NCBI GenBank assembly: GCA_964499705.1 | Contig: CAZCME010000006.1 | Coordinates: forward strand, 62,001-126,000 | Length of the DNA stretch: 64,000 bases | Reading direction: 5' to 3' | DNA from: an uncultured bacterium | GTDB taxonomy: Bacteria; UBA8481 | In this document: positions 1-64,000 of the stretch, in pieces | Numbering within the stretch: position 1 is the first letter of the stretch | How the letters are laid out: every line of letters starts with the position of its first letter | Notes under the pieces: model-generated | What the model saw: only the letters and a program-made list of their open reading frames with translations | Told to the model about the DNA's origin: nothing | The model's database searches: none | Position numbers and translations under genes: made by a program

Positions 1-711
1 GCCAGCTTCAACGCGATGGCCGCACGCATCGAGACGCTCATGACCGAAATGCGCAACACGAACGACAACATCGCGCACGATCTCCGGAGCCCCATCGCGC
101 GCATCCGCGCACAGGCGGAGTCCGCCATCGTCTCCCCGGATGCCTCCGGCGAAACCGCCGCCGCCCTCGGGGAAATCGTCGACGAATGCGACCGGCTCCT
201 GGAAATGATCAATACCATGCTGGATATCTCGGAGGCCGAAGCGGGCGCCTCGCGCATGACGCGGGAGACGGTGGACGCCGCCGTGATCGTCAGGGACGGC
301 GTGGAGATCTTTCAGCCGGCGGCGGACGAGAAGGAGATCCGTTTCGAATGCAGGGCGCCGGAGTCGCTGCCGTTCCGCGGCGACCGGAAGAAAATCCAGC
401 GGCTCCTCGCCAACCTGCTCGACAACGCCGTCAAGTATTCTCCGCGCGGTTCCTCGGTCGAAGTGACTCTGTCACGGGACGAGGGCCGGCTCGCGATTTC
501 CGTGCGGGACAGCGGCCCCGGTATCTCCGAATCCGACCGGGCTCGCCTCTTCGATCGCTTCTATCGCGGAGACGCCAGCCGCTCCGCGCCCGGCAACGGC
601 CTCGGCCTGAGTCTCGCGAAGGCTATCGTCGTCGCGCACGGCGGCGAGATCGGCGTCGATTCCCTGCCCGGCTCCGGAAGCCTCTTCACGGTCCGCCTTC
701 CGATCGATTGA
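1..711 (+). CDS. Sensor histidine kinase, 5'-truncated by window edge (end of HAMP, HisKA, HATPase_c)
   Basis: H-box IAHDLRSP, N-box NLLDNAVKY, G1 DSGPG, F-box LFDRFYR, G2 GNGLGL; frame is open from base 1. Confidence 0.95.
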   Translation, partial: ASFNAMAARIETLMTEMRNTNDNIAHDLRSPIARIRAQAESAIVSPDASGETAAALGEIVDECDRLLEMINTMLDISEAEAGASRMTRETVDAAVIVRDGVEIFQPAADEKEIRFECRAPESLPFRGDRKKIQRLLANLLDNAVKYSPRGSSVEVTLSRDEGRLAISVRDSGPGISESDRARLFDRFYRGDASRSAPGNGLGLSLAKAIVVAHGGEIGVDSLPGSGSLFTVRLPID

Positions 712-1335
712 CGCGCTCTTCTTTGTGATGATCGCCAGGCGGTAATTGAAGATGCCCAGGAGAGGAATGTTGATACGTTTGAACTCGACATTCCAGGCGT
801 CGTCGCTCGTGAAGACATCCACGTGCAGGCAGTGGTAGTAGAGAATCCTGATGTCGTGTCTGGCTTCGGTCAGCAACATTCGCTTGAAACGTTCCATCGT
901 GAGAGGACCGAACGGATTATAGAGATACACGAGCGTCGCTTCACGCGGGAACAGATCCATCGCGTTTCCACGGAGGATAGCGACGTTTCTGCTGTTTCCG
1001 AATCGCGCGCGCGTCTCCGCGGCGATCGAGGGATTGATCTCCACGCCGACGATCCGTCTCCCGGGATAACGTTTCAGCCACCAGGCAATGACCCTGCCCT
1101 TTCCGCACCCGATGTCGGCCAGGACTTCCTGTTCGCCGACATCAATATCATCGAAGATTCTCCGGAGCACGCTGTATTCCGTGCTTTCCGAGGCGCGCGC
1201 TTCGGCGTCTACCGGCGCGACGATTCCTGCCAGGGATTCGCCCACGTGCCGATAATCCTGCGCGATATTAAGCGGAGCCCTCAGGGCCTTGACAAGTTCG
1301 TGCAGAAAGCGCCGGATGGTTCTCGTGATGATCAC
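472..1335 (-). CDS. Class I SAM-dependent methyltransferase; C-terminal ~80 aa run antisense into the kinase gene
   Basis: DIGCGKG motif I, VGVEIN acidic motif, YLYNPF. Confidence 0.8.
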   Translation of the reverse strand: MIITRTIRRFLHELVKALRAPLNIAQDYRHVGESLAGIVAPVDAEARASESTEYSVLRRIFDDIDVGEQEVLADIGCGKGRVIAWWLKRYPGRRIVGVEINPSIAAETRARFGNSRNVAILRGNAMDLFPREATLVYLYNPFGPLTMERFKRMLLTEARHDIRILYYHCLHVDVFTSDDAWNVEFKRINIPLLGIFNYRLAIITKKSASIDRKADREEASGAGQGIDADLAAVRDDDSLRETQAEAVAGRGAAGVSAIEAIEEASPVGFGDTGAAVPHGNREPALVP

Positions 1336-1408
1336 GATCCCAGCATAGATGCTCCTCCCATGGTGGAACGTTACAGTCTTGCAATGTATCCTTTCTTCGT
1401 CATGATTT

Positions 1409-1448
1409 TCTCCGCCGCCATACCTTCCATGCGCTTCTCAGAGGCAGA
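1409..1448. repeat. Left copy of 40-bp direct repeat (39/40 identical to 2554-2593)
   Basis: tctccgccgccataccttccatgcgcttctcagaggcaga; on the minus strand it encodes LPLRSAWKVWRRR, followed by KS-stop. Confidence 0.9.
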
Positions 1449-1543
1449 GGCCATTTTCCACAAGCATCGATGGATTTTGCAAGCCGGCCTTCCATCGCTG
1501 ATGCTCCGTTGCGGTATCGTGCATTTTATGCTATTAATAACAC

Positions 1544-1900
1544 ATGGCTAAAGTTCTTCGAGGCCGCGCGGCGTCGTCCGTTCGGAAACGACGGCGCGCC
1601 GCCCGCGAATTGGCGACATGGATGAGATTGCTGCTCGAAGTTCGCGGCATGTCGATTTCGGAGCTTGCTCGGCGTTCGGGGCGCGACCGCGCGGACGTCT
1701 CTCGCTCGCTCGACGGCCGACGCGTCTGGGAATTCGATCGGATCAAGGATTACGCGGAAGCGCTCCTTCTCGAACCCCGCGACATTGTCGATGTCCCGCC
1801 GCGACCGGCTCGTGTGGATGCATTCCGAACGGTCTTTCGCCCCATCACCGAATGGGCCGTGGTTCGACCCTGGGACCGCGGCCTGTCCATTCGATTTTAG
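1544..1900 (+). CDS. XRE/Cro-like helix-turn-helix protein (putative antitoxin or regulator)
   Basis: GMSISELARRSGRDRADVSRSLDG HTH pattern; 3 nt upstream of the nucleotidyltransferase. Confidence 0.75.
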   Translation: MAKVLRGRAASSVRKRRRAARELATWMRLLLEVRGMSISELARRSGRDRADVSRSLDGRRVWEFDRIKDYAEALLLEPRDIVDVPPRPARVDAFRTVFRPITEWAVVRPWDRGLSIRF

Positions 1901-1903
1901 ACC

Positions 1904-2533
1904 GTGCGTTCTCCTTATCATCGGCTTCTTGAGGAGTTCAATCGCGCGAGCGTTCGTTATGTCCTCGTTGGCGTCGAAGGATTCAATCAATGGGTGCCGG
2001 ATGGACAACGCGCGCTGGAAACTACCGACATGGAAATGGCGATCGCCGATGACAGGCGAAATTGGGAGGCTCTTCTTGGCGCGATCGCCAGAGTTCGCGA
2101 CCCTGAGTCAGGAGAAAAATTCGTCGTTGTCGCGACGAATAGTCTCGAGGCGGAGCATATTGATATTTCCAGCCTGGCCAAGCGGCGCCGATGGGCAAGA
2201 TGGCTGTCCCTCAGAGGTTGGACACTGGTCATCGAAATGCCGAATTGGGGCTACCATGTCGAGACCGTCATCGACGTGAGCGGTTTTTCGTTCGAAGAGC
2301 TCGAAGAAGATTCCGTGGTCTTCGACCGCCGGACGGTTCCGATGCGCGTCGCCGCTCTTCATAAGATCCTCGAGTCCAAGCGCCTCGCGGGCCGGGAAAA
2401 GGACAAGGCGTTTTTCAAGCGGTATGCAAACCTGATCGACGCCGCCATCCGCTCCGCCAAAGCCCGGTCTCGCGGGTTGAAACCCGACTTGACGCCTCGT
2501 GAGGTCGGGCGCCGTAAGCCGCGGCTGAAGTGA
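1904..2533 (+). CDS. Minimal nucleotidyltransferase, AbiEii/DUF6036-like (putative toxin)
   Basis: YVLVG..., T.D.E acidic motif (ETTDME), C-terminal SK..AGREKD motif typical of this NTase group. Confidence 0.7.
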   Translation: MRSPYHRLLEEFNRASVRYVLVGVEGFNQWVPDGQRALETTDMEMAIADDRRNWEALLGAIARVRDPESGEKFVVVATNSLEAEHIDISSLAKRRRWARWLSLRGWTLVIEMPNWGYHVETVIDVSGFSFEELEEDSVVFDRRTVPMRVAALHKILESKRLAGREKDKAFFKRYANLIDAAIRSAKARSRGLKPDLTPREVGRRKPRLK

Positions 2534-2550
2534 TCCGCAGGAAGACGCTG

Positions 2551-3660
2551 TTATCTCCGCCGCCATGCCTTCCATGCGCTTCTCAGAGGCAGAAGCAGCG
2601 CATGCAGCAGTCCGCCGTACGCGGATCTCCTGAAGATGAGGCAGTCGCCTCTCTCCCGTAGATTCGATGTCCACTCCATCTTCCACGGGGCCGACGATCC
2701 GGTGATGTCGAATTCCCGCGCGCCGCGCCCGATCAGGTCGCGGACGATTTCGAACATGATGAGCTGACCTGGTCCACATTTGCGATAGGCCTCGTCGTAC
2801 GTCACTTTCGGCGAAAAATAGCGGCCCGCATGGAGGAAGCCATAATGCATCGCCACGACGCGGTCGCCGCAGCGGAGGAGATAGAGGGAGAGATATCCCC
2901 CTCGGGCCGCCGCTTCCGCCGCCATGTCATAGAAAAGCCTGGTCCGCTCCTCGCTGACGATCGATGTCTTCGCGCGGCCTTTCCATCCGCCGTGCTCGAG
3001 TTCGTAGAAGACGCGCAGGATTTCCGGATCCGCTCGATCGATCCGCTCCAGCCGGACCGGCCCCATCGCTTCAAGCTTGCGCATCTGGTTCCGGAGATTG
3101 CCCCGAAAGCTCGGCGTGGCGCGCGCGAGCACCGCGTCCACTCCGTCCTTCTTGTCCGGCAGGAGGATATACGGGCTCGGGGAGCCGGGCTTCAATCCGG
3201 CGGGATGACCGTCCCGGCGCGCAAGCGCCAGCAGTCCTTCCGCGGCAGTGCCACGCGGAACATTCTGAAGTTCGATGATGTCCCAGCCTCGCAGCGTCCT
3301 CAGGAAATTCCAGAGCTCCTGCTGGATCTTTGCAAGATCGCCGCCGGCGCCGTGGATGACGTTGTATCGGACGGAATGGCCGTTCGTCAGGCTATGGATG
3401 GTCCGCGCCGGCAACGGTCCGCGCCACGTCAATTCGAAACCGACCGGCAGCACGGCGCGCAGTCGCCCTTCCTCACGCAGCAGGACGAGGCATATTTCAC
3501 ATCCCGGCCGGAACGCCCGCGCCTGTGCGACAAACCATTCAGGCCGATAGAAGGGCTCGTCGCAGGGACCTTCCGACGCAAGCGAGCTCCACTCGTCCTT
3601 TATAGACTCGATGATCTCCACGCCGCCCCGCTTCATCTCGACCGAGAACGAGGATGTCAT
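2551..3660 (-). CDS. GNAT family acyltransferase (CelD/BcsL, FemAB-like)
   Basis: PFYRPEW, C-terminal GPGQLIM...REFDITGSSAPWKMEW; ATG at 3660 overlaps the upstream stop (ATGA); ORF-track start at 4422 is an overextension. Confidence 0.85.
   Translation of the reverse strand: MTSSFSVEMKRGGVEIIESIKDEWSSLASEGPCDEPFYRPEWFVAQARAFRPGCEICLVLLREEGRLRAVLPVGFELTWRGPLPARTIHSLTNGHSVRYNVIHGAGGDLAKIQQELWNFLRTLRGWDIIELQNVPRGTAAEGLLALARRDGHPAGLKPGSPSPYILLPDKKDGVDAVLARATPSFRGNLRNQMRKLEAMGPVRLERIDRADPEILRVFYELEHGGWKGRAKTSIVSEERTRLFYDMAAEAAARGGYLSLYLLRCGDRVVAMHYGFLHAGRYFSPKVTYDEAYRKCGPGQLIMFEIVRDLIGRGAREFDITGSSAPWKMEWTSNLRERGDCLIFRRSAYGGLLHALLLPLRSAWKAWRRR
2554..2593. repeat. Right copy of 40-bp direct repeat, forming the last 13 codons of the GNAT gene
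   Basis: tctccgccgccatgccttccatgcgcttctcagaggcaga. Confidence 0.9.
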
Positions 3661-4379
3661 CGAGGAGGACGACGGCAGATGAAATAAGGAGCCATGTCGA
3701 GAAGTCCGATAAGCGAAAGAGAGCGGACCCAACGGAATTTCCGCATCGTGACGATCTCTTCCAGTTGAAAACCGACCCGCTCCAGGGCTTCCTTCTCGCC
3801 GGCCGGCGTCGTCGCGTAGCGCAGGACCGCTCCGAACTCGGACCTGTTCTCCACGTAGGACCGCTCGCGGTCGCGGAAAATCACGCGGGCGAAGGGAAGA
3901 ATGTTCCGGGGTCTGCGGGGAAGAAAACGCGACATGGAGCTGAAGATGAAGAGGCCTCCGGGCCGGACGACGCGCCATATTTCGCGCATGGCTTCGATCC
4001 GTTTCGCGTACGGGTGAATGTAGTCGATCCCGTTCGCGGAAAAGACGACGACGTCGAAGGAATAGGGCTGGAACGCGAGCGAAACGGCGTCCATCGTGAA
4101 ATAGCGGGATGCTCCCGCGGTCGCTTTCGCGGCGGCGACCATGCCGAAGGAGTAATCCATCGCAACGACGGAGAGAGGACGCGATTCGAAATATCGCGTC
4201 GTGCGCCCCGCGCCGCAGCCGATATCGAGGAGCCGCGAGCCTGGCGGTATCCGGGAGAAGGCGATCTCCTCGCGCTCGTTCACACCCTCCCGACGATAGT
4301 GATCGACCGCGAGCGGCGTCTCGAACGCCCGCTGATTCCGGGCCGCGTGGTTCTCCCCGGACATGTCCGGTTTCTTCAC
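3657..4379 (-). CDS. Class I SAM-dependent methyltransferase (Methyltransf_11-like)
   Basis: LLDIGCGAGRT, MDYSFGM, SFDVV, RVVRPGGLF; GTG at 4379 overlaps the flippase stop (alternative ATG 4364). Confidence 0.85.
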   Translation of the reverse strand: MKKPDMSGENHAARNQRAFETPLAVDHYRREGVNEREEIAFSRIPPGSRLLDIGCGAGRTTRYFESRPLSVVAMDYSFGMVAAAKATAGASRYFTMDAVSLAFQPYSFDVVVFSANGIDYIHPYAKRIEAMREIWRVVRPGGLFIFSSMSRFLPRRPRNILPFARVIFRDRERSYVENRSEFGAVLRYATTPAGEKEALERVGFQLEEIVTMRKFRWVRSLSLIGLLDMAPYFICRRPPR

Positions 4380-5962
4380 GGAAGCTCGCTCCGGCCGGAA
4401 ACCGCGGATTCCCGGAGGACATGGCGGACGAGAAGCGCGTGCGCCGCCGGGCTCATCTGCCTCACGATGCTCATCTCCTGCTCGCTGAACCTGTGAAGCC
4501 GGAGCGTCAAGTAGGAGACGACCACCGCGTAAAGAGCGCCGGATCCGACAAGAGCGAAGACGTTCGTGCATCCGAGAAGGAGAGTCCCGATGCCGGCCAG
4601 GCTTGAAATCAATATGAGTTGGAGGAAGAACGCGGCGGGGAGTCGGACTCCGATATGTTTCCGCGCGATTCCGTATTCGAAGAGCGAAGAGAGGAATTTC
4701 GTGCCGCCCGTGGAGATCACCGCGCCGATCGCGCCGTAGCGGGGAATGAGGAGGATATTCAGGAGGAGGTTGGCGATGCCGTTCGCGCCGCGTATGAAAA
4801 GATAGGTTTTCTCCATCCGCAGGGGAAACGTGACATACACCGAAACCTTGCCGCCGAGAACGATCCCGAAGACGGTGAAGAGCGAGAAGGCCACGATGAG
4901 GGGCCTGCATCCCATGTAGGCATCCGTGTAGAAGATCCGGATGATGTTCTCCGCGTGGATCACGAGAAAAACATAGATGGGGACGGAGAGGAACGCGGAG
5001 ACCTTCGTCAGGAACGTCCAGGCATCGCGGAGCCCATCCATCCCGAATCGCGCGTGAGCCTCGGAGAAGATCGGCACGACGAGAAGCTGGACGACGGCCA
5101 GCAGGACGGAGCCGCCGGTGATCGCGAGCAGGTAGGCGATTTCGTAATAGGCGACGCTCGCGGAGTCGTGGACGTAGTAGAGAATCATGAAGATGTCGAT
5201 GCTCTTCAGCCGGAAGAACTGCAGGCTGTTGGCCAGCCACATGAGCGCGCCGAATCGCGCGACGCGACGGAGATCCATGGCGACGGGCGCGGTCAGGAAG
5301 ATTTCGCGGGATCGGAATCCATAACCGACGAGCTGGCTTCCGTGCACGATCATCATCAGGACGATGAGGTGCGGAACGGTCATGGTCCCCGTGAAGATCA
5401 TCGCGGCGACGCCGGCGAACTGGACGACGGAGACGAAAACTTCGACGGCGGAGTAGAAACGCATGTCCAGTCTCGCCATCACCATGAAAATGAAAGGATC
5501 CATGAGACTCCGGATGATGAACCATGCCGAGATCGCGAGCATGTTCTCCGCGATCCCGGCGCTCCCGATCGTGTCGGCGAACGGTTTCGCGAAGAGATGG
5601 ACAAGGACGAGGATGACCGCCATCAGAAGGAGCCTGCAGAAAAGGACACGGCGCATCATGTAGCTCAGTTCGCCGGGTTTCTGTTCCGCCTGGAGCCGGG
5701 GCAGCCAGGTGGAGATGATGGGCTGCGAACCCATCTCCGAGAACATCATCAGCATGTCGAGCATGCTGCCGATGGCGGCGTAGACTCCGTAGTTCTCGAC
5801 GCCGAGCGATCGGGCGACCATGATGGAGACGGCGAAGCAGATGAAGGTTCGGGCCGACATGCCGAACTGGCCCCAGAGCAGGCCGCTCAATGCCTTCCGG
5901 CCGAATCCGGTCCTGGAGTCCGTCGTCACGATCCGTCCGGCCTCAGGACGGGACCTTTCCAT
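4376..5962 (-). CDS. Wzx-type oligosaccharide flippase
   Basis: About 12-14 hydrophobic segments, ARSLGVENYG, LLIPRYGAIGA motif of MOP-family flippases. Confidence 0.9.
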   Translation of the reverse strand: MERSRPEAGRIVTTDSRTGFGRKALSGLLWGQFGMSARTFICFAVSIMVARSLGVENYGVYAAIGSMLDMLMMFSEMGSQPIISTWLPRLQAEQKPGELSYMMRRVLFCRLLLMAVILVLVHLFAKPFADTIGSAGIAENMLAISAWFIIRSLMDPFIFMVMARLDMRFYSAVEVFVSVVQFAGVAAMIFTGTMTVPHLIVLMMIVHGSQLVGYGFRSREIFLTAPVAMDLRRVARFGALMWLANSLQFFRLKSIDIFMILYYVHDSASVAYYEIAYLLAITGGSVLLAVVQLLVVPIFSEAHARFGMDGLRDAWTFLTKVSAFLSVPIYVFLVIHAENIIRIFYTDAYMGCRPLIVAFSLFTVFGIVLGGKVSVYVTFPLRMEKTYLFIRGANGIANLLLNILLIPRYGAIGAVISTGGTKFLSSLFEYGIARKHIGVRLPAAFFLQLILISSLAGIGTLLLGCTNVFALVGSGALYAVVVSYLTLRLHRFSEQEMSIVRQMSPAAHALLVRHVLRESAVSGRSELP

Positions 5963-7217
5963 CGTCGTGTGTCAGGTTCATGCCGCGCATCAAGTTCATG
6001 TGAATCCTGAATTTTCCGTTCAGGATCTTCCGGAGAAGGAGGATGACCTTTCCGAAGACGTAGGCGAGCGCGGGCATCGGATCCCTCCAGCTGAAAATGG
6101 CGTGCGTCTTCGAACCCCGGATCGACCGGATCCATTCCGGAATCGTCAGCTCGCCCCACTTCCACATGTAGAACGACGCGCGGATGTCGCTGACAGTCTG
6201 GATCCACTTGCGCCCTGTGTGACGCTGCGTGCGGTTCTCCGGAAGCGGCAGGCCGGCCTTGTCGCAGTACTTCGTCAGGAGAAGCTCCACGCCGCAGTCC
6301 TCGGCGAGCATGGAGCGGCCGGTGCCGCGTCCGATATTCGCCTCGATGACGAAATACTCGCCCGTCCGGTCGTCGCGTTTCATCTCGAGGTATCCAAGCC
6401 CGTGAAATCCGGGAACTCCCGTGAAGAGCCGCAATCCCTCCCGCAAAACGACATCGTCCCGGCATTCCTGGCCCAGACTCGTGTTGCCGATTCCCGGAGG
6501 CCACTGCCGCAGCTTTTTCGAGACGAACGTCGCGAGCGGTTTCGATCGGGCGTCGAAATAGCCGATGAACGAATAAAGCGAATCGTCCCCGCCGCTCACC
6601 CATTCCTGCACAATGAAATTTTCCGCCATGTCCCGGCACTGATCGTAGATTCCGAGAAATTCATCCCTCGTGGAGATCCTGTGCGCCTTGATGCCGAAAT
6701 AGGATTCGAGCCAAACGGCCGTCTTCACGGACGGCTTCAGGATGCACGGGAATCGGGCCTCGTCGAGAATCTTTTCCGCGTCTTCCCGCGAGGAGATGTG
6801 AAAAGTCCGCGGCACGAGGAAGCCGTTCTTCTGCGCGTGCCGGTGGAAGAGCGACTTGTCCGTCAGCATCTCCAGCATGTCATGCGGGGGCACGGCGATG
6901 TGAAAATAAGGCGCCAGCACCGCGCGATCGCGGGAGATGATATGCACGGTCTCGTCCCATGCTGGAAACAGGACGGCCTTCCGCGTCAGAGTCGAGCCGA
7001 ATTCAACGAGAGCGCGGGTCATCGCGTCGTTTCCGGCGTCGATATCCGTCCTGATGATCCGGCGGGGAGTGTTCGTCCTGCAGGCCCATGTCGTCGGATC
7101 CTTGACGACTCCCACGACGGGAACGCCACGCCACGCCAGGAGCCGCGCGGTCTGGAGCCCGGTTTCATTTTCCATTCCCAGGACGATTCCGCAGGGCTTC
7201 TCCTTGTCCAGGATCAC
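5943..7217 (-). CDS. ATP-grasp carboxylate-amine ligase (D-aspartate ligase-like); start uncertain
   Basis: DKSLF, FPCILKP, IVQEWVSGG, KLRQWPPGIG, EMKRDDRTG..VIEANIGR. Confidence 0.8.
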   Translation of the reverse strand: MILDKEKPCGIVLGMENETGLQTARLLAWRGVPVVGVVKDPTTWACRTNTPRRIIRTDIDAGNDAMTRALVEFGSTLTRKAVLFPAWDETVHIISRDRAVLAPYFHIAVPPHDMLEMLTDKSLFHRHAQKNGFLVPRTFHISSREDAEKILDEARFPCILKPSVKTAVWLESYFGIKAHRISTRDEFLGIYDQCRDMAENFIVQEWVSGGDDSLYSFIGYFDARSKPLATFVSKKLRQWPPGIGNTSLGQECRDDVVLREGLRLFTGVPGFHGLGYLEMKRDDRTGEYFVIEANIGRGTGRSMLAEDCGVELLLTKYCDKAGLPLPENRTQRHTGRKWIQTVSDIRASFYMWKWGELTIPEWIRSIRGSKTHAIFSWRDPMPALAYVFGKVILLLRKILNGKFRIHMNLMRGMNLTHDDGKVPS

Positions 7218-7404
7218 CGCAGGTACCCGGCTCGATGCGCTCGCGTCATGATCGCCATGATGAATTCCCCTGGATTTGCGAAGGTTGAACCACCTGAGGT
7301 AAATGTATAACCTCGGAGCGATTGAGTCAAAATCGGAAATGCCCCGGATGGGGCTTCCAGCGCGGATTGAACCGCGCCGGACGAATGCGCAGGAGGAGAA
7401 AACC

Positions 7405-7881
7405 ATGGAACCTAACGTTGTCTTCGAGGATCGATACTACGAGGTGATCGCTCCCCGATCTCCGTATAACTGCAGGGACGACGGAGGACATCTCATCCTC
7501 ATCAAGAAAGTTCCGGTACACGACAGGTCGGACCTGACGTGGCAGGAGGCGCTCGATTTCATGCGCATCTCCATGGCCGTCGGGCGCGCGATGTACGAAG
7601 TCGTCGGAGTGGAACGGATGAACTACGAAGATCTTGGCAACTGGGGACTCGACAGGCCCGGCGGATCGGTGATGCATCTTCACTTCATCGGCCGCGCGAA
7701 AGTGCAGATCCACCAGATCCGCGGCCACCATCTCGCGATCATGCCGCAGGGGCATCCGATCTACAGCGGCCACCTGAAGCCTTTCACGACCGAGGATGTT
7801 CTCGTCCTGCGAGCCAGGGTCGCGGATATTCTCCAGGAAGAAAAATACAGGCGGATGGCGGAGATGGCCGAAGTCGACTGA
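7405..7881 (+). CDS. HIT-family nucleotide hydrolase
   Basis: GHLILI, NY..LGN, variant triad VMHLHFIGR; strong RBS AGGAGG upstream of ATG 7405. Confidence 0.75.
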   Translation: MEPNVVFEDRYYEVIAPRSPYNCRDDGGHLILIKKVPVHDRSDLTWQEALDFMRISMAVGRAMYEVVGVERMNYEDLGNWGLDRPGGSVMHLHFIGRAKVQIHQIRGHHLAIMPQGHPIYSGHLKPFTTEDVLVLRARVADILQEEKYRRMAEMAEVD

Positions 7882-7962
7882 CGCGCGGCCTCTTTTTCCA
7901 GCCGCTTTCAACATTGCAACACTGTAACGTTGTCCCGCTCATCGCCGGGCTATGCTGGCGCG

Positions 7963-9165
7963 GTGAGCACGACAAAAAAGAAGATCGCGGTCCTTCATAT
8001 CCTCGCGCATTTGACCGCCTGGGACGGCATCTCCGCCATTCTTGACGTCCTCTTCCGAGGCCTGGATCCGGACCGCTTCCGTCTCGGGATCTGCACGTTG
8101 ACCGAGCGCGAGGACGAGGTCCTCGACGCCTTCCGCTCGCCCGCCATAGAGTTGTTCGCGCTGGGGCGTTCCGCTCATGCATTCGATCCGGCCACGACAG
8201 GCGCGGTTCTTTCCGTCCTTCGCCGATTCCGCGCCGACATCGTCCACACTCATCGAAACAAGGGCAATTACCATGGTCGCGTCGCCGGCCGGCTGGCCGG
8301 CAACGTCCGCATCGTGACCACGCATCACGATATGAAGGACGCGCGATTTTCGCCGCATGCCTACGCGCGGGAAGCCATGCGACGCGACGAACGGGAAGTG
8401 CATGATTCCCCGCCCGATTTCGCCGCGCGCTGTCTCTACCCCTGGCTTAACGTGCGCATGAACCGCTGGAACGACCGGGTCATCGCGGTCTCGCAGGCCT
8501 GCCGCGATCTCCACGCTCCCGATCCGGACGATCCCCGATTCGAAATCGTTCATGCTCCCTTCGACGAACTCGCGTTTCGTCCCGAGCACCATCGCGGCAG
8601 CGGCGCGGGTTGCGTCCTCGGATCCGTGGGGCGCCTGAATTCGCCGAAGGGTCACCGTCATCTCGTCGAGGCCATGAAGAAGGTCATCGCGATTCGTCCC
8701 GAGGCGCGTCTTTCCATCATCGGCGAGGGGCCGTGCAGGAAGGATCTGGAACGCCTCATCCGCGCGGGCGGCCTCGCACCGCGCGTGGAGCTTCGAGGCG
8801 CTCTCCCGCACGGGATCGCGATGCACGAGGGCATCGACATTCTTGTCCATCCTTCCATTTCGGAAGGAGGATGCGCGCTGGCGGTGCTGGAAGCCATGGG
8901 CTCCGGACTCCCGGTCATCATGTCCGACCTGCGGAGCCTGCGCGAAATCTTCGAGGATGTTCCGGATCCGCCCGCCGTCTTCGTTCCTCCGGCTGACCCG
9001 GCCGCGCTCGCCGATGCCATCGTCCGGCTCCTCGACAATCCCGCGCGCGCGACCGCGATCGGCCTTGAGGCTTCACGACATGTCCATCGGCATTTCACCT
9101 CGCGGATCCATGTCGAGCGCATGACGCGCCTCTACGAAAAGCTCGCGGAGCCGCGATCTTCCTGA
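7963..9165 (+). CDS. Glycosyltransferase family 4 (GT-B)
   Basis: DIVHTH, VIAVS, VGRL..PKG, EG..LAVLEAMGSGLPVI. Confidence 0.9.
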   Translation: MSTTKKKIAVLHILAHLTAWDGISAILDVLFRGLDPDRFRLGICTLTEREDEVLDAFRSPAIELFALGRSAHAFDPATTGAVLSVLRRFRADIVHTHRNKGNYHGRVAGRLAGNVRIVTTHHDMKDARFSPHAYAREAMRRDEREVHDSPPDFAARCLYPWLNVRMNRWNDRVIAVSQACRDLHAPDPDDPRFEIVHAPFDELAFRPEHHRGSGAGCVLGSVGRLNSPKGHRHLVEAMKKVIAIRPEARLSIIGEGPCRKDLERLIRAGGLAPRVELRGALPHGIAMHEGIDILVHPSISEGGCALAVLEAMGSGLPVIMSDLRSLREIFEDVPDPPAVFVPPADPAALADAIVRLLDNPARATAIGLEASRHVHRHFTSRIHVERMTRLYEKLAEPRSS

Positions 9166-9207
9166 ACGGACGCCGGAGCATGACGGGCAAAGACACCCCC
9201 TTCGCGG

Positions 9208-10086
9208 TCAAGAAATCTCCGGCAGATATCGTTTTTCCGCCTCCCGCAGCTCCGGCATGTTGGAGAGTCGAAACACTTCCTTCAGGGTCGCGACCTTCTC
9301 CTCGATCGAGAGGAGCGATTTCTTCTCGAAGAGTTCGGCGGCGATCGATTTCATGGTGAGGATGTTCGCCCGCAGGATGTGGTTGGCCCAGATGATCATG
9401 CTGACTCCGGCTTCCTCCCAGACGGACGTGGGCGTCCTGTAGAACATCGTCGGGACGATGATGACGGGAAGGGCATTCTTCCATTCCGTGAGGAACGAGA
9501 GGATCTCCTCGGGCCCCGGCTTGTTGCTGTGTATGAAGATCGCATCCGCGCCCGCGTCGCGATACGCGTGCGCGCGCCTCAGCGCTTCTTCGAGCCCAAG
9601 GCCGGCGATGAAGGCCTGAACGCGGGCGATGACGCAGAAGTCGGGATCCTTCTGCGTGTCCTTCACGGCCCGGATCTTGCCGGCGAATTCCGCGGACGAA
9701 GCGAGAGGCATCTGAAGCTCAAGCAGGGAATTGGTCTTCGGGAAGAGATTGTCCTCGATGCACATCGCGGCGACCCCGCGATGTTCCAGCTTGGCGACGA
9801 GACGCCGGGCCGTGTTGAAGTCTCCGTAACCCGTGTCCGCATCGAGCATGATCGGTACCTGCGTCGCGTCGCACATGAACTCGACGATCTCGAGCGTCTG
9901 CGTCCAGCTCAGCTCATTGTTGTCCCGGACGCCCATGGCACTGGAGATCCCGAGCCCTCCCGCCCAGATGCCCTTGAATCCTGCTTCCTCCACGATCCGC
10001 GCGGAAAGCGCGTCGTAGGCATGGCAGACAAATTCCGTGGACGGAGATTCGATCATTTGCCGGAAAAGCCGCGTCTTGGTCGTCAT
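9208..10086 (-). CDS. pepM: Phosphoenolpyruvate mutase (divergent)
   Basis: ICL/PEPM fold motifs GVRD.NE, LDADTGYG, EDNLFPKTNS (canonical EDKxFPKxNS), IIVPT; ATG 10086 overlaps the upstream stop. Confidence 0.8.
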   Translation of the reverse strand: MTTKTRLFRQMIESPSTEFVCHAYDALSARIVEEAGFKGIWAGGLGISSAMGVRDNNELSWTQTLEIVEFMCDATQVPIMLDADTGYGDFNTARRLVAKLEHRGVAAMCIEDNLFPKTNSLLELQMPLASSAEFAGKIRAVKDTQKDPDFCVIARVQAFIAGLGLEEALRRAHAYRDAGADAIFIHSNKPGPEEILSFLTEWKNALPVIIVPTMFYRTPTSVWEEAGVSMIIWANHILRANILTMKSIAAELFEKKSLLSIEEKVATLKEVFRLSNMPELREAEKRYLPEIS

Positions 10087-11138
10087 GAGAGGGAACCAAT
10101 CCTGGCCCTGAGCGCCGCCGGATCGATTTCCTGATGGATCGGGAAACAGACCGTGCGCTTCCAATTTTCAAGCGCGTCCGAGCCCCGCTCGACAAGCTCC
10201 CGGGGCAATGTCGGCCAGGAATGGACATCGATTTCGTTTCGATACCCCCAGTCGAACCATGCGCGGCTCTCGTCCGCCGAACGCGTCCACGCCGGAAACA
10301 CCATGGGCGCGCACGTGCCGTCGATTTCGCGGTGGACGGGTTCGATGTCCTGCCGCTCCGCCCACTCCCGCCAGATCCCGTAGAGTTCCCGGCGCCGGCG
10401 CGCCGCATCGTCCAGGTCCTGGCGCTCGAGAAACTGATCCGTCTTGATGTCCATGTTCCAATCCCTCCTCACGGTGTCACGGAAATGATCCTGCGAATCA
10501 TACGGCAGGGGCGGAAGAAATTTTCTCCGCAGCCAGTTGCTCTGTTCCAGGAATCGCCTCTTGTGAAATCTCATCTGCTCCCGGATCAGGTTCATCGGTT
10601 CCAGTCCGGAAAGCGCCGTTTTCGGGAGAACCAGGCCATCCCTCGCGTAGAGATATGCGCCATTCACGACGCCGAACGTTTTCCGCGGAGTCGAAAATCC
10701 GATGTCTCCGAAGCGCCCCAGCAATAATTCATACCGTCGTCCACCGTAACCATGGGCGTTGTCCTCGACGAGAAAGATCGAACGCGCACGGCAGAAGGCC
10801 TGGAAACGATCGATGTCCTGCGGTATGCCGAAATAATGAATCATGATAAGCGCCTTTGTATCCGAGGTCGCGGCGGATTCCAGGTGTTCCCAGTCCGGTG
10901 TGAAATCGCGACGAATCCTGTAATAAACCGCGTTCATGCCCTTTTCACGGAGAGGCACCAGAAGAGAACGGCACGTCATTTCGGGCACAAGGATTTCCGC
11001 GCCTTGCCCCAGGCCAAGCGCTTGCAGGCCGTATTTCAGGGCTGTCCGCCCATACGCGAATTTCCGCGGCGTTTCGTCGAGGATTGGCTGACGTCCGAGA
11101 AATTCCGTGTACGCGACGGACGGCTTCCTGTGGATCAA
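10083..11138 (-). CDS. DegT/DnrJ-like PLP-dependent aminotransferase (divergent)
   Basis: GRTAL, IHYFG, EDNAH, FSTPRKT (PLP lysine position); TTG overlaps the racemase stop. Confidence 0.8.
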   Translation of the reverse strand: MIHRKPSVAYTEFLGRQPILDETPRKFAYGRTALKYGLQALGLGQGAEILVPEMTCRSLLVPLREKGMNAVYYRIRRDFTPDWEHLESAATSDTKALIMIHYFGIPQDIDRFQAFCRARSIFLVEDNAHGYGGRRYELLLGRFGDIGFSTPRKTFGVVNGAYLYARDGLVLPKTALSGLEPMNLIREQMRFHKRRFLEQSNWLRRKFLPPLPYDSQDHFRDTVRRDWNMDIKTDQFLERQDLDDAARRRRELYGIWREWAERQDIEPVHREIDGTCAPMVFPAWTRSADESRAWFDWGYRNEIDVHSWPTLPRELVERGSDALENWKRTVCFPIHQEIDPAALRARIGSLS

Positions 11139-11833
11139 GAAGATCGCCTCGGCTCTTCCAGGCCTTTCCCGATCCGGATCAATCTCTCGATGTATACCCG
11201 GTTCGCGCTCACGATCGTGTATCCCGCCCGCTTTCCTTCGGAAAATGCCATCGGCAGTTCGGAGCAGGCCAGGAGGAGGCAGTCGATGCTCGAATACTTC
11301 GTCGCGATCCGGCTGAGCAAGCGTTCCTTCTCCGATTCATGCGGCGAGCCGGTCTTCAATTTCTCGATCAGCTCCACGGCCAGGTCGTTGTCCTCTTTCT
11401 CCATGTAGCAGGCCTGAGGCAGGAACCGATCGTAGACGCGCCGCGTCACCGTCACGAACGCGCCCATGATGAGCACTCTCCGATAACCCGCGAGGTGCGC
11501 GGAGACCGTCTCCACCATGTCGATCCAGGGAATCTCCAGAGCGGGCGCGACGTCGGGATAGAAATAGTGAGCGGAGTTGCAAGGCACCGCGATGAAATCG
11601 CATCCGGCCGCGGCCAGTTTTTTTCCGGAACGGATCATCGCGTTCACCGGGCTCTCTTCCCCGTACAGGAGCGCTCTCGTGCGGCTCGGAATCGTCACGT
11701 CGTTGTCGATGATCACGTGGAGATGGTCCCAGTCCTTCGCGGCGTCCGTGCGCCGCACCAGTTCGGAGAAGAAGTCGGCCGTGGCGGCGGGGCCCATGCC
11801 CCCGATAATGCCCAGGACCCTGCCGGCGATCAT
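11135..11833 (-). CDS. Aspartate/glutamate racemase family protein
   Basis: GIIGGMGP.AT, two catalytic cysteine motifs PCNSAH and LACSELP. Confidence 0.9.
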   Translation of the reverse strand: MIAGRVLGIIGGMGPAATADFFSELVRRTDAAKDWDHLHVIIDNDVTIPSRTRALLYGEESPVNAMIRSGKKLAAAGCDFIAVPCNSAHYFYPDVAPALEIPWIDMVETVSAHLAGYRRVLIMGAFVTVTRRVYDRFLPQACYMEKEDNDLAVELIEKLKTGSPHESEKERLLSRIATKYSSIDCLLLACSELPMAFSEGKRAGYTIVSANRVYIERLIRIGKGLEEPRRSS

Positions 11834-12612
11834 GAACGCTCGGTCACGGCCATACCCGCGGTCGATTGATCGAATCGGAAGATCTCCTCGGCGCGCCGGA
11901 GATCGTTCAGATCGTCAATTTCGTACCAGGGAAGTCCTGTGATGTCGCAGATGGAAATGGGCGACTCCTCATAATGCCGCGCAATCACCTGCTCAAACCA
12001 CGTCCCCGTCTTTCCAGCGCCGACGTCGTCGCCCAGCCAGCGGCCGAGCGCTTTCCCGAAATCGGCGTGGAGAAGCAGGACGCCGCCGGACTTGAAATAG
12101 TTGGCGCGATATTCGTCGAGCTTCTGCTTCACGACGCGGAGCTCGACGATCCGTCCGGACGGATCCGTGACCATCATGGAACCCGTTATATCGGGCGTGA
12201 ACCGTACGCCCGCCCAGCAGCTTCGGGATGCGCCCATCGCGAATACCGCCTTCAGCACATCCGGCCCGAAGATGCAATCCGCCTCGATGAGGAGGCTTCC
12301 TTCAGCGAGATACTCCCGCCCCAGCCATGTCGAATACATCGAATTCGTGGTCCGGTAGACCTCGCTCTCGATGTAGGTCACTTTCATCGGACCGAACGCG
12401 CTTCCGTATCTCTTCATGATCGCTTCCTTAAGGTATCCGACAATGATCGCGCAATCGCTGATGCCGGCTTTCTGAAGCTCTTCGAGCGTGTTGTCGAGTA
12501 GCGGCTTCCCGTTCACTTCCGTCAGCGATTTCGGCATCTGGCTCGTGATGGGCATGAGCCGAGTTCCCATCCCGGCGGCCAGGATGACAGCTTTCTGGAT
12601 CGGCTCACTCAC
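11830..12612 (-). CDS. NTP transferase, phosphocholine/phosphonate cytidylyltransferase (LicC/PntC-like)
   Basis: AVILAAGMGTRL..PKSL, TNSMYS, IEAD, WYEIDDLND. Confidence 0.85.
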   Translation of the reverse strand: MSEPIQKAVILAAGMGTRLMPITSQMPKSLTEVNGKPLLDNTLEELQKAGISDCAIIVGYLKEAIMKRYGSAFGPMKVTYIESEVYRTTNSMYSTWLGREYLAEGSLLIEADCIFGPDVLKAVFAMGASRSCWAGVRFTPDITGSMMVTDPSGRIVELRVVKQKLDEYRANYFKSGGVLLLHADFGKALGRWLGDDVGAGKTGTWFEQVIARHYEESPISICDITGLPWYEIDDLNDLRRAEEIFRFDQSTAGMAVTERS

Positions 12613-12629
12613 GGCGCAGCCCCGATCCT

Positions 12630-13301
12630 TTAATATGAGGTGGGATTCGCGGAGCGGGTGGATTGCGGTTGTTCGGCCCGAGAGGACGCGGCCTCGGCGG
12701 AGCGGGCGGGCGGGTGTTCAGACTGCCGTGGGGCGGCGACCGGCGAAGGCTTGGACGTAGCCCGGGCTTTGAAGGGCCATGCCGGCTTCGGTGTTTCCGG
12801 CGCGGGGCTCGGGGCCGCCTCGACGGACGTGTCGGCGGGTTTCTTGCCGCGGAGCTGTTTCCAGCCCTCCTTGAGAATCTCGATATCGTCCGCCGTGAGC
12901 GCGGCATCCGGATGGAGCGTCACGTACTGCGCCGGAGGCATTTCGTCGTCCGCGACCTCCGCCAGCATTTTCTTGAAGACTTTCCGGCGGGATTTTGCCG
13001 ACATGTCATCCCAATTCGAGAGATTCAGCTCTTTCCTGCCCTTTTCGATATCCCGGTCGATGACGGAAGACGCATAGGGCAGCGCGGAATACCACGGATA
13101 TCGAGTCTCGTTGCTGTGGCAGTCGAAACAGGCTTTTCGCAGCACGCCTTCCACGTCGGCGGAAACGATCGGCTGCGTGTGCCGCTTCGGCGGAGAAACG
13201 CGGGACTGCGAAAGCGCCCACGAGCCCACAAAGCAGAGGTTAAAGAAGGCAAACATGGATATCAACAGGTAAACGAATATTTTCCGTTTCGAAATAACCA
13301 T
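12630..13301 (-). CDS. Membrane-anchored c-type haem-binding protein (Haem_bd-like) with Pro/Ala-rich tail
   Basis: N-terminal TM, CFDCH, ETRYPWY, GRKELN, EMPP. Confidence 0.85.
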   Translation of the reverse strand: MVISKRKIFVYLLISMFAFFNLCFVGSWALSQSRVSPPKRHTQPIVSADVEGVLRKACFDCHSNETRYPWYSALPYASSVIDRDIEKGRKELNLSNWDDMSAKSRRKVFKKMLAEVADDEMPPAQYVTLHPDAALTADDIEILKEGWKQLRGKKPADTSVEAAPSPAPETPKPAWPFKARATSKPSPVAAPRQSEHPPARSAEAASSRAEQPQSTRSANPTSY

Positions 13302-13386
13302 GCGTTTATCCTACAATAACGGCGATCTCAGTCCAACTTATTTTTCACGTTTTCGCTGCAAAAAAGGCGCTCCATTCACCGAACCA

Positions 13387-13884
13387 TCATTTCAAGGGAA
13401 TCAGACTCACATTGCTAATGATCCACTCTCCGTCCGCCCCTTTTCGTGCCCTCCCCCATACGACCAGGTTTTGACCCGGAATAATCCGCCATTCGCGTTC
13501 CTTGAATCCCTCGTACCGTCTCGCGCGCAGATTTCTGAAGCCCTCCTCATCGACCTCCTGAAGAGGCGTATCCAGCTTCACGTCGCCATCCGAAAGCCGG
13601 ATCCGCAGTCCCTTGGCGTATGCCACGATATCGATCAGGCGCCTCTTCCGCCAGGGAGTCCTGCGTCTGGAGGCAAGTCCCCAGGCGCGATAATGATAGG
13701 CGCAGCACATCCGATGCTTCACGGGCGAGCACAGAAGTTCCTCGCATTCCAGTTGCCCCATCAGGCAGACCGGTCCCAGCCTGATCCCTTCTTTTAGCGT
13801 CGTCGGCCGGGGACGCATGAAACCATAAGAGACCAGCGATTCGCGAATCCTCTCGAGAAAGCGAAGAAGGATGTTCTTGTCCAT
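13387..13884 (-). CDS. Hypothetical protein (weak resemblance to GIDE-like beta domains)
   Basis: Fills the intergenic space in operon orientation; L.SP...C.AY.Y and G..LVVWG patterns. Confidence 0.5.
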   Translation of the reverse strand: MDKNILLRFLERIRESLVSYGFMRPRPTTLKEGIRLGPVCLMGQLECEELLCSPVKHRMCCAYHYRAWGLASRRRTPWRKRRLIDIVAYAKGLRIRLSDGDVKLDTPLQEVDEEGFRNLRARRYEGFKEREWRIIPGQNLVVWGRARKGADGEWIISNVSLIPLK

Positions 13885-13898
13885 GGATCAATAAGCGG

Positions 13899-15254
13899 TC
13901 AGGAAGCGGGATCGACGGCGGAGCTCCGGTCGATCCGCTCCATCACGGGCACATCGAACTCCCGTTCTTCCGCGGGGATCGTCCCGAGCCTGTCCATCAC
14001 GAGAGCCCGGGCCCGGCGCGTTCCGGATATTTTCCAGGTCGCGCGCGCCGCCTCTCTCCCGCTTCCCCCGCTCCCGGCATGCCTGGTTGCTCTCCGCAAG
14101 GAGCCCAGCCCGAATCGGACGAAGAGCGTGAACAAGACCTTCATCATGTGGCGGGGCGTCAGGAGGACATTGTTCAGCCACTGGTTGGCGAGCGGACACG
14201 CGCATCGCCCCTCCGCGATGTAGCGCTTGGAAGCCAGGGCGCGATCAGAACCGAGCAACCGGAAGACGTCGAAATCCCACTCCCGAACATTGCCAAGCGC
14301 CTGGTCGCTTCCCAGGACGCAGCATGGCCAGATCTCGCCATTGTAGTTCATATGAATATTGGAGTGCCCCGCGTAGCAAGGTGTCACCTGCCTGCGTTCC
14401 TTCAGGATCCGCACGGCCACGTCGTAATACACGAGCCGGACGGCTTCCGTCGTTCGCGTCAGAAGCGCCTTGCCGGAAACATTCTCCAGGATCTTGCGCT
14501 TGAAATTTTCCGTCAACGCCTCATACACGTCCGCCGGCGGCGTGATGGGATCTCCCAGGTTGAAAAATTCCGATCGCTGCTCCGCGATCTCGTGCCGGTA
14601 CGATTCCACGCCGCGCTCGTGCACCCAATCCTCGATGGCATCGAGATGATCGATGTTGTGATTGGAGATCACCGTGCCGAGATCGACGTGCAGCCTTGGA
14701 TTCTTCCGCCGCAGCGCCAGCAGCACGTCGAGCGTCTGCTCGAGCCGGTGGAAATTCCCCGCGTAGCCGCGCACGTGATCATGCAGGGTTCCGACGCCGT
14801 CGATCGACGGCTTGATGGAGATCGGAACCGAGATGTCGGCCAGTTCATCCATGTACTTGAGGATCTGCTCCGTGGTTCGCCCGATCGTGAGCGGGGAGAT
14901 GGCATTGGTGGGGATATGGATCAGGCGAGGCTTGAGATGCACCAGGGCCAGGCGAACGATTTCCGCGAGATCCCGCCTCAGGAACGGTTCTCCACCGGAA
15001 ATGTTGAAGAAATACACCGGCCCCAGCGACCGGAATACCTTCTCGATCTCCTCCAGCGTCAGGTTTTCCTTCGCCAGTCGCGGATTCGCGAGAAAGCGGT
15101 TTCCGATATTGCAGGTCAGGCACCGGCTCTGGCAGGCCGCCGTCACCGAGAACGTGAGCGTCAACGGGCGCGTCGTCCGGATCCAACCCCGGCGCGCCGC
15201 CTCATACAGGATCGCGCGCGGCGCGACGGTCGTCAGGTAGTCCCGCATCTTCAC
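13899..15254 (-). CDS. Radical SAM protein with SPASM/twitch domain
   Basis: CQSRCLTC, SGGEPF, SIDG, CYAG...GEIWPCC, CAC; GTG overlaps the upstream stop. Confidence 0.9.
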   Translation of the reverse strand: MKMRDYLTTVAPRAILYEAARRGWIRTTRPLTLTFSVTAACQSRCLTCNIGNRFLANPRLAKENLTLEEIEKVFRSLGPVYFFNISGGEPFLRRDLAEIVRLALVHLKPRLIHIPTNAISPLTIGRTTEQILKYMDELADISVPISIKPSIDGVGTLHDHVRGYAGNFHRLEQTLDVLLALRRKNPRLHVDLGTVISNHNIDHLDAIEDWVHERGVESYRHEIAEQRSEFFNLGDPITPPADVYEALTENFKRKILENVSGKALLTRTTEAVRLVYYDVAVRILKERRQVTPCYAGHSNIHMNYNGEIWPCCVLGSDQALGNVREWDFDVFRLLGSDRALASKRYIAEGRCACPLANQWLNNVLLTPRHMMKVLFTLFVRFGLGSLRRATRHAGSGGSGREAARATWKISGTRRARALVMDRLGTIPAEEREFDVPVMERIDRSSAVDPAS

Positions 15255-16027
15255 GTGGTCTTCTCCCCCAGCACGAACGTCAGGTGCGCATAGAACAGTT
15301 TCACCAGGAAGGGCAGCGGAACCGCTTCGCAGAGATACATCGCCCTGATCTTGAGGGGATATCGACCGGTCTTCATCCATTCCAGGGTACGACTGTCCCA
15401 CTCGATCCTGTTCAGGTCGACGTTCTTGCGATGGAGCTTCATGTCGCGGATCCCGAGCGAGTCCGGGTAAGGCGGACAATCGACCGCGCCGCGTTCCGCG
15501 ATGTGGAGCCCCTGGTCACGGAACAGGTTCATCACGAAAAACGGATTCATGTACCGGATATCGCCATGGTTCCAGGGCACGTCGAAGATCCGATGAGCCA
15601 TGCGGTGCGAGAAAAATCCGGGATTAAAGCGATTCACGGCGATGAAGAGCACATCCCGGCGGCTGAGCCGGATCATTTCCTTCAGGAGCGCGGGCTTGTC
15701 GGCCTGCTGCGAAAGAGACATGAAATTCCAGACCAGGTCGTAGGACCCGGAAGCCAGTTCCGTCGCGTCCGGGCGCCCGCACTCGATATGATGAACCGGA
15801 AGATTCAGCCGCGTCCACGCCGGTCGCGAGCGCGGCTCGGAATTCACAAGTGTCACTTCGCATCCGGCCTCGGCGAACGCGAGCGAATAGAGGGAGGGCA
15901 TGGCCTTCTCCCCTTTCGCCGGAATCTCCAGGACGGTCCGGATTCCGCGCTCGCGCACCAGCCGCCGGAAGAGCTTGCGGAGGGCGTAGCGTTCGAAATC
16001 CAGTCCCTTGCCTTCCATCTCAACCAC
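15251..16027 (-). CDS. SAM-dependent methyltransferase-like protein
   Basis: Rossmann-like pattern VLEIPAKG, SYDLVWN, LLKEMIRLS. Confidence 0.65.
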   Translation of the reverse strand: MVEMEGKGLDFERYALRKLFRRLVRERGIRTVLEIPAKGEKAMPSLYSLAFAEAGCEVTLVNSEPRSRPAWTRLNLPVHHIECGRPDATELASGSYDLVWNFMSLSQQADKPALLKEMIRLSRRDVLFIAVNRFNPGFFSHRMAHRIFDVPWNHGDIRYMNPFFVMNLFRDQGLHIAERGAVDCPPYPDSLGIRDMKLHRKNVDLNRIEWDSRTLEWMKTGRYPLKIRAMYLCEAVPLPFLVKLFYAHLTFVLGEKTT

Positions 16028-16153
16028 GTTGTCCGACCTCGCAGGAATCCCGCGCAGGAAGCGTCGCCGTCGCCGCCGGATGTATCGCGGCGACGAACGA
16101 ATCCTGTCGCTGGGGAGGCAATAAGTATAGTCTTAACCGCGGTGACTGGACAG

Positions 16154-17158
16154 GTGAGTCTTTTCTCGGATTTCCGCGATGCAGGAACAATCCTGGTGAC
16201 CGGAGGCAGCGGCTTCATAGGGGGCAGGCTCGCGTGCGCGCTTCTCGACGCCGGTCTGCGGGTGCGCGTCCTCTCGCGCGCCCCGTCACAGCTGGCCGGC
16301 CGCGCGGCTCCGGAAATCTTCATCGGCGATCTTCGGGACGAGGCGAGCCTTGCCGGCATCGAGGAGGGCGTGACCCATGTTTTTCACGCCGCCGCGCTCC
16401 TCGGCACCTGGGGAACGCCCGACGCCGATCTCGTGGAAGTGAATGTCAGGGGCACGGCGAGGCTGCTCGCCCGGTTCTCATCCTCCTCCTCGCTGAGGCA
16501 ATTCGTGCACGTGAGCGCTGGCGGCGTGACGGGTCCAATGGATCATGTGCCGGCCGATGAAGAGACTCCATGCCGCCCCGTGACGGCATACGAGCGTACC
16601 AAGTATGAAGCGGAACTGTTGGCACTGTCCCGCGCGGCTGACATGGGGATCCCTCTCGTCGTGGCTCGACCGACATTTACATACGGCCCCGGCGATCCGC
16701 ACAAGCTTCCGCTCTTCCGCGCCGTGCGGCGCGGACACATGGTCTTCCTGGACGGCGGCATGAGCGTGAACCATCCGGCGTACATCGACGATGTAATCGA
16801 GGGCCTGCTGCTCGTCTCCGCGCGAGGCCGAAATCGCGATGTGTACATCATCGGAGGCACGCGCCCCGTCTCCAAGCGCGAGTTCGTCTTCGCCATCGCC
16901 GATGCCCTGGGCGCGCCTCGCCCGCGAGTCTCCATTCCGAGCTGGGCGGCACGGCCCGCCGCCCGGGGTATGGAGGCGCTCGGATCCGTGCTTGGTTTCG
17001 AGCCGATCCTCACGACTTCGAGGGTGCTGATGATGAGTGGAAACTTCGGATACTCGATCGAGAAGGCTGTCCGCGAAGTCGGGTTCCTGCCGCGCACAGA
17101 CATCACGAAGGGAATCCATGACACGGTGGACTATTACAGGCGCAGGAATCTGATATGA
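16154..17158 (+). CDS. NAD-dependent epimerase/dehydratase
   Basis: ILVTGGSGFIG, YERTK (YxxxK), RPTFTYGPGD; ORF-track start at 15284 is an overextension. Confidence 0.9.
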   Translation: MSLFSDFRDAGTILVTGGSGFIGGRLACALLDAGLRVRVLSRAPSQLAGRAAPEIFIGDLRDEASLAGIEEGVTHVFHAAALLGTWGTPDADLVEVNVRGTARLLARFSSSSSLRQFVHVSAGGVTGPMDHVPADEETPCRPVTAYERTKYEAELLALSRAADMGIPLVVARPTFTYGPGDPHKLPLFRAVRRGHMVFLDGGMSVNHPAYIDDVIEGLLLVSARGRNRDVYIIGGTRPVSKREFVFAIADALGAPRPRVSIPSWAARPAARGMEALGSVLGFEPILTTSRVLMMSGNFGYSIEKAVREVGFLPRTDITKGIHDTVDYYRRRNLI

Positions 17159-17231
17159 TCCGACCGTCCCCGGAAAACAGTCGGATAGGCGATCCGTCGG
17201 GCGGATCAACGACACGCGCAAAGGAATTCTC

Positions 17232-19157
17232 ATGGCGATAAATGACGCAATCCCGAATTCCGATTCCGCGGCACCCGCCGCTCCACCGAAGATGCAGAAA
17301 GCCGGGATCGCGGGGCTCATGGCGATCATGGCCTATGGCGCCGTCATCTTCGCCTGGGGTCTTGGCTCGTATGAATTCTGGGAACCCTGGGAACCGAAAT
17401 ACGCCCTCGCCATCCAGGAAATGATGGCGCGCGGCGATTACCTGACCCCTTATCTCGACGATGAAATCCGATGGACCAAGCCGATCCTTCACTACTGGAC
17501 GATTCTTCCGCTGACGATGACGGCCGGAGTCAACGAGTGGACGATGCGCCTGCCGTCGGCGCTCGCCGCGCTGGCGGGGCTCCTTGTAACTTACTTCTGC
17601 ATCTCGCGGATCCGCACGCCGCGCACGGGCCTCATCGCCGCATTCGTCCTGGGATCGACTCCGCAATATTTCTACCTCGCGCGGCAGGCCATGCCCGACA
17701 TGCTCATGGCGGTCTGTCTCCTCGCCGCCATGAATTTCTTCGCCGTCGCGCGTTTCGGCAACGGGGATTCGCGCCGATGGTTTCTTCTCGCCTACGCTTC
17801 TCTTGCGCTCGCCTTCATGACGAAGGGGCCTGTCACGATCGTCCTCGCGTTCGGCGCGATCGGCATTTCCCTGCTCATGGAACTTGGTTCCGACGGCGAA
17901 AACGGAATCCGCAGCTTTACCTTGGATTGGAAGAGCACCATGAACCGCTTTCATATCCTCCCCGGTCTCGCGCTCGCCGGGATCATCGCCCTTCCCTGGT
18001 ATCTCTACATGATGGTCGCCCACTGGCACGGCTTCTGGTCGGAGTTCATCGGTTATGAGAATATCGAGAGGTTTGTCGAGCCGATCCGCGAGCATCACGG
18101 GACGGTGACGTATTACATCGGAACCATCTGCCATGGGATGTATCCGTGGAGCGCCGTGCTGCCGGGAGCGATGATGTTTCTCTTCGCGGATAAATCGGTC
18201 GAAGATCCCGACGCGCGGCAACGCTGGTATTTCATGTCGTGGTTTCTCGCCGCGTTTCTCCTCTTCTCCGCCGCCGGCACGAAGCTCCAGCACTATCTCC
18301 TGCCCGCCGTGGCGCCCATGGCCGTGCTGATCGCGATCTTCTGGGAGGATTACGAGGCGAAGAAACGTCCGGCCTGGGCGATCACGGTCCTCCTGCTCTC
18401 CATTCTCTTTCTCTACCTGCCCATCCGCGATTTCATCGTCGAAGGAAACCGGGACATCCTCGGCAACTTCACAAACCGCCGCTCCATCCATGTGGACGGC
18501 TTGAACCGCATGCTGATCTTCGTTCTCGCGGCATGGACGCTCACCGGAATCGCCGGCGCCACGGTCGCCCGCGGCTCGCGCTTCGTCGCCGGCGCCTGCA
18601 TCTATATCGCCGTCCTGAATGCCGGCTTCTTTTCTCTCCATGTTCTCCCCCGCCACACGGTCCGGGACGCGCGCAATGTCACTCCCTATACTTCGCTCGT
18701 TTCGGAACGGATGAAGAACGGCGCCGAACTCGTCGTGTACGGAAAAATGCGTTACTCGGCCTATTACTACGCGGGGAGAAAGCACGTGACAAACTTCGAG
18801 GAGGACGAGACGGACTCGTTCCTTCAATTTGTCCGGGACAAGCCCGAGGTGTATGTCATCGTCCAGGACAATTTCACGACTGCGCTGGGGAAGAAGTTGA
18901 AGAGGAAGACGGAGCACTACTGGAAAAAACTCTCCGCCGAGGTGGACGACTACGACCTGATCGGAGGCCGGATCGGGAGGCCCTGGCCTGAACCGGACAC
19001 ATCCGTTGTCGAGCGGGAGATCTCAGCCGCGGCCGATCGGATTCCTTTGGAAGATCCGGATGCGGAGGACTCGACCGATCGAGACCGCACCGGAACCGGT
19101 TCACCATCACGGGATACGCCGGCTTCGACGGCTCCGCCGGCACCCGGTCAGATGTAG
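17232..19157 (+). CDS. ArnT/PMT-type GT-C glycosyltransferase
   Basis: WEPKYA..EM, KPILHYW, RLPSAL, D-ML, MTKGP, KLQHYLLP; many TMs. Confidence 0.9.
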   Translation: MAINDAIPNSDSAAPAAPPKMQKAGIAGLMAIMAYGAVIFAWGLGSYEFWEPWEPKYALAIQEMMARGDYLTPYLDDEIRWTKPILHYWTILPLTMTAGVNEWTMRLPSALAALAGLLVTYFCISRIRTPRTGLIAAFVLGSTPQYFYLARQAMPDMLMAVCLLAAMNFFAVARFGNGDSRRWFLLAYASLALAFMTKGPVTIVLAFGAIGISLLMELGSDGENGIRSFTLDWKSTMNRFHILPGLALAGIIALPWYLYMMVAHWHGFWSEFIGYENIERFVEPIREHHGTVTYYIGTICHGMYPWSAVLPGAMMFLFADKSVEDPDARQRWYFMSWFLAAFLLFSAAGTKLQHYLLPAVAPMAVLIAIFWEDYEAKKRPAWAITVLLLSILFLYLPIRDFIVEGNRDILGNFTNRRSIHVDGLNRMLIFVLAAWTLTGIAGATVARGSRFVAGACIYIAVLNAGFFSLHVLPRHTVRDARNVTPYTSLVSERMKNGAELVVYGKMRYSAYYYAGRKHVTNFEEDETDSFLQFVRDKPEVYVIVQDNFTTALGKKLKRKTEHYWKKLSAEVDDYDLIGGRIGRPWPEPDTSVVEREISAAADRIPLEDPDAEDSTDRDRTGTGSPSRDTPASTAPPAPGQM

Positions 19158-20287
19158 CTCTCGATCGCTTCCACCATTCTGTCCCACGAATAGCGGTCCC
19201 GGTCGGCCGCAATCTCCTTCCGAAAAGATTCCGGATCTTCCGCCTCGAAATATCTCCGAATCGCTCCCGCCAGAGCAGGAGGATCGCACGGCGGCACCAG
19301 GAATCCCGTCTTCCCGTCGCGGATCGCCTCGGGCAATCCGCCCACGGTCGTTCCCACCACGGGCTTGCCGAATCCGTACGCGATCTGCACCACGCCGCTC
19401 TGGCTCGCGCTGACGTATGGAACGACCACAAGATCGGCGGCCTGGAAATAGAGAGGTACTTCCTCATTCGCCACATAACGATCGACGATCGTCAACTGCC
19501 CGCGCGCGCTCAGCCGCGCCATCTGGTCGCCATACGCCTCGCGGCCTTCGTACCATTCTCCGACCACCAGCAGATGATAGTCGTCCTGAAGAGGAAGCTG
19601 GAGTACAGCCTCGAGCAGAAATTCAAGCCCTTTGTAAGCGCGGATGAATCCGAAAAAAAGAACGACGCGTCGCCTTTCCATCGCCAATGTCCGGCGGGCT
19701 TCGTCGCGCGTCATGACTCCCCGGTCGCCAAATGTCTCGTACGTCGGATGCGGCGAAACGAGGACGCGGGCGTCCGGCATGAGAGCCAGGAGTTCCGCGC
19801 GGTCGCGCTGCGAATGAACGATGAATCCCGCGTCGCGGCTCCACGCATACTTAAGCAGCGCCCGATCCAGGACCGAGTCCTCGTGCGGTCGCACGTTGTG
19901 ACAGAGAAATAAGCACGGGATTCCTGCGAAACGGTGCGCCAGCCGCGCGACCGTGCCGAAGCTCGGCGCGAAGAAAGGATGCCACCATGAAATGACGAGG
20001 AGCTCCGGAGCGAACGCGCGGATACGTCGGTATGCCCGAAACCACGTCGCGGGATTGAGCGAATCCAGGCACGCGTCATGGTCCTCGCTGATCTCCTCGC
20101 CGGAATGATCCTGCTGCGTCACGCCTGGAAACAGGAGCCCGGGGTACTGCCGCGAGAGCGAGATGAAGGTGACGTCGTGCTTCTTGCGGAGATGTCGGCA
20201 CAAGAGCGTCGTGTAATGAGCGATGCCGCCCCGGAAGGGATGTGTCACGCCGAGCAGGGCGATCCTCACCCGTCGTGGAGTCGCCAC
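19148..20287 (-). CDS. Glycosyltransferase family 4
   Basis: GGIAHY, FFGFIRAYKG, SQSGV, VGGLPE. Confidence 0.92.
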   Translation of the reverse strand: MATPRRVRIALLGVTHPFRGGIAHYTTLLCRHLRKKHDVTFISLSRQYPGLLFPGVTQQDHSGEEISEDHDACLDSLNPATWFRAYRRIRAFAPELLVISWWHPFFAPSFGTVARLAHRFAGIPCLFLCHNVRPHEDSVLDRALLKYAWSRDAGFIVHSQRDRAELLALMPDARVLVSPHPTYETFGDRGVMTRDEARRTLAMERRRVVLFFGFIRAYKGLEFLLEAVLQLPLQDDYHLLVVGEWYEGREAYGDQMARLSARGQLTIVDRYVANEEVPLYFQAADLVVVPYVSASQSGVVQIAYGFGKPVVGTTVGGLPEAIRDGKTGFLVPPCDPPALAGAIRRYFEAEDPESFRKEIAADRDRYSWDRMVEAIESYI

Positions 20288-20293
20288 CGCGGA

Positions 20294-21328
20294 TCAATCC
20301 TCCAGGATCGTTCTGATCCTGTACTCCGGGTCGCGCCGCCGCCGGCCGCCCGACGAGATGAAGAGTTCTCCCAGGAGACCGATGGAGAAGAACTGGGTGC
20401 CGATCAGCATCAGGAGAATGCCGAGGCTCAGCGCGGGGCGGTCGTGAATATTCCACGTGTTATCGGGAAGCCAACCGGCGCCATGCAACACGTGCGCGCC
20501 CGCGAAAAAAAGGAGAATGAAAAATCCGATCATTCCGACGGCGATGCCGCTGCCTCCCCAGAGGTGAAGAGGCCGATGGGCGAAGCGCGTGATGAACGTG
20601 ACGGTCAGGAGGTCCAGCATGCCGCGCATGTAACGCGATGCGCCGTACTTCGACCGGCCGTGAATCCGAGGATGATTCGAGATCGGCACTTCGGTCAGCT
20701 TGAAACCCTGCGCATGGGCGAGGACCGGAATGTAGCGATATAAAGAACCATGGATATCGATCTCGTCGAGCACTTCCCGCCTGTAGGCCTTGAAGGGGCA
20801 GTTGAAATCATGGAGCGTGATGCCGGTCGAAAAGCGGACGGCGATATTGAAGAGTCGCGACGGCAGGGATTTGCCGATCGGGCCCTTTCCCTCATGCTTC
20901 CAGCCGACCACGAGATCATGCCCTTTCGCGATTTCGCTAAGCAGGAGAGGTATCTCCGCCGGATCGTCCTGCAGGTCGCCGTCCATCGTCACGACGATCC
21001 CGCCCCGGGCGTGATCGAATCCCGCGCTGTAGGCCGCGGACTTGCCGAAATTGCGCCGCAACCGGACGACGCGGAGATGAGAATCGCGCGCGCGAATTCC
21101 GGCGAGCCGCTCATAGGTCGCGTCCGTGCTGCCGTCATCGACGACGAGGAGCTCCCAGTCGTATTCCGCGGATGACATGCAGTCGGATATTTTTTCATGC
21201 AGCACCTCGATGTTCTCTTCCTCGTTGAAAACCGGCACGATGATGGAGAGGTGAGTCTCCAAGTCATCGCGGGAAGACGGCGATAAGCCTTCGTCGGGAA
21301 TCCGCGCCGGGCGCGCGGCGGGCTTCAC
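20294..21328 (-). CDS. GT2 polyprenyl-phosphate glycosyltransferase (ArnC/DPM-like) with C-terminal TMs
   Basis: SIIVPVFNEEENI, VDDGSTD, RNFGKSAA, MDGDLQDDP, HPRIHGRSKY; start uncertain. Confidence 0.9.
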   Translation of the reverse strand: MKPAARPARIPDEGLSPSSRDDLETHLSIIVPVFNEEENIEVLHEKISDCMSSAEYDWELLVVDDGSTDATYERLAGIRARDSHLRVVRLRRNFGKSAAYSAGFDHARGGIVVTMDGDLQDDPAEIPLLLSEIAKGHDLVVGWKHEGKGPIGKSLPSRLFNIAVRFSTGITLHDFNCPFKAYRREVLDEIDIHGSLYRYIPVLAHAQGFKLTEVPISNHPRIHGRSKYGASRYMRGMLDLLTVTFITRFAHRPLHLWGGSGIAVGMIGFFILLFFAGAHVLHGAGWLPDNTWNIHDRPALSLGILLMLIGTQFFSIGLLGELFISSGGRRRRDPEYRIRTILED

Positions 21329-22167
21329 AGTTCGCGAAAACATATAAGGAGAATACCGCATTCTTTCACCGTATCCATGACAGACTGGTCCAGAAGGGCG
21401 GTCAGTTCCGCGCGCCGATCCGGCGGATGAAGCGAATACCGAGTTGAAACATCGTCGTCGACTCCCGGGTGGCAGACCAGCTCCGTCGTGCCGTCGGGAA
21501 GGTCACGCAGGAAGGCGCGCAGGCGCGAGGCCGTCGCGCAGGTAACCGGATCGACACCCGAGAAATCATCGGTCGTACGAACATCCGCGCGCCGCAGCTC
21601 GCCCGCGCCGCAGCTCGCGCCGGCGGAAATGACGATTCGCTTCGCCCATGATGACGGGTTTCGTCCCATGGTTCTCCAGAGGCGGCGCTCCAGGGGATAC
21701 CGGATCCTGCGAATGCCGAAGCGGCGGCCCGATTCGATCATGACTTTCAACACACCCGGCAGCGCGTGAATGTGCTTGTGCGTATCGAGGTGCGTGGGCG
21801 AAAAACCCGCGTCCATGAACCGGGAAATCTGCGCTTCAAATTCGCGGCGGAGATCCTCGTCGCGGATGCGTCCCGAAAAACGCCGCATCGCAAACCGGAA
21901 GGGCGATCGGAGAAATTCACCGTTGGAATCGAGGAGGCTTGCGACCTTGGATGGGGAAGAGACCGGTTCCCCCCAGAGCACATTGAGATGCACTCCGAGG
22001 GGGAAGTCCGGATTCTCGCGGGCCACCGCGGCCGATGAGGAAAAACCGGGCATGTTCGTCAACATGGTCGCGGACGTCAGAATGCCGTCGCGCCATGCCT
22101 GCAGGATTCCCCGGCTGACACCCTCACAGAGCCCGAAATCATCTCCATTCACGATGAGCCTTTTCAT
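21325..22167 (-). CDS. ChbG/HpnK/YdjC family deacetylase
   Basis: LIVNGDDFG, GVHLN, HLDTHKHIH, ELVCHPG. Confidence 0.92.
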   Translation of the reverse strand: MKRLIVNGDDFGLCEGVSRGILQAWRDGILTSATMLTNMPGFSSSAAVARENPDFPLGVHLNVLWGEPVSSPSKVASLLDSNGEFLRSPFRFAMRRFSGRIRDEDLRREFEAQISRFMDAGFSPTHLDTHKHIHALPGVLKVMIESGRRFGIRRIRYPLERRLWRTMGRNPSSWAKRIVISAGASCGAGELRRADVRTTDDFSGVDPVTCATASRLRAFLRDLPDGTTELVCHPGVDDDVSTRYSLHPPDRRAELTALLDQSVMDTVKECGILLICFREL

Positions 22168-22243
22168 CCCGCCATGCTACATCATCTCGACCGGAAGGCG
22201 AAGCCGGTCGTGTTGAATCTAGAACGTCAGAATTTCCGTGCGA

Positions 22244-22729
22244 CTAGAATCCATCGTCATCATCGTCGTCGTCATCGTCATCGCTGTCATCATCGTCCTG
22301 ATAATCATCNNNNNNNNNNTCTTCAGCTTCATCTTGTTCTGCTTCTTCTTCATCTTCTGATTCTTCGACCGCATCTTCTTCTTCTTCTTCTTCATCATCA
22401 TCATCATCATCATTGTCATCATCGTCATCATCATCGTCGTCGTCATCGGAACCGCCCAGGTCGACTCCCAGCATGGCGGCCAGGGTAGCGCGCCCTTCAC
22501 CCGCCGACTTGTCCATGTTGATATTCGCGAAGAGTCCAGGCACGAACGGGAAAACCCAAAAAGCGGTCGCGGTAACCATGACAACAACCAGTACGTATTC
22601 CGTCAGTGAGACGCCGAGTTCCTTCAGGCGGCGAATCCACCTCAAATTCCCGCTCACCGGTTCCGCGGCGGATTCCTCCACAGTCGTCGCCGCCTTCGCG
22701 GCGATCGAATTCCTCAAGAATAGCAACAT
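22244..22729 (-). CDS. Flp/type IVb prepilin-like protein with Asp/Glu-rich tail (spans an assembly gap)
   Basis: G|VSLTEY followed by a hydrophobic helix, SAGEGRATLA, then a poly-D/E tract; GGAAGGA RBS upstream. Confidence 0.65.
   Translation of the reverse strand: MLLFLRNSIAAKAATTVEESAAEPVSGNLRWIRRLKELGVSLTEYVLVVVMVTATAFWVFPFVPGLFANINMDKSAGEGRATLAAMLGVDLGGSDDDDDDDDDDDNDDDDDDEEEEEEDAVEESEDEEEAEQDEAEXXXXDDYQDDDDSDDDDDDDDDDGF
22250..22446 (-). repeat. GAT/GAC/GAA trinucleotide low-complexity tract (poly-Asp/Glu), interrupted by N gap 22310-22319
   Basis: catcatcat/cttcttctt runs seen directly. Confidence 0.9.
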
Positions 22730-22750
22730 GATTACTTTCCTCCTTCCGGA

Positions 22751-23332
22751 CTAAAAATAAAGATTGTCTTCACGAACTTTCTTCTGCAATTTCGCGGATC
22801 GTTTCGCCGCGAGCTTTCCCAGGGCGTAATCGCCGTAGGTTCTTTCTATCCAGGAATACCTCGTGATCGCCACGGCGTATCGTCCGTGATTTTCATCGGT
22901 CAGTGCCTGCCGGTATTCCCACATGATGTCGTTGTGAGCGGCGCCGTCGCCGGGCAGATCATGCCGGGTCCTCAGGATGTCCAGCGCGTCCTGCGCGCGT
23001 TCCTTCTTGCTGTCCGGAGTCCGATCGTCGTTCACGCTGCGTGTCAGCAGATCCTCGGCTTCATCGAACAAGCCCAGTCTCCGCCACGCCGTCCACCCGG
23101 CCTCGAATGTCGCTTCGGCTGCCAGAACTGACGTTGGGCAGCTGTCGGCGATCATCCGGAAAAGCATGTACGCCTTCCCTGAATCCCCGCGTCGATAAGC
23201 TCGATCCGCGGATTGAAAGTAGCGATCGACGCCCATCTCAAACGAGGCTTCCGGACGCATCTCCGCCCACATGCCCATGCAGGTGAGATTCAGGATGACG
23301 AGCACGGCGGCGGCGATCGTGAATTTATTCAT
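22751..23332 (-). CDS. Exported TPR protein, type B (BamD/CpoB-like helical repeats)
   Basis: N-terminal signal or TM; A..Y..G.....A...F...P....A.EA.F..GW helical repeats; paralogous to 37197-37877; GGAGG RBS. Confidence 0.75.
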   Translation of the reverse strand: MNKFTIAAAVLVILNLTCMGMWAEMRPEASFEMGVDRYFQSADRAYRRGDSGKAYMLFRMIADSCPTSVLAAEATFEAGWTAWRRLGLFDEAEDLLTRSVNDDRTPDSKKERAQDALDILRTRHDLPGDGAAHNDIMWEYRQALTDENHGRYAVAITRYSWIERTYGDYALGKLAAKRSAKLQKKVREDNLYF

Positions 23333-23394
23333 CGCGTCACCGCCTCCGTCTCTGAATTGGTCATCCGGTCTGATCGGAACATGCCAACATCAAG

Positions 23395-23410
23395 AGCACT
23401 TTCCGTGCCA
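23395..23410 (-). promoter_or_regulatory. Sigma-54 (-24/-12) promoter upstream of TPR-B and the acidic pilin-like gene
   Basis: TGGCACGGAAAGTGCT, GG-N10-GC spacing. Confidence 0.65.
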
Positions 23411-23516
23411 CACGTCATGGACTTCAACGTCTGCATGTTCGCCCGTTTTTCGATATCTCGCAGATCCTGACAACATAGGAGATACGGTCGCATCGCCCCA
23501 TCATCCGCTTCTTCCA

Positions 23517-23548
23517 TATTCCCAGGGAATAACCTCTCACCTGTGAGA
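23517..23548. promoter_or_regulatory. Two adjacent palindromes, candidate enhancer sites
   Basis: TATTCCC-A-GGGAATA (23517-23531) and TCTCAC-CT-GTGAGA (23535-23548), about 110-140 bp upstream of the sigma-54 site. Confidence 0.45.
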
Positions 23549-23566
23549 TGTGGCGCAGGCGCCCCA

Positions 23567-24271
23567 TCATCGTGGCGCCTGTGTCCCGGTGTCGAGCGTC
23601 ACGCCCGTCAACGCCGTGAATCTCTTGCGCGCGTTGTTCGCGACCGAATGCGAGGGAAACTTCATCGCCACCGATCTGTACAAGTCGATGGCCCTGCTGT
23701 TATAACCGCTCTTCTCCGCCGCGCTCCCCTGGCGAAACATGGCATGTGGCACAAGAGTGGACTGGGGATACCGGCTCTCGATTTCGCTCAGAAGATTGAT
23801 CGCCTCCGCATAACGTTCCGCGCGATATTGCTCGCTCGCCTGGAACCATCTCTTCAACGCCTCTCCCTTGTCGTCTCCCCAATGCGCTTCGATGAACGCG
23901 AGATCCGACTGAGCCTTGTCGCCGATCTCGCTCTCCTCGAAGTCCGCGACCTGCCGGAGGACGGTGCGCGCCTTCTCCATGTCGAAATTATGCCGCTTAT
24001 GGATTTCCGCGAGAGCATATCCGGCCTTCGGAGCCATCACCGACCATGACATCTCCGTCATGATCTGGGTGTAAAGCGCCTCCGCCTTTCCGTAATCGCC
24101 CGCCTTTTCGATCTCCTCGGCGAGGGCGAAAATCTTCTCAGCGTCCTCGCGGCGCGACAGGTCGGGCCGGCCGAGCAGGAGATAAGAGGCGAGGACGACG
24201 TTCAGGAAGGAGAAGATCAGGATCCAGCGCACCCAGGCGTTGGTGGGCATCAGCCAATCGGTCGCTTTCAC
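23567..24271 (-). CDS. Membrane-anchored TPR protein, type A
   Basis: N-terminal TM, TPR repeats ending YP.S...P.A.F..G; paralogous to 37874-38509. Confidence 0.8.
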   Translation of the reverse strand: MKATDWLMPTNAWVRWILIFSFLNVVLASYLLLGRPDLSRREDAEKIFALAEEIEKAGDYGKAEALYTQIMTEMSWSVMAPKAGYALAEIHKRHNFDMEKARTVLRQVADFEESEIGDKAQSDLAFIEAHWGDDKGEALKRWFQASEQYRAERYAEAINLLSEIESRYPQSTLVPHAMFRQGSAAEKSGYNSRAIDLYRSVAMKFPSHSVANNARKRFTALTGVTLDTGTQAPR

Positions 24272-25659
24272 GCGGCGTCGCCCTTCCTCCTCAATTTTTC
24301 CGCCAGTCGCTTCCTATCGAGCCCGACGCGTCGGGCGGCTTCGGAAAGATTCCCTTGAGTTTTTCCCACGGCGCGCGAAAGGAATGCCGTCTCGAAGGCT
24401 CGCACCAGTTTCCGCCGCGCTTCACGGAACGTGCAGTCTTCATGCTCGCCTGCGAATCGCTCCATCACGGCCTCCAGCGAATCCTCATCCTCGCCCTGGA
24501 TCGTCAGCCCGTGAAAATGATCGGCGCGCAGCGCGGCTTCCGTCTGGCCCGTGGAGGACGCCAGCAGGATGGCGCGCTCGATGGCGGCGGAAAATTCGCG
24601 GATGTTGCCGGGCCAGTCCGCCCTGGCGAGAAATTCCTGCGCTTCCTCGGTCAGCCCCATGAAAGTTCGTCCCAGCCGCCGGCCGTGCAGAAATCCGAAG
24701 TGAGCGGCCAGCGCGGGTATATCCATGCGGCGTTCACGGAGCGGCGGAATCTCCACTGTGAATCCGGACAGTCGATAATAGAGATCCTCTCGAAATCTCT
24801 TCTGCCGGACCTCCTCGCGGAGATCCCGGTTGGAGGCGGCCACGAAACGCACATCGACCTTCATCTCGACCGTTCCGCCCAGCCTCCGCACCGCGCCCGT
24901 GTCCAGGAGCCGCAGGAGGCGCGCCTGGAGCCCGGGCGAAAGCTCCCCGATCTCGTCCAGAAAAAGCGTTCCGCCATTGGCCGCTTCGACAAGGCCGATC
25001 TTGCGGCCCACCGCTCCCGTGAAAGCGCCCTTTTCATATCCGAACAGCTCCGCTTCCAGGAGTGTCTCCGACAAGGTCGCCGTATTCACCGGAACAAACC
25101 GTCCTCTCCGCCCGCTGCGCGCGTGAACCATCCTGGCGAGAAGATCCTTGCCCGTGCCGGTCTCTCCAAGAAGAAGAACTGTCGTGGGCGACGTCGCGAC
25201 AAAATTGATGAGGTCGAGGACCTTTCTCGCGGGCGTCGATTCCCCGATGAAATGCGTCGAGTCCTCGTCGACCTCCACAAGGCGTTCCTTCCTGCGCGCG
25301 GTGAGCGCCTTCTCGATCCAGGCTGCGGCTTCTCTCCGGCGAACCGGCTTCGTCAGGTACGTGAACGCGCCTTTTTCCATCGCGTCCACCGCCTGCTGCA
25401 CGTTGGCGTGGCCGGTCATGAAGAGATAGTGCGCCGCGGAACTGCGGGACCGCGCATCGTCGAGAAGCTCGAGGCCGCTGCCGTCGGAGAGCCGGATATC
25501 GGAAAGCACGACCTCGGGATCCGAGGATGCGATGCAGCTCCGCGCGTCGGAGAGTGTCGCCGCCTGCAGCACGAAATGACCTTCCGCCTTGAGGGAGGCG
25601 GCGAGTGATTCGCGGAGCAATGGCTCGTCTTCCACGAGGAGCAGCGTCGCGGGAATCAC
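24268..25659 (-). CDS. Sigma-54-dependent response regulator (NtrC/PilR family: REC-AAA+-Fis HTH)
   Basis: VEDE/SD receiver, GETGTGKD, ELFGYEKGAFTGA, LFLDEIGE, FREDLYYRL, WPGNIRE, GNLSEAARRVG. Confidence 0.97.
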   Translation of the reverse strand: MIPATLLLVEDEPLLRESLAASLKAEGHFVLQAATLSDARSCIASSDPEVVLSDIRLSDGSGLELLDDARSRSSAAHYLFMTGHANVQQAVDAMEKGAFTYLTKPVRRREAAAWIEKALTARRKERLVEVDEDSTHFIGESTPARKVLDLINFVATSPTTVLLLGETGTGKDLLARMVHARSGRRGRFVPVNTATLSETLLEAELFGYEKGAFTGAVGRKIGLVEAANGGTLFLDEIGELSPGLQARLLRLLDTGAVRRLGGTVEMKVDVRFVAASNRDLREEVRQKRFREDLYYRLSGFTVEIPPLRERRMDIPALAAHFGFLHGRRLGRTFMGLTEEAQEFLARADWPGNIREFSAAIERAILLASSTGQTEAALRADHFHGLTIQGEDEDSLEAVMERFAGEHEDCTFREARRKLVRAFETAFLSRAVGKTQGNLSEAARRVGLDRKRLAEKLRRKGDAA

Positions 25660-26885
25660 GCGAGCTCCTTAGCATCGCGGACCGCATTCGCGCTCTTCGC
25701 CTGCCGAAGCTGGAGCGTGAATCGCGCGCCGCCCAGCGGCGAATCGGTGATCGAGAGCCGGCCGCCGTATTCGCCCGCCACGGTGCTGACGACAGCCAGG
25801 CCCATCCCCGTGCCCTTCGGTCGCGTCGTGAAGAGTGGGCGGCAGATGAGCGCGCGTTCCGCCTCGGGCACGCCGGGTCCCGAATCGTCCACGATGATTT
25901 CCGCCTTGTCATCGGCGCCCGTCCGCGTCGTGACGCGCACCACGCCGTCGCTGCCGGCAAATTCCATCGCGTTCAGCATGAGATTGAGGATCGCCTGCCT
26001 CAGGCGGCCCGCATCGGCCATCACGCACGCATTCTCCAGCGACTCCTCGATGACCGCCTCGCGCGCGCCGGGGGAAAAGCGACAGAGCCCGATCACCTCG
26101 GCGGCAAGCCCGGCGAGGTTCACGGAGTCCTCGCCGCGAACATCGTCCGATGAATCCGCGTCGACAACCGGCCGGGATGCGATCTCCATGATGCGCTCCA
26201 CTTCCCTCTCCACAACCGCGATCTTGTCCGCGGCATCGGCGCCGCCGGATGATTCCTTCCAGTTGTCCAGGAAGCTCAGAAGCCCGGCGGCCGGATTCCT
26301 GATCTCATGGGCCATCTCCGCGGCCACAAGCGACATCGCCGCCGCCTGGTTGGTTTTCCGGAGCTCCGCGACGCTCGCGAGATATCGCTCGTGCTGCCCG
26401 GCCTGATCCTCCACCATGGAGCCGAAGCTCGCGGATAAAAGGGTGAGCGCGAGGATCGATGTTCCGATGGCGAGCGAAAAGCCGGAGGAGAGCGCCCCGA
26501 GATACGCGGCGATCGCGCCGATGAAAAGAGTGGAAGCAAGCGCGCCGACGCGGCCGAAGATGTTCGCCGCGATGAAGACGAGGACCGTGAAGAGCCATGC
26601 GGCGGGCGAGATCACTTCGTCTCCCCAGGAGTTCAGCACCGTCGCGATCATGCAGAGTGACATCAGCAGAAACGCGGCGGACATCCCCGGGTGCCGCTCG
26701 TAGGCGATCAGGGCCATGACGTGAACGACGAGCACGATCGCGGCAACGGCGAGCACATGGTGGTAAGCCACTCCGTATCCGCGCGATGCCGCCAGGGATC
26801 CGAAGATGACCGACGAAAGCGCGAAGACGACGAATGTGCCCAGCATGAAGGAGCGATTCCGCTGGAAGATCGCGATGCGCATCAT
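25656..26885 (-). CDS. Polytopic membrane sensor histidine kinase (PilS-like architecture)
   Basis: About 6 N-terminal TMs, AHEIRNP, NLMLNA, DSGPG, KGTGMGL. Confidence 0.9.
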   Translation of the reverse strand: MMRIAIFQRNRSFMLGTFVVFALSSVIFGSLAASRGYGVAYHHVLAVAAIVLVVHVMALIAYERHPGMSAAFLLMSLCMIATVLNSWGDEVISPAAWLFTVLVFIAANIFGRVGALASTLFIGAIAAYLGALSSGFSLAIGTSILALTLLSASFGSMVEDQAGQHERYLASVAELRKTNQAAAMSLVAAEMAHEIRNPAAGLLSFLDNWKESSGGADAADKIAVVEREVERIMEIASRPVVDADSSDDVRGEDSVNLAGLAAEVIGLCRFSPGAREAVIEESLENACVMADAGRLRQAILNLMLNAMEFAGSDGVVRVTTRTGADDKAEIIVDDSGPGVPEAERALICRPLFTTRPKGTGMGLAVVSTVAGEYGGRLSITDSPLGGARFTLQLRQAKSANAVRDAKELA

Positions 26886-27760
26886 TCCGTCACCACCTCG
26901 CGCGTCGCTCCGGAAATATCAAAGCCCGGCATCGACGCATCCGTTCCGGAAAATCGCCCGGTGCCACGGTCGAACCGGGAGGAGCGCTCCGCTCTTGAAG
27001 ACCACGCTCCCGGACTCTCCAGGGTTTCCCTCTCCACGCCGGTCAAGACATCTTTCTCGGCCCCGGACTTCGTCATGTCGTAACCCGGCATCGATTCGTT
27101 GGAGCCGACGAACCGGCCGTCCCTCCTGCCTGCATTCGCGGAACCGGATGCGCGCTTCGCATCCGCGAGCATTCTCGCTTCATTTTCCCGCTCCGCCGCG
27201 GACACCACGACCGTCCGCTTCGCTCCCGCGATGTCGTAGCCCGGCATCGAGGAACTCGTGCCGGCAAACCGGCCGGTGCTTCCCACACCCTCGTTCCAGA
27301 GCGACGCACGCAGATTTCCGGAATAGGGAAGCTGAAGTTCCGACCTGGGCCGCGTGAAATCATGAACGACGACCTGCCGCTTATCCAGCCGCCATCTCCC
27401 CTGGTCCAGAGTCGTCAGGAAAGTCCAATCTCGCGATACGCCATACGGGAATTTGCTGAAATCGATCACGTCCGGCACGCGACCGGGATCGTTCAGGATT
27501 CTTTCCGCGACAGTCGCCAGCAGTTCCCACGAGCGCGACGTTCTCGTAAGGCCCAGCCCAGTCGTCAGATCCTCCACGCTCAATCGCGGAGCTGTATTCT
27601 CCCGTTCCGCCAGGGTCACATCAGTATCCCACTCGGGCGGATCGGGAACCGCCCAGTAAACGGCCAGCGAATAGACCACGGAAACAGCGCCAATCAGGAG
27701 CGCAATGTTGGGTGGAACGAGGGGTGGCATCTCCCCTGCATCGATGGACAGCTCCGCCAT
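26882..27760 (-). CDS. Hypothetical single-TM protein with three GRFxGxxxSMPG[YF]D repeats
   Basis: TM ending YWAVPDP; repeats at 27233-27274, 27077-27118, 26918-26959; stop overlaps the kinase start; ATG 27760 chosen because it lies downstream of the sigma-54 site. Confidence 0.7.
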   Translation of the reverse strand: MAELSIDAGEMPPLVPPNIALLIGAVSVVYSLAVYWAVPDPPEWDTDVTLAERENTAPRLSVEDLTTGLGLTRTSRSWELLATVAERILNDPGRVPDVIDFSKFPYGVSRDWTFLTTLDQGRWRLDKRQVVVHDFTRPRSELQLPYSGNLRASLWNEGVGSTGRFAGTSSSMPGYDIAGAKRTVVVSAAERENEARMLADAKRASGSANAGRRDGRFVGSNESMPGYDMTKSGAEKDVLTGVERETLESPGAWSSRAERSSRFDRGTGRFSGTDASMPGFDISGATREVVTE

Positions 27761-27804
27761 TACAACTGTCCTGGACCATAATTCGTGCGCACTCGGCACT
27801 GGAG

Positions 27805-27821
27805 AGCAAATGACATGCCAA
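27805..27821 (-). promoter_or_regulatory. Sigma-54 (-24/-12) promoter of the repeat protein-kinase-regulator-TPR operon
   Basis: TTGGCATGTCATTTGCT. Confidence 0.8.
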
Positions 27822-27911
27822 TTGTGCTTGCCATCACTTCGGCTGAAATAATATGAGTTATATGCCTGAATAAATTGCTGTTTTCAGGTCACGGAGTTGG
27901 GATGAGTAATG

Positions 27912-27964
27912 CAATACCCACATGGGAAATACAATACCCACATGGGTCGTTAATGCCCCATGTG
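27912..27964. promoter_or_regulatory. Tandem 15-bp repeats with internal dyad, candidate upstream activator sequences
   Basis: CAATACCCACATGGG at 27912-27926 and 27932-27946 (20-bp period), degenerate third copy at 27951-27964; AT-rich spacer before the promoter. Confidence 0.65.
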
Positions 27965-27974
27965 CATTTTGGAT

Positions 27975-29213
27975 TCAGAACATCGTCATGGCGGCCTTGG
28001 CCAGCGCGCTGGATGCATGCTGAGTATTGTCGATCCGGATGTCCGCGTTCTTCGGAGAGGACATAAATCCGCCGGCACGCAAGTCGTCATCCTGTCCCGA
28101 CGAGTCGCCGCTCTTAAGTTGAAGAGTCGAGAGAAAACGAAACCCGGCGAAGATCGAATACCGGTATCTCTGATGCCGCACGTGATCATCCTCCGCCTTC
28201 GCGATCCGGCACGCGTCCACGAGTCCTTCCAGATACGTCGCTGTATTGATGGACGGCGACTCGTGAAATGCGCCGAACACGGGATCGTCGATCTCCAGGT
28301 GCTGCTCCTTCGCGATCAGGTCGTCGCTCAATCGATACGCGAAATCGCGGTATCGTTCGTCACGCGTCAGTACGAACGCCTCCGCCATCGCGGTGGTCGT
28401 CCACGGCATGAACTTGGCCGAGCCATGCCGGTCCGGCTTCGCGGAATAGTACCGGTACGCGCGATCAAACGATCGGAGATAAGCCGTGTCCCTTGTCACC
28501 GCATACATCCTGATGAGCGCCAGCATCGCCTCGCCAGGGTAGATGGCGGAATTCCACTTCGTGCGCTTGTGTTCGCGGCTGTTCTTGTACATGTCGACGC
28601 TGCGAAACTGCCCGTTCTCCTTCTGCATGAAGAAGAGGAATCGCCCCACCGGTCCGATATACTGCGGCAGCGATGAATCGGCCCCGCGCGCGACAAGATG
28701 CACGCACGAGAGCATCGGCAGCGCGGAACCTCCGAGCTTGACCTCGCCCTCGAACTCGAAATATCCGCGATCGCGGGCGCGATCGTCCACGCGATAGCGG
28801 CTGAGCAGATACTGCATGGCCCTTCGCGCGCCCTCCTGGAAAGTCGCGTCTCCCGTCGCCTCGTGAAGAACCAGCAACGCGTATGCCGTTCCGGCCTGCC
28901 GCAGGAAATTATCCTCGTCGAAAACGGCCGAGATCACCGTGTCCTCCGCATCCACCCGGTAGACAAAACGACCGGTATTTTCTCCCTCGCGCACCTGCAT
29001 CCGGAGAATCCACCGCCCCCCCGCTTCCGCCATCGCAAGAAGCCGTTCCCGCGTGAACTCGCCTTCCAATTCCGCAAGCGTCTCCCACTTCGCGAGCCGA
29101 TCCTGTTCCCGCGCCCGATCGGAAGGAAACAGCACGCCCGTGAAGATAAGGAGAAAGACGATCTGCAGCAGAGCGGCGCACGCGACGGCCGCCATGAAAT
29201 ATTTCCGGTTCAT
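27975..29213 (-). CDS. Membrane-anchored alpha/alpha-barrel-like protein of unknown function
   Basis: N-terminal TM; motifs RQAGT.Y.L, KLGGSAL, YPGEA.LAL, RIDNTQH. Confidence 0.65.
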   Translation of the reverse strand: MNRKYFMAAVACAALLQIVFLLIFTGVLFPSDRAREQDRLAKWETLAELEGEFTRERLLAMAEAGGRWILRMQVREGENTGRFVYRVDAEDTVISAVFDEDNFLRQAGTAYALLVLHEATGDATFQEGARRAMQYLLSRYRVDDRARDRGYFEFEGEVKLGGSALPMLSCVHLVARGADSSLPQYIGPVGRFLFFMQKENGQFRSVDMYKNSREHKRTKWNSAIYPGEAMLALIRMYAVTRDTAYLRSFDRAYRYYSAKPDRHGSAKFMPWTTTAMAEAFVLTRDERYRDFAYRLSDDLIAKEQHLEIDDPVFGAFHESPSINTATYLEGLVDACRIAKAEDDHVRHQRYRYSIFAGFRFLSTLQLKSGDSSGQDDDLRAGGFMSSPKNADIRIDNTQHASSALAKAAMTMF

Positions 29214-30127
29214 TCGGTCATCCCTTCCGATTCCATTTCCTTCTCGATCCTCTCCTGCATCGCGGGCAGTTTTTCACCGTCCGAACTCCTTGTTCGAGCC
29301 ACCAAGACCATGATGGTCGCGCCGACGGCCAGCGCCACGGCCAGGGCGCCCAGCCGTTTCAATACGACGGGAGAAAGAAACCTGACCCGGGTTCTCGATT
29401 CCTCCGCCAACCTGACCGCGTCTCCGCCGGAAACATCCGCGATATAGCGAAGCAGCGCGGCGCAGAGGAGGACCGCGCCCATCATCTCCGCCGTCTCCTC
29501 AACCGCAACGGATAAAAGATAGGCGAAGCGGCCGGACCCGAGAAACAGTTCGCGGATCCCCTCCACGAAGATCGATCCGCCCCAGAAGGATAATCCGCAA
29601 AAGGCGCGCACAGCCGCTCCGGGACTCAGCGGCAGCCTCATCGTGAAGAAGACGGTGAAGAACGCGAAGACCGAGATGATGGCCGGCGCGTAGAGAATCT
29701 GCCACTGCGTCATGTACACCCAGAATCCGCCCATCGCCCTCGTCGTGGTTCGCACTTCTCTCCACAACAGATTCTCATGAAGCACCGTGATCTCGTCGAG
29801 GCTCATCGCAAATCCAACAAGCGCCACCGCCAGCCACAGTTCCGGCATCGCAAAGCACGCCTTCGTGTCCGGCGTCTCCGAGGCGCGCGCGCGCCGGTTA
29901 ATTCCATCTTCGACGTGGAAAATGAGGAGCGCGAAGAAACCGAAGAGCGCGAAAAGGCCTCCTGAAAACCAGGTCGGAATGTTGCGCTCCTTGTCCAGGT
30001 TGAACCAGTACACTCCGCCGGCCTTCACGTCGGACGCCGCCAGATGAAGGATCCCGAACGCGATCGTCGCTAGGACAAGCCCGGTGATGAACCGTCGACC
30101 GTCCCCGCGCTCCACGATCGTCGTCAT
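29210..30127 (-). CDS. Conserved polytopic membrane protein
   Basis: About 7-8 TMs; E.NIPTWFS, SLDE...LHE, EETAEMMG motifs. Confidence 0.75.
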   Translation of the reverse strand: MTTIVERGDGRRFITGLVLATIAFGILHLAASDVKAGGVYWFNLDKERNIPTWFSGGLFALFGFFALLIFHVEDGINRRARASETPDTKACFAMPELWLAVALVGFAMSLDEITVLHENLLWREVRTTTRAMGGFWVYMTQWQILYAPAIISVFAFFTVFFTMRLPLSPGAAVRAFCGLSFWGGSIFVEGIRELFLGSGRFAYLLSVAVEETAEMMGAVLLCAALLRYIADVSGGDAVRLAEESRTRVRFLSPVVLKRLGALAVALAVGATIMVLVARTRSSDGEKLPAMQERIEKEMESEGMTE

Positions 30128-33100
30128 GGCGCGGCCGTGATCCGGACGATGTTGGACCCGGCGCTCGGGAATTCGCGATACACGCGGTGATCGTGACCGG
30201 GAATCACGAACGTCGGAGCATCGGCCAGGGCCATGATCCGACGGAGCGCGGCGATGTTCCTATCGCGGTTCGCGGCCTTCGCGACCGGCACCTGCCGGAA
30301 CGCGTTCTCATAGCGATAGGCCTCGTCCCCCGCGAGCACCACGTCGCCCTCCGGAGTCTTGACGACGAGAAATTGCGATCCCGGAGTGTGACCTCCCCCG
30401 AAACAGGCCTGCACGCCGGGCAGTATTCCCGAATCGCCGTCGATCAATCGCAACCGGCCTTCCTCTCGAACGCGCTCCAACGCGTGGAAATCAGAAAGCC
30501 GCATTCCGTGCGCTCCTTCGGGCTTCTCCGCGAGAACCGCCTTCGCATGCTCATACTCCACCCTCTGCATCCAGACGACGGCACGCGGATAACGCGCGAT
30601 CCCGCCCGCATGATCCCAGTGAAAATGGGTCAGGACGAGATCCGTCACGTCGCTCCGCTTGACGCCGAACCCGGCGAGAATCCTGTGAACCGGCGTATGC
30701 GACGAAAGTTTCCATCGCTTCTCCAATTCCTCGTCTTCGAATCCCGAATCCACAAGGATGATTCTCCGCCCATCCCGCACAAGCCAGGAGTACCATGCGA
30801 ACCTCCCTTTCGCCGCGCCGCTCTTCTCGATGATGCTCGAAAGATCAATCTTGGATTCGCCGTATCGGAGCGCGAATATCTCATGGATTCCTTCCGATGT
30901 CGCCGGCGCGGCATGCGCGGCCAGCTTCCACGGCAATATCGCCACCACGACGAGCGCGCACAACCCGAGCGCGCCCGCCGCCAGCGAACCCTGTTCCAGT
31001 TGCAGCAGACGGAAGATGAGGAGAATGATGAGATACAAGGCGAAGGAGATGAGAACCGTCGACGAGAATCCGAGGACGGGAGTGAGGTTGAGCGTCAGCG
31101 GCACGGCCAGCGCGGATACGGCCGCGTTGGCGGAGAAGAGAAGTGCGGGCGCCGCGTCGTCGAGCCGGGAACGGGCGTGCGACATTAATAGGGCCAGCGG
31201 CACGCCCATGAAGAAGGAGACCGGCGCAAGGAGCAGTATGGCGAACGAGATACGCGCCGCCTGCGGCAGAGGCGCCGCCAGCGTGAAGAGTCGCGGGTAG
31301 AAATGGATCAGGCATCCGCCGAAAACAAGGATGCCGACGACGGAGCCGACCGCGCCGCGCCAGCCCCATCGTCCTCCGATAAGGCTGCCGAAAGAAGAGA
31401 AGACGAGCATGCCGCCGATGACGACGGCCAGCGACGTGAGCGGCGACCCCAGGAAGATCTCGAATTTCTGGTAGAGAACAATCTCGAGAATCAGGTAGGC
31501 CAGGCCCGACAGCGACGCGGCCGCCAGGAACGGAATCCTGAGGAGCGCGCCTCGCCGCTTCAGGAACATCGCGCCGATGAAAAGCATCGCGAGGGCGGAG
31601 AGGCCGAGCACTTCGGCGTACGCATTCTTGAGATATGAAAGCGACGGGCTGATGTGAAACGGGAACGGTCGATCGTCGGTCGCGGGGCGCATGGTGAACA
31701 TGCGCGAGAATGTGTCCGGGAAATCGCCGCGCAGCGCGCGGGCGACATGCCCTCCGCCCGGCCGCCCGGGCACGTACAGGGGCAGAAGCGTCATGTCCTT
31801 CAGCGGACCAAGCCGGCGGCCGGCGCTGTCACCGGCCGCGGAGATCCCGTTGCACGCCTCGATCCACCGGTCGAATTTCACGACGTCCGAATCGGACACG
31901 GGAGAAGTCTTAACGAGAATCTGGACGTAGGCGTTCGTCGGAGTCGTCCAGAGAAAGGCGAGAACATGCCGAGCGGGATCGTCCGCGCCGCGATCCAGCA
32001 GTCCCTGCCGCAGGGTCGAGAGGATTTTCCAGACCGGAGCCTCCCGCGCGGCCGTCATCCCGATGGGCTCCTCGATGACGAGAAAGCCGCGATCTGTCAG
32101 ATGAGAGAAATAAGCGCGAGCGGCGTCGACCGTGTGCAGGTATTCCGGCACGGGCTCGCGCCCCCGCGTCGTGCCGCGCGAAAAGTGAGCGTTAAGAAGG
32201 GTGATGAAATCGTAGCGCGTGTCGGACCGGTCGAGAAATGTCCGCCCGTCCATGACGGACACGTTGATCCCGTCGTAGCAACGCCGCGACGCGCGCGCCA
32301 GGGGTCCGTCCATCAGCCTCACGACCGCCGGATTGATCTCCACGCCGTCCACGATCCCTCCCGCGTTCACCGCCGTCTTCGTCACTCCTTCGACGGAGAG
32401 ACCGACGATGAGAACCGACGGGGAATCGAAAAATCCGTAGGGCAGCCGCGGATCGATCTCGTAGGAAGTTCGTTCCAGGGGCCGGATCGTGTCGATGATC
32501 CGGCCGTTCTCCAGGACCTTCAGGTAGTCATCCTTCGGTTTTCGGCGCGCGATATCGATCCGGCCGGCGAGCGTCGACGCCGTGTGCAGAATGGAGCCGC
32601 GCGGATAGCGTTCCGCGATGCGTGCCCTCGTCATGGAGAGAAATGAATGTTGCGAAACCAGGAAGGCCAGCGCCAGGAGCGCGACGGGAACCGCGGCACG
32701 CATCAGCTTTCTGGAGAACGATGGCCGGCCGTTCGCGGGAGACAAAACAAGAGCGGTGAAGGCGCCGAGAGCGGCCAGCGCCAGCACCGCTCCTTCCTCC
32801 AGAAAATTCGCGACCAGGATGTTGGTGGTCGCGGCGGCAAGCGCGGCGCCCGCCAGGTCCGTGAAGTAGGCGAGGTGCGCCGGCAGACGCCTCAGGCCAA
32901 GAGTGATGACCATGCTCGGCAGCGCAAAGGCCGGCATCAGGAAGAGGCTCGCCATGAAAGGCCATTCTCCATGCGCGGCCGCGGGTCCCAACGCCAGGAT
33001 CAGCATGATCGGCGTCACCATGGCCGCGCGCCTCAGCCACAGGTCGCATTCCACGAAGGGCGCCAGGGATCCTGCGGCCCCTCCGATGGCGATACCGAGG

Positions 33101-33960
33101 AGCGCGATGGAGATGGCGGCGCTGGAGCTGACGTAGTTGCCTGACACAAGGAGCATCTGGGCGAGAATGAGCTCCAGGGATACGACGGTATAGGCACTGG
33201 CGAATATGCCGGCCAGGATCGACCGATCGGGAATTGCGATTCCGATCGGCGCCGATCCCGCAGGTTTTTCCTCCGGCGGCACCGCGACCCGCGGAGCCGC
33301 CGCGAGGCGTCCGAGAGAACCGACGAGGAGAATCGCGCCGCACAGAAATGTCTCCCCCTTCAGAAGCGAAAAATAGAGTTTCGCATCGCCGCGCAGATGG
33401 TAGGGCGCCAGGTGCAGCAGCAGGGAGGCGGTCCATGTCGCAAACCATGCGGCGCTCAGCGTATGGGAAACACGCGCGGTCTCCTCGCGCTTCCGGATTT
33501 CATCATGAAACAGGAAGAGAAAAGGAGGACCAACCACCATCAGAAACGCGGGCCCTCTCAGGAAATGGAACCAGTGGAATCCTCCCCACGCATCGACATA
33601 GTTGAGCCCCATCCACTCCAGCCGTGTCGCAAGCCTCGTGATCTCGCAGATGGAGAGCAGGAGAAGCAGGACGCTGCAAACGGGCAGAATCCGATTTTCC
33701 GCTCCCCCCGCTTCACCAGGCGAACAGGACTTCACGTGAAGCCATCGCGCGATGATCGCGGCGACGACGAGGAGTATCGCGATGAGCCAGGACGCGAACG
33801 TCAGGGAATTATCGAAGTTGAACCAGGAGTCCCGTCCCTGTCCCCATGTGTACCGGGGGAAGAGGAGATGAGCGACGCCCAGGTGCAGAGCCAGGACCAG
33901 GAGCCCGATCGTGTAGATCCGGACGCAGCGCTGGCCGTATGTTTCTTCGCCGGAATTCAT
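30124..33960 (-). CDS. Fusion of a degenerate membrane domain, a membrane-embedded spermidine-synthase-like methyltransferase and an AHL-lactonase-like metallo-beta-lactamase domain
   Basis: VLIVGL..EG, VEINPAVV, DGRTFL, YDFI, EYLHT..A; PATDDRPF; THFHWDHAGG, HTPGSQ, LAGD, PGHD. Confidence 0.85.
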   Translation of the reverse strand: MNSGEETYGQRCVRIYTIGLLVLALHLGVAHLLFPRYTWGQGRDSWFNFDNSLTFASWLIAILLVVAAIIARWLHVKSCSPGEAGGAENRILPVCSVLLLLLSICEITRLATRLEWMGLNYVDAWGGFHWFHFLRGPAFLMVVGPPFLFLFHDEIRKREETARVSHTLSAAWFATWTASLLLHLAPYHLRGDAKLYFSLLKGETFLCGAILLVGSLGRLAAAPRVAVPPEEKPAGSAPIGIAIPDRSILAGIFASAYTVVSLELILAQMLLVSGNYVSSSAAISIALLGIAIGGAAGSLAPFVECDLWLRRAAMVTPIMLILALGPAAAHGEWPFMASLFLMPAFALPSMVITLGLRRLPAHLAYFTDLAGAALAAATTNILVANFLEEGAVLALAALGAFTALVLSPANGRPSFSRKLMRAAVPVALLALAFLVSQHSFLSMTRARIAERYPRGSILHTASTLAGRIDIARRKPKDDYLKVLENGRIIDTIRPLERTSYEIDPRLPYGFFDSPSVLIVGLSVEGVTKTAVNAGGIVDGVEINPAVVRLMDGPLARASRRCYDGINVSVMDGRTFLDRSDTRYDFITLLNAHFSRGTTRGREPVPEYLHTVDAARAYFSHLTDRGFLVIEEPIGMTAAREAPVWKILSTLRQGLLDRGADDPARHVLAFLWTTPTNAYVQILVKTSPVSDSDVVKFDRWIEACNGISAAGDSAGRRLGPLKDMTLLPLYVPGRPGGGHVARALRGDFPDTFSRMFTMRPATDDRPFPFHISPSLSYLKNAYAEVLGLSALAMLFIGAMFLKRRGALLRIPFLAAASLSGLAYLILEIVLYQKFEIFLGSPLTSLAVVIGGMLVFSSFGSLIGGRWGWRGAVGSVVGILVFGGCLIHFYPRLFTLAAPLPQAARISFAILLLAPVSFFMGVPLALLMSHARSRLDDAAPALLFSANAAVSALAVPLTLNLTPVLGFSSTVLISFALYLIILLIFRLLQLEQGSLAAGALGLCALVVVAILPWKLAAHAAPATSEGIHEIFALRYGESKIDLSSIIEKSGAAKGRFAWYSWLVRDGRRIILVDSGFEDEELEKRWKLSSHTPVHRILAGFGVKRSDVTDLVLTHFHWDHAGGIARYPRAVVWMQRVEYEHAKAVLAEKPEGAHGMRLSDFHALERVREEGRLRLIDGDSGILPGVQACFGGGHTPGSQFLVVKTPEGDVVLAGDEAYRYENAFRQVPVAKAANRDRNIAALRRIMALADAPTFVIPGHDHRVYREFPSAGSNIVRITAAP

Positions 33961-34124
33961 GAACGATTACCGGCGGAAGCCGTCGCGTCGACGTGCATGG
34001 CGCTCATTTTCATTGTTCGGAATTCAATTGTCATCATAATCCGTTCCATGCGAATGCAAAACGAACCGCGGCGCGGATACCGGGATCGCGGGATATCGCG
34101 TGCCAGACGGTTGGATTCCGTCTT

Positions 34125-35972
34125 GTGAAACGCAGATTCCGCATACTCCTTGTGGAGGAGAACAAGTTTCAACGGAGCCTCCTGAACCGCTTCCTTGACG
34201 CGCACGATTTCTTCCCGGGATCCCGTTCCAGGAATTACCGGGAACTGCTGGCCGCCTTCGGGCTCCCTCATGACGTCGTCGAAGCGCACGAACTCGCGTT
34301 CACGCTCGCGAAACGGAAAGACCTCATCCCCTGCAGCGCCGTGATCCTGGCCTGTCCTCCCGCGCTGATACCCGGCGATGCGATGACGGAGCTGCGGCGT
34401 CTCTCGATGGAAGAGGGCGTCTCGCTCATCGCCGATTCTTTCCTGCTGTCCCGGCGCGGCGCCGTGGATCTTTTCGGAAACGCGTCGGTCGGCGGTTGGA
34501 GATTCGCCGGCGGACGAATGAGGACTGACAATGGCGGAACGCTTTACGAAATCGAGCCGGGACCGTATTCCGCGCGCGGTCCGGATACCGGCCTGAAACC
34601 CTGCCTGCGCTTTCTTCTCCAGGGTTTCCATGCCCGCTCCCTGCGGCCCGGCGACGCCGTTCCGACCGCGCATCATGCCAACGGTCTCCCGGCGATCCTG
34701 GAACATCGATTTGGAAAAGCTCGCAACCTGCTTCTCAATTTTCATCCGGCTTTCGTCCTTCGCGAGCCGAATCCCTTTCATGTGTTCTTGAGAAATTTTC
34801 TGGAAGAGAAAGGCGCGTGCCCGGGCGTCGCGCTTCATCTGCTGGACGCCGCCTGTCTCCGCATCGACGATCCCGGCTCCTGCGAGCGCGCGCATCTCGA
34901 CGGATACAACGATCGCGTGCTGCCCAGGAGCGCATGGGAGTCCCTCCTCGCGATGCTGCGACGCGAGCACGCTCACCTGAATGTCGCCTACGTTCCCCAA
35001 TGGATCGATGACGGCGAAGAGGAGCGCGGGACGCTGGAAGTCGGCGGCAAAAGAATCGAACAGCGCATCCCGGGCGCGGCTTATGACTCGTGGAAGATCG
35101 CTTACAGGAAGAAAGGTTCGGCGGCTGTTCATGATTACGCGCAGGAATACGAAGCGATCGCGCGTGGGGCGAAGGGGAATGCCGTCACGATTCTTTCGCA
35201 CGGTCTGACGCACCTGGCGCCGGATGTGGGGGCGTGGCTGAGCGCGCCCGACAGGCACCGCAACGGGAAATGGTTCCGCGAATTCCGGACGATGGTCCGC
35301 GGCCGGAAGGCCACTCCCCGCGAACTGCTGGATAGAATCCGTCTCGGGATGGACAGGATCCAGGAGGCATTTGGAACGCGTCCGACCGTCATTGTTCCAT
35401 CCGCGCATGAACATGACGCGGATTTCGGCGTGCTCGCCCGGGAAGCGGGATGCCTCGGGGTGGCCAGCAGGGCCTTCTATCCGGTCGCCCGCGGAAGCGA
35501 CGCGTCTCTTCGGAAGATCGCCGCTTTCTATCCTCCCGATGCGCGCGCGGGACACGCCTTCCTGGAAGCCGGATACTGTCCGACACTCGTCTTTCACGAC
35601 TATGACATTCGTGACGACGATCATGCCTGGCTCGTGACGATGATCGGCGAAATGCGCCGTCGGGGCGCACGCCGCTTCATATCCATCGAGGAGCTCGCCG
35701 GCCTCCTCGCGTGCGAACTCGACGTGTATGCGGAGAACGATACGATCGAGCTGTCGATAACGCTTCCGAAGTCCCATCCTTCCCTGCCGCCGGGACTCCC
35801 GTTCATTTCTCTCAGGTGCGGAGGCGCAATCGAAACCTGTTCGATCCAAGGAAGCATTGAGTCGTGCTCCATCGAGAGCGCGACGGATCTGACCGTCCTG
35901 CGGGTTCCGGCGAAAGCGTTTCGCGACGGCGCGGTACGACTTCGCGCCCTACGTGGAGGAGTCCATGGATGA
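34125..35972 (+). CDS. Polysaccharide-deacetylase-like (NodB/GH57-type barrel) hypothetical protein
   Basis: LRIDDP, SHGLTH, IVPSAH, LVFH pattern; start uncertain. Confidence 0.55.
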   Translation: MKRRFRILLVEENKFQRSLLNRFLDAHDFFPGSRSRNYRELLAAFGLPHDVVEAHELAFTLAKRKDLIPCSAVILACPPALIPGDAMTELRRLSMEEGVSLIADSFLLSRRGAVDLFGNASVGGWRFAGGRMRTDNGGTLYEIEPGPYSARGPDTGLKPCLRFLLQGFHARSLRPGDAVPTAHHANGLPAILEHRFGKARNLLLNFHPAFVLREPNPFHVFLRNFLEEKGACPGVALHLLDAACLRIDDPGSCERAHLDGYNDRVLPRSAWESLLAMLRREHAHLNVAYVPQWIDDGEEERGTLEVGGKRIEQRIPGAAYDSWKIAYRKKGSAAVHDYAQEYEAIARGAKGNAVTILSHGLTHLAPDVGAWLSAPDRHRNGKWFREFRTMVRGRKATPRELLDRIRLGMDRIQEAFGTRPTVIVPSAHEHDADFGVLAREAGCLGVASRAFYPVARGSDASLRKIAAFYPPDARAGHAFLEAGYCPTLVFHDYDIRDDDHAWLVTMIGEMRRRGARRFISIEELAGLLACELDVYAENDTIELSITLPKSHPSLPPGLPFISLRCGGAIETCSIQGSIESCSIESATDLTVLRVPAKAFRDGAVRLRALRGGVHG

Positions 35973-35979
35973 TCCTGGT

Positions 35980-36987
35980 TCAAGTTTTCCCCTCACCAGC
36001 GGGAGGATCCGCCGGCATGATGCGGGAGGCGGAGAAGTTGGCGCCTTCAGCCAGACCGATCATCCAGGCCAACTGGCCGGCGGCGATCAGCGGGAGCACT
36101 TGAGGCTTCAGGAGGATATCCGCGGGCTTGCGTCGTACAGTGCGAAGGATGCTCTTCACGAGCTTGACGAGAGGAAATATCGGCAGCAATAGATTGAAGA
36201 AGAAGGGGCGGCGGACGAGCCGGGATCCCCGGACGTCAGTACGCAGCAGAAACTCCGCGCCTGCTTTTCCGATCCTGCGCTGATGTCGAAGAAATCCGAG
36301 GAACGTCGAACGGTGATAATGCAGGACGCGGATCTTCTCGTGAAAGATAAGGCTCCGGTCGTGACGATCCCGCAGAAACTTCCAACTGAAGTAGCGGTCC
36401 TCCTGCGGAAACATCTCCGTTGGATACCCGCCCAGACGCAGGAAGTCCGCCTTCCGGATCATGATATTCCCCGACGGCAGATGCTCGACCGGAAATCTCC
36501 CGCGCCGCGTGTAGAACTGGCTGAATTCGAGAATGTGCCCGGCGCAACTCACGATCGACTCCGGGTTCGCGTTCTCGATAGGTCCTCCCACCGCGGCGGC
36601 ATCCTCCTTCAGATTCTGCATCATGAGCTTTAACCAGTCGGCGCCTGCGACACAATCGGAATCGATGAAGGCCAGGAGCTCCGCGTGCGCGGATTTCGCT
36701 CCGATGTTCCGCCCTTCTCCGGCGGACGTCTGTTTCTCCAGGCGAATGAGCCGCACTCGCGGACCGAATTCGCGGATGATGGAATCTGATCCGTCATCGG
36801 AGCTGTCGACGACAATGACCTCATAGGGCTGGCCGATCTCCTGCGCCACCACGCTCTCCAGGACGCGCCGGATGGTGGCACCGGATCGGAACGAAGGGAT
36901 GATGACGGAGGCGATCAGGGTATCAGGTGTTTTTTCCGGAGGCACGGGAGCGAAGGTAGCGAAACGGGCCGCCGCGGGCAAGGACAA
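35980..36987 (-). CDS. Glycosyltransferase family 2
   Basis: SVIIPSF, VIVVDSSDD, RNIGA, AFIDSDC, ED. Confidence 0.9.
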   Translation of the reverse strand: MSLPAAARFATFAPVPPEKTPDTLIASVIIPSFRSGATIRRVLESVVAQEIGQPYEVIVVDSSDDGSDSIIREFGPRVRLIRLEKQTSAGEGRNIGAKSAHAELLAFIDSDCVAGADWLKLMMQNLKEDAAAVGGPIENANPESIVSCAGHILEFSQFYTRRGRFPVEHLPSGNIMIRKADFLRLGGYPTEMFPQEDRYFSWKFLRDRHDRSLIFHEKIRVLHYHRSTFLGFLRHQRRIGKAGAEFLLRTDVRGSRLVRRPFFFNLLLPIFPLVKLVKSILRTVRRKPADILLKPQVLPLIAAGQLAWMIGLAEGANFSASRIMPADPPAGEGKT

Positions 36988-36993
36988 GCTCGA

Positions 36994-37200
36994 TCAAGGA
37001 TTCTTCGCCGGCGCTCCATACTGCTTCTCCAGCCTCGGCATCAGGAGCTCCGGCAGAGGAGAATATCTCATCCCCGTTTCGATCTCGGCGAGCGGAGGCG
37101 AATACGGCGCGGGGACGCAGAGATACCAGAGCCATGCGGAGAAGGAAACGACGATCAGGGTGTAGAAGATCGCCATGTGATTGCGAAGCGTCCACTTCAT
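36994..37200 (-). CDS. Small single-TM protein (68 aa), similar to the N-terminus of 26882-27760
   Basis: ATG overlaps the TPR stop (ATGA); TM ending WYLCVPAP...LAEIE versus YWAVPDP...LAERE. Confidence 0.6.
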   Translation of the reverse strand: MKWTLRNHMAIFYTLIVVSFSAWLWYLCVPAPYSPPLAEIETGMRYSPLPELLMPRLEKQYGAPAKNP

Positions 37201-37877
37201 CGCCGGTTCCTCAGAGGCGAATCGCTCGTCTTGAACTGAACATCTTCGATCTGATCGTCCTCCATTCCTTTCTTCAATGCGAGCAGATGCGGCTCGAGGT
37301 CCGTGCCGCGCGTCGTCAGGATCAGCCGGTCCGTCAAGGCGATCGCTTCCGCGAACTGTCCACGATCGCGCAATATCTTCGCGGCGACAATGAGCCGCGC
37401 AAGTTCTTCTCCGCCCGGCTTGATCATCGAGAGAAAGTCCAGGTTCTCGCGGACCTGGTCGGCATATTTTCCGTCCGGATGCCGCGCGATGTACTGCGCG
37501 AACAGGGCGCGGGCGCCTTCCACATCTCCGATCCGGTTCAGCGCGATCCATCCGGCGGTATACGTCGCTTCCTCCGCATGATAATCCTCCGGCAACTGCG
37601 TCCCGATGTAGCGATAATAATGGCGCGCTGTGACGTAATCATGGTCCCGGAGCGCCCGAACGGCGATCTCGTACGCCGTCCGGGCGTGTTGCATCCGGAG
37701 CTCGGCGGGGGGCGCGTAAACCCAGATCATGATTCCCGCCACGTTGAGGACGAGCGCCACAAGCTCCCAGATCATCGGCATCGTCCAGTGCCGGTTCACT
37801 TCCTCGATCCTCTTCCGCTCCTCCACGCCGTGTGAGCGGAGATCCTCCAGCGTCGCCGACAGGCTGGCGGTGGTCAT
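37197..37877 (-). CDS. Membrane-anchored TPR protein, type B
   Basis: TM, then AEEATYTAGWIALNRIGD, matching AAEATFEAGWTAWRRLGL of 22751-23332. Confidence 0.8.
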   Translation of the reverse strand: MTTASLSATLEDLRSHGVEERKRIEEVNRHWTMPMIWELVALVLNVAGIMIWVYAPPAELRMQHARTAYEIAVRALRDHDYVTARHYYRYIGTQLPEDYHAEEATYTAGWIALNRIGDVEGARALFAQYIARHPDGKYADQVRENLDFLSMIKPGGEELARLIVAAKILRDRGQFAEAIALTDRLILTTRGTDLEPHLLALKKGMEDDQIEDVQFKTSDSPLRNRR

Positions 37878-38509
37878 TGGAGGCTCGACAGCGCGCGCCA
37901 GTTGGCGCCGGGATAGGCCGACTGGAGCCGGCTTAGATACTTATTCGCGAGCTGTGGTTCATGGAGCCGCGATGCCGAGATCGTGTATCCCTGGTACAGG
38001 GCGAAGGGAATGATCGTGTCGGATGCGTGCTGCCAGAGGAGCTGATCGATCTTGGCAATGGCCTTCGAATGTTCTCCCCTGCGGCTAAGGCCCACCGCGG
38101 TGAAGTAGAGCGAAATCGCCGGGGAGCCGGGTCCTCCTTCCGCACGTATGAGGTCCGCGTAAGTTTTCGCCGTCAACGATTCAGGGTGGCCGGGAAATAC
38201 CGTCATCAGTTCGTCCAATCCCGCCAGCGCCTTCCCGATGTCGTTCCGATGCCGCAGGTCGAACCGGGCCATCTCCATCATCGCCTCGGGCGCCGTCGGC
38301 GACGATCTGTACGAGGGCTCGTTCAATGTGTCGAGAATTTTCGCCGCTTCGGAAATTCTGCCGCGCTCTTCGTATCGGCGCGCCAGGACCACGCCCTTCT
38401 CGGCATATTCCGCTCTCGCGACATGCGGCTGCATGACGGTGAAGGAGAGCACGACGAAGAAGTGGACTCCGGCGGCGAACGCCGCCCAGAGTCCGAGACG
38501 TTCCTTCAT
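37874..38509 (-). CDS. Exported or anchored TPR protein, type A
   Basis: TM, then APEAMMEMARFDLRHRNDIGKA, matching APKAGYALAEIHKRHNFDMEKA of 23567-24271. Confidence 0.8.
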   Translation of the reverse strand: MKERLGLWAAFAAGVHFFVVLSFTVMQPHVARAEYAEKGVVLARRYEERGRISEAAKILDTLNEPSYRSSPTAPEAMMEMARFDLRHRNDIGKALAGLDELMTVFPGHPESLTAKTYADLIRAEGGPGSPAISLYFTAVGLSRRGEHSKAIAKIDQLLWQHASDTIIPFALYQGYTISASRLHEPQLANKYLSRLQSAYPGANWRALSSLQ

Positions 38510-39387
38510 CAGAACGTCACCTTGAAGACGAGATCCTGGAAATCCGCCGCGGATGAAGAGGTGTTGTTCGTGCCCAGTTCCATCAGGTAGAGAACTTCAT
38601 TTTCTCCGATCGTGACCTGCTTCGTGACAGGATCGATCACGCTCTCCAGGAAAGCCTTGATCGCCGGTTGCTGCGAGAAAGGCGTCTTGTCCGGCACGTA
38701 ATCTCCGTTTTTCAAAGGAATGATCATGGGATTACTGGTCGTCGTAGTCTTCGTGTAAAGGGTGGCGCCCGACGTCGGGTTGTAGGACTTTCCGCGGAAA
38801 TCGATCTGTGTTCCCGCGGGCAGTGTCGTCAATTGCGATCCGGATGTCGGCGTGACTTCGGAACCCTTGCCGTAGAAGATCGTGGCCGGAACTCCGCCCA
38901 TGATCGTCTCGAGCCGCACCGGCACTTCCGGCCCGCCCGCGCCATACTGGATGGCGGATCCGAGGATGGAGATCTTGGGGGCGGCCGGAGCGTCAAACTG
39001 GAGCGCGCCGCTGGGGAGGATGGTGAAGGGAGGTACATAGGGTGCGGGATCCTCCGCGACAGGCTGATCCGCCGGAGCTCCGTCCTCATCGGCGGGGGCA
39101 TCGCCGGCAGGAGGCGCGGCCGCGTCAGCAGGCGCATCATCATCGTAAACGGCAAGATCACCGGCCAGGGTCGCCTGCCCCTGGCCGGCGGAACCCTCGA
39201 TTCCGAATTGCTCCGCCCAGAGTGGTTTCAACGCGGGGAAGACGACAAAGACGGTCGCCGATACAAGAGTGACTATGATGCCATATTCAACCGTGGTTGC
39301 GCCCCTTTGGTGGCAATGGTGCCGGGATAAAACGTCCTCCTTCGACTCGCTCAATTCGAACTTTCCGCTCATCCTCGTCATCGCCAT
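38509..39387 (-). CDS. Flp-prepilin-like protein with Asp/Ala/Pro linker and C-terminal beta-rich domain
   Basis: RG|ATTVEY plus hydrophobic helix, SAGQGQATLA, DAPAD linker, C-terminal DFQDLVFKVTF; start 39387 or 39429. Confidence 0.75.
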   Translation of the reverse strand: MAMTRMSGKFELSESKEDVLSRHHCHQRGATTVEYGIIVTLVSATVFVVFPALKPLWAEQFGIEGSAGQGQATLAGDLAVYDDDAPADAAAPPAGDAPADEDGAPADQPVAEDPAPYVPPFTILPSGALQFDAPAAPKISILGSAIQYGAGGPEVPVRLETIMGGVPATIFYGKGSEVTPTSGSQLTTLPAGTQIDFRGKSYNPTSGATLYTKTTTTSNPMIIPLKNGDYVPDKTPFSQQPAIKAFLESVIDPVTKQVTIGENEVLYLMELGTNNTSSSAADFQDLVFKVTF

Positions 39388-39452
39388 CGGAGCACGCTCC
39401 CTTTCATTTCCCCTTTGAAAACATGACATCGACTTTAGTCATTTCATGGAAG

Positions 39453-39469
39453 AGCAAGGGCGATGCCAA
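39453..39469 (-). promoter_or_regulatory. Sigma-54 (-24/-12) promoter of the pilin-like/TPR/TPR/small TM/GT2 operon
   Basis: TTGGCATCGCCCTTGCT. Confidence 0.8.
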
Positions 39470-39569
39470 GCAAAGTCACATTGAAATCACTGCGGTTAGA
39501 CATTAATTGCCATTGGCCGTCCTGCGGAAGTGGGGAGGGTTGCCCCGTCCATTGGGGAATCAGATAACC

Positions 39570-39605
39570 TTGACATGTGGAGCTGTGCGCACGTACACTG
39601 TGTAA
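39570..39605 (+). promoter_or_regulatory. Sigma-70-type promoter with overlapping operator palindrome; probably leaderless transcript
   Basis: TTGACA (39570-39575), N18, TACACT (39594-39599); TACAC-T-GTGTA dyad at 39594-39604; ATG 6 nt after the -10 with no RBS. Confidence 0.7.
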
Positions 39606-39854
39606 ATGAAGAACGTTACTCTTTCCATGGATGAGGATCTCCTCAAAGCCGGCCGCGACTATGCGCGACGAATGCATATGTCATTCAATGCGCTGGTTCG
39701 AAAGCTGGTCGCGGAAACTGTCTTGCCGGAGCAGAACAAAGGGTTTACTGCGGAATCCATTCGACTGATGGAAGAAGCGAGCTGCGATTTCGGCGGATGG
39801 AAATGGAATCGAGAAGAAATCCAGCGCTATCCGAATCCGAATCGTGAAAAGTGA
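39606..39854 (+). CDS. Ribbon-helix-helix antitoxin (CopG/DUF6364-like)
   Basis: MKNVTLSMDEDLL...AR...SFNALVR; W.REE C-terminus; overlaps the PIN gene. Confidence 0.85.
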   Translation: MKNVTLSMDEDLLKAGRDYARRMHMSFNALVRKLVAETVLPEQNKGFTAESIRLMEEASCDFGGWKWNREEIQRYPNPNREK

Positions 39855-40261
39855 CCCGGGTATTTCTCGATACCAACATTCTTGTCTACAGCGTGGATGA
39901 CCGCGATCCACGCAAACGCGATATCAGTCTTGGAATCCAGCGTGAACGAATCATCCACGATCATCCGGTGCTATCCACCCAGATCCTGCAGGAATTTTAT
40001 TCCACGGTCACATCGAAAGGTAATATGCATCCTGTCCGGGCGAAAGAAATCATGAAATCCTGGGAGAATATCGAAACCGTCCTCATGACCCCCAGCCACA
40101 TCGTCCACGCCATCGACATCAGCATCATCAACATGATTTCCTTCTGGGACGGCTTGATCCTAGCCGCCGCTGCCAGCGCGCGATGCGCGAAGGTTCTGAC
40201 CGAAGACATGCAACACGGCCAGACGATCGCGGACGTTCTCATCGAGAATCCGTTTCTATAG
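39851..40261 (+). CDS. vapC: PIN-domain toxin (VapC-like)
   Basis: FLDTNILVY, STQILQEF, SFWDGLI, TEDM, NPF. Confidence 0.92.
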   Translation: MTRVFLDTNILVYSVDDRDPRKRDISLGIQRERIIHDHPVLSTQILQEFYSTVTSKGNMHPVRAKEIMKSWENIETVLMTPSHIVHAIDISIINMISFWDGLILAAAASARCAKVLTEDMQHGQTIADVLIENPFL

Positions 40262-40390
40262 ACGGCTCGGAGGGATGATCCGATATGAAGTCGGCCCATC
40301 CTGTTTATTTCCCGCCATCGGATGGGGAACTTCTGCTTCTGACCCGCCCGGCTTGATTTGCAGGGAAGCCTGTGATAGTAAAAGGCTGAT

Positions 40391-41152
40391 TTGACTTCGA
40401 AACATATATTGATCACCGGCGCTTCCCGCGGGCTGGGACAGGTCTGCGCTCATGCCCTCGCCGCCACCGGCGCGACGCTTGTCCTCATGGCGAGAACGGA
40501 GGATCGGTTGCGCGCGGTGGTCGATTCCTGCCAGAACCCGGAGAAGCACCTCGCTGTCGCCGCCGATCTCACAGATGTCAATGAACTGCGCCGGGGAGTG
40601 GAAGAGGCAACGGCGTTTCTGGGCCAGGTCGACGTGGTGCTTCACGTGGCGGGCGGCGGACTCGGTTTACGTGATCCGCTTTTGATGTCCGCCGATCTCA
40701 TGAAACTCTTCACGCTCAATCTCGCGGTGGCCGCGGAGATCAACAGGCTGGTGGCTCCTTCGATGATCGAGAGGAGAACCGGCAACCTGGTGCATGTCTG
40801 CTCCATCGCTTCCGGCGAGGCCACGGCATCCGTCGGATACAACACGGTTAAATCGGCCCTGGCAGCCTACGTGAGGTCACTGGGCCGGGAATTGGCCGGC
40901 GCCGGGGTTGTCGTGACCGGCATCGCGCCCGGCGGTTTCACCGCTCCGGGCAATTCCTGGGAAAGGCTCGCGGCCGAGAAGCCGGCGGTCGTCAGTAAGT
41001 TCGTGGACGAGCGGCTCCCGCGGAAATTCCTGGCGAAGGCGGAAGAATTGATTCCGCTCATTCTCTTTCTGTGCTCGGAGTCGGCTTCCATGATGGGCGG
41101 ATGCCTGGTGCCCATCGATGCCGGAGAAGGAAGGGCGTATGAGAGAGTTTAA
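40391..41152 (+). CDS. Short-chain dehydrogenase/reductase
   Basis: LITGASRGLG, S...YNTVK, IAPG. Confidence 0.9.
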   Translation: MTSKHILITGASRGLGQVCAHALAATGATLVLMARTEDRLRAVVDSCQNPEKHLAVAADLTDVNELRRGVEEATAFLGQVDVVLHVAGGGLGLRDPLLMSADLMKLFTLNLAVAAEINRLVAPSMIERRTGNLVHVCSIASGEATASVGYNTVKSALAAYVRSLGRELAGAGVVVTGIAPGGFTAPGNSWERLAAEKPAVVSKFVDERLPRKFLAKAEELIPLILFLCSESASMMGGCLVPIDAGEGRAYERV

Positions 41153-41825
41153 TGCCTTGCGAGCGTACCCGCAACCGCCGGTCCGGCATGTGGGAACCCA
41201 TATTCGCACCATTCACAGCAGGATCATTGCCTCGTACCGGGGCCACGAATACTACGATGGAGATCGGAAAAACGGGTACGGCGGTTTTCGATACGATGGC
41301 CGCTGGAAAAAAATCGTGGATTCCACGATCAAAGATTATGGTGTCTCCGAAGAAACCTCCCTGCTGCAGATCGGATGCGAAAAAGGATTTCTGCTGCATG
41401 ACTACATGGAGCGGTTCCCCCGGATGAAGATCCGCGGCCATGAGATCTCGTCCTACGCCATCGAGAATGCCATGCCTTCCGTGAAACCGATGATCACTTG
41501 CGGCGGATACGGCTCTCTTCCCTTCAAGGACCATGAGTTCGATTTCGTGATGGCGATGGGAGTCGTCTATACGCTCACACTGGCGGATGCCATCTCCTGC
41601 CTGAAGGAGATCCAGCGCGTCGGCAAGGGAAGGAGTTTCATCACGCTGGGCGCCTTTCGGGATGCGGAGGGGGAGAGGCTCTTCCGGATGTGGACGGTTC
41701 TGGGTGCGACGATTCTCCATGTGGATGACTGGGTCGAGGTCCTGAAGGAAGCCGGCTATACGGGCGATTATCATTTCATGACGTCCGAGTACCTCAATCT
41801 CGCCGACGTTCCTCCGGAGGCTTAG
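41139..41825 (+). CDS. SAM-dependent methyltransferase (type 11, glycan-island family)
   Basis: YYDGDR..GYGGFRYDGRW, IGCEKGFL, EISSYAI, LPFKDHEFD. Confidence 0.85.
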   Translation: MREFNALRAYPQPPVRHVGTHIRTIHSRIIASYRGHEYYDGDRKNGYGGFRYDGRWKKIVDSTIKDYGVSEETSLLQIGCEKGFLLHDYMERFPRMKIRGHEISSYAIENAMPSVKPMITCGGYGSLPFKDHEFDFVMAMGVVYTLTLADAISCLKEIQRVGKGRSFITLGAFRDAEGERLFRMWTVLGATILHVDDWVEVLKEAGYTGDYHFMTSEYLNLADVPPEA

Positions 41826-42869
41826 ATGAAAGCAGCCATACTCGTTGAACTGAATAAGCCTCTTGTAATCGGCGACGTGGAACTTCCGGAGACATTGGAG
41901 TTCGGGCAAATACTCGTCAAGATCCAATACACCAGTATCTGCGGTTCCCAGATCAACGAGATTCTGGGAATGAAGGGGCCCGATAAATTTCTCCCTCACC
42001 TCCTCGGTCATGAGGGATCCGGCATCGTTCAGAAATGCGGGCCCGGAGTTTCGAGGGCGCGACCCGGCGACTCCGTGGTCCTTCACTGGAGAAAGGGGGA
42101 CGGAATTCAGTCCGACACGCCCAAATACCGATGGAATGGTCGGCCGCTCAACGCGGGCTGGATCACCACCTTCAATGAGTACGCCATCGTATCCGAAAAT
42201 CGGGTGACTCCTCTTCCCGCCGGCGCGGATCTCCGAACGGCGGTTCTGTACGGATGCGCCATCACCACCGGTTTCGGAATCGTTCAGAGCGAAGCTTTTC
42301 TCAAGAGCGGGGAATCCATCGTCGTTTATGGCGTCGGCGGCGTCGGATTGGCCGTCGTCCAGGCCGCGTCCCTGGTCTCGGCATGGCCGATCGTGGCCGT
42401 TGATGTCCATGACTTCAAGTTGAAAAAAGCCCTGGAATACGGCGCGACGCATGCGATCAATTCAGCGAAGGAAGACGTCGGCGGCCGGATCGCGGAACTA
42501 TTTCCCGACGGAGTCGACGTCGCGGTGGAAACGACCGGTCTGAACAGCATCAAGGAATTCGTTTACGAGATCACAAGTTCCATCGGCCGCACGGTTTTCG
42601 TCGGCGTGACAAGAGCCGGCGAAAAAGTGAGCATCGACTCCACCCCGCTTCATTTCGGGAAGAAACTCATCCCTTCCTACGGCGGAAGCAGCAATCCGTC
42701 CTACGACATTCCGCGCCTCATCCGCCTTCAGCAATTGAAGCGCTTCAATCTGGATGGCATGATCTCCCATGAATTCCCCCTCGAACGAATCAATGACGCT
42801 CTCGATGCGATGCGCGATGGATCCGCGCTGCGGTGCGTGATCGATATGTCGGGGAAACAGTCCCTCTAA
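41826..42869 (+). CDS. Zn-dependent alcohol dehydrogenase (MDR)
   Basis: ICGS, LGHEGSG, GCAITTG, GVGGVG. Confidence 0.92.
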   Translation: MKAAILVELNKPLVIGDVELPETLEFGQILVKIQYTSICGSQINEILGMKGPDKFLPHLLGHEGSGIVQKCGPGVSRARPGDSVVLHWRKGDGIQSDTPKYRWNGRPLNAGWITTFNEYAIVSENRVTPLPAGADLRTAVLYGCAITTGFGIVQSEAFLKSGESIVVYGVGGVGLAVVQAASLVSAWPIVAVDVHDFKLKKALEYGATHAINSAKEDVGGRIAELFPDGVDVAVETTGLNSIKEFVYEITSSIGRTVFVGVTRAGEKVSIDSTPLHFGKKLIPSYGGSSNPSYDIPRLIRLQQLKRFNLDGMISHEFPLERINDALDAMRDGSALRCVIDMSGKQSL

Positions 42870-42879
42870 AGGACGGTCC

Positions 42880-43332
42880 ATGACGTCACCTCGTGGAGAT
42901 GTCGTCGTCGTCCTCCCGTGGATCGGAAACAAGGTATTGATGCAATTGAGAGATATCCGTCCGGATATCGTTCATCCGGGAGGCTGGGGATTTTTCGGCG
43001 GTTCCGTCGAACCGGGAGAGGCTCCCATCGACGCGGCCAGGAGGGAAATCGCCGAGGAAATCGAGTTCACGCCCTCTGTTCTCCTTCCCCTCTCCACGGA
43101 TCGGATTCCCGAGCTGGATCACCTGGTGTCCCACGCATTTTCCTGTTCCCTGACGTTGCCCCTGGAGAAACTCGTATTGAGGGAGGGGCGTGACTTCGGG
43201 CTCTACTCACAGGAAGAGATCGCATCCGGCGCATTATATTCCAGGATGCTGAACGCGATGTTTCCGGTCATCCCCGTATCCTACATTCCCGATACCGTGA
43301 AGAAGCTCATGGAGCGGCGTCTGAAGTGCTAG
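42880..43332 (+). CDS. NUDIX hydrolase
   Basis: GGSVEPGEAPIDAARREIAEEI Nudix box. Confidence 0.9.
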   Translation: MTSPRGDVVVVLPWIGNKVLMQLRDIRPDIVHPGGWGFFGGSVEPGEAPIDAARREIAEEIEFTPSVLLPLSTDRIPELDHLVSHAFSCSLTLPLEKLVLREGRDFGLYSQEEIASGALYSRMLNAMFPVIPVSYIPDTVKKLMERRLKC

Positions 43333-43339
43333 CGAACGC

Positions 43340-44230
43340 TCAGGCTGGTTTGCCGGTATGCCGCGCATGCACGAGGCAATCCGTTTCCATCGTGTAGAGG
43401 CCGAAAAACCACCGGCCGTTGATGCTGTTCCAGTCCGGCCGAGGCGCATTCTCGTCGATCCGATGTACACCGTGAGCGACCGTCGGGTAATTGATCACGG
43501 CATCCCCGATCTTCGTTATTCCCTCGGATGTGATTTCCCGGCCTTCTCGATCGATGAAGTAGAGACCGCCGGATTGAAAATCTTCGCCCCGCTGCGTCAT
43601 CTGGATGCTCATGATCGTGCGCTGATGGCCCCAGGGATCCTGGTGACGCTCGATATATCCGATGCCCGCGGGATAATGCGCGACAACGATCCGATCGACG
43701 AGTCCGTCGCTCGGGACATTTTGAATGCATTCGTCCGGAGCGAAGCCTCCCCATTTTTTGGTATAGGACCAGAATTCATTGATCATCGGCCAGACGCCGA
43801 ACGGATCCGCGTTATGGCGGAAGAAATAGTAATCGTGGCGCGGATACTTCAACGCGTATTTCTTGACGAGGTCGTCCGTGATGATCCTGTGAAAATTGGG
43901 AACACCGTCCTGCACCTTGTGAAACGACGGAGGACAATTCTGCCCCCACGCATGCAGATCCGCTTTCAGTTTCCGGAGCGAATCGGGATTCACGACGCCC
44001 CGAATGATATAGGCGTCGCCCGCGAACATGGAATCCGTGAATTCCCTGTCGTAGCTGTCGACGAGTTTCTTGAATTCCGGGAATGTGATGGAGCGGAGTT
44101 CCCGCATGAATTGCGGAGCGTGGGACGGGGCCTTGCCGTCGCAGGGGACGTCGCTGGAATTCTCGATCTCCTCCAGGTATTTATTCCCGCCGCCTGTCCA
44201 ATACTTCCGGGATGTTCTGAGATCGGCCAT
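43340..44230 (-). CDS. 2-oxoglutarate/Fe(II)-dependent oxygenase-like protein
   Basis: HQD...GGLYF...HGV...R facial triad pattern; ATG 44230. Confidence 0.7.
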   Translation of the reverse strand: MADLRTSRKYWTGGGNKYLEEIENSSDVPCDGKAPSHAPQFMRELRSITFPEFKKLVDSYDREFTDSMFAGDAYIIRGVVNPDSLRKLKADLHAWGQNCPPSFHKVQDGVPNFHRIITDDLVKKYALKYPRHDYYFFRHNADPFGVWPMINEFWSYTKKWGGFAPDECIQNVPSDGLVDRIVVAHYPAGIGYIERHQDPWGHQRTIMSIQMTQRGEDFQSGGLYFIDREGREITSEGITKIGDAVINYPTVAHGVHRIDENAPRPDWNSINGRWFFGLYTMETDCLVHARHTGKPA

Positions 44231-44246
44231 CGTTACGCGTCGCCTT

Positions 44247-46379
44247 TCATGCCCGCACCGCGGCCGATTGAATATTCGGAGCGAAATACGTGACGCAGGA
44301 ACCGTTCGCTCCTTTTCGCATCGCGTTGAAAACGCGGCTCCCGCGCACATCCAGATAGGATCTCAGGAATCGATCTCTCTCGCCGTGAGACGGCAGCATG
44401 TCCTCGATTTCATAGGTGAAGTTCCCTTCCACAAGCGAAAGCCGCCTCCCCTGTGAAATCTGTTCCACGTATTCTGGAGCATCATATCGAAGCGTGATAT
44501 GTTCGGACGGAGGGCCATCCCAGTGCGCCAGGAAAAAGCGCTGGGTTCTCATGAAATCGGCCAGAATCGCCTCCGGGACGTCGACGCCGCGCTTCTCCAG
44601 GTAGAGGCGGAGCAAGGCGTCCATTTCATGGAAGAAATCCGTCCGGAATCCCAGGGCGATCAGATAGACCGCTTCCGAAGCCGTCCAGTGGTCTTCCTCG
44701 AAACCCGGGATGATCCGCAGATAGTTCTTGTTGTCGTTCAAGAGCCCGTCAATCCGGGCATCCAGGTATCGGACAATCCCCTCCATGCAGGGATGATTTC
44801 CGGAGGCCGCCGCCGAAAGGCAGAAATCAGCGAAGCCCGTGATCGACACTCCATGCTCATTCTTCAGATACATGAGCGGAACGACATAGCTCCGATGGTC
44901 ATAAAGAGCCAGGGTCAGATAGCTCGTCTTGTAGGCCGCTCTCCAGGTTTCATGCGGCATGGTCCTGGTGGCCACGATCACATCTTCATATTCCTCGACC
45001 ACCTTGTCGGTTCCGGCGGTCCGGTAAAAACCGAAGGGAATTCTCCGGGTCTGGATCTCGTGCTCCCTGATCTGCTCCGGCAATGCCATCTCGGTATTCT
45101 CGAGAATCGAGGCGAGATACACGAAGATGTGGTCATCGAGGGAATTCGTGAGCATTTCCTCGATCCCGCTCAGGAAGGATTCATACGTTTCATCGGGAAG
45201 GGGCAGGATCAATTCCGTGAAGGTGGGCATCTCCTCCCGGCTGAAAGCTTCCTTGAGCTCGCGGTAGGTGCTGAGCTTGATATTCGATCGTTTGACGGAT
45301 TTCAGGGTCGACTCGTTCGTGCTCTGAAGGGAAAGCCCGACCTTGAAACCGATGCCTCCGTCGCGGAGCGTCCGGGCATTATGCAGGACTTTCAGGGAGC
45401 TGTTCTTGACCCAGCTGACGGAAAGGTATCTCGGATTTCCGTATTTTTCCTTCGTCGACACGAGGATCTCCGTGATCTCCTGGTCGCGCTTCCGGATGGC
45501 GAAGTTCGCGTCCGCGCAGTTGATGTAGGAGATGCCGTTCCTGCCCATCCAGTCCAGTTCGTCGCGGAGCACGTCGAGATCGAAGTCCCGGACCGCCTGT
45601 CCGATCGCGGCGCCCCAGTTGCAGAACGTGCAGGAGAAGGGACAACCCCGGTTCGTTTCCCAGATGACGCCGGAAAACCAGTCGCTGTGGCGGGCATACA
45701 AGTCGGTGAACGTGCCGTCGAGAAAAGGAGAAGGAATGGCGGCCAGGTCATCGACGAAGGACCTGGCTCCGGTAAAGACATGGTCTCCATTTCCAGAACC
45801 CGCGTCGTTCGCGCGGAACGAAATCCCCTTCACCACCGACCAATCCGGCCTGGAATTGTTCAGCCACGCCAGCGCAATCTCCGCCATCAGGACTTCATCG
45901 CTGTGACAGAGAATGTCCAGGCAGGGATTCCGGCGAAAGAGCGAGGTCTTGCGGTCCGGGAGATCCGGGACGGACGGGCCGCCGAAGACGATCAGGCATT
46001 CGGGATATCGCTCCTTCACCAGGCGCGCCACGGCGAGGCTCAGCTCGATGTTCCACATGTAGGCGGAGAAGGCGACGATGTCCGGATGATCCATCCGGGA
46101 TACGATTTTCGCCGGCGTCTCCCTCAGGAAAAGAATTTCCTCCAGCCGGAATCCCCGGGCGATTTCCGGATTTCTCCGCAGAACCGAGTACAGCCTTCCG
46201 GCCGCGAGCGGCATGAGGTTTTTCGAGAACCCGGTCGCGAACTGGCAGAGATATATGGAAGGTTTGCGGGAGCCGGTCGAGACCGCGGCGGCTCCTGCGC
46301 GATCCTTGGCGCCCGCCGCACTACCAGCCAAGGCTGTTCTGCCAGGCAAGCTTGCTCCATCCGGTCGGTCGGACGCCAT
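44247..46379 (-). CDS. Cobalamin-binding radical SAM protein
   Basis: FSAYMWN, VFGGP, ETNRGCPFSCTFC, DANF. Confidence 0.92.
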   Translation of the reverse strand: MASDRPDGASLPGRTALAGSAAGAKDRAGAAAVSTGSRKPSIYLCQFATGFSKNLMPLAAGRLYSVLRRNPEIARGFRLEEILFLRETPAKIVSRMDHPDIVAFSAYMWNIELSLAVARLVKERYPECLIVFGGPSVPDLPDRKTSLFRRNPCLDILCHSDEVLMAEIALAWLNNSRPDWSVVKGISFRANDAGSGNGDHVFTGARSFVDDLAAIPSPFLDGTFTDLYARHSDWFSGVIWETNRGCPFSCTFCNWGAAIGQAVRDFDLDVLRDELDWMGRNGISYINCADANFAIRKRDQEITEILVSTKEKYGNPRYLSVSWVKNSSLKVLHNARTLRDGGIGFKVGLSLQSTNESTLKSVKRSNIKLSTYRELKEAFSREEMPTFTELILPLPDETYESFLSGIEEMLTNSLDDHIFVYLASILENTEMALPEQIREHEIQTRRIPFGFYRTAGTDKVVEEYEDVIVATRTMPHETWRAAYKTSYLTLALYDHRSYVVPLMYLKNEHGVSITGFADFCLSAAASGNHPCMEGIVRYLDARIDGLLNDNKNYLRIIPGFEEDHWTASEAVYLIALGFRTDFFHEMDALLRLYLEKRGVDVPEAILADFMRTQRFFLAHWDGPPSEHITLRYDAPEYVEQISQGRRLSLVEGNFTYEIEDMLPSHGERDRFLRSYLDVRGSRVFNAMRKGANGSCVTYFAPNIQSAAVRA

Positions 46380-46400
46380 CTGTCTTTTTCCGGCTCTCCG

Positions 46401-48005
46401 CTAAAAACCGAAGCTGACGGGCGCTTTTTCCTGAACGAGCTGGACCCCGGGATAGGTCTGAGCTCCGGGAGAACGATGATCGCCGTGATGCTCCACCACG
46501 GCTTCCACGAGATCGTCCCGACCGCTCCCGTTCTTCTTCCGGGCTAGTTTCCTGAGATTATCCTGGACGCTCTTGAAGGTGTTCTTCCGCAGCGCTTCCA
46601 ATTCTTCGAGCGTGATGCCCATCATTCTCGCGAGCTTTTCCCGCTTGGCAGGCGTCCTGAAATTAATCCGCTCCCATTCGTAGGCGCGCACGATCGTGAT
46701 GTCCTCGACCGTCCACTCGTTGGAAACGATCTGGCTCGTCGACCAGTCCATGTCCTTCATCTGTCCCGTCGTGTCGGCATGTTTGGCGATCAGATTGTTC
46801 TCGATCGCCATCTTCGCAAGCTCGGTGCCCTCGAGCGGCGTCGCGATGAAGAATTTGCAGTAGTCCGGGTCGAGTTCTTCCGCGAACGCGAATGTCTGGC
46901 GGATTTCCTCCCACGTCTCCGTGGGGAATCCGATGATGAAATTGCAGATCAGATCCATGCCGACGTCCTTGATCTTGCGCGCCACTTTCCGCGCGGAATC
47001 CAGCTTCACGGGCTTGTGGATGATGTCCTTCAGGACGCGCGCGGACCCCGATTCGACCGCCAAAGCGACGGAACAACAGCCGGACCGGGCCATGAGTTCG
47101 ATGATTTCCTCATTCATGTGAAAGACCGCGACGGCGTGCGCCTTCCAACTCAGATCCATCTTCAGGTCGATCAGTGCCATGCAGAATTCCTTCACGCGCT
47201 TCTGGTTGATGAAGAAGTTGTCGTCGTCCATCATGAAGGACTTGATGCCGTAATCTTTCTTCAGCCACTGCAGTTCCTTGATGACATTATCGACGCTGCG
47301 GTATCGGAAAGGCCCGCCGGTGATCAATTCGACTTCGCAGAAAGTGCACCCGATCGGACAGCCTCGCGACGTCATCATCCTGGTATACGGATAGACATAA
47401 GGGTGATCCACGGTGACTTTTCCGACCCGGTTCACGTATTCGTGGTAGTTGACCATGTCCCAGGCCGGATACGGAAGGATGTCGAGGTCCTGGATGAAGG
47501 GCGCTCTCCGGACCTTGTCCGGTTGCGTGTGTTCTCCATCTTTGCGGCCCAGAAAACCCGCCGAAGGAAATTCTCCCAGCCCGTTCAAATACTTCAACAG
47601 TTCCGGAAAGACATGCTCGCCTTCGCCGACGCAGATGTAGTCGAAATGGGTGTCGGCGTAAATGGTCTTATAGGAAACAGTCGCGTAGACGCCCCCGATG
47701 ACGTTGATGATATCCGGATTCACTTCCTTGACGTATTGGGCTCCCAGGTGCGCCGATTCCCAATATTCGTTCGTCAGGAGCGTCAAACCGACCAGATCCG
47801 GTTTCAGGTCTTCGATGATCTTCTTGAATTGCTCGGGAGTTTGATCAGAGGCGTTCGCGTCAATCACCGTGACATCGTAATCATTTCGGATCATGGCCCC
47901 CAGAAGGCACAGGTTCATCGGATGAACGTCCCAGCTCGTTTTCCAATTCCAATTGATCCACTTCATGTTGGGTTGAATCAGCGCGATCTTCCTGATGCGG
48001 CTCAT
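46401..48005 (-). CDS. Cobalamin-binding radical SAM protein (class B methyltransferase-like)
   Basis: GGVYAT, GEGE, TSRGCPIGCTFC, DDNF, ESGS, FIIGFPTET; GAGGAG RBS before ATG 48005. Confidence 0.93.
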   Translation of the reverse strand: MSRIRKIALIQPNMKWINWNWKTSWDVHPMNLCLLGAMIRNDYDVTVIDANASDQTPEQFKKIIEDLKPDLVGLTLLTNEYWESAHLGAQYVKEVNPDIINVIGGVYATVSYKTIYADTHFDYICVGEGEHVFPELLKYLNGLGEFPSAGFLGRKDGEHTQPDKVRRAPFIQDLDILPYPAWDMVNYHEYVNRVGKVTVDHPYVYPYTRMMTSRGCPIGCTFCEVELITGGPFRYRSVDNVIKELQWLKKDYGIKSFMMDDDNFFINQKRVKEFCMALIDLKMDLSWKAHAVAVFHMNEEIIELMARSGCCSVALAVESGSARVLKDIIHKPVKLDSARKVARKIKDVGMDLICNFIIGFPTETWEEIRQTFAFAEELDPDYCKFFIATPLEGTELAKMAIENNLIAKHADTTGQMKDMDWSTSQIVSNEWTVEDITIVRAYEWERINFRTPAKREKLARMMGITLEELEALRKNTFKSVQDNLRKLARKKNGSGRDDLVEAVVEHHGDHRSPGAQTYPGVQLVQEKAPVSFGF

Positions 48006-48157
48006 GCAGTCTCCTCGAGGGCGACGTTTCTGACGGGCTTCTGAATAATATGGAATTATATTCCGGGGAAACGAGGAATGTCCAGCATCGCAATTCTCCG
48101 GGGTGAACGCCCGTTGAACGGTCACGAAAAAAGCCGTAGCATACGCGCCTCTTCGAT

Positions 48158-49201
48158 ATGAATTCTGCCTTGAGAATAAAAGAAGTGCTGGTGACCGGCG
48201 GGGCCGGCTTTATCGGAAGCCATCTCGTGGAGCGCCTGGTGCGGGATGGGCATCATGTGACGGTCCTGGATAATTTCTGCAACGGACGCCGCGAAAACCT
48301 CAGGGCCGTCATCGACTCATCCGCTTTCGCGATGCATGAGATCGACGTGGCCGGCGGGCCCGACAAGATCAGCGAATATTTTCGCGGAGTCGACTGGGTC
48401 TTCCATCTGGCGGGACTGGCCGATATCGTCCCGAGCATCGAGAAGCCTCTCGATTATCATCACGCCAACGTGAACGGAACCATATCGGTTTTGGAAGCTT
48501 CCCGACAAGCCGGCGTCAAGCGATTCGTCTACGCAGCGTCATCCTCCTGCTACGGAATACCCGACCGCGTTCCCACGCCGGAAACGGCGGAGATCCGTCC
48601 CATGTATCCTTACGCGCTGACGAAATACCTGGGCGAGGAGTATGTCCTGCGGTGGAGTCGCTATTACGGGATGGGATGCGTCTCCTTGCGTCTCTTCAAT
48701 GTGTTCGGGCCGCGATCGAGGACCACGGGCACCTACGGGGCGGTGTTCGGGGTTTTCCTGGCGCAGAAGCTGGCCGGCAAGCCTTTTACAGTCGTGGGCG
48801 ACGGGAAACAGACACGCGATTTCACCTACGTGACCGACGTCGCCGACGCATTCGTCCGCGCCGCGGAGTCGGATCTCACGGGAGACATCTTCAATGTCGG
48901 ATCGAGCCATCCCTGCAGCATCAATGATCTCACAGGGCAATTGGGAGGCGAGATCGTGTACATTGCGAGGAGGCCGGGCGAACCAGACTGCACTTGGGCC
49001 GACATCTCGAAAATCGCCCGGGCGCTGGAATGGAAGCCGAAGGTGAATTTTCAGGATGGGGTTCGGATCATGCTGGAGCATATCGAGGATTGGCGCAAAG
49101 CTCCGGTCTGGGACGAGGCATCCATCTCCCAGGCGACGGAATCCTGGTTTCGGCATCTTTCTCCCCATGCCCAACCGGCGCGGACTGCGATCGAATCATG
49201 A
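48158..49201 (+). CDS. NDP-sugar epimerase/dehydratase (extended SDR)
   Basis: VTGGAGFIGSH, ASSSCYG, YALTK, LRLFNVFGP, GDGKQTRDF. Confidence 0.93.
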   Translation: MNSALRIKEVLVTGGAGFIGSHLVERLVRDGHHVTVLDNFCNGRRENLRAVIDSSAFAMHEIDVAGGPDKISEYFRGVDWVFHLAGLADIVPSIEKPLDYHHANVNGTISVLEASRQAGVKRFVYAASSSCYGIPDRVPTPETAEIRPMYPYALTKYLGEEYVLRWSRYYGMGCVSLRLFNVFGPRSRTTGTYGAVFGVFLAQKLAGKPFTVVGDGKQTRDFTYVTDVADAFVRAAESDLTGDIFNVGSSHPCSINDLTGQLGGEIVYIARRPGEPDCTWADISKIARALEWKPKVNFQDGVRIMLEHIEDWRKAPVWDEASISQATESWFRHLSPHAQPARTAIES

Positions 49202-50753
49202 CCGGGACGAACAATAAAACCCGGAATAAAATCATCTCCCTCGAACTCTTGAAGCCCATCCTGGATGCGGCTCGAGTGGAAGGGAGGAAGATCGTCCAAT
49301 GTCACGGTGTCTTCGACCTGCTTCACATCGGTCACATCCGTCATTTCAACGAGGCGCGCTCCCTGGGCGATATCCTCGTCGTGACGCTGACCGCGGACAA
49401 ATTCGTCAACAAGGGACCGTTTCGACCGGCGTTTCCGGAAGATGTCCGAGCCGAATGCCTGGCGGATCTGGAGTCGGTCGATTACGTCGCGATCAATCGG
49501 TCGTCTTCCGCCGAAGAGACCATCCGTTTTCTTCGGCCTGATTTCTACGTCAAGGGATCGGATTACAAGGATGCCGGGAAAGATGTAACCGGGGGAATTC
49601 TGCGGGAACGCGAGGCCGTGGAGGCGGGCGGCGGCGTCCTCCATTTTACGTCGGATATCACGCACAGTTCGTCGCACCTCATCAACCGCCATTTCTCCCG
49701 GCATTCTGATGAAACCCAGCTCTACCTGTCCGAACTCGCGTCCCGGTATACGCCCGATCGCGTCTTTGAATATCTTGAAAAGCTGCGCGCCTTGAAAGTC
49801 CTGATCGTGGGAGAAGCCATCATCGATGAATACCAGTATGCGACCGCGCTCGGCAAGTCAGCCAAGGATCCTATCCTCGCGGTCAAGCTTCTTCACTCCG
49901 AGAAGTTCGCGGGAGGCGTTCTCGCCGTGGCCAATAACCTGGCGAATTTCTGCGAGGCTCCCACGGTGTTGTCTCTTCTGGGCGATCGTGATTCCCAGGA
50001 AGATCTCATCCAGCGGAGTCTTCATCCGGATATCAAGCCGATCTTTCTCCGCAGGAAAGACTCGCCGACCGTTCTGAAGCGACGCATCATCGATCACTAT
50101 TCCTTCACGAAGATGATCTCGCTTTACGATTGGAACGACTCGCCGCTGGACCAGGAAGACGACCGCGCTCTATGCAAGGCCTTGAGCGCGCAGATCGAGA
50201 ATCACGACATCGTTCTGGTTGTCGATTACGGCCACTCCATGATGACGTCCTCGGCCGTCGAAATTCTGTGCCGCCGCGCCCGCTNNNNNNNNNNCGCTTT
50301 CTGGCCGTCAACGCTCAATCGAACGCCGGCAACATCGGCTATCAATCGGTTTCCAAGTATCCACGGGCCGATCTCGTATGCATCGCGAGCCAGGAACTCC
50401 GGCAGGAAATCCGCAATCGCGTCGATCCGGTGGAGGATCTTGTTAAGGATCTTCATCAGAAGTGCGATTACGAGAACATCATCATTACGCACGGCAAGAT
50501 GGGCGCCCTCTATCAGGACAAGTCGGGTCCTCGCTTCACGGCGCCCGCTCTGGCCGATCGGGTCACGGACAGAATCGGCGGCGGCGATGCGTTTCTTTCC
50601 GTGGCCGCACCCGCCGTGGCTGCTCATGTGCCGCCGGATCTGGTCTGCTTTCTGGGGAATGCCGTTGCCGCGCAGGCCGTGGCTACCGTGGGCCACCGTG
50701 AATCCATCAATAAGGCGAGCCTTTACAAGACCATCGAGTCACTCCTGAAGTGA
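49198..50753 (+). CDS. HldE/RfaE-like bifunctional nucleotidyltransferase plus PfkB kinase (apparent frameshift at N gap 50285-50294)
   Basis: HGVFDLLHIGH, VKGSDY, GEAIID, DYGH, DRIGGGDAF; reading frame switches exactly at the gap. Confidence 0.88.
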
Positions 50754-51331
50754 TCAGTCCTGAAAAATACCTGGACGAACTGAACGCTTTCCTGCGACAG
50801 ACCATCGCCTCGGACGGAAAAGGCGAAGCATTATCTCTCGAGGAAGGAATGACAAGGGCGGCCGCGTTGATTCTGTCCTGCGGGGACGCCAAGGTCATGG
50901 TCATCGGCAACGGCGGAAGCGCCGCCATCGCCGCGCACCTCCAGACCGATCTCTGCCACACCGTGGGCGTGCGCGCCATGGAGTTCACCGCGTCTTCGCT
51001 CCTCACCGCGCTCTCGAACGATTTCGCCTATGAGGAAGCCTTTCCCCGGCTTCTTTCGCTCTGGGCTTCTCCGAACGATCTTCTCATCGCCATCAGCAGT
51101 TCCGGCCGCTCTCCCAATATCGTCAACGCCGCCGCTCCGGTGCGCGAGCGCGGATGCCGCATGATCACGTTTTCAGGGTTCCATCCGGACAATCCGCTCC
51201 GCTCCCTCGGCGACGTGAACTTCTATGTGCCGTCCCATCAATACAGCATTGTCGAGACTGCTCATGCGACGCTGGCGCATTACCTTACGGATCGGGCCTC
51301 GGCGGCTCGGCAGAGTCAGCGAAATGTTTAA
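50750..51331 (+). CDS. SIS-domain phosphosugar isomerase (GmhA-like)
   Basis: GNGGSAA.A.H, TALSND, ISSSGRSPNI, VE.AH. Confidence 0.88.
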   Translation: MISPEKYLDELNAFLRQTIASDGKGEALSLEEGMTRAAALILSCGDAKVMVIGNGGSAAIAAHLQTDLCHTVGVRAMEFTASSLLTALSNDFAYEEAFPRLLSLWASPNDLLIAISSSGRSPNIVNAAAPVRERGCRMITFSGFHPDNPLRSLGDVNFYVPSHQYSIVETAHATLAHYLTDRASAARQSQRNV

Positions 51332-52331
51332 GAGAGTCCTCATCACCGGCGGAGCGGGATATGTCGGGGCCGTCCTGGTTCCGCGACTTCTGGCCGCGGG
51401 ATACGTCCTGACTGTCCTGGATCTCTTTCTCTACGGCGACCACGTCCTCGATCCGGTCAGGGACAATCCCGGACTTACGATAGTCAAGGGCGACATGCGG
51501 GACCGATCGCTCGTCGCCGAGGCGCTTCAGAACTGCGACGCGGTCATCCATCTTGCCTGCATTTCGAACGATCCGAGCTTCGAGCTGAACCCGGATCTGG
51601 GGCGGTCGATCAACTATGATGCCTTCCGGCCCCTTGTCCAAGCCTGCCGCGACGCCGGCGTCCGGCGCTTCATCTATGCCTCCACGTCCAGCGTCTACGG
51701 CATTAGCGTTGCGGAAAACGTCACGGAGGAACATCCGCTTAAGCCGTTGACCGACTACAGCCGGTTCAAGGCTCTGTGCGAGGACATTCTCCTGGAGCAT
51801 CAAGCTGCGGATTTCGTCCCGGTGATCGTCCGGCCCGCCACGGTCTGCGGCTATTCTCCTCGCCAGCGGCTCGACGTCATCGTCAACATCCTGACCAACC
51901 ACGCCGTCAACCGCGGACGCATCACCGTGACAGGAGGAATTCAGAAACGCCCGAACATTCACATCGATGACATGGCGCGGATCTATCATCGCCTTCTGGA
52001 ATTCGAAGATCCGAAAATCGCCGGAAAAATCTACAACATCGGAAGCGTGAATCACACGGTGAGCGAAATTGCGCGGATCGTTCGAACCGAAGTCATGCTC
52101 CGGATTCCCGGCCATGACGTGTCGATCGCCGTCGAGCCGACGGACGATCTCCGATCGTACCACATCTGCTCGGATAAGATCGGCAAAGAGCTCGGCCTCT
52201 CCACCGAAAAGACGATTGCTGACGCTGTCCGCGACCTTGTGGATGCATTTCGCGAAGGAAAACTGCCGCATCCGCTCGATGACATCCGCTACTATAATGT
52301 CAAGACCATGCAGGCGATCGGGTTGAAATAA
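51324..52331 (+). CDS. NDP-sugar epimerase/dehydratase
   Basis: ITGGAGYVG, ISNDPS, STSSVYG, YSRFK, RPATVCGYSPRQRLD. Confidence 0.92.
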   Translation: MFKRVLITGGAGYVGAVLVPRLLAAGYVLTVLDLFLYGDHVLDPVRDNPGLTIVKGDMRDRSLVAEALQNCDAVIHLACISNDPSFELNPDLGRSINYDAFRPLVQACRDAGVRRFIYASTSSVYGISVAENVTEEHPLKPLTDYSRFKALCEDILLEHQAADFVPVIVRPATVCGYSPRQRLDVIVNILTNHAVNRGRITVTGGIQKRPNIHIDDMARIYHRLLEFEDPKIAGKIYNIGSVNHTVSEIARIVRTEVMLRIPGHDVSIAVEPTDDLRSYHICSDKIGKELGLSTEKTIADAVRDLVDAFREGKLPHPLDDIRYYNVKTMQAIGLK

Positions 52332-52334
52332 CCT

Positions 52335-53327
52335 TTGGATAAAAAAGTCGTCGTCATAGGAGCGACATCTTTTTCGGGCCAGGACTTCGTGGATCTTCTC
52401 CTGGACCGCGGTTACACCGTCATCGGCGTCGCCCGCTCGCCCGAATCGACCGGCGCCTTCCTGCGCTATAAAAGCCGCCGGGATCTTTCGAAATACTCGT
52501 ATCGCCAGATGGATCTCAACAAGGACGTCTCGAAACTGCTGGCCCTTCTGGACGCCGAGAAACCTCCATACATCGTCAATTTCGCCGCTCTCTGCGAAGT
52601 GGCGTTGAGCTGGGAATACCCGGAACAATGGCTCGCCACGAACGCGCTCGCGGTGGCATGCCTCGTCAATCACCTCCGCCGCCGGGATTTCCTGGAACGA
52701 TACGTCCAGATTTCCACGCCCGAAGTTTACGGAACCTGCTCAGGACGGGTCCTGGAGGACACGGTATTGAATCCCAGCACGCCGTATGCCGTCTCGAAGG
52801 CGACCGCCGATCTGCTCCTGGAGACGTATCGCCGCCAATTCGGTTTTCCGGTTCTTACCGTGCGCAGCACGAATGTGTATGGAGCAAGGCAGCGCATCAA
52901 CAAGATCATCCCTCGAACGATCATCTTCATGCGACTCGGAAAAGAAATAGAGCTCCATGGTGGAGGCAAGGCGATCAAGTCCTTCATCTCCATCCGCGAC
53001 GTCTCGGAAGGCGAGCTCGGAATCATGGAAAATGGCAATATCGGAGATATCTATCATCTCTCGCCGGATGAAAGCATCTCCATTCACGACCTCGTCCGGA
53101 AGATCTGTGAAAAGATGGGAAAGGACTTCGGCGCGAACACCCGTATCATTTCCGAACGACCCGGCCAGGACGCCGCATACGTGATCGATTCGACGAAAGC
53201 CCGCCGCAATCTCGGTTGGGCTCCCAAGTATTCGCTCGATCAGGGCGTGGACGAAGTCATTCATTGGGTGGACGAAAACTGGGACGAAATCCGGCGGTTG
53301 CCGCTGGAATACGTTCACCAGTTCTGA
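52335..53327 (+). CDS. NDP-hexose 4,6-dehydratase-like protein
   Basis: ISTPEVYG, PSTPYAVSK, NVYG..Q, RPGQDAAY; TTG start. Confidence 0.85.
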   Translation: MDKKVVVIGATSFSGQDFVDLLLDRGYTVIGVARSPESTGAFLRYKSRRDLSKYSYRQMDLNKDVSKLLALLDAEKPPYIVNFAALCEVALSWEYPEQWLATNALAVACLVNHLRRRDFLERYVQISTPEVYGTCSGRVLEDTVLNPSTPYAVSKATADLLLETYRRQFGFPVLTVRSTNVYGARQRINKIIPRTIIFMRLGKEIELHGGGKAIKSFISIRDVSEGELGIMENGNIGDIYHLSPDESISIHDLVRKICEKMGKDFGANTRIISERPGQDAAYVIDSTKARRNLGWAPKYSLDQGVDEVIHWVDENWDEIRRLPLEYVHQF

Positions 53328-53343
53328 CGACGTTCTGACATCT

Positions 53344-53372
53344 TGGACATTATGCAGGGGTCCGGTTATAAA
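53344..53372 (+). promoter_or_regulatory. Possible sigma-70 promoter
   Basis: TGGACA-N17-TATAAA in an AT-rich intergenic region. Confidence 0.35.
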
Positions 53373-53439
53373 TTGTCATGCTTCGGGTTCGTTAATGCCA
53401 CGATTGCGACCTTGAGATCACACAAAGGACGGTTATCCC

Positions 53440-54546
53440 ATGAAGGTTGATTACTCCTATCTCGGCCAGCAATTCAAGGATCCGAGCCTCATCCTCGAGG
53501 ACATTCGAAAGCTCGTATTGCGCGGAGACTTCACCCTCGGCGCCGAGGTCGCCGCCTTCGAGAAAAAATTCATCGAGTTCTCGGGCACGCGCTTTGCCAC
53601 CGGAGTGAACTCCGGCGCCGACGCGCTCATCCTGATATTCCGCGCCCTGGGCATCGGCCCCGGCGATGAAGTGATCACGGCTCCAAACAGCTTCATCGCT
53701 TCTGCGGGCACGATTGCCATGGCCGGCGCCAAACCTGTCTTCGCGGATGTCGGCGATGACTACAATATCGATCCGGCGAAACTGGAAGCGGCGATCACGA
53801 AAAAAACCAAGGCGCTCCTGCCGGTTCATCTGACCGGTTGCCCCGCGGACATGGAAGCCATCTGCGAAATCGGGAAGCGGCACAATATTCCGGTGGTTGA
53901 GGATGCGGCGCAGGCGATCGGAGGCGCCATCAACGGCAAGCCGGTCGGCTCCTGGGGAATCGCCGCCGAATTCTCGCTCCATCCCCTCAAGAATCTCAAC
54001 GTCTGGGGAGACGGCGGCATGGTGTCGACCGACTCCGAGGAGTTGACGGAGAAGGTGCGGCTTCTCCGCAATCACGGGCTCATCAATCGGGACGAAGCCG
54101 TGATCTTCGGCACCAACAGCCGGCTCGATACTCTCCAGGCCGTCGTAGGGCTCCACGTCATCAAGGACCTGCACGCCGTGAACGACACACGCATCCGCCA
54201 CGCGGCATTCTACGACGAGGGGCTTTCCGGTCTGGCGCCGGACGTTATCCTTCCTCCGCGCCGCGCGAACATCAGGCAGGTTTACCATACGTACGTCATC
54301 CAGGCTCGCGATCGCGACGCGCTCAAGGATTTCATGCTGCAAAAAGGCGTGGACGTCAAAGTCCACTATCCGCTGCCGCTTCATCTTCATCGCTGCAGCC
54401 GCGACCTCGGTTACAAGGAAGGTGACTTCCCGATCACGGAAGCCCAGGCTCGGTCCATACTGACCCTTCCCGTTCACCAGGCCATGACCATGGAGCAACT
54501 GGAGTACGTCGTCGAACAAATCCGCGCTTTTTATAAACGACGCTGA
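53440..54546 (+). CDS. DegT/DnrJ/EryC1/StrS NDP-sugar aminotransferase
   Basis: VNSG.DAL, PVHLTG, EDAAQA, FSLHPLKNL..GDGG, NSRLD. Confidence 0.95.
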   Translation: MKVDYSYLGQQFKDPSLILEDIRKLVLRGDFTLGAEVAAFEKKFIEFSGTRFATGVNSGADALILIFRALGIGPGDEVITAPNSFIASAGTIAMAGAKPVFADVGDDYNIDPAKLEAAITKKTKALLPVHLTGCPADMEAICEIGKRHNIPVVEDAAQAIGGAINGKPVGSWGIAAEFSLHPLKNLNVWGDGGMVSTDSEELTEKVRLLRNHGLINRDEAVIFGTNSRLDTLQAVVGLHVIKDLHAVNDTRIRHAAFYDEGLSGLAPDVILPPRRANIRQVYHTYVIQARDRDALKDFMLQKGVDVKVHYPLPLHLHRCSRDLGYKEGDFPITEAQARSILTLPVHQAMTMEQLEYVVEQIRAFYKRR

Positions 54547-54577
54547 GCTGAAGCCGGCGCCGCCTCGAGGATCAGAC

Positions 54578-57175
54578 ATGATTAAAAAGTTACCCCGCGG
54601 CGAGCTTGATCGGCTGGCATACGAGAAAATCGCAATCGATCCTCTGACTCAGGCCGACGATCACTTTGATTATTCGAAAGCGGTCGTGAAAAAGCCATGG
54701 GGTTACGAATATCTGATGTATCAGAACGAACACGTTGCGGTCTGGATTCTCTACATCAAAGAAGGATTCCAGACCTCCCTGCATTGTCATCCGAACAAGA
54801 AAACATCCCTGGTCATGTTGTCCGGCACGGCCATCTGTTCGTCCCTCGGCGAACGGATATCAAGAAGCGTCGGTGAAGGACTTATGATCGAAGAGGGAGT
54901 TTTTCACTGCACGGAATCTCGTTCCGAAAATGGAATCTTCGTCATGGAGATCGAATCACCCAACAATAAGCGGGATCTGGTTCGATTGGAGGACAAATAT
55001 GGGCGAGTTCATAAAGGATACGAATCGGTCAGCGACATGTCGTTCAACATCCAGAACTATAATTACCTCACGTTCATCGAGCCTTCTATCTTCTATAACG
55101 TGAAAAAGAAGTTCGGCGCCTGCGGCCTTTCCCTCGCCTGCTTTAAAGATGCCGAGGATTTCAAGGCGAATTTCGAGCTGAAAGGATGGGACGCTGTCAG
55201 TATTTTGAAGGGACAGATTCTTAACGACCGGGACGAAGTCATCCTGAACATCGGTGATACAATCGATCTGGCGACCGTCGAGTCCTTGCCCGATATTCGG
55301 ATCAACGATGCGATCGAGGTCATCATCATCAAGAAAAGAGACAGCATGATTAAGTTGTCCGACTACGTCGCGGATTTTCTGGAGAAGGCGAACGTAAAGG
55401 ATCTCTTCATCCTACCCGGCAGCCCGAATGTCCATCTGCTCGATTCCATCGGGAGAAATACCGGTCTGCGCCATTTCTGCAGCCAAACGGAACAGGCCGC
55501 CGCGCTGGCCGCGGAGGCGTATGCCAAATTAACCAAGCGCCCTGCGGTGGCCGTGATCGCTTCCGGAGCTTCCGGCACCAATGCGATGACCGGGGTCGCC
55601 GACGCATGGGTGGACTCGACTCCTCTTGTGGTGCTGTCCGGACAATCTCGCTCGGACGAAACCACGGACGGCGGGGTGCGACAGTTGGGTATTCAGGAAC
55701 TGGATATCGTCAGCATCGTCAAGCCGATCACCAAGTACGCGGTCAAAATCGATGACCCCAATTCCATCCGGTACCATCTGGAAAAAGCGTTTTATCTGGC
55801 GCGGGAAAATAGACCCGGACCGGTATGGATCGATATCCCCATCGATATCCAGGGAATGAATATCGATGAGGAGGAACTCAAATCTTTCGATCCGTCCGAA
55901 CTCAAGAAGTTGAATGAGCCGGATCAAGATTTCGGCGCGCCCGGCGGAATCCATGAGCAAGTCACCGAAACCCTGCGGCTCATCCGACAGTCGGAGAGGC
56001 CGGTTCTTCTGGTTGGAAATGGAATTCGCCTGGCTGATGCCGAAGAGGATCTGCTCCGATTGATTGACCTACTCGCTATTCCGGTGCTGACCTCCCGTCG
56101 CGGAGCCGATCTTCTCCCGGAAGATCATCCTCACTATTACGGGCGACCTGGCGCGTACGGTCAACGAAGCGCCAATTTTATCATCCAGAATTCCGACCTC
56201 CTGCTGAGCATCGGATCCCGTCTTTCGCTGCCCCAGATCGGCCGCAATTACAAAGCGTTTGCTCGAGCCGCCACGCGGATCATGGTCGATATCGATAAAG
56301 CCGAACTGGAAAAGAGCACGATCACCCCGCACCTTGCCGTTCACTGCTCCGCCGGGATATTTATCCGCGAGATGATCGCCGAGATTTCGAGATCGAATAT
56401 TGAATTCGAACCGCGGACGCCGTGGATAGAGCGGTGCCGGATATGGAAATCGAAGTACGCCGAGTCGCCGGATGAAGTCTCGGGTCCGGCGGGACAGGTT
56501 AACGCCTACTTTTTCATGAAAACGCTGGCGCAACTGCTGAACGCCGGCGCGATCGTCTCCATCGACGGCGGTTCGCCGCTTGTTTTTTTCATGCAGGCGT
56601 TCTCCTTCAAGGACGGACAGCGCCTGATCTCGGCTACCGGATTGGAGAACACGGGTTTTGCGCTCCCGGCCGCCATCGGAAGCTGCATTGGCGGGGCCGG
56701 AAGGGAAATCATCTGCATCTGCGAAGATCGCGGCTTTCAGAAAAGCATTCAGGAACTCCAGACCGTTATCCGATACAATCTGCCGATCAAGATTTTTATC
56801 CTCAATACCGGCGGCTACTCCTGGATCCGCGAAACCCAGCGGGAATATTTCGGAGGTCGATACGTCGCATCCGAGCCGGAGACGGAGAGGATTGCGCCGG
56901 ACATGAAGCGCATCGGAGAAGCGTACAACTTGAAGACCTGGACAATCAGCAGCCATCGCGAACTCGCGGCTTCGTTCAGCGACATCCTTGGATGGAAAGG
57001 CCCGGTCCTGTGTGAAGTGAAGATCGATAAAAGTCAGAAGATCGTTCCGAAGATCGCCTTCACCGTGAAGCCGGACGGTAAGTGGCTGTCCAAACCCCTG
57101 GAGGACATGCATCCATTTCTGGACCGGACGGAATTTGCCGATAACATGCTGATCGGGATTGTCGAAGAAGAATGA
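54578..57175 (+). CDS. Cupin (mannose-6-P isomerase-like) domain fused to an acetolactate-synthase-like ThDP enzyme with degenerate ThDP motif
   Basis: VVKKPWGYEY, TSLHCHP.K, RLEDKYGR; EQAAALAAEAY, RPGPVWIDIP; CEDRG where GDG is expected. Confidence 0.85.
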   Translation: MIKKLPRGELDRLAYEKIAIDPLTQADDHFDYSKAVVKKPWGYEYLMYQNEHVAVWILYIKEGFQTSLHCHPNKKTSLVMLSGTAICSSLGERISRSVGEGLMIEEGVFHCTESRSENGIFVMEIESPNNKRDLVRLEDKYGRVHKGYESVSDMSFNIQNYNYLTFIEPSIFYNVKKKFGACGLSLACFKDAEDFKANFELKGWDAVSILKGQILNDRDEVILNIGDTIDLATVESLPDIRINDAIEVIIIKKRDSMIKLSDYVADFLEKANVKDLFILPGSPNVHLLDSIGRNTGLRHFCSQTEQAAALAAEAYAKLTKRPAVAVIASGASGTNAMTGVADAWVDSTPLVVLSGQSRSDETTDGGVRQLGIQELDIVSIVKPITKYAVKIDDPNSIRYHLEKAFYLARENRPGPVWIDIPIDIQGMNIDEEELKSFDPSELKKLNEPDQDFGAPGGIHEQVTETLRLIRQSERPVLLVGNGIRLADAEEDLLRLIDLLAIPVLTSRRGADLLPEDHPHYYGRPGAYGQRSANFIIQNSDLLLSIGSRLSLPQIGRNYKAFARAATRIMVDIDKAELEKSTITPHLAVHCSAGIFIREMIAEISRSNIEFEPRTPWIERCRIWKSKYAESPDEVSGPAGQVNAYFFMKTLAQLLNAGAIVSIDGGSPLVFFMQAFSFKDGQRLISATGLENTGFALPAAIGSCIGGAGREIICICEDRGFQKSIQELQTVIRYNLPIKIFILNTGGYSWIRETQREYFGGRYVASEPETERIAPDMKRIGEAYNLKTWTISSHRELAASFSDILGWKGPVLCEVKIDKSQKIVPKIAFTVKPDGKWLSKPLEDMHPFLDRTEFADNMLIGIVEEE

Positions 57176-58989
57176 AACGGAAACGCAAACACACCGCTGT
57201 CAAGGCGATCCGCGTGGCGGATTTTATTATTTCCTTTCTTGAACGCATCGGCGTCCGAGCCGTCTTCACCGTTTCCGGCGGAGGCTCCATCTTTCTGGAC
57301 GATGCTTTGGCGATCAACAAGACAGTTCGATATTATGCCTGCCACCACGAGCAGGCCGCCGCCATGGCCACGGAAGCCTATGCAAGAGTGCGCGGCGATA
57401 TCGGAGTCACGCTCGTCACCACCGGCCCCGGAGCAACCAACGCGATCACGGGAGTGGCAGGTTCATGGATGGATTCGATTCCCCATCTTGTGCTGTCCGG
57501 CCAGGTTTTTCTGAATCAGACGATCCGCAATACCGGCACGCGGCAGATCGGAGTTCAGGAGATCAACATCATCGATATCGTGCGGCCCATGACGAAGTAC
57601 GCCGTCATGATCGAAGATCCTGCGCGGATACGATATTTTCTCGAGAAAGCCGTTCACATCGCCCGGACCGGACGACCGGGACCGGTATGGCTCGACATTC
57701 CCGCCAATGTTCAGAATGCCCGGATCGAAGTTGCAAGCCTGGAAGGATTTGATCCCTCGGAACTTCCGCCGATCAAACCGGATCGGGAATTGAAAGCGAA
57801 AGTTCGACAAGTGGTGAGACTTCTAAGAGCGGCCAGGAAGCCCCTGCTGCATGTGGGGCAGGGTGTGCGAATCGCCGGAGCGTTACCGGATTTTCTGAAA
57901 CTGGTCGAATCGCACCGCATTCCATTTGTCACCGCGCGAAACGCCAATGATATCGTGCCGACAGATCATGAATTGTATGTCGGTCGCCCGGGAACGTTCG
58001 CTCAGCGAGGCGCCAATTTTGCCGTCGCGAACGCGGATGTCTATCTCGCCGTCGGAACTCGCCTTACGATGACGCAGACGGGATACAACTCGAGGGATTA
58101 CGCTCGAAATGCCCGGCGGGTCATGGTGGATATCGACCGAACGGAACTTGAAAAAGACACGCTTGAGATCCACCTCAAAATTCATGCGGATGCGAAATTA
58201 TTTTTATCGGAACTGAACAAACAGTTGAGCGCGGTCGCGCTCGATACCGGAGACTGGATCGACCGGTGCCGGCAATGGAAACGAAAATATCCGGTGGTTC
58301 TCGCGGAATATGAAAATCAGAAGGGAAGCGTCAATTCCTATTATTTCATCGGCGTCCTTTCGGACCTCCTCGCCCCCAAAGACGTCGTCGTCACCGACAT
58401 GGGAATCGCCTTCCAGGGTACGCATCAGGCTTTTCGAGTCAAAAAAGGCCAGAGACTCTTCACCAACTCCGGGTTTGCGTCGATGGGTTGGGGGCTCCCG
58501 GCGGCCGTCGGCGCGTGCATCGGCCACGATAATAGACGGACGATCTGCATTGCCGGTGAAGGCGGGCTCCAGATGAACATTCAGGAACTGGCCACGATCA
58601 TGCACCACAAGTTGCCGATCAAGCTTTTCGTCTACAACAACGGCGGCTACATGACCATCAAGCAGACCCAGGAATTCGCCTTTGAAGGAAGGCTGATGGG
58701 ATGCAACGGAGAGTCAGGTCTGAGTTTCCCGAATCTGAATAAAATCGCCGATGCCCACGCAATGAAATATTTCAAAGTGAAGGATCATAAACGCCTGAAG
58801 GAGATCGTAAGAGCGGTTCTAAAGCATTCCGGCCCGGTCGTCTGCGAGATCATGATGGATCCTGATCAGGCGCAAATTCCTAAATACCTTCCGCGGAAAA
58901 AAGCGGACGGCTCGGCGATTCCGACGCCGCTGGAGGATCTGTATCCTTATCTGGACGAAAAGGAATTCAAGGAAAACATGGGCGGCTGA
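57172..58989 (+). CDS. Acetolactate-synthase-like ThDP-dependent enzyme
   Basis: HHEQAAAMA, TTGPGATN, GRPGPVWLDIP, GEGGLQMNIQEL...NNGGY. Confidence 0.92.
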   Translation: MKRKRKHTAVKAIRVADFIISFLERIGVRAVFTVSGGGSIFLDDALAINKTVRYYACHHEQAAAMATEAYARVRGDIGVTLVTTGPGATNAITGVAGSWMDSIPHLVLSGQVFLNQTIRNTGTRQIGVQEINIIDIVRPMTKYAVMIEDPARIRYFLEKAVHIARTGRPGPVWLDIPANVQNARIEVASLEGFDPSELPPIKPDRELKAKVRQVVRLLRAARKPLLHVGQGVRIAGALPDFLKLVESHRIPFVTARNANDIVPTDHELYVGRPGTFAQRGANFAVANADVYLAVGTRLTMTQTGYNSRDYARNARRVMVDIDRTELEKDTLEIHLKIHADAKLFLSELNKQLSAVALDTGDWIDRCRQWKRKYPVVLAEYENQKGSVNSYYFIGVLSDLLAPKDVVVTDMGIAFQGTHQAFRVKKGQRLFTNSGFASMGWGLPAAVGACIGHDNRRTICIAGEGGLQMNIQELATIMHHKLPIKLFVYNNGGYMTIKQTQEFAFEGRLMGCNGESGLSFPNLNKIADAHAMKYFKVKDHKRLKEIVRAVLKHSGPVVCEIMMDPDQAQIPKYLPRKKADGSAIPTPLEDLYPYLDEKEFKENMGG

Positions 58990-59001
58990 ACCGGCGAAGT
59001 T

Positions 59002-60387
59002 TCATGTCCCGTGAATTCGATACTCTTTTCTTTTCAGAAATCCGTCGAACAATTTGCAAACGTGCCGGACGAAGAACCGGCCGAGCGGAGTGATGCTCAA
59101 CATTTCATCGGTACGCTCCACCAGGCCGTCCCGCACGAATTCGTCCAGCGACTGGATCTCATCCTTGAAATACGCCTGGAAATCGATCTCGAACGTCTGT
59201 TCGATCGACTCATACTTCAGGAAGTTGTCGCATGCGATCCGCAGGATGACTTCGCGCCGGATCAAGTCGTCCCGGTTCAACGCATAGCCCCGCTCGATGG
59301 GAGGACACTGCCCGCGTTCAACAGCCAGGTAGTATTCCGAAATGTCGTAGATGTTCTGGGAGTAAACGCCGCTGAAAATGCTCGTCGCCGACGGTCCCAC
59401 TCCGATCATGTTCTTGACCCGACCGGGAGTGAATCCGCTGAAATTCCGCCACACCGTCTTGTTCCGGAACGCCTTCCCCAGCGAATCCGTCGGCAAGGCG
59501 AAATTGTCGATGCCGACATGCTCGTAGCCGGCGTTCAAAAGGCTCTTCGTCGTCTCCATGAACATCAGTATCTTTTCCTTTTCGCTGATGATGTCGTCCT
59601 CGTTGAGCAATTTCATATGCTTCTTGATATTCGGGACATGCGCATATCGAATCAGCGTGATGCGGTCCGGCATGAACTCCTTTACCCTATCAATGGTTTC
59701 CCTGAACGTATCCCGGGTTTGAAGAGGTAATCCATACAGGATATCGAAGTTGACACTTTTGTAGATGCTCCTGATTTTCGGCGATAGCAAGGCCCGGACG
59801 TGTTCGATGGGCTGAACCCGATTGACGGCTTCCTGGACTCTCGGGTTGAAATCCTGAATGCCGAAAGAGATCCGATTGATTCCTTTCGTCGCGTAATATC
59901 CGATCGATTCCGGCGTCACGGTTCTCGGATCGATCTCCATGGCGAACTCATCCACCGATGAGATGTCCACGAGCGATTCGATATCGGCGATCAGCCGGTC
60001 GAAATCCTCATTGTCCATGTAAGAGGGAGTGCCGCCGCCCAGGTGGATTTCCCTGCAGACGGGCCGGTGCGGATGGGAGTCCATGAATCGCCTGAAGTAT
60101 CCGATTTCATCCGAAATGTTCTTCAGCGCCCTGAGCTTCAGCGCCTTGTCCCCCGTCACGCGCAGATTGCAGATGCAAAAATGGCACAACTTGACGCAAT
60201 ACGGATAATGAACATAGAGAGCATACGTATTCGGCTCGTCAGGACTCGCTTCGGAACAAAACCGGCTTAAGGCATCCTCGAATGCGCCGGGTGAAAATTC
60301 CTCCTTCCATTCGCCCAGCGGGGGATAACTGGAATAGTAGGGGCCGATGGCCTGGTATTTCTCCAGGAGCGCCTGGGTCAGGGACAT
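59002..60387 (-). CDS. hemN: HemN-like radical SAM (coproporphyrinogen dehydrogenase family)
   Basis: GP.YSSYP, LYVHYPYCVKLCHFC, HLGGGTP, EIDPR, GIQDF, RNFSGF; function may differ from true HemN. Confidence 0.75.
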   Translation of the reverse strand: MSLTQALLEKYQAIGPYYSSYPPLGEWKEEFSPGAFEDALSRFCSEASPDEPNTYALYVHYPYCVKLCHFCICNLRVTGDKALKLRALKNISDEIGYFRRFMDSHPHRPVCREIHLGGGTPSYMDNEDFDRLIADIESLVDISSVDEFAMEIDPRTVTPESIGYYATKGINRISFGIQDFNPRVQEAVNRVQPIEHVRALLSPKIRSIYKSVNFDILYGLPLQTRDTFRETIDRVKEFMPDRITLIRYAHVPNIKKHMKLLNEDDIISEKEKILMFMETTKSLLNAGYEHVGIDNFALPTDSLGKAFRNKTVWRNFSGFTPGRVKNMIGVGPSATSIFSGVYSQNIYDISEYYLAVERGQCPPIERGYALNRDDLIRREVILRIACDNFLKYESIEQTFEIDFQAYFKDEIQSLDEFVRDGLVERTDEMLSITPLGRFFVRHVCKLFDGFLKRKEYRIHGT

Positions 60388-62354
60388 CCGAGATATCCTT
60401 CCTTGATGCCGGCGAGAGCGTCATAGACCTGCCTGGCGTTTTTCGGAGGAAGATCGAACAACGGCTGCAGGTCGCATTTCTTCACGCGCTCCTGCCAGAA
60501 GTCCGATTTCCCGAGATTCTCAAGCGCATTTATGTGCTGAATTTCCGCCTCCCGGTGTTCCCCTTTCACCACATGCCCGAGGCACAGGAATAAACTGATG
60601 AGCGCATGGTCGGGATAGCTCAACTGCAGGGCTCCGACCCACTTCAGAAAATGATCCGGATTCCCTCCCGGCGACAAATTCTTATTCGAGATGTAGTTGA
60701 TGAGAAGATTAAAGGTGAACCAGATGTCGAAGACGTGATCCTTGGAGTGCAGCCGGTCACGGGGCAGTTGGAAGATCTCCTTCGGGCTCAGAAATTCCCG
60801 CTCCTTCGCGCCGAATGCATTGGACGTGGATCCGACCACCTTCTCGGGGGAGGGGATGAAATCCCGAATCGATGAGCTGTTCTTTCCGGCGTCCGGCGAT
60901 TCAGGCGCCCGCGCATTAAGAGCGCTGCCCACCTGCTCGTACTCATGGCAGCTGTCCGACGGATCGAGGTTCGTTTCCTGTATGTCCTGATAAACGGCGA
61001 TCCCGGCCCATGACAACCGCATCTCCATCGCGAAGTGAACGGTATCGAACAACTGTCCGTACGTCTCCCCGTCGAATCCGATCATGTAACATCCCACGAC
61101 AAACATGTCCGGATGCTGGTTGATCAATCGGGATACTGTTCTCAACTTGGGCAGCGTGGCCGGCTTCCTGATCTTTTTCAGCATATCCGCGTTGCCGGTT
61201 TCAATCCCGATACGAAACCCGACACAGCCGGACCTGGCCATCAGGCTGAGGATTTCCTCATCCAGAAATGCCGCGATGATGCCGATGTTGGCGGCCCATG
61301 TGATATTCAGATTCTCTTCGATGATGCGGTTCAGAATTCCGACCAGCGAGTCGCGGTTGGCGAGGAAATCCTCGTCGCACCACTCGAAATGCGTTACCCC
61401 CTTGTCTTTCACGAGAAAGCGGATTTCCTCCATCAATACGTCCGCGGGGTACTGGCACACTTCGTTGCTGCCGCGATATTGGGAAAGCCCGCAGAATGTG
61501 CAGTGCATTCGACAGCCGCGATTGAGCTGGATGCTGCCGAATTTCCTGTCGACACCGACCATTCGGGAATACGGACTCAGGCATCCCGCTCGATAATATC
61601 GATCCACGTCGACGGAATCATAGGTATGGATCAACGACTCCTGAAAGTCGACCATCTCCGCGCTTCCCGCGGACTCGCAAAGTTCCCCGCCGAAAGGGAA
61701 GCAGATTCCCGCGGTGCTGGGGATATTCCCGATGTCAAACCACACGCTCATGAAATATTTGATCCGTTCTTCCGCCTCGCCCTTGAAGACGAAGTCGCAA
61801 AGGTTTTTCGACAGAAGATTCCGCCATTCGATGGTGGGCACGGCGCCGCCGGCAAGCACCACGAAGCGGTCCTCTTCCTTCAGATGCCGCAGGACGGCGA
61901 GAAACGGATGATCCTTGCCCGCGAATATATTGGGAACAATGACTCCGGACGAAACTCCCACGATCCGTATCCCGGCATTCTCATTAAAATAGTCATCCAG
62001 GACATGCATCATCTCCGTGTTCAGATCCAGCGGCGCGCCGCGCGACCGGGATGATTTTTCCAGGAGAATCAGATTCAAATCCAGAATCCGCGATTCCACT
62101 CCGATGGTCTTCAACGAGGCGCTCAGGCACTGCAAGCCGCGCGGCGGGTAAGCATAGTAGCCGCGGTTGACGGCCGTCTCGGGTTTGAACGCGTCGAAAC
62201 TGAATGTCGGACAATGGATAAGGGCGATGGATTTCTCCGAGGGAAAGCGCTTCTTGATGGAATCGAGATGGGTCTTGAACCGGTCGTTCTCATCCCCGCT
62301 TGAACGGAAGCAATCGCCATCTAGAAGCCTCGTAGAGGTATTCACGATGATCAC
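60378..62354 (-). CDS. Cobalamin-binding radical SAM protein
   Basis: PPRGL, AGGAVPT, GEAE, NRGCRMHCTFC, GIETGN, IGFDGET. Confidence 0.9.
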   Translation of the reverse strand: MIIVNTSTRLLDGDCFRSSGDENDRFKTHLDSIKKRFPSEKSIALIHCPTFSFDAFKPETAVNRGYYAYPPRGLQCLSASLKTIGVESRILDLNLILLEKSSRSRGAPLDLNTEMMHVLDDYFNENAGIRIVGVSSGVIVPNIFAGKDHPFLAVLRHLKEEDRFVVLAGGAVPTIEWRNLLSKNLCDFVFKGEAEERIKYFMSVWFDIGNIPSTAGICFPFGGELCESAGSAEMVDFQESLIHTYDSVDVDRYYRAGCLSPYSRMVGVDRKFGSIQLNRGCRMHCTFCGLSQYRGSNEVCQYPADVLMEEIRFLVKDKGVTHFEWCDEDFLANRDSLVGILNRIIEENLNITWAANIGIIAAFLDEEILSLMARSGCVGFRIGIETGNADMLKKIRKPATLPKLRTVSRLINQHPDMFVVGCYMIGFDGETYGQLFDTVHFAMEMRLSWAGIAVYQDIQETNLDPSDSCHEYEQVGSALNARAPESPDAGKNSSSIRDFIPSPEKVVGSTSNAFGAKEREFLSPKEIFQLPRDRLHSKDHVFDIWFTFNLLINYISNKNLSPGGNPDHFLKWVGALQLSYPDHALISLFLCLGHVVKGEHREAEIQHINALENLGKSDFWQERVKKCDLQPLFDLPPKNARQVYDALAGIKEGYLGCP

Positions 62355-63073
62355 ACCTTGTACAGCTTTCTTCGCAAGCTGCGAAAAAAGATCTGCGCCA
62401 GGCTGTGAACAACGGAAAGCATGTTTTGAAATGAAAAGGCCTTGGTCTTGACGACGGTTCGGTGCTGCACCTTTGTCGGGACTTCCTCATAGCTCATGCC
62501 TTCGTTCAATAATCGAGTCACGATCTCGGCCTGATAGGCATACCCGTATGTGTCGGCATGCCACCTCATCACGTTATACCTCTTATGCAGAACAGACCCG
62601 TTGTAATATCGCAAGGAATAACCGGTGAGCGCGTTGACTATTTTCGTGTACAGGATGGAAAGCATTCGTCTCCTGGGTTCCCGTCCGTCGATTTCCAGAT
62701 AGGGAAGAATCATGTCGGCCTCGCCTCTCTTTTCGAGCACGGCCACCACGTCCTCGACGAACTCCATATTGCTTCCGCCGAAGAACTTGAAGTATTTTCC
62801 GCTTCCGATGAACGCGCAATCCGTGTAGTTCCGGGACAATCCCTTCCGCTGATCGTTCCGGATCAATCGCAGGGGCAACTCGGGATGCCGGCAGCAGTAT
62901 TGTTCAACCAGGTCCGCCGATCGGTCGGAGGAGTGGTCGTCGACCACGATGATTTCATAGGAACATCCCGCGATGCGGACAGCGGACAGGATCGTTTCGA
63001 TGGCGCCGATGATATTCAGTTCTTCGTTCAGGCAGGGGACGAAAAACGTGACTTCGATTTCATCCAATGTCAT
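62351..63073 (-). CDS. Glycosyltransferase family 2
   Basis: FFVPCLNEE.NI, IIVVDDHSSD, GYAYQAEI; start could be as far upstream as 63145. Confidence 0.88.
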   Translation of the reverse strand: MTLDEIEVTFFVPCLNEELNIIGAIETILSAVRIAGCSYEIIVVDDHSSDRSADLVEQYCCRHPELPLRLIRNDQRKGLSRNYTDCAFIGSGKYFKFFGGSNMEFVEDVVAVLEKRGEADMILPYLEIDGREPRRRMLSILYTKIVNALTGYSLRYYNGSVLHKRYNVMRWHADTYGYAYQAEIVTRLLNEGMSYEEVPTKVQHRTVVKTKAFSFQNMLSVVHSLAQIFFRSLRRKLYKV

Positions 63074-63173
63074 TGTAAACTTTCTTCCATCATCGATGAT
63101 ACTGCGAGCCGTTCGATTTTCCATCGAAAAATGGCGATAGGACAAGGGCCATGGGAAAAATGAGTGGGAGAAA

Positions 63174-63683
63174 ATGATCTACCTGATTCTGGGATTTGTG
63201 TTTTTCTGCGTCTTCGTGATCTCCCATATCTTATGCGCCCGATGCGGCCTCATGAACGTGCAACTTTCCCGGTTGTTGTTCCTTTCCATTTTCTGGCTGG
63301 TCGTTTATGCGGCGATCGTGCAACTCTTCGATGTCGCCGCCGGACCCGGCATGCGAAGCGCGCCGCTCTTGTTCACGTCCCAGGCCCTTTACTTTCTCAT
63401 CTGCCTCACCTACATCGTCGAATGCAGCCTCGTGCCTTACGGAAGCCCGTCGATGAAGATCCTGGAGTGGGTAAGCCGGCAGGCGGACGCGGAAGCCACA
63501 CACGGCCAACTGAGAGAATTCCTGGCCGGAGAGAAATTGATTCAAACCCGGCTGGAAGATCTTATAGCCGGGAGCTACATTCATTTCGACGGCGCGCGCT
63601 ATCGCCTTCAACCGCGCGGTCTCCGCATAGCCCGTCTCATGAAAGCCTACCGCGGCATTCTCAGACGCGAAGCGGGGGGATAG
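63174..63683 (+). CDS. Membrane protein with C-terminal winged-helix-like segment
   Basis: Three TMs, then SPS..IL...RLEDL..G...Y.L.PRG. Confidence 0.65.
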   Translation: MIYLILGFVFFCVFVISHILCARCGLMNVQLSRLLFLSIFWLVVYAAIVQLFDVAAGPGMRSAPLLFTSQALYFLICLTYIVECSLVPYGSPSMKILEWVSRQADAEATHGQLREFLAGEKLIQTRLEDLIAGSYIHFDGARYRLQPRGLRIARLMKAYRGILRREAGG

Positions 63684-63686
63684 AGG

Positions 63687-64000
63687 ATGCCGCGCCTGAT
63701 CGATCCTTTGGACGCCTATGTGCTCGGCACCGCCCTCGTCAGCTTCGGGCTCTTTCTGGCGGTCCACGTGGCGGTGTTTCGTTATGGGCGTCCTCGACGG
63801 ATCACGCCGCCGCTCATCGTTTCCTTTGCCGCGGGATTCCTCGCCGATGCGGGAGCGGCGCTCATGCTTGTCTTACACCCGACGGAAGCCTTCGCCTCTT
63901 ATTCGGAGGCTGCCCGGTGGCTGGGTGGTTCGGCCTCGCTGGCCGTGTATTCCCTCGTCACGATGCATTACCTCTCCTGGGTCTTCGGCATGGGAGAAGC
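63687..64000 (+). CDS. Membrane protein, 3'-truncated by window edge (possible paralogue of the preceding gene)
   Basis: ATG 3 nt after the previous stop; open hydrophobic frame MPRLIDPLDAYVLGTALVSFGLFLAVHVAVF to the end of the window. Confidence 0.6.
   Translation, partial: MPRLIDPLDAYVLGTALVSFGLFLAVHVAVFRYGRPRRITPPLIVSFAAGFLADAGAALMLVLHPTEAFASYSEAARWLGGSASLAVYSLVTMHYLSWVFGMGE

Follow-up and report, generated by a model that had tools for sequence, protein, structure and literature searches.

The equilibrium of PEP phosphomutase (PepM) strongly favours PEP (PMC12871164), and transamination is accepted as one way to pull its reaction forward (PMC12871164, PMC8942020). The LicC/PntC family is known to activate phosphonates, with characterised PntC enzymes showing a preference for the amine 2-aminoethylphosphonate (AEP) (PMC6697681). 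In Campylobacter jejuni, the C-terminal ATP-grasp of Cj1438 couples a sugar carboxylate with either serinol phosphate or ethanolamine phosphate (PMC11800379). Cysteate, on which the racemase CuyB acts, is the sulfonate counterpart of phosphonoalanine (PMC11193023). In the excerpts of the two phosphonoalamide papers, racemase and cytidylyltransferase each have 0 occurrences (PMC8942020, PMC11867202). In the locus described here, PepM is coupled not to its usual decarboxylase but to an aminotransferase and a racemase, which points to an undescribed, predicted surface decoration with a phosphonate amino acid.

The locus lies in the window (the whole 64,000-nt stretch of DNA analysed), on contig C6 of a 4.67-Mb genome that is 96% complete. 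Its genes are, from the upstream end of the pepM operon:

11830..12612, minus strand: LicC/PntC-like nucleotidyl (probably cytidylyl) transferase, 260 aa, GTG start
11135..11833, minus strand: two-cysteine Asp/Glu-type amino-acid racemase, a subfamily of its own, 232 aa
10083..11138, minus strand: divergent DegT/DnrJ/EryC1-family PLP aminotransferase, 351 aa, TTG start
9208..10086, minus strand: PEP phosphomutase (PepM), 292 aa counted from ATG 10086
7930..9165, plus strand: GT4 glycosyltransferase, convergent with pepM (PF13692 102.3 bits, PF00534 90.2 bits)
7405..7881, plus strand: possible divergent HIT-like protein, start uncertain (7303 or 7405)
5943..7217, minus strand: ATP-grasp carboxylate-amine ligase, start GTG 7217 or ATG 7175
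4376..5962, minus strand: Wzx-type polysaccharide flippase (PF13440 54.3 bits, PF01943 36.1 bits)
3657..4364, minus strand: SAM-dependent methyltransferase, 235 aa (PF08241 68.1 bits)
2551..3660, minus strand: FemAB-like Acetyltransf_6 GNAT, 369 aa (PF13480 118.4 bits)

The first four genes form an operon headed by the NTP transferase. Direct reading of the junctions confirmed the coupling by overlapping stop and start codons that an earlier note on this DNA had described: all four are on the minus strand and each of the three junctions is a 4-base overlap, the transferase stop overlapping the racemase start as ATGA (11833-11830), the racemase meeting the PLP gene at TTGA (11138-11135), where the latter begins with TTG, and the PLP gene meeting pepM at ATGA (10086-10083). 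The listed TTG start of pepM at 10164 is probably too long, since ATG 10086 yields the 4-base overlap. The ATP-grasp, flippase, methyltransferase and GNAT genes make up a second tight minus-strand operon, in which the flippase start overlaps the 3' end of the ATP-grasp gene; ligase, flippase and GNAT, placed 2-6 kb away in the earlier note, lie at a measured 2 to 6.6 kb. Genes for ArnT-like, ArnC-like, HpnA-like SDR and YdjC proteins are also present in the window (16139-22167). The surroundings of the pepM operon are a glycan locus. The ORF at 7405-7881 matches Pfam HIT at E 0.035 (15.2 bits, under the cut-off) and has an atlas feature score of 0.94 to clusters with HIT in 13-15% of members; a search for a solved relative found none, and a HIT identity is a possible lead only.

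The presence of a pepM gene is borne out by TIGR02320 (337.8 bits, cut-off 319.55), by PF13714 (200.8 bits) and by the match to Mytilus PepM 1m1b (E 2e-111, 374.9 bits, residues 3-290). The 1m1b-aligned regions LDADTGYG, FPKTNS, ARV and HS are kept, and the motif EDKLFPKTNS of 1m1b reads EDNLFPKTNS. As judged from these sequence features, the protein is a genuine PEP mutase, and a search of the whole genome found it to be the sole PepM. None was found in any of the 40 related genomes searched, and in the PepM tree, which leaves its origin without resolution, the protein sits on a long branch. Absence from relatives and long branch together suggest that it may be a recent arrival.

As the earlier note had stated, inspection of the locus reveals no phosphonopyruvate decarboxylase (Ppd) gene adjacent to pepM. 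Supply of AEP by a ppd gene elsewhere, which the note had named as a contrary possibility, was also examined, and profile searches detected no Ppd across the 96%-complete genome. The highest TIGR03297 score, 32.2 bits where the cut-off is 312.5, belongs to an ORF of 346 aa on a different contig; this candidate was rejected, its sequence reading as that of a putative 2-oxoacid:ferredoxin oxidoreductase beta subunit. For PhnW, nothing in the genome scores above the cut-off. A VlpB-like reductase is not found on C6 (the best matches are on C28, C7 and C9), and none of the eight PF00155 aminotransferases of the genome is on C6. Thus, no PLP enzyme was found in the locus besides that of the DegT-like gene. 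No LicD-type transferase able to use a CMP-phosphonate is present.

The NTP transferase matches PF00483 at 51.5 bits, and its best solved relative is the CTP:phosphocholine cytidylyltransferase LicC (1jyk, 81.5 bits), aligned over the full length (residues 4-246). PntC (6pd1) matches at 37 bits over the N-terminal part, and RmlA-, GalU- and GlmU-type models match over that part only; the LicC and PntC matches support the PntC-type cytidylyltransferase proposed previously. The racemase likewise agrees with the Asp-type assignment made before, exceeding the TIGR00035 cut-off (113.1 bits against 93.1), matching PF01177 at 89.4 bits and Asp racemases 5b19 and 1jfl at about 100 bits, and keeping catalytic cysteines C85 and C190, which are invariant in 13 aligned sequences. 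The highest NCBIfam model is that of the cysteate racemase CuyB (165.1 bits, under the cut-off of 190), a match set aside as non-specific; the cysteate-like hint is weak since the subfamily scores 134-165 bits against 262-274 for two proteins that pass the cut-off. No close racemase ortholog was found in two sets of 401 genomes. The survey of pepM neighbourhoods for racemase co-occurrence that the earlier note had suggested returned no second pepM-racemase locus among 80 DegT-like loci, 5 metagenome PepM loci, 28 ligase loci and the genome sets.

The ATP-grasp ligase has no Pfam match and weak NCBIfam ATP-grasp matches. Among its 772 homologues (best about 50% identity), some carry the source label D-aspartate ligase or carboxylate-amine ligase. 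An ortholog is paired with PepM in 2 of the 5 metagenome PepM loci, L084 and L088, where it has 48% and 42% identity, respectively, and lies immediately downstream of pepM; L084 also has the closest PepM of the five (60% identity). Orthologs occur in 22 of 167 genomes of one other phylum, from which 28 loci were fetched for comparison. PepM or a PepM-like gene is found in 15 of these 28 and a VlpB-like D-2-hydroxyacid dehydrogenase also in 15, with both present, and the VlpB-like gene adjoining pepM, in 14 (14 of the 15 with PepM). The EDN motif recurs in 8 type-2 PepM-like genes that retain VlpB-like and ligase neighbours, and the window GT4 clusters by blast with GT4 genes from 22 of the 28 loci. 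Aminotransferase, racemase and LicC-like transferase are absent from the 28 loci, save one weak transferase match; in the window, aminotransferase and racemase take the VlpB-like place beside pepM. The ligase is a recurrent partner of PepM, and this recurrence, together with the source labels, upholds the D-Asp-ligase-like ATP-grasp reported near pepM. Given the linkage of its family to PepM in 15/28 and 2/5 loci, an acid derived from PepM is the probable substrate of the ligase.

Altogether, these data lead us to read the locus, at a probability of roughly 0.4, as the form taken here by a recurring glycan-phosphonylation module, ending in ligated D-phosphonoalanine. The module would have three parts: PepM, a phosphonopyruvate-consuming enzyme and an ATP-grasp ligase of the window's family. 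The consuming enzyme would be the VlpB-like dehydrogenase elsewhere and, here, the DegT-family aminotransferase with the racemase, directly upstream of pepM and translationally coupled. In the substrates and order of steps that we infer, phosphonopyruvate made by PepM would be converted by the PLP enzyme to L-phosphonoalanine (perhaps after cytidylylation, on CMP-phosphonopyruvate) and by the racemase to the D form, the predicted product; the ATP-grasp would link this through an amide to a glycan or its precursor, and/or the phosphonate would be CMP-activated by the LicC-like enzyme, and the decorated sugar would be exported by the Wzx flippase and the locus glycosyltransferases. With a D-specific dehydrogenase elsewhere and an aminotransferase plus racemase here, the same C2 configuration would be offered to one ligase family, so that the gene replacement is consistent with a product, phosphonoalanine, bearing a D-2-amino rather than a D-2-hydroxy group. 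Against this reading stand the EDN for EDK in PepM, the missing LicD-type transferase, the unsettled PepM origin, the weakness of the cysteate-like hint for the racemase and the lack of a second pepM-racemase locus, as well as what the relatives and nearest folds of the DegT-like enzyme suggest. The overall interpretation in the earlier note is upheld in part: the gene families, the absence of Ppd and the ligase-PepM link stand, while the transaminase role of the PLP enzyme finds no such backing.

The PLP enzyme matches PF01041 at 68.3 bits, residues 30-148 aligning to profile positions 48-167 of 360 only, and D126, N127, A128, H129, G130 and K153 are invariant across 25 members of its subfamily. 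A PalB/PnaA-type aminotransferase was ruled out, the protein not being PF00155. Its structure model (pLDDT 95.3) places it nearest to WecE, perosamine synthase, ArnB and WbpE (TM 0.61-0.71), all DegT-family sugar aminotransferases or dehydratases. Neither a racemase nor a convincing PepM lies within 10 kb in 80 DegT-like loci from reference genomes (the lone PepM-query match, in L018, is weak: 25%, 57 bits), and three genomes that carry close homologues (41-42% identity) lack PepM altogether. The homologues occur in sugar loci with FemAB-like, GT2 and deacetylase neighbours. Among the 19 best loci, at least 13 have the gene next to an ORF of FemAB/Acetyltransf_6-containing families, as assigned from scanned representatives of the ORF families; directly adjoining FemAB-like Acetyltransf_6 genes belong to the same Pfam family as the window GNAT. 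The closest reference-genome homologue (L003) is in a CDP-glucose pathway, where the cut-offs are exceeded both by glucose-1-phosphate cytidylyltransferase (376 bits) and by CDP-glucose 4,6-dehydratase (478 bits). Hence, the earlier proposal of a phosphonopyruvate transaminase holds as to a PLP aminotransferase and is weakened, by the sugar-type folds and the 80 loci without convincing PepM linkage, as to phosphonopyruvate.

The same observations would suit a division of labour in which the DegT-like enzyme makes a nucleotide-linked amino sugar (the amine acceptor), as its ancestral role, a housekeeping aminotransferase acts on phosphonopyruvate, the racemase gives D-phosphonoalanine, D-Asp or D-Glu, and the ATP-grasp acylates the amino sugar. 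The ArnT-like, ArnC-like, HpnA-like SDR and YdjC genes of the window, and the eight PF00155 aminotransferases elsewhere, are in line with this. However, the locus would be left without a dedicated phosphonopyruvate consumer despite the PEP-favouring equilibrium (PMC12871164), the PLP gene is tied directly to pepM by a 4-base overlap, the full-length match of the transferase is LicC rather than a sugar-type model, and just 1 of the 80 DegT-like loci contains ArnT-like and YdjC genes; we consider this arrangement somewhat unlikely.

Alternatively, cytidylylation could come first, the LicC-like enzyme forming CMP-phosphonopyruvate with release of pyrophosphate pulling PepM, and the DegT-like enzyme treating this nucleotide-linked ketone like a CDP-keto sugar and yielding CMP-phosphonoalanine; the racemase would act on the amino acid once freed, or on a different substrate. 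Nucleotide-linked ketones are, by match titles, the usual DegT-family substrates, the closest reference-genome homologue belongs to a cytidine-nucleotide sugar pathway, and the transferase heads the operon. FrbH is a precedent for an enzyme working on a CMP-phosphonate. Fom1 is another (PMC6697681). Yet characterised PntC enzymes favour AEP, the racemase would have no clear role, and a LicD-type transferase is not present. Moreover, we know of no cytidylyltransferase that acts on phosphonopyruvate. This order of events appears unlikely overall, more so than the division of labour. The genes might also be a mosaic lacking a common product, in which the racemase supplies D-Asp or D-Glu to the ATP-grasp, an amino sugar comes from the DegT-like enzyme, PepM either stands idle or feeds another enzyme, and the overlaps reflect operon compaction only. 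The possible recent arrival of PepM, its EDN and the lack of PepM linkage of racemase or DegT-like gene in other loci searched would agree with this; the linkage of the ligase family to PepM, the conserved PepM motif regions and the occurrence of EDN in PepM-like genes with VlpB-like and ligase neighbours make it quite unlikely.

In Enterococcus faecium, an aspartate racemase feeds D-Asp to the D-aspartate ligase Aslfm, whose target is the peptidoglycan precursor. By the source labels of the ligase homologues, the window would share with it an Asp/Glu-type racemase whose product, a D-acidic amino acid, feeds an ATP-grasp, here with PepM in a glycan locus rather than with D-Asp and peptidoglycan. 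Cj1438 parallels the reading proposed for the window, as an ATP-grasp amidoligase of a capsule locus that joins a phospho-amine to a sugar carboxylate (PMC11800379), whereas the window ligase is stand-alone and without a Pfam match. CuyB of Bilophila wadsworthia belongs to the same PLP-independent two-cysteine family as the racemase (PMC11193023), which differs in scoring below the CuyB cut-off. The Pnt pathway, in which PntC activates AEP, likewise has a LicC-family transferase sharing an operon with pepM, but the studied Pnt clusters make AEP via Ppd and an AEP transaminase, both absent from the window's genome. The phosphonoalamide branch (PalB/PnaA-type aminotransferase plus ATP-grasp ligases) has PepM without Ppd, transamination as the proposed pull and then ATP-grasp ligation (PMC8942020, PMC11867202); its aminotransferase is PF00155 and its products are small peptides, in contrast to the DegT-family PF01041 enzyme and glycan locus found here. 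The VlpA/VlpB phosphonolactate branch (valinophos-type), with the VlpB-like/PepM/ATP-grasp envelope module, shares PepM with the same ATP-grasp family in polysaccharide loci that also carry GT4, GT2 and Wzx genes; the window has, in place of the VlpB-like reductase, an aminotransferase and a racemase, with a LicC-like transferase added.

The earlier note described four genes coupled by overlapping stop and start codons, and this is confirmed: all four lie on the minus strand, the family matches are clear, and direct reading of the sequence gives ATGA at 11833-11830, TTGA at 11138-11135 and ATGA at 10086-10083 as the three junctions. A second tight operon on the same strand lies 2 kb past pepM.

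Genes of the two operons and a possible ORF between them (window positions)
12612-11830, minus strand: NTP transferase (PF00483, 51.5 bits; GTG start)
11833-11135, minus strand: Asp/Glu racemase (PF01177, 89.4 bits; TIGR00035, 113.1 bits against a cut-off of 93.1)
11138-10083, minus strand: DegT-family PLP enzyme (PF01041, 68.3 bits)
10086-9208, minus strand: PEP mutase (PF13714, 200.8 bits; TIGR02320, 337.8 bits against a cut-off of 319.55)
7303-7881, plus strand: possible HIT-like ORF between the operons (Pfam HIT, E 0.035, below cut-off)
7217/7175-5943, minus strand: ATP-grasp protein, second operon
5962-4376, minus strand: Wzx flippase, second operon
4364-3657, minus strand: methyltransferase, second operon
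3660-2551, minus strand: Acetyltransf_6 GNAT, second operon

The interval between the operons also carries a GT4 glycosyltransferase gene on the plus strand. GC content in the region is about 61%, and spurious ORFs are numerous as a result. The HIT-like ORF has an Atlas feature score of 0.94 to clusters partly labelled HIT and no homologue among the comparison loci; were it a nucleotide-handling HIT protein, it would be an interesting neighbour for a cytidylyltransferase. The operon is preceded on its own strand (12630-16027) by genes for a radical SAM/SPASM protein, a weakly matching methyltransferase and a Haem_bd protein, with 17 bases separating the Haem_bd stop from the GTG start of the transferase. 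Farther on, an Arn-like set (16139-22167) encodes an HpnA-like SDR, a YdjC/HpnK-like deacetylase, a GT4 and two more transferases that stay below the cut-offs of their models: an ArnT-like GT-C, with 120.7 bits for the lipid IV(A) Ara4N transferase, and an ArnC-like GT2, with 168.5 bits. The set is followed at 22244-22729 (minus strand) by an ORF for a short protein whose tail is very long and rich in Asp and Glu; a masked N run at 22310-22319 interrupts this ORF.

The window PepM passes the TIGR02320 equivalog cut-off and matches the solved Mytilus enzyme (1m1b) over residues 3-290 with an E value of 2e-111. Phosphonopyruvate hydrolase (202.9 bits against a model cut-off of 374.4) and methylisocitrate lyase (only 130.6 bits on the PrpB model) were rejected as identities. 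The signature applied in phosphonate genome mining, EDKxxxxxNS, is broken by a single K to N change, the window protein reading EDNLFPKTNS where 1m1b reads EDKLFPKTNS. The stretches LDADTGYG, FPKTNS, ARV and HS, which we take to form the PepM active site, are all kept in the alignment with 1m1b. In a tree of 19 PepM sequences the terminal branch of the window protein measures 0.87 against a median of 0.073, making it unusually diverged from its nearest relatives; it joins no supported clade in that tree, which neither supports nor refutes descent from a type linked to the D-2-hydroxyacid dehydrogenase VlpB.

Searching the whole genome (4.67 Mb in 45 contigs, 96% complete) returned this pepM as the sole one, and no PepM was found in 40 related genomes. 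Phosphonopyruvate decarboxylase (Ppd) is absent genome-wide, the best match scoring 32.2 bits against a cut-off of 312.5; a Ppd elsewhere in the genome was rejected, this match being an ORF read as a KorB-like 2-oxoacid:ferredoxin oxidoreductase beta subunit. Likewise, the genome holds no AEP transaminase (PhnW) above cut-off (best 162.1 bits against 360.8) and no LicD, which removes LicD as a user of a CMP-phosphonate. No PF00155 aminotransferase lies beside pepM, all eight matches in the genome being on contigs other than the window's. VlpB-like dehydrogenases have no match on the window's contig, the best being on contigs C28, C7 and C9. On C28 (20790-22867) the class V aminotransferase that best matches PhnW (162 bits) adjoins the best VlpB-like match (37% identity); the two would most simply be a serine-pathway pair.

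The NTP transferase aligns with the solved LicC (1jyk) over its full length (residues 4-246, 81.5 bits) and with PntC (6pd1) in its N-terminal part (residues 5-116, 37 bits). The gene of this LicC/PntC-like protein, a candidate CTP-dependent activator of a phosphonate, shares an operon with pepM.

The racemase belongs to the Asp/Glu superfamily, its PF01177 score standing well over the threshold of 31; solved aspartate racemases align to it at about 100 bits, and the catalytic cysteines C85 and C190 are invariant in 13 aligned sequences. Among NCBIfam models, that of the cysteate racemase CuyB (NF052483) fits best, with 165.1 bits under a cut-off of 190. Cysteate being the sulfonate counterpart of phosphonoalanine, this match is a tempting one. 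On the same model, though, eight members of the racemase subfamily score 134-160 bits, all below cut-off, while two other proteins, one carrying the label cysteate racemase and one the label aspartate racemase, reach 262-274 bits. The match was thus treated as weak and downgraded as support for a racemase specific to sulfonates or phosphonates. Members of the subfamily (43-64% identity) are known solely from metagenome proteins; two sets of 401 genomes contained no close ortholog, the best matches having 35-36% identity.

The PLP enzyme exceeds the PF01041 threshold of 19.8 bits, although profile positions 48-167 alone are matched. It belongs to a distinct subfamily (139 proteins found, best non-self match 47% identity) in which the PLP lysine K153 and the EDxAH aspartate D126 are invariant among 25 aligned members. 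A structure model (pLDDT 95.3) has WecE, perosamine synthase, ArnB, WbpE and PseC as its nearest Foldseek folds (TM 0.61-0.71), with probability 1.00 for WecE, ArnB and perosamine synthase. Neighbourhoods of the subfamily were collected from reference genomes. None of these 80 loci has a racemase, and the only trace of PepM is a single weak superfamily match (25% identity, 57 bits); PepM is also lacking from three genomes with close homologues of the enzyme (41-42% identity). GT2, polysaccharide deacetylase and Wzx genes are frequent. Of the 19 best loci, at least 13 have an ORF of a FemAB/Acetyltransf_6-type cluster, as judged by scanned cluster representatives, next to the DegT-like gene. 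In locus L011 (9907-12030) both kinds of gene seem to be joined in a single ORF of 707 aa, a hint that their products act together in that subfamily. Locus L003, whose DegT-like protein is 42% identical to that of the window, encodes a glucose-1-phosphate cytidylyltransferase and a CDP-glucose 4,6-dehydratase, both above cut-off. An Arn-like pathway is a weak candidate for the general context, given that ArnT-like and YdjC genes occur in 1 of the 80 loci and ArnC-like genes, at any coverage, in 12. From the neighbourhoods, the PepM-free genomes and L003 together, the ancestral enzyme of the subfamily probably aminated a nucleotide-linked sugar, which weighs most against the view, put forward in the earlier note, that the window's enzyme transaminates phosphonopyruvate.

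The ATP-grasp ligase of the second operon gives no Pfam match and nothing significant in a PDB search. Some of its 772 homologues (best about 50% identity) are labelled D-aspartate ligase (JGI) or carboxylate-amine ligase; the former label, which would suggest an Aslfm-type enzyme using a D-acidic amino acid, has no supporting Pfam or PDB match for the window protein. A link to PepM emerged from a metagenome scan for PepM that yielded five loci, of which two span about 2 kb. In L084 and L088 pepM is followed directly by an ortholog of the ligase gene, with 48% and 42% identity, L084 also encoding the closest PepM of the set (60% identity); the remaining three loci have Ppd adjacent or fused. 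In a broad sample, 12 of 401 genomes had a ligase match, the window genome included, and the closest match, in genome G054, has a PepM-like gene 4.7 kb away. Orthologs occur in 22 of 167 genomes of the phylum of G054, from which 28 loci were fetched; seven of these end at contig ends, six of the seven being among the 13 without PepM. Identity to the window ligase is 40-51% in all but L158 (33%). A PepM or PepM-like gene is found in 15 of the 28 loci and a VlpB-like gene in 15; both are present in 14, the VlpB-like gene adjoining pepM. The ligase gene comes immediately after pepM in six. Neither the racemase nor the DegT-like gene occurs in any of the 28; further genes include GT2, GT4, MBOAT, Wzx, CotH and VTC.

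Loci L104 and L132-L158, all of one phylum, contain two paralogous versions of the VlpB-like/PepM/ATP-grasp module; in six genomes the ligase search gave two matches. Type 1 PepMs carry the EDK motif and are about 60% identical to the window PepM. Type 2 proteins read EDN(H/V)FPKRNS, and L104, the one of them that was scanned, falls short of the TIGR02320 cut-off with 270 bits; mining by motif or by cut-off would therefore miss this type. The EDN of the window PepM recurs in eight such type 2 genes, accompanied by VlpB-like and ligase genes. Locus L153 keeps the VlpB-like gene, the ligase and neighbours with no PepM detected; the gene could have been lost or be broken. In 18 of the 28 loci tblastn detected a conserved gene (L104, 16115-17320, and relatives) that encodes about 400 aa and has no Pfam match; wherever the ligase is seen as well, this gene lies immediately downstream of it. 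Four aligned members share a Walker-A-like GWAKGGKTE, and the window's genome has no homologue of the gene; it was rejected as a Fem-type transferase.

PMC12871164 lists decarboxylase, aminotransferase, 2-hydroxyacid dehydrogenase and homocitrate-synthase-like enzymes as the accepted pulls on PepM, and PMC8942020 proposes VlpB (PF02826) as a phosphonopyruvate reductase forming phosphonolactate. The reductase is missing in the window, and an aminotransferase and a racemase fill the position directly upstream of pepM. Elsewhere, a D-specific reductase would give a D-2-hydroxy acid; here, aminotransferase and racemase would give the D-2-amino acid of the same skeleton. VanH/VanA and Ddl differ by a similar logic. 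The ligase might activate the carboxylate of the phosphonate acid, or else a sugar carboxylate that an amine then attacks, in the manner of Cj1438, which according to PMC11800379 uses phospho-amines on a sugar carboxylate. Our tentative main reading, to which we give a probability of roughly 0.4, is that aminotransferase and racemase replace the reductase and the ligase takes a D-2-amino C3 phosphonate, phosphonoalanine.

The swap fits the D-phosphonoalanine idea of the earlier note and would explain why there is a racemase; the transaminase step of that note fares worse, the DegT-like subfamily being sugar-linked. A fuller version would have a DegT-type enzyme recruited as aminotransferase for phosphonopyruvate or CMP-phosphonopyruvate, a dedicated Asp/Glu-type racemase forming D-phosphonoalanine, and a D-aspartate-ligase-like ATP-grasp joining it to a surface glycan; that all three hold together is unlikely. 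The sugar-amination context agrees with another account, in which the DegT-like enzyme makes the amino sugar that serves as acceptor, phosphonopyruvate being transaminated by a housekeeping enzyme. We regard this as somewhat unlikely. Cytidylylation might instead come first, the DegT-like enzyme then acting on CMP-phosphonopyruvate: the family habitually uses nucleotide-linked ketones and L003 offers a CDP-sugar context, yet we consider this order very improbable. Finally, the genes could form a mosaic with no shared product, which we hold to be improbable.

If the fuller version is true, one ligase family would take D-2-hydroxy or D-2-amino C3 phosphonates, comparable to the difference between VanA and Ddl. 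We know of no phosphonate-specific amino-acid racemase and of no D-amino phosphonate decoration of a glycan, and the locus would be the first case of each. The candidate unusual features are a phosphonoalanine route that uses a DegT-family enzyme in place of a class I aminotransferase, and a racemisation step. The presence of the ligase family with PepM in cell-envelope loci of other phyla suggests a general way to fix C3 phosphonate acids to glycans. Confirmation would broaden the chemistry of bacterial surface phosphonates, place enzymes to make D-phosphonoalanine at hand, and provide the ligase, the racemase and EDN-type PepMs, presumably rejected by the EDK motif rule, as new genome-mining markers.

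A full-text search for phosphonoalanine with racemase or polysaccharide, or for phosphonolactate, judged by its listings, returned no description of such a pathway. Neither the branch-point inventory nor the phosphonoalamide paper of 2024 mentions a racemase in its main text; similar neighbourhoods may be listed in the supplements of PMC8942020 and PMC6697681. The locus differs from the canonical AEP pathway (PepM-Ppd-PhnW), two of whose enzymes, Ppd and the AEP transaminase, are wanting in the genome, and from systems with a PalB/PnaA-type (PF00155) aminotransferase beside pepM, where it has a DegT-family enzyme instead. From the VlpB-like/PepM/ATP-grasp glycan module it lacks the D-2-hydroxyacid dehydrogenase next to pepM, but it shares PepM and a ligase of the same family in one locus. 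As far as sequence comparison goes, the parts are all of known kinds, and their combination, seen once here, is new.

Follow-up and report, generated by a model that had tools for sequence, protein, structure and literature searches.

The locus analysed here, from a rare groundwater bacterial lineage (genome of 4.67 Mb, 96% complete), raises the question of whether its repeated genes for pilin-like and TPR proteins encode an export module of their own or belong with a known pilus system. The window, i.e. the whole stretch of 64,000 nucleotides that was analysed (contig C6:62001-126000), had initially been annotated with two copies of a permuted four-gene module embedded in a glycosylation locus. 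Every gene named there was present on the minus strand in the order given for both copies, and a large glycan-synthesis locus indeed surrounds the module. The features are:

39454..39468, minus strand: sigma-54 -24/-12 box TGGCATCGCCCTTGC before pilin 2, one of ten exact TGGCAY-N5-TTGCW sites in the 4.67-Mb genome
38509..39429, minus strand: pilin 2, copy 2 (Flp_Fap 23.2 bits, cut-off 32.2)
37874..38509, minus strand: TPR-A2, copy 2; N-terminal TM anchor, then TPR repeats
37197..37877, minus strand: TPR-B2, copy 2; TM anchor, then TPR repeats; 4-nt overlap with TPR-A2
36994..37200, minus strand: 68-aa single-TM protein, copy 2; TM, then VPAPYSPP
35980..36987, minus strand: GT2 glycosyltransferase, final gene of the copy-2 string
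27975..29213, minus strand: TM-anchored protein, weakly matching the C-terminal C5-epimerase domain
27806..27820, minus strand: sigma-54 box TGGCATGTCATTTGC before the family-4/kinase/regulator/TPR-A1 operon
26882..27799, minus strand: family-4 ("VPxP") protein, 305 aa, copy 1; probable start 27760
25656..26885, minus strand: histidine kinase, copy 1; six predicted TM helices, HisKA, HATPase_c
24268..25659, minus strand: NtrC-type response regulator, copy 1; REC, sigma-54 AAA+ domain, HTH_8
23567..24271, minus strand: TPR-A1, copy 1; TM anchor, then TPR repeats; 4-nt overlap with the regulator gene
23396..23410, minus strand: sigma-54-like box TGGCACGGAAAGTGC, one mismatch, 64 nt upstream of TPR-B1
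22751..23332, minus strand: TPR-B1, copy 1; TM anchor, then TPR_6/BamD-like repeats
22244..22729, minus strand: pilin 1, copy 1; G|VSLTEY, TM helix, SAGEGRATLA, poly-Asp/Glu tail

Duplication and recurrence of the module

Similarity between copies 1 and 2 exceeded chance for the pilins (BLASTP E 2e-10, 44% over 52 aa), TPR-A (E 1e-7) and TPR-B (E 6e-11), and the paralogues were among the top non-self matches (E 1e-6 to 5e-6) in phmmer searches of the genome's full six-frame ORF set (61,121 ORFs). The proposed four-gene duplication held for these families but failed for the "VPxP" pair: the 305-aa and 68-aa proteins had no detectable similarity (BLASTP E = 61) and when five clear relatives of the longer one were made into an HMM, it missed the 68-aa protein at E <= 10. 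Judged from these comparisons, the fourth family is without a duplicate inside the window. Genes from family 4 through TPR-A1 in copy 1 are joined by 4-nt stop/start overlaps, and the GT2 gene is context rather than a demonstrated part of the module.

The suggestion that the module recurs was borne out by a check of co-occurrence and synteny across genomes, which yielded seven loci: three in this genome, three in related genomes (G002, G003, and G004), and one on a metagenome contig (L031). The third copy is on contig C13; roughly 10 kb separate it from the sole Tad locus of the genome, a spacing that may be due to chance. The order TPR-A, TPR-B, Flp was kept in three of the four other genomes of the order, including another family of that order, and on the one distant metagenome contig; the three genes adjoined each other in this order in 6/7 loci, copy 2 being permuted. 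Identities co-varied across pilin, TPR-A, and TPR-B (20-57% over the seven loci), reaching 47-57% in all three families for the C13/G002/G003 group, and in both TPR families copy 2 had diverged furthest. G004 kept the copy-1 order of family 4, kinase, regulator, and TPR-A, together with the protein at 27975..29213 upstream of the module (47% identity). G001, from the same family (86% complete), contained RcpC and the trio was not found in it. Full-length TPR-A occurred in 3/4 other genomes of the order and 0/36 outside it, the best 150 matches of a TPR-B profile to 1.84 billion representatives included only 13 near-full-length, single-stretch proteins, and a pilin profile gave 19 matches among 5.8 billion proteins.

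Flp-type prepilins, payloads, and the Tad machinery

The pilin-like proteins are Flp-type prepilins. Their front end comprises a basic leader, G|xxxxEY, a TM helix, and an AGEGRATLA-like motif followed by a variable C-terminal payload, with G|xxxxEY plus the hydrophobic helix present in 3/3 copies. Pilin 2 (probable start 39387, preceded by an AAGGGAG ribosome-binding site) consists of G|ATTVEY, the TM helix, SAGQGQATLA, an acidic Pro/Ala linker, and a beta-sandwich of ~170 aa. Pilins 2 and 3 matched Flp_Fap, the Pfam cut-off being reached by 0/3 pilins, and pilin 1 had no Pfam or NCBIfam match; PF04964 was found in the database's own Pfam labels of 4/10 first family members (P0001-P0010). Contig C7 of this genome carries three short, canonical Flp genes that are related to the module pilins, and the module pilins share an xGEGxAxL motif both with them and with canonical 70-aa Flp pilins. 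The initial description as long pilin-like cargo proteins was apt for the variable C-terminal cargo, but the proteins are otherwise ordinary Flp-type prepilins akin to the C7 genes.

The pilin 1 payload is a poly-Asp/Glu tail of ~70 aa ending in GF, its length being uncertain because a run of N (an assembly gap, about 22310-22319) lies inside it. The G004 orthologue has a ~60-residue poly-Asp tail ending in DF, and the pilins of copy 3, G002, and G003 have a short acidic tail, mostly with a terminal Phe. Mature Flp pilins are usually 40-60 aa, and a subunit of 260 aa may not fit as an ordinary Tad filament subunit, a minor or tip role excepted.

The copy-2 payload is a PA-IIL/C2-like beta-sandwich, probably with Ca2+-dependent sugar binding. 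Residues 111-294 of pilin 2 were modeled with pLDDT 70-87, and the top fold match was the PA-IIL lectin 1gzt (rmsd 3.2, 107/114 residues aligned) at Z 7.5, below 8 and so in the range where the tool warns of common arrangements; Foldseek gave LecB a probability of 0.98-1.0 with E 0.03. The domain had no sequence match to any solved lectin and no DUF4114 match of its own, and the family member P0013 matched DUF4114 at 28.1 bits (cut-off 27). In Myxococcus, DUF4114 has been reported from PilY1.1, a tip protein of the type IV pilus, as a Ca2+/sugar-binding domain of PA-IIL type, and was proposed to bind the cell's own exopolysaccharide with Ca2+ (PMC9109919).

As initially noted, the window itself lacked matches to T2SSE/TadA, secretin, and A24 peptidase profiles. 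Elsewhere in the genome, the C13 Tad locus encodes RcpC, secretin, TadZ with a REC domain, TadA, TadB, and TadC, pilin 3 being the only Flp-type gene on that contig, and the genome has one A24 peptidase, of PilD type with an A24_N_bact domain; no dedicated TadV-type peptidase was found in the 96% complete assembly. The Tad machine was also identified in all four relatives searched (RcpC in 4/4). A separate export route is unneeded because the full Tad machine and the PilD-type peptidase are encoded in the same genome.

Regulation, TPR proteins, and alternative explanations

The module's own sigma-54 two-component system, also recognized in the initial annotation, corresponds to the kinase and NtrC-type activator of copy 1, which by architecture have a PilS/PilR-like layout. 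The kinase has six predicted TM helices with no periplasmic domain and shares 34% identity with the G004 kinase, TM part included; the best NCBIfam matches were AtoS/ZraS and NtrC, all under cut-offs. The genome contains rpoN, and sigma-54 boxes precede three module operons (pilin-2, kinase, and TPR-B1/pilin-1), so that one regulator probably drives both copies. Five window sites lay within one mismatch of TGGCAC-N5-TTGC, the three with TGG all upstream of module operons on the correct strand, and two of the ten exact genomic sites are module boxes. Such a box also precedes one canonical Flp gene on C7. Neither copy 3 nor the module promoters of the relatives yielded a sigma-54 box, and matches within two mismatches were not enriched across the window (30 observed vs 44 expected).

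It is possible, although unlikely, that the set is a signaling device with no filament, in which the Flp-like proteins never leave the inner membrane and act there as co-sensors for the kinase, the acidic tails or beta-sandwich read periplasmic Ca2+/Mg2+ or glycan, and TPR-A, TPR-B, and family 4 complete a sensory complex controlling the surrounding glycan genes. Consistent with this are a kinase with no periplasmic or own sensor domain, the translational coupling of family 4, kinase, regulator, and TPR-A1 in an order kept by G004, the glycan-synthesis setting, and the lack of an adjoining Tad gene in 6/7 loci, including G002, G003, G004, and L031. PilS, likewise with six TM helices and no periplasmic domain, senses pilin in the membrane (PMC6058289). 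However, neither kinase nor regulator lies beside the trio in 5/7 loci (copy 2, copy 3, G002, G003, and L031), the front end is that of a typical cleavable Flp prepilin close to canonical Flp genes, and a lectin-like head better suits an external adhesin.

TPR-A and TPR-B are two paralogous TPR proteins, each with one membrane helix bearing a conserved mid-helix Asn. Searches of Pfam and NCBIfam gave generic TPR, BamD, or YbgF matches alone, all under cut-offs, such that no curated Tad or T2SS accessory family fits, as the initial annotation had supposed. The pI of their soluble parts ranged from 5.0 to 9.8; they are not consistently basic, and therefore no simple charge match to the acidic pilin tails is apparent. 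Family 4 in copy 1 has a TM helix, Y..VPDPP..VTLAERENTAP, and three GRFxGTxxSMPGYD repeats; relatives precede TPR-A in C13, G002, and G003 and the kinase in G004, and a candidate in L031 was judged by eye alone. The TPR proteins may instead be general Tad envelope factors, equivalents of the secretin pilotin TadD/CpaO that are merely encoded beside pilins, which is improbable. TadD/CpaO is a TPR protein required for the Tad secretin (PMC10934763), and no TadD-like gene was seen among eight proteins scanned at the C13 Tad locus. Against this, neither family alignment contained a conserved lipobox Cys, CpoB/YbgF and BamD rather than pilotins are the closest relatives of solved structure, the TPR genes never adjoin the secretin, and the three diverged copies per genome are each tied to one pilin and diverge with it.

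That the genes are unrelated neighbors ordered by recent local duplication, with no shared function, is already disfavored and very improbable given an order kept at 20-57% identity over seven loci that extend to another family and a distant contig, the divergence of the trio in step, and the sigma-54 boxes common to the operons. Least credible is exopolysaccharide-linked protein sorting of the PEP-CTERM/exosortase type (PrsK/PrsR/PrsT), in which VPxP would be a degenerate sorting motif. In its favor, the EPS-type locus combines TPR proteins with sigma-54 two-component genes, and the regulator and kinase match the PEP-CTERM-box regulator model (317 bits) and PrsK (58.5 bits). However, both scores are far under the cut-offs of 502.6 and 300, VPxP is N-terminal after the TM helix instead of C-terminal, and the 96% complete genome had no exosortase (PF09721) match.

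Proposed function and comparison with known systems

The evidence leans towards payload-carrying Flp (type IVc/Tad) pilins with their own membrane-anchored TPR accessory proteins. By its Flp front end each pilin would enter the inner membrane, to be cut by the single PilD-type peptidase and polymerized by the single Tad machine on C13. The payload behind it, i.e. poly-Asp/Glu (copy 1, G004), beta-sandwich (copy 2), or short acidic tail (copy 3, G002, G003), would be exposed at the surface. The TPR proteins, joined in most loci by the bitopic family-4 protein, may contact the pilin as accessory partners, docking on prepilin still embedded in the membrane, or on the acidic C-terminus, to hold it or pass it on. 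Expression would proceed via sigma-54, with copy 1 supplying the PilS-like kinase, which perhaps senses the membrane pilin pool as PilS does, and the NtrC/PilR-like activator. The glycan-locus setting suggests a role for the pili in binding or organizing either the surface glycan of the cell itself or cations and minerals.

The use of an Flp front end as a handle for a C-terminal domain has a counterpart in Flp pilin modules that carry toxins or other cargo (PMC12605009). The module differs in its cargo, an acidic tail or lectin-like domain, and that description mentions neither dedicated TPR partners nor sigma-54 control. PilY1.1 of Myxococcus offers a parallel for pilin 2 in a PA-IIL-type beta-sandwich borne by a type IV pilus component (PMC9109919), suggested by the fold (Z 7.5) and the DUF4114 match of one family member; here the domain is joined straight to the Flp pilin helix rather than to PilY1. 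PilS-PilR of Pseudomonas, Myxococcus, and Geobacter shares the six-TM kinase without periplasmic domain, the NtrC-type activator, and sigma-54 boxes before pilin operons (PMC6058289). The two-component system of the module differs in sharing an operon with family 4 and TPR-A. PilS/PilR targets are type IVa pilins, whereas those of the module are Flp-type.

TadD/CpaO and the PilF/PilW pilotins are likewise small TPR proteins encoded with pilus genes, but the module TPR proteins have an uncleaved-looking TM anchor in place of a lipobox, are paired, and are tied to the pilin rather than the secretin. Also comparable in arrangement are TfpO, TfpW/X, TfpY, and TfpZ of Pseudomonas aeruginosa, small membrane-anchored, pilin-allele-specific accessories encoded beside pilA that diverge with their particular pilin variant, although the module differs in protein family (TPR) and pilin class (Flp). 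Flp/Tad (type IVc) pilins such as Flp1 of Aggregatibacter and PilA of Caulobacter share the basic leader, G|xxxxEY, and hydrophobic helix. The module pilins differ in lying away from the tad genes, in Pfam scores under the family cut-off, in the long payload of the mature protein (poly-Asp/Glu tail or ~170-aa beta-sandwich), and in the two TM-anchored TPR genes joined to each pilin gene. A Tad machine is likewise present in this genome and in the four relatives searched. The module is a variation on the known Tad/Flp pilus theme.

Gene content of the two copies and their Flp-type pilins

The locus at 22244-39469 was read, with a slightly better than even chance, as encoding payload-carrying Tad/Flp pilins with their own TM-anchored TPR pair under sigma-54 control. 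All genes named there by the initial annotation were present on the minus strand in the order it gave, and the two copies of the module comprised the following, each in the direction of transcription.

Genes of the two module copies
38509-39429 (-): copy 2, first gene; pilin 2, Flp-like, 306 aa
37874-38509 (-): copy 2; TPR-A2
37197-37877 (-): copy 2; TPR-B2
36994-37200 (-): copy 2; 68-aa single-TM protein
35980-36987 (-): copy 2, last gene; GT2 glycosyltransferase
26882-27799 (-): copy 1; family-4 protein, 305 aa, with TM helix, VPDPP and three GRFxGTxxSMPGYD repeats
25656-26885 (-): copy 1; histidine kinase
24268-25659 (-): copy 1; NtrC-type regulator
23567-24271 (-): copy 1; TPR-A1
22751-23332 (-): copy 1; TPR-B1
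22244-22729 (-): copy 1; pilin 1, Flp-like, 161 aa, with poly-Asp/Glu tail

The duplication had been proposed to span four families and held for three of the four pairs by BLASTP (pilins 2e-10, TPR-A 1e-7, and TPR-B 6e-11), these paralogues ranking among the top non-self matches when all 61,121 six-frame ORFs of the genome were searched with phmmer. The fourth, "VPxP" pair was not supported: the 305-aa and 68-aa proteins gave BLASTP E = 61, the 68-aa protein was undetected by a family-4 HMM built on five clear relatives of the longer one, and across the genome this HMM matched the 305-aa protein and one protein of contig C13 only.

The pilins had a common front end of basic leader, G|xxxxEY, and hydrophobic helix, and the pattern of a short basic leader, G|xxxxE[YF], and a hydrophobic stretch of approximately 20 residues was present in all three copies in the genome (copy 3 lies on C13) and in all relatives. 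A further motif, (A/S)G(E/Q)G(R/Q)A.LA..L.V, lay 10-15 residues past the helix and was also found in canonical Flp pilins of about 70 aa retrieved by the search (P0012, P0014, and P0015) and in three short Flp genes of contig C7. On these grounds, the module pilins are Flp-type prepilins to which C-terminal parts have been added. Flp_Fap (PF04964) scored below its gathering cut-off of 32.2 bits in pilin 2 (23.2-25.3) and pilin 3 (26.4) and gave no match in pilin 1, and the database's own labels assigned PF04964 to some members of the pilin family. The mature Flp/Fap subunit is small, about 40-60 aa, and without a globular domain; pilin 1 (about 120 aa mature) and pilin 2 (about 263 aa) both exceed this range, and pilin 3 (about 65 aa) alone of the three nears it. 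The three canonical Flp genes of C7 (G000:C7:197143-200029, stretch L010) flanked a 657-aa multi-TM protein without a family match, near a gene for a 1,064-aa BamA-like Omp85 protein with Big_1 domains, and no Tad gene was present in this 20-kb stretch.

Behind the front end, the payloads were acidic or predicted beta-sandwich parts that differed between family members, as listed here for the copies, other genomes of the order (G002-G004), a metagenome contig (L031), and database proteins (P numbers).

Payloads of the pilin family
Copy 1 and G004: poly-Asp/Glu tail
L031: Asn/Asp-rich tail
Copy 3, G002, G003, and P0004-P0010: 10-25 residues, mostly acidic
Copy 2, P0011, and P0018: domain of ~170 aa after an acidic Pro/Ala linker
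P0013: another C-terminal domain of ~170 aa

Among 17 family members tabulated, the last residue was hydrophobic in 16 (Phe in 11) and the terminus was DDF in eight. The tail length of pilin 1 as assembled is unreliable, as a run of N lies at about 22310-22319 inside its GAT/GAA-rich acidic repeat (22249-22455) and contigs from four public sequencing runs each break at this repeat. Public runs listed as containing the locus were nine DNA and no RNA.

The AlphaFold model of pilin 2 was confident for the C-terminal domain only (pLDDT mostly 70-87), and the best structural match of this domain was the Ca2+-dependent lectin PA-IIL (1gzt; rmsd 3.2, 107/114 residues aligned) at Z 7.5, a value under 8 that may reflect a mere common arrangement, followed by C2 domains at Z 6.5 or less. 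Foldseek returned LecB with a probability of 0.98-1.0 and E 0.03, and a pilin-2 profile found nothing meaningful among the sequences of solved structures. DUF4114 was detected in P0013 alone (28.1 bits, cut-off 27), with no match at E <= 10 in pilin 2, P0011, or P0018. In PilY1.1, a tip protein of type IV pili, DUF4114 is described as a domain of the PA-IIL type that binds Ca2+ and sugar and is proposed to bind exopolysaccharide (PMC9109919). On the predicted model, the C-terminal domain of pilin 2 is plausibly a lectin.

Probable sigma-54 control and the TPR pair

The module's own sigma-54 two-component system was borne out by a kinase and an NtrC-type regulator in copy 1 and by sigma-54 boxes before the module operons. 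In the kinase, six TM helices were predicted, joined by very short loops and without a periplasmic domain, ahead of HisKA and HATPase_c, and the regulator combined REC, sigma-54 AAA+, and HTH_8 domains; the NCBIfam matches shown for the two were to other kinases and activators, each below cut-off. The pairing of a six-TM, sensor-less kinase with an NtrC-type sigma-54 activator resembles PilS/PilR, for which such an architecture, sigma-54 control of pilA, and sensing of pilin in the membrane are described (PMC6058289). Stop/start overlaps of 4 nt ran from the family-4 gene through TPR-A1, so that TPR-A1 is translated together with the two-component system. The main rival, which we consider unlikely, is that the module forms a sensory complex in the membrane that serves the kinase, itself lacking a sensor.

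Five sites in the window lay within one mismatch of TGGCAC-N5-TTGC, and the three that kept TGG were all on the minus strand before module operons, each continuing as ...TGCTCT.

Sigma-54 boxes before module operons
39454-39468 (-): before pilin 2
27806-27820 (-): before the family-4/kinase operon
23396-23410 (-): one mismatch, 64 nt before TPR-B1/pilin 1

The exact pattern TGGCAY-N5-TTGCW occurred at 10 sites genome-wide, including the boxes before pilin 2 and the family-4/kinase operon; chance alone would give ~7 in 9.3 Mb, and the argument thus rests on placement and not on number. When two mismatches were allowed, the window showed no enrichment, with 30 sites against an expected 44. A box was also present at one canonical Flp gene of C7, and rpoN lay on the same contig as the module. 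No sigma-54 box was found at copy 3 or at the relatives' module promoters, and a relaxed pattern gave two matches near these loci, both in coding sequence (L025 10577 and L027 12584).

TPR-A and TPR-B were mutual paralogues (phmmer cross-matches 1e-4 to 1e-5), each with a single N-terminal hydrophobic helix followed by TPR_6-type repeats; one Asn in the helix was nearly invariant in TPR-B, and the corresponding position was Asn, His, or Asp in TPR-A. Scores were 24-33 bits for BamD (NCBIfam cut-off 81.4) and 18-55 bits for YbgF (cut-off 90.1). CpoB/YbgF and BamD were the nearest natural solved proteins, and TPR-B1 retrieved generic TPR_6/YfiO clusters only from the ESM Atlas; the likeness to BamD/YfiO and CpoB/YbgF is at the TPR level only. 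Improbable to a greater degree than the sensory complex is that the TPR proteins fill a TadD-like pilotin role. TadD/CpaO is an outer-membrane lipoprotein with a lipobox Cys (PMC10934763), whereas no conserved Cys followed the hydrophobic segment in the alignments of six TPR-A and 15 TPR-B sequences. TadD/CpaO is also encoded in the tad locus and needed for the secretin, whereas the TPR-A and TPR-B genes never adjoined a secretin in the loci read. An alignment-based complex prediction of TPR-A and TPR-B with pilin residues 30-100 gave scores of 0.01 and 0.02, the mark being 0.32, and these values are evidence neither for nor against a complex. A simple charge match between the TPR domains and the acidic tail was rejected, the soluble TPR domains being not uniformly basic (pI 5.0-9.8).

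In family 4, a TM helix was followed by Y.EPP and a V/I-x-L..R..TEP-like motif, which reads VTLAERENTAP in the window protein; behind these came a low-complexity linker and short repeats. Its relatives lay immediately upstream of TPR-A in the loci of copy 3, G002, and G003 and upstream of the kinase in copy 1 and G004, with an L031 candidate at the same place by eye; copy 2 had in its stead only the unrelated-looking 68-aa protein.

Recurrence, Tad machinery, and genomic setting

In line with the recurrence suggested by the initial annotation, the module was found at seven loci in all, across the genome, its relatives, and one metagenome contig. Copy 3, at the start of C13, consisted of a 167-aa TM protein, TPR-A3, TPR-B3, and then a 96-aa Flp-like protein (phmmer). 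Sampling of the lineage is sparse: the relatives were three other genomes in the family and one more in the order, the next ones sharing the domain only. Full-length TPR-A was present in three of these four (G002, G003, and G004; profile E 1e-52 to 1e-69), G001 (86% complete) gave no TPR-A match by profile, and 36 genomes outside the order gave partial TPR-repeat matches only (best E 4.8e-11, profile positions 119-213). TPR-A, TPR-B, and the Flp-like gene were adjacent in this order in G002, G003, and G004. The last, of a different family in the same order and with one protein labeled Candidatus Hydrogenedentota in one source, repeated copy 1 in full, with an epimerase-like protein (47% identical to its window counterpart), a relative of the 305-aa family-4 protein, a kinase (34% identical to that of copy 1, TM part included), an NtrC-type regulator, TPR-A, TPR-B, and a Flp-like protein that carries some 60 Asp residues and ends in DF. 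The AAA+ gene (462 aa) that lies downstream of the pilin in G004 was rejected as a module part, its orthologue in the source genome being unlinked, on C11. L031, reached through the distant TPR-B relative P0039, carried the candidate family-4 protein, TPR-A (E 5.5e-39), TPR-B, and a Flp-like protein with the terminus DDADDF.

Gene order was identical in six of the seven loci and permuted in copy 2. The C13, G002, and G003 loci formed a group with 47-57% identity in each of the three families, and copy 2 was the most distant for TPR-A and TPR-B alike (17-24%); the identities of the three families co-vary, from which it follows that duplication and divergence affect the set as a whole. That this is a mere neighborhood of genes is very improbable. 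Beyond these loci, a TPR-B profile gave 3,159 matches at E <= 0.001 against 1.84 billion representative proteins; among the best 150, 13 were single-stretch and near-full-length (133-225 aa) and the others were long multi-repeat TPR proteins, and each of 10 of the 13 that were looked up was a one-member cluster. The pilin profile gave 19 matches among 5.8 billion proteins, and the TPR-A profile matched 10 proteins, four full-length. The family members P0011, P0023, P0034, and P0038 have a longest contig of equal length (14,954 nt) and are thus probably encoded on a single contig. Searches for further loci with the TPR-A alignment and P0039 against genome contigs and with P0035 (another family member) against metagenome contigs gave nothing useful, and P0035 against genome contigs gave a partial TPR match only (L030).

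T2SSE ATPase, secretin, and A24 peptidase had no match within the window (C6:62001-126000), as previously noted, and a search of the rest of the genome for tad genes and prepilin peptidase located a Tad locus on C13 and a single PilD-type A24 peptidase, which carries an A24_N_bact domain. Paired single-domain T2SSF proteins (TadB/TadC type) occurred at one locus in the genome, on C13, which encoded RcpC, a 1,121-aa secretin, a TadZ-like ParA ATPase with REC, TadA, TadB, and TadC. The N-terminal response-regulator receiver domain of the TadZ/CpaE-like ATPase (L028 4460-5842 on G000:C13) scored 48.7 bits. The sole Flp-type gene on C13 was pilin 3, about 10 kb from TadC and separated from it by rho and unrelated genes. 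RcpC had one match in each of the four relatives, never on the contig of the trio. The 4.67 Mb genome held 21 T2SSE-type ATPase and six secretin matches, unusually many T2S/type IV pilus-like machines, one of the secretin matches lying inside a 3,392-aa open frame (C1:487832). The least probable of the alternatives, a PEP-CTERM-type system, had exosortase PF09721 without a match in the genome (96% complete), PrsK at 58.5 against a cut-off of 300, and PrsR at 317 against 502.6.

The module is embedded, as first described, in a large surface-glycan locus with flippase, GT4, GT2, and PMT_2-type transferases, a YdjC-like protein, PEP mutase, sugar-nucleotide enzymes, and several B12-radical-SAM enzymes. 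Within it, the PEP phosphomutase, aminotransferase, nucleotidyltransferase, and at least five radical-SAM/B12-radical-SAM genes at 9208-15479, 44247-48125, and 59002-62354 suggest a phosphonate-bearing or heavily methylated surface glycan. An antitoxin-like gene (82 aa) overlapping a PIN-domain gene (136 aa, PIN 38.7 bits) at 39606-40261 (+) resembles a VapBC-type pair; it is inserted immediately upstream of the promoter of pilin 2, on the opposite strand. Between the copies, 30124-33960 (-) encoded a 1,278-aa protein with many TM helices, a middle part without a family match, and, at its C-terminus, a domain like those of metallo-beta-lactamases and lactonases (77 bits for Lactamase_B; 82.6 bits, below cut-off, for AiiA-like), and long candidate ORFs overlapped on opposite strands at 33993-35972 (+; 659 aa, no Pfam/NCBIfam match) and 33957-35849 (-).

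Proposed function and comparison with known systems

For payload-carrying Tad/Flp pilins, the pilins would be cut and polymerized by the Tad machine and A24 peptidase of the genome, and the payloads would be displayed on the filament. C-terminal peptides are bound by TPR and BamD-type proteins, and the TPR pair may bind the pilin helix to helix (Asn to Glu+5) or via the acidic, Phe-ended C-terminus, with the kinase perhaps sensing the pilin pool. A more far-reaching and doubtful proposal is that Tad pili are a modular display scaffold, in which one Flp handle would carry interchangeable Ca2+-binding payloads (a poly-Asp tail of at least 60 residues or a PA-IIL-type lectin), a dedicated membrane-anchored TPR holdase pair would, ahead of assembly, recognize both the handle and the acidic C-terminus with its final Phe, the PilS-like kinase would tune the set via sigma-54, and the pili would be coupled to the cell's own surface glycan or to cations or mineral surfaces in groundwater.

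Every element has a known relative, namely Flp pilins, PilS/PilR, pilus TPR accessory proteins, and pilus-tip lectin domains, and the claim made for the module stays modest, with putative binding, processing, and assembly. Flp modules fused to cargo are already described (PMC12605009). The combination here comprises a Flp handle, long acidic or lectin-like payloads, always two TM-anchored TPR paralogues, multiplication in the genome, and a PilS-like sigma-54 tie; it was absent from the curated libraries searched (Pfam and NCBIfam), and no description of the module was found in the open-access literature searched. To our knowledge, no pilins are considered smaller than Flp pilins, which are held to lack room for extra domains; a Flp helix with long acidic tails or a lectin-like domain and its own TPR partners would widen the display by Tad pili, and the module would offer a handle on the poorly known pilin-specific accessory factors of type IVc systems. 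Whereas PilS/PilR is known for type IVa pilins, the pilins of the module are Flp-type, and PilS/PilR-style sigma-54 control would thereby extend to Flp-type pilins in an uncultured lineage.
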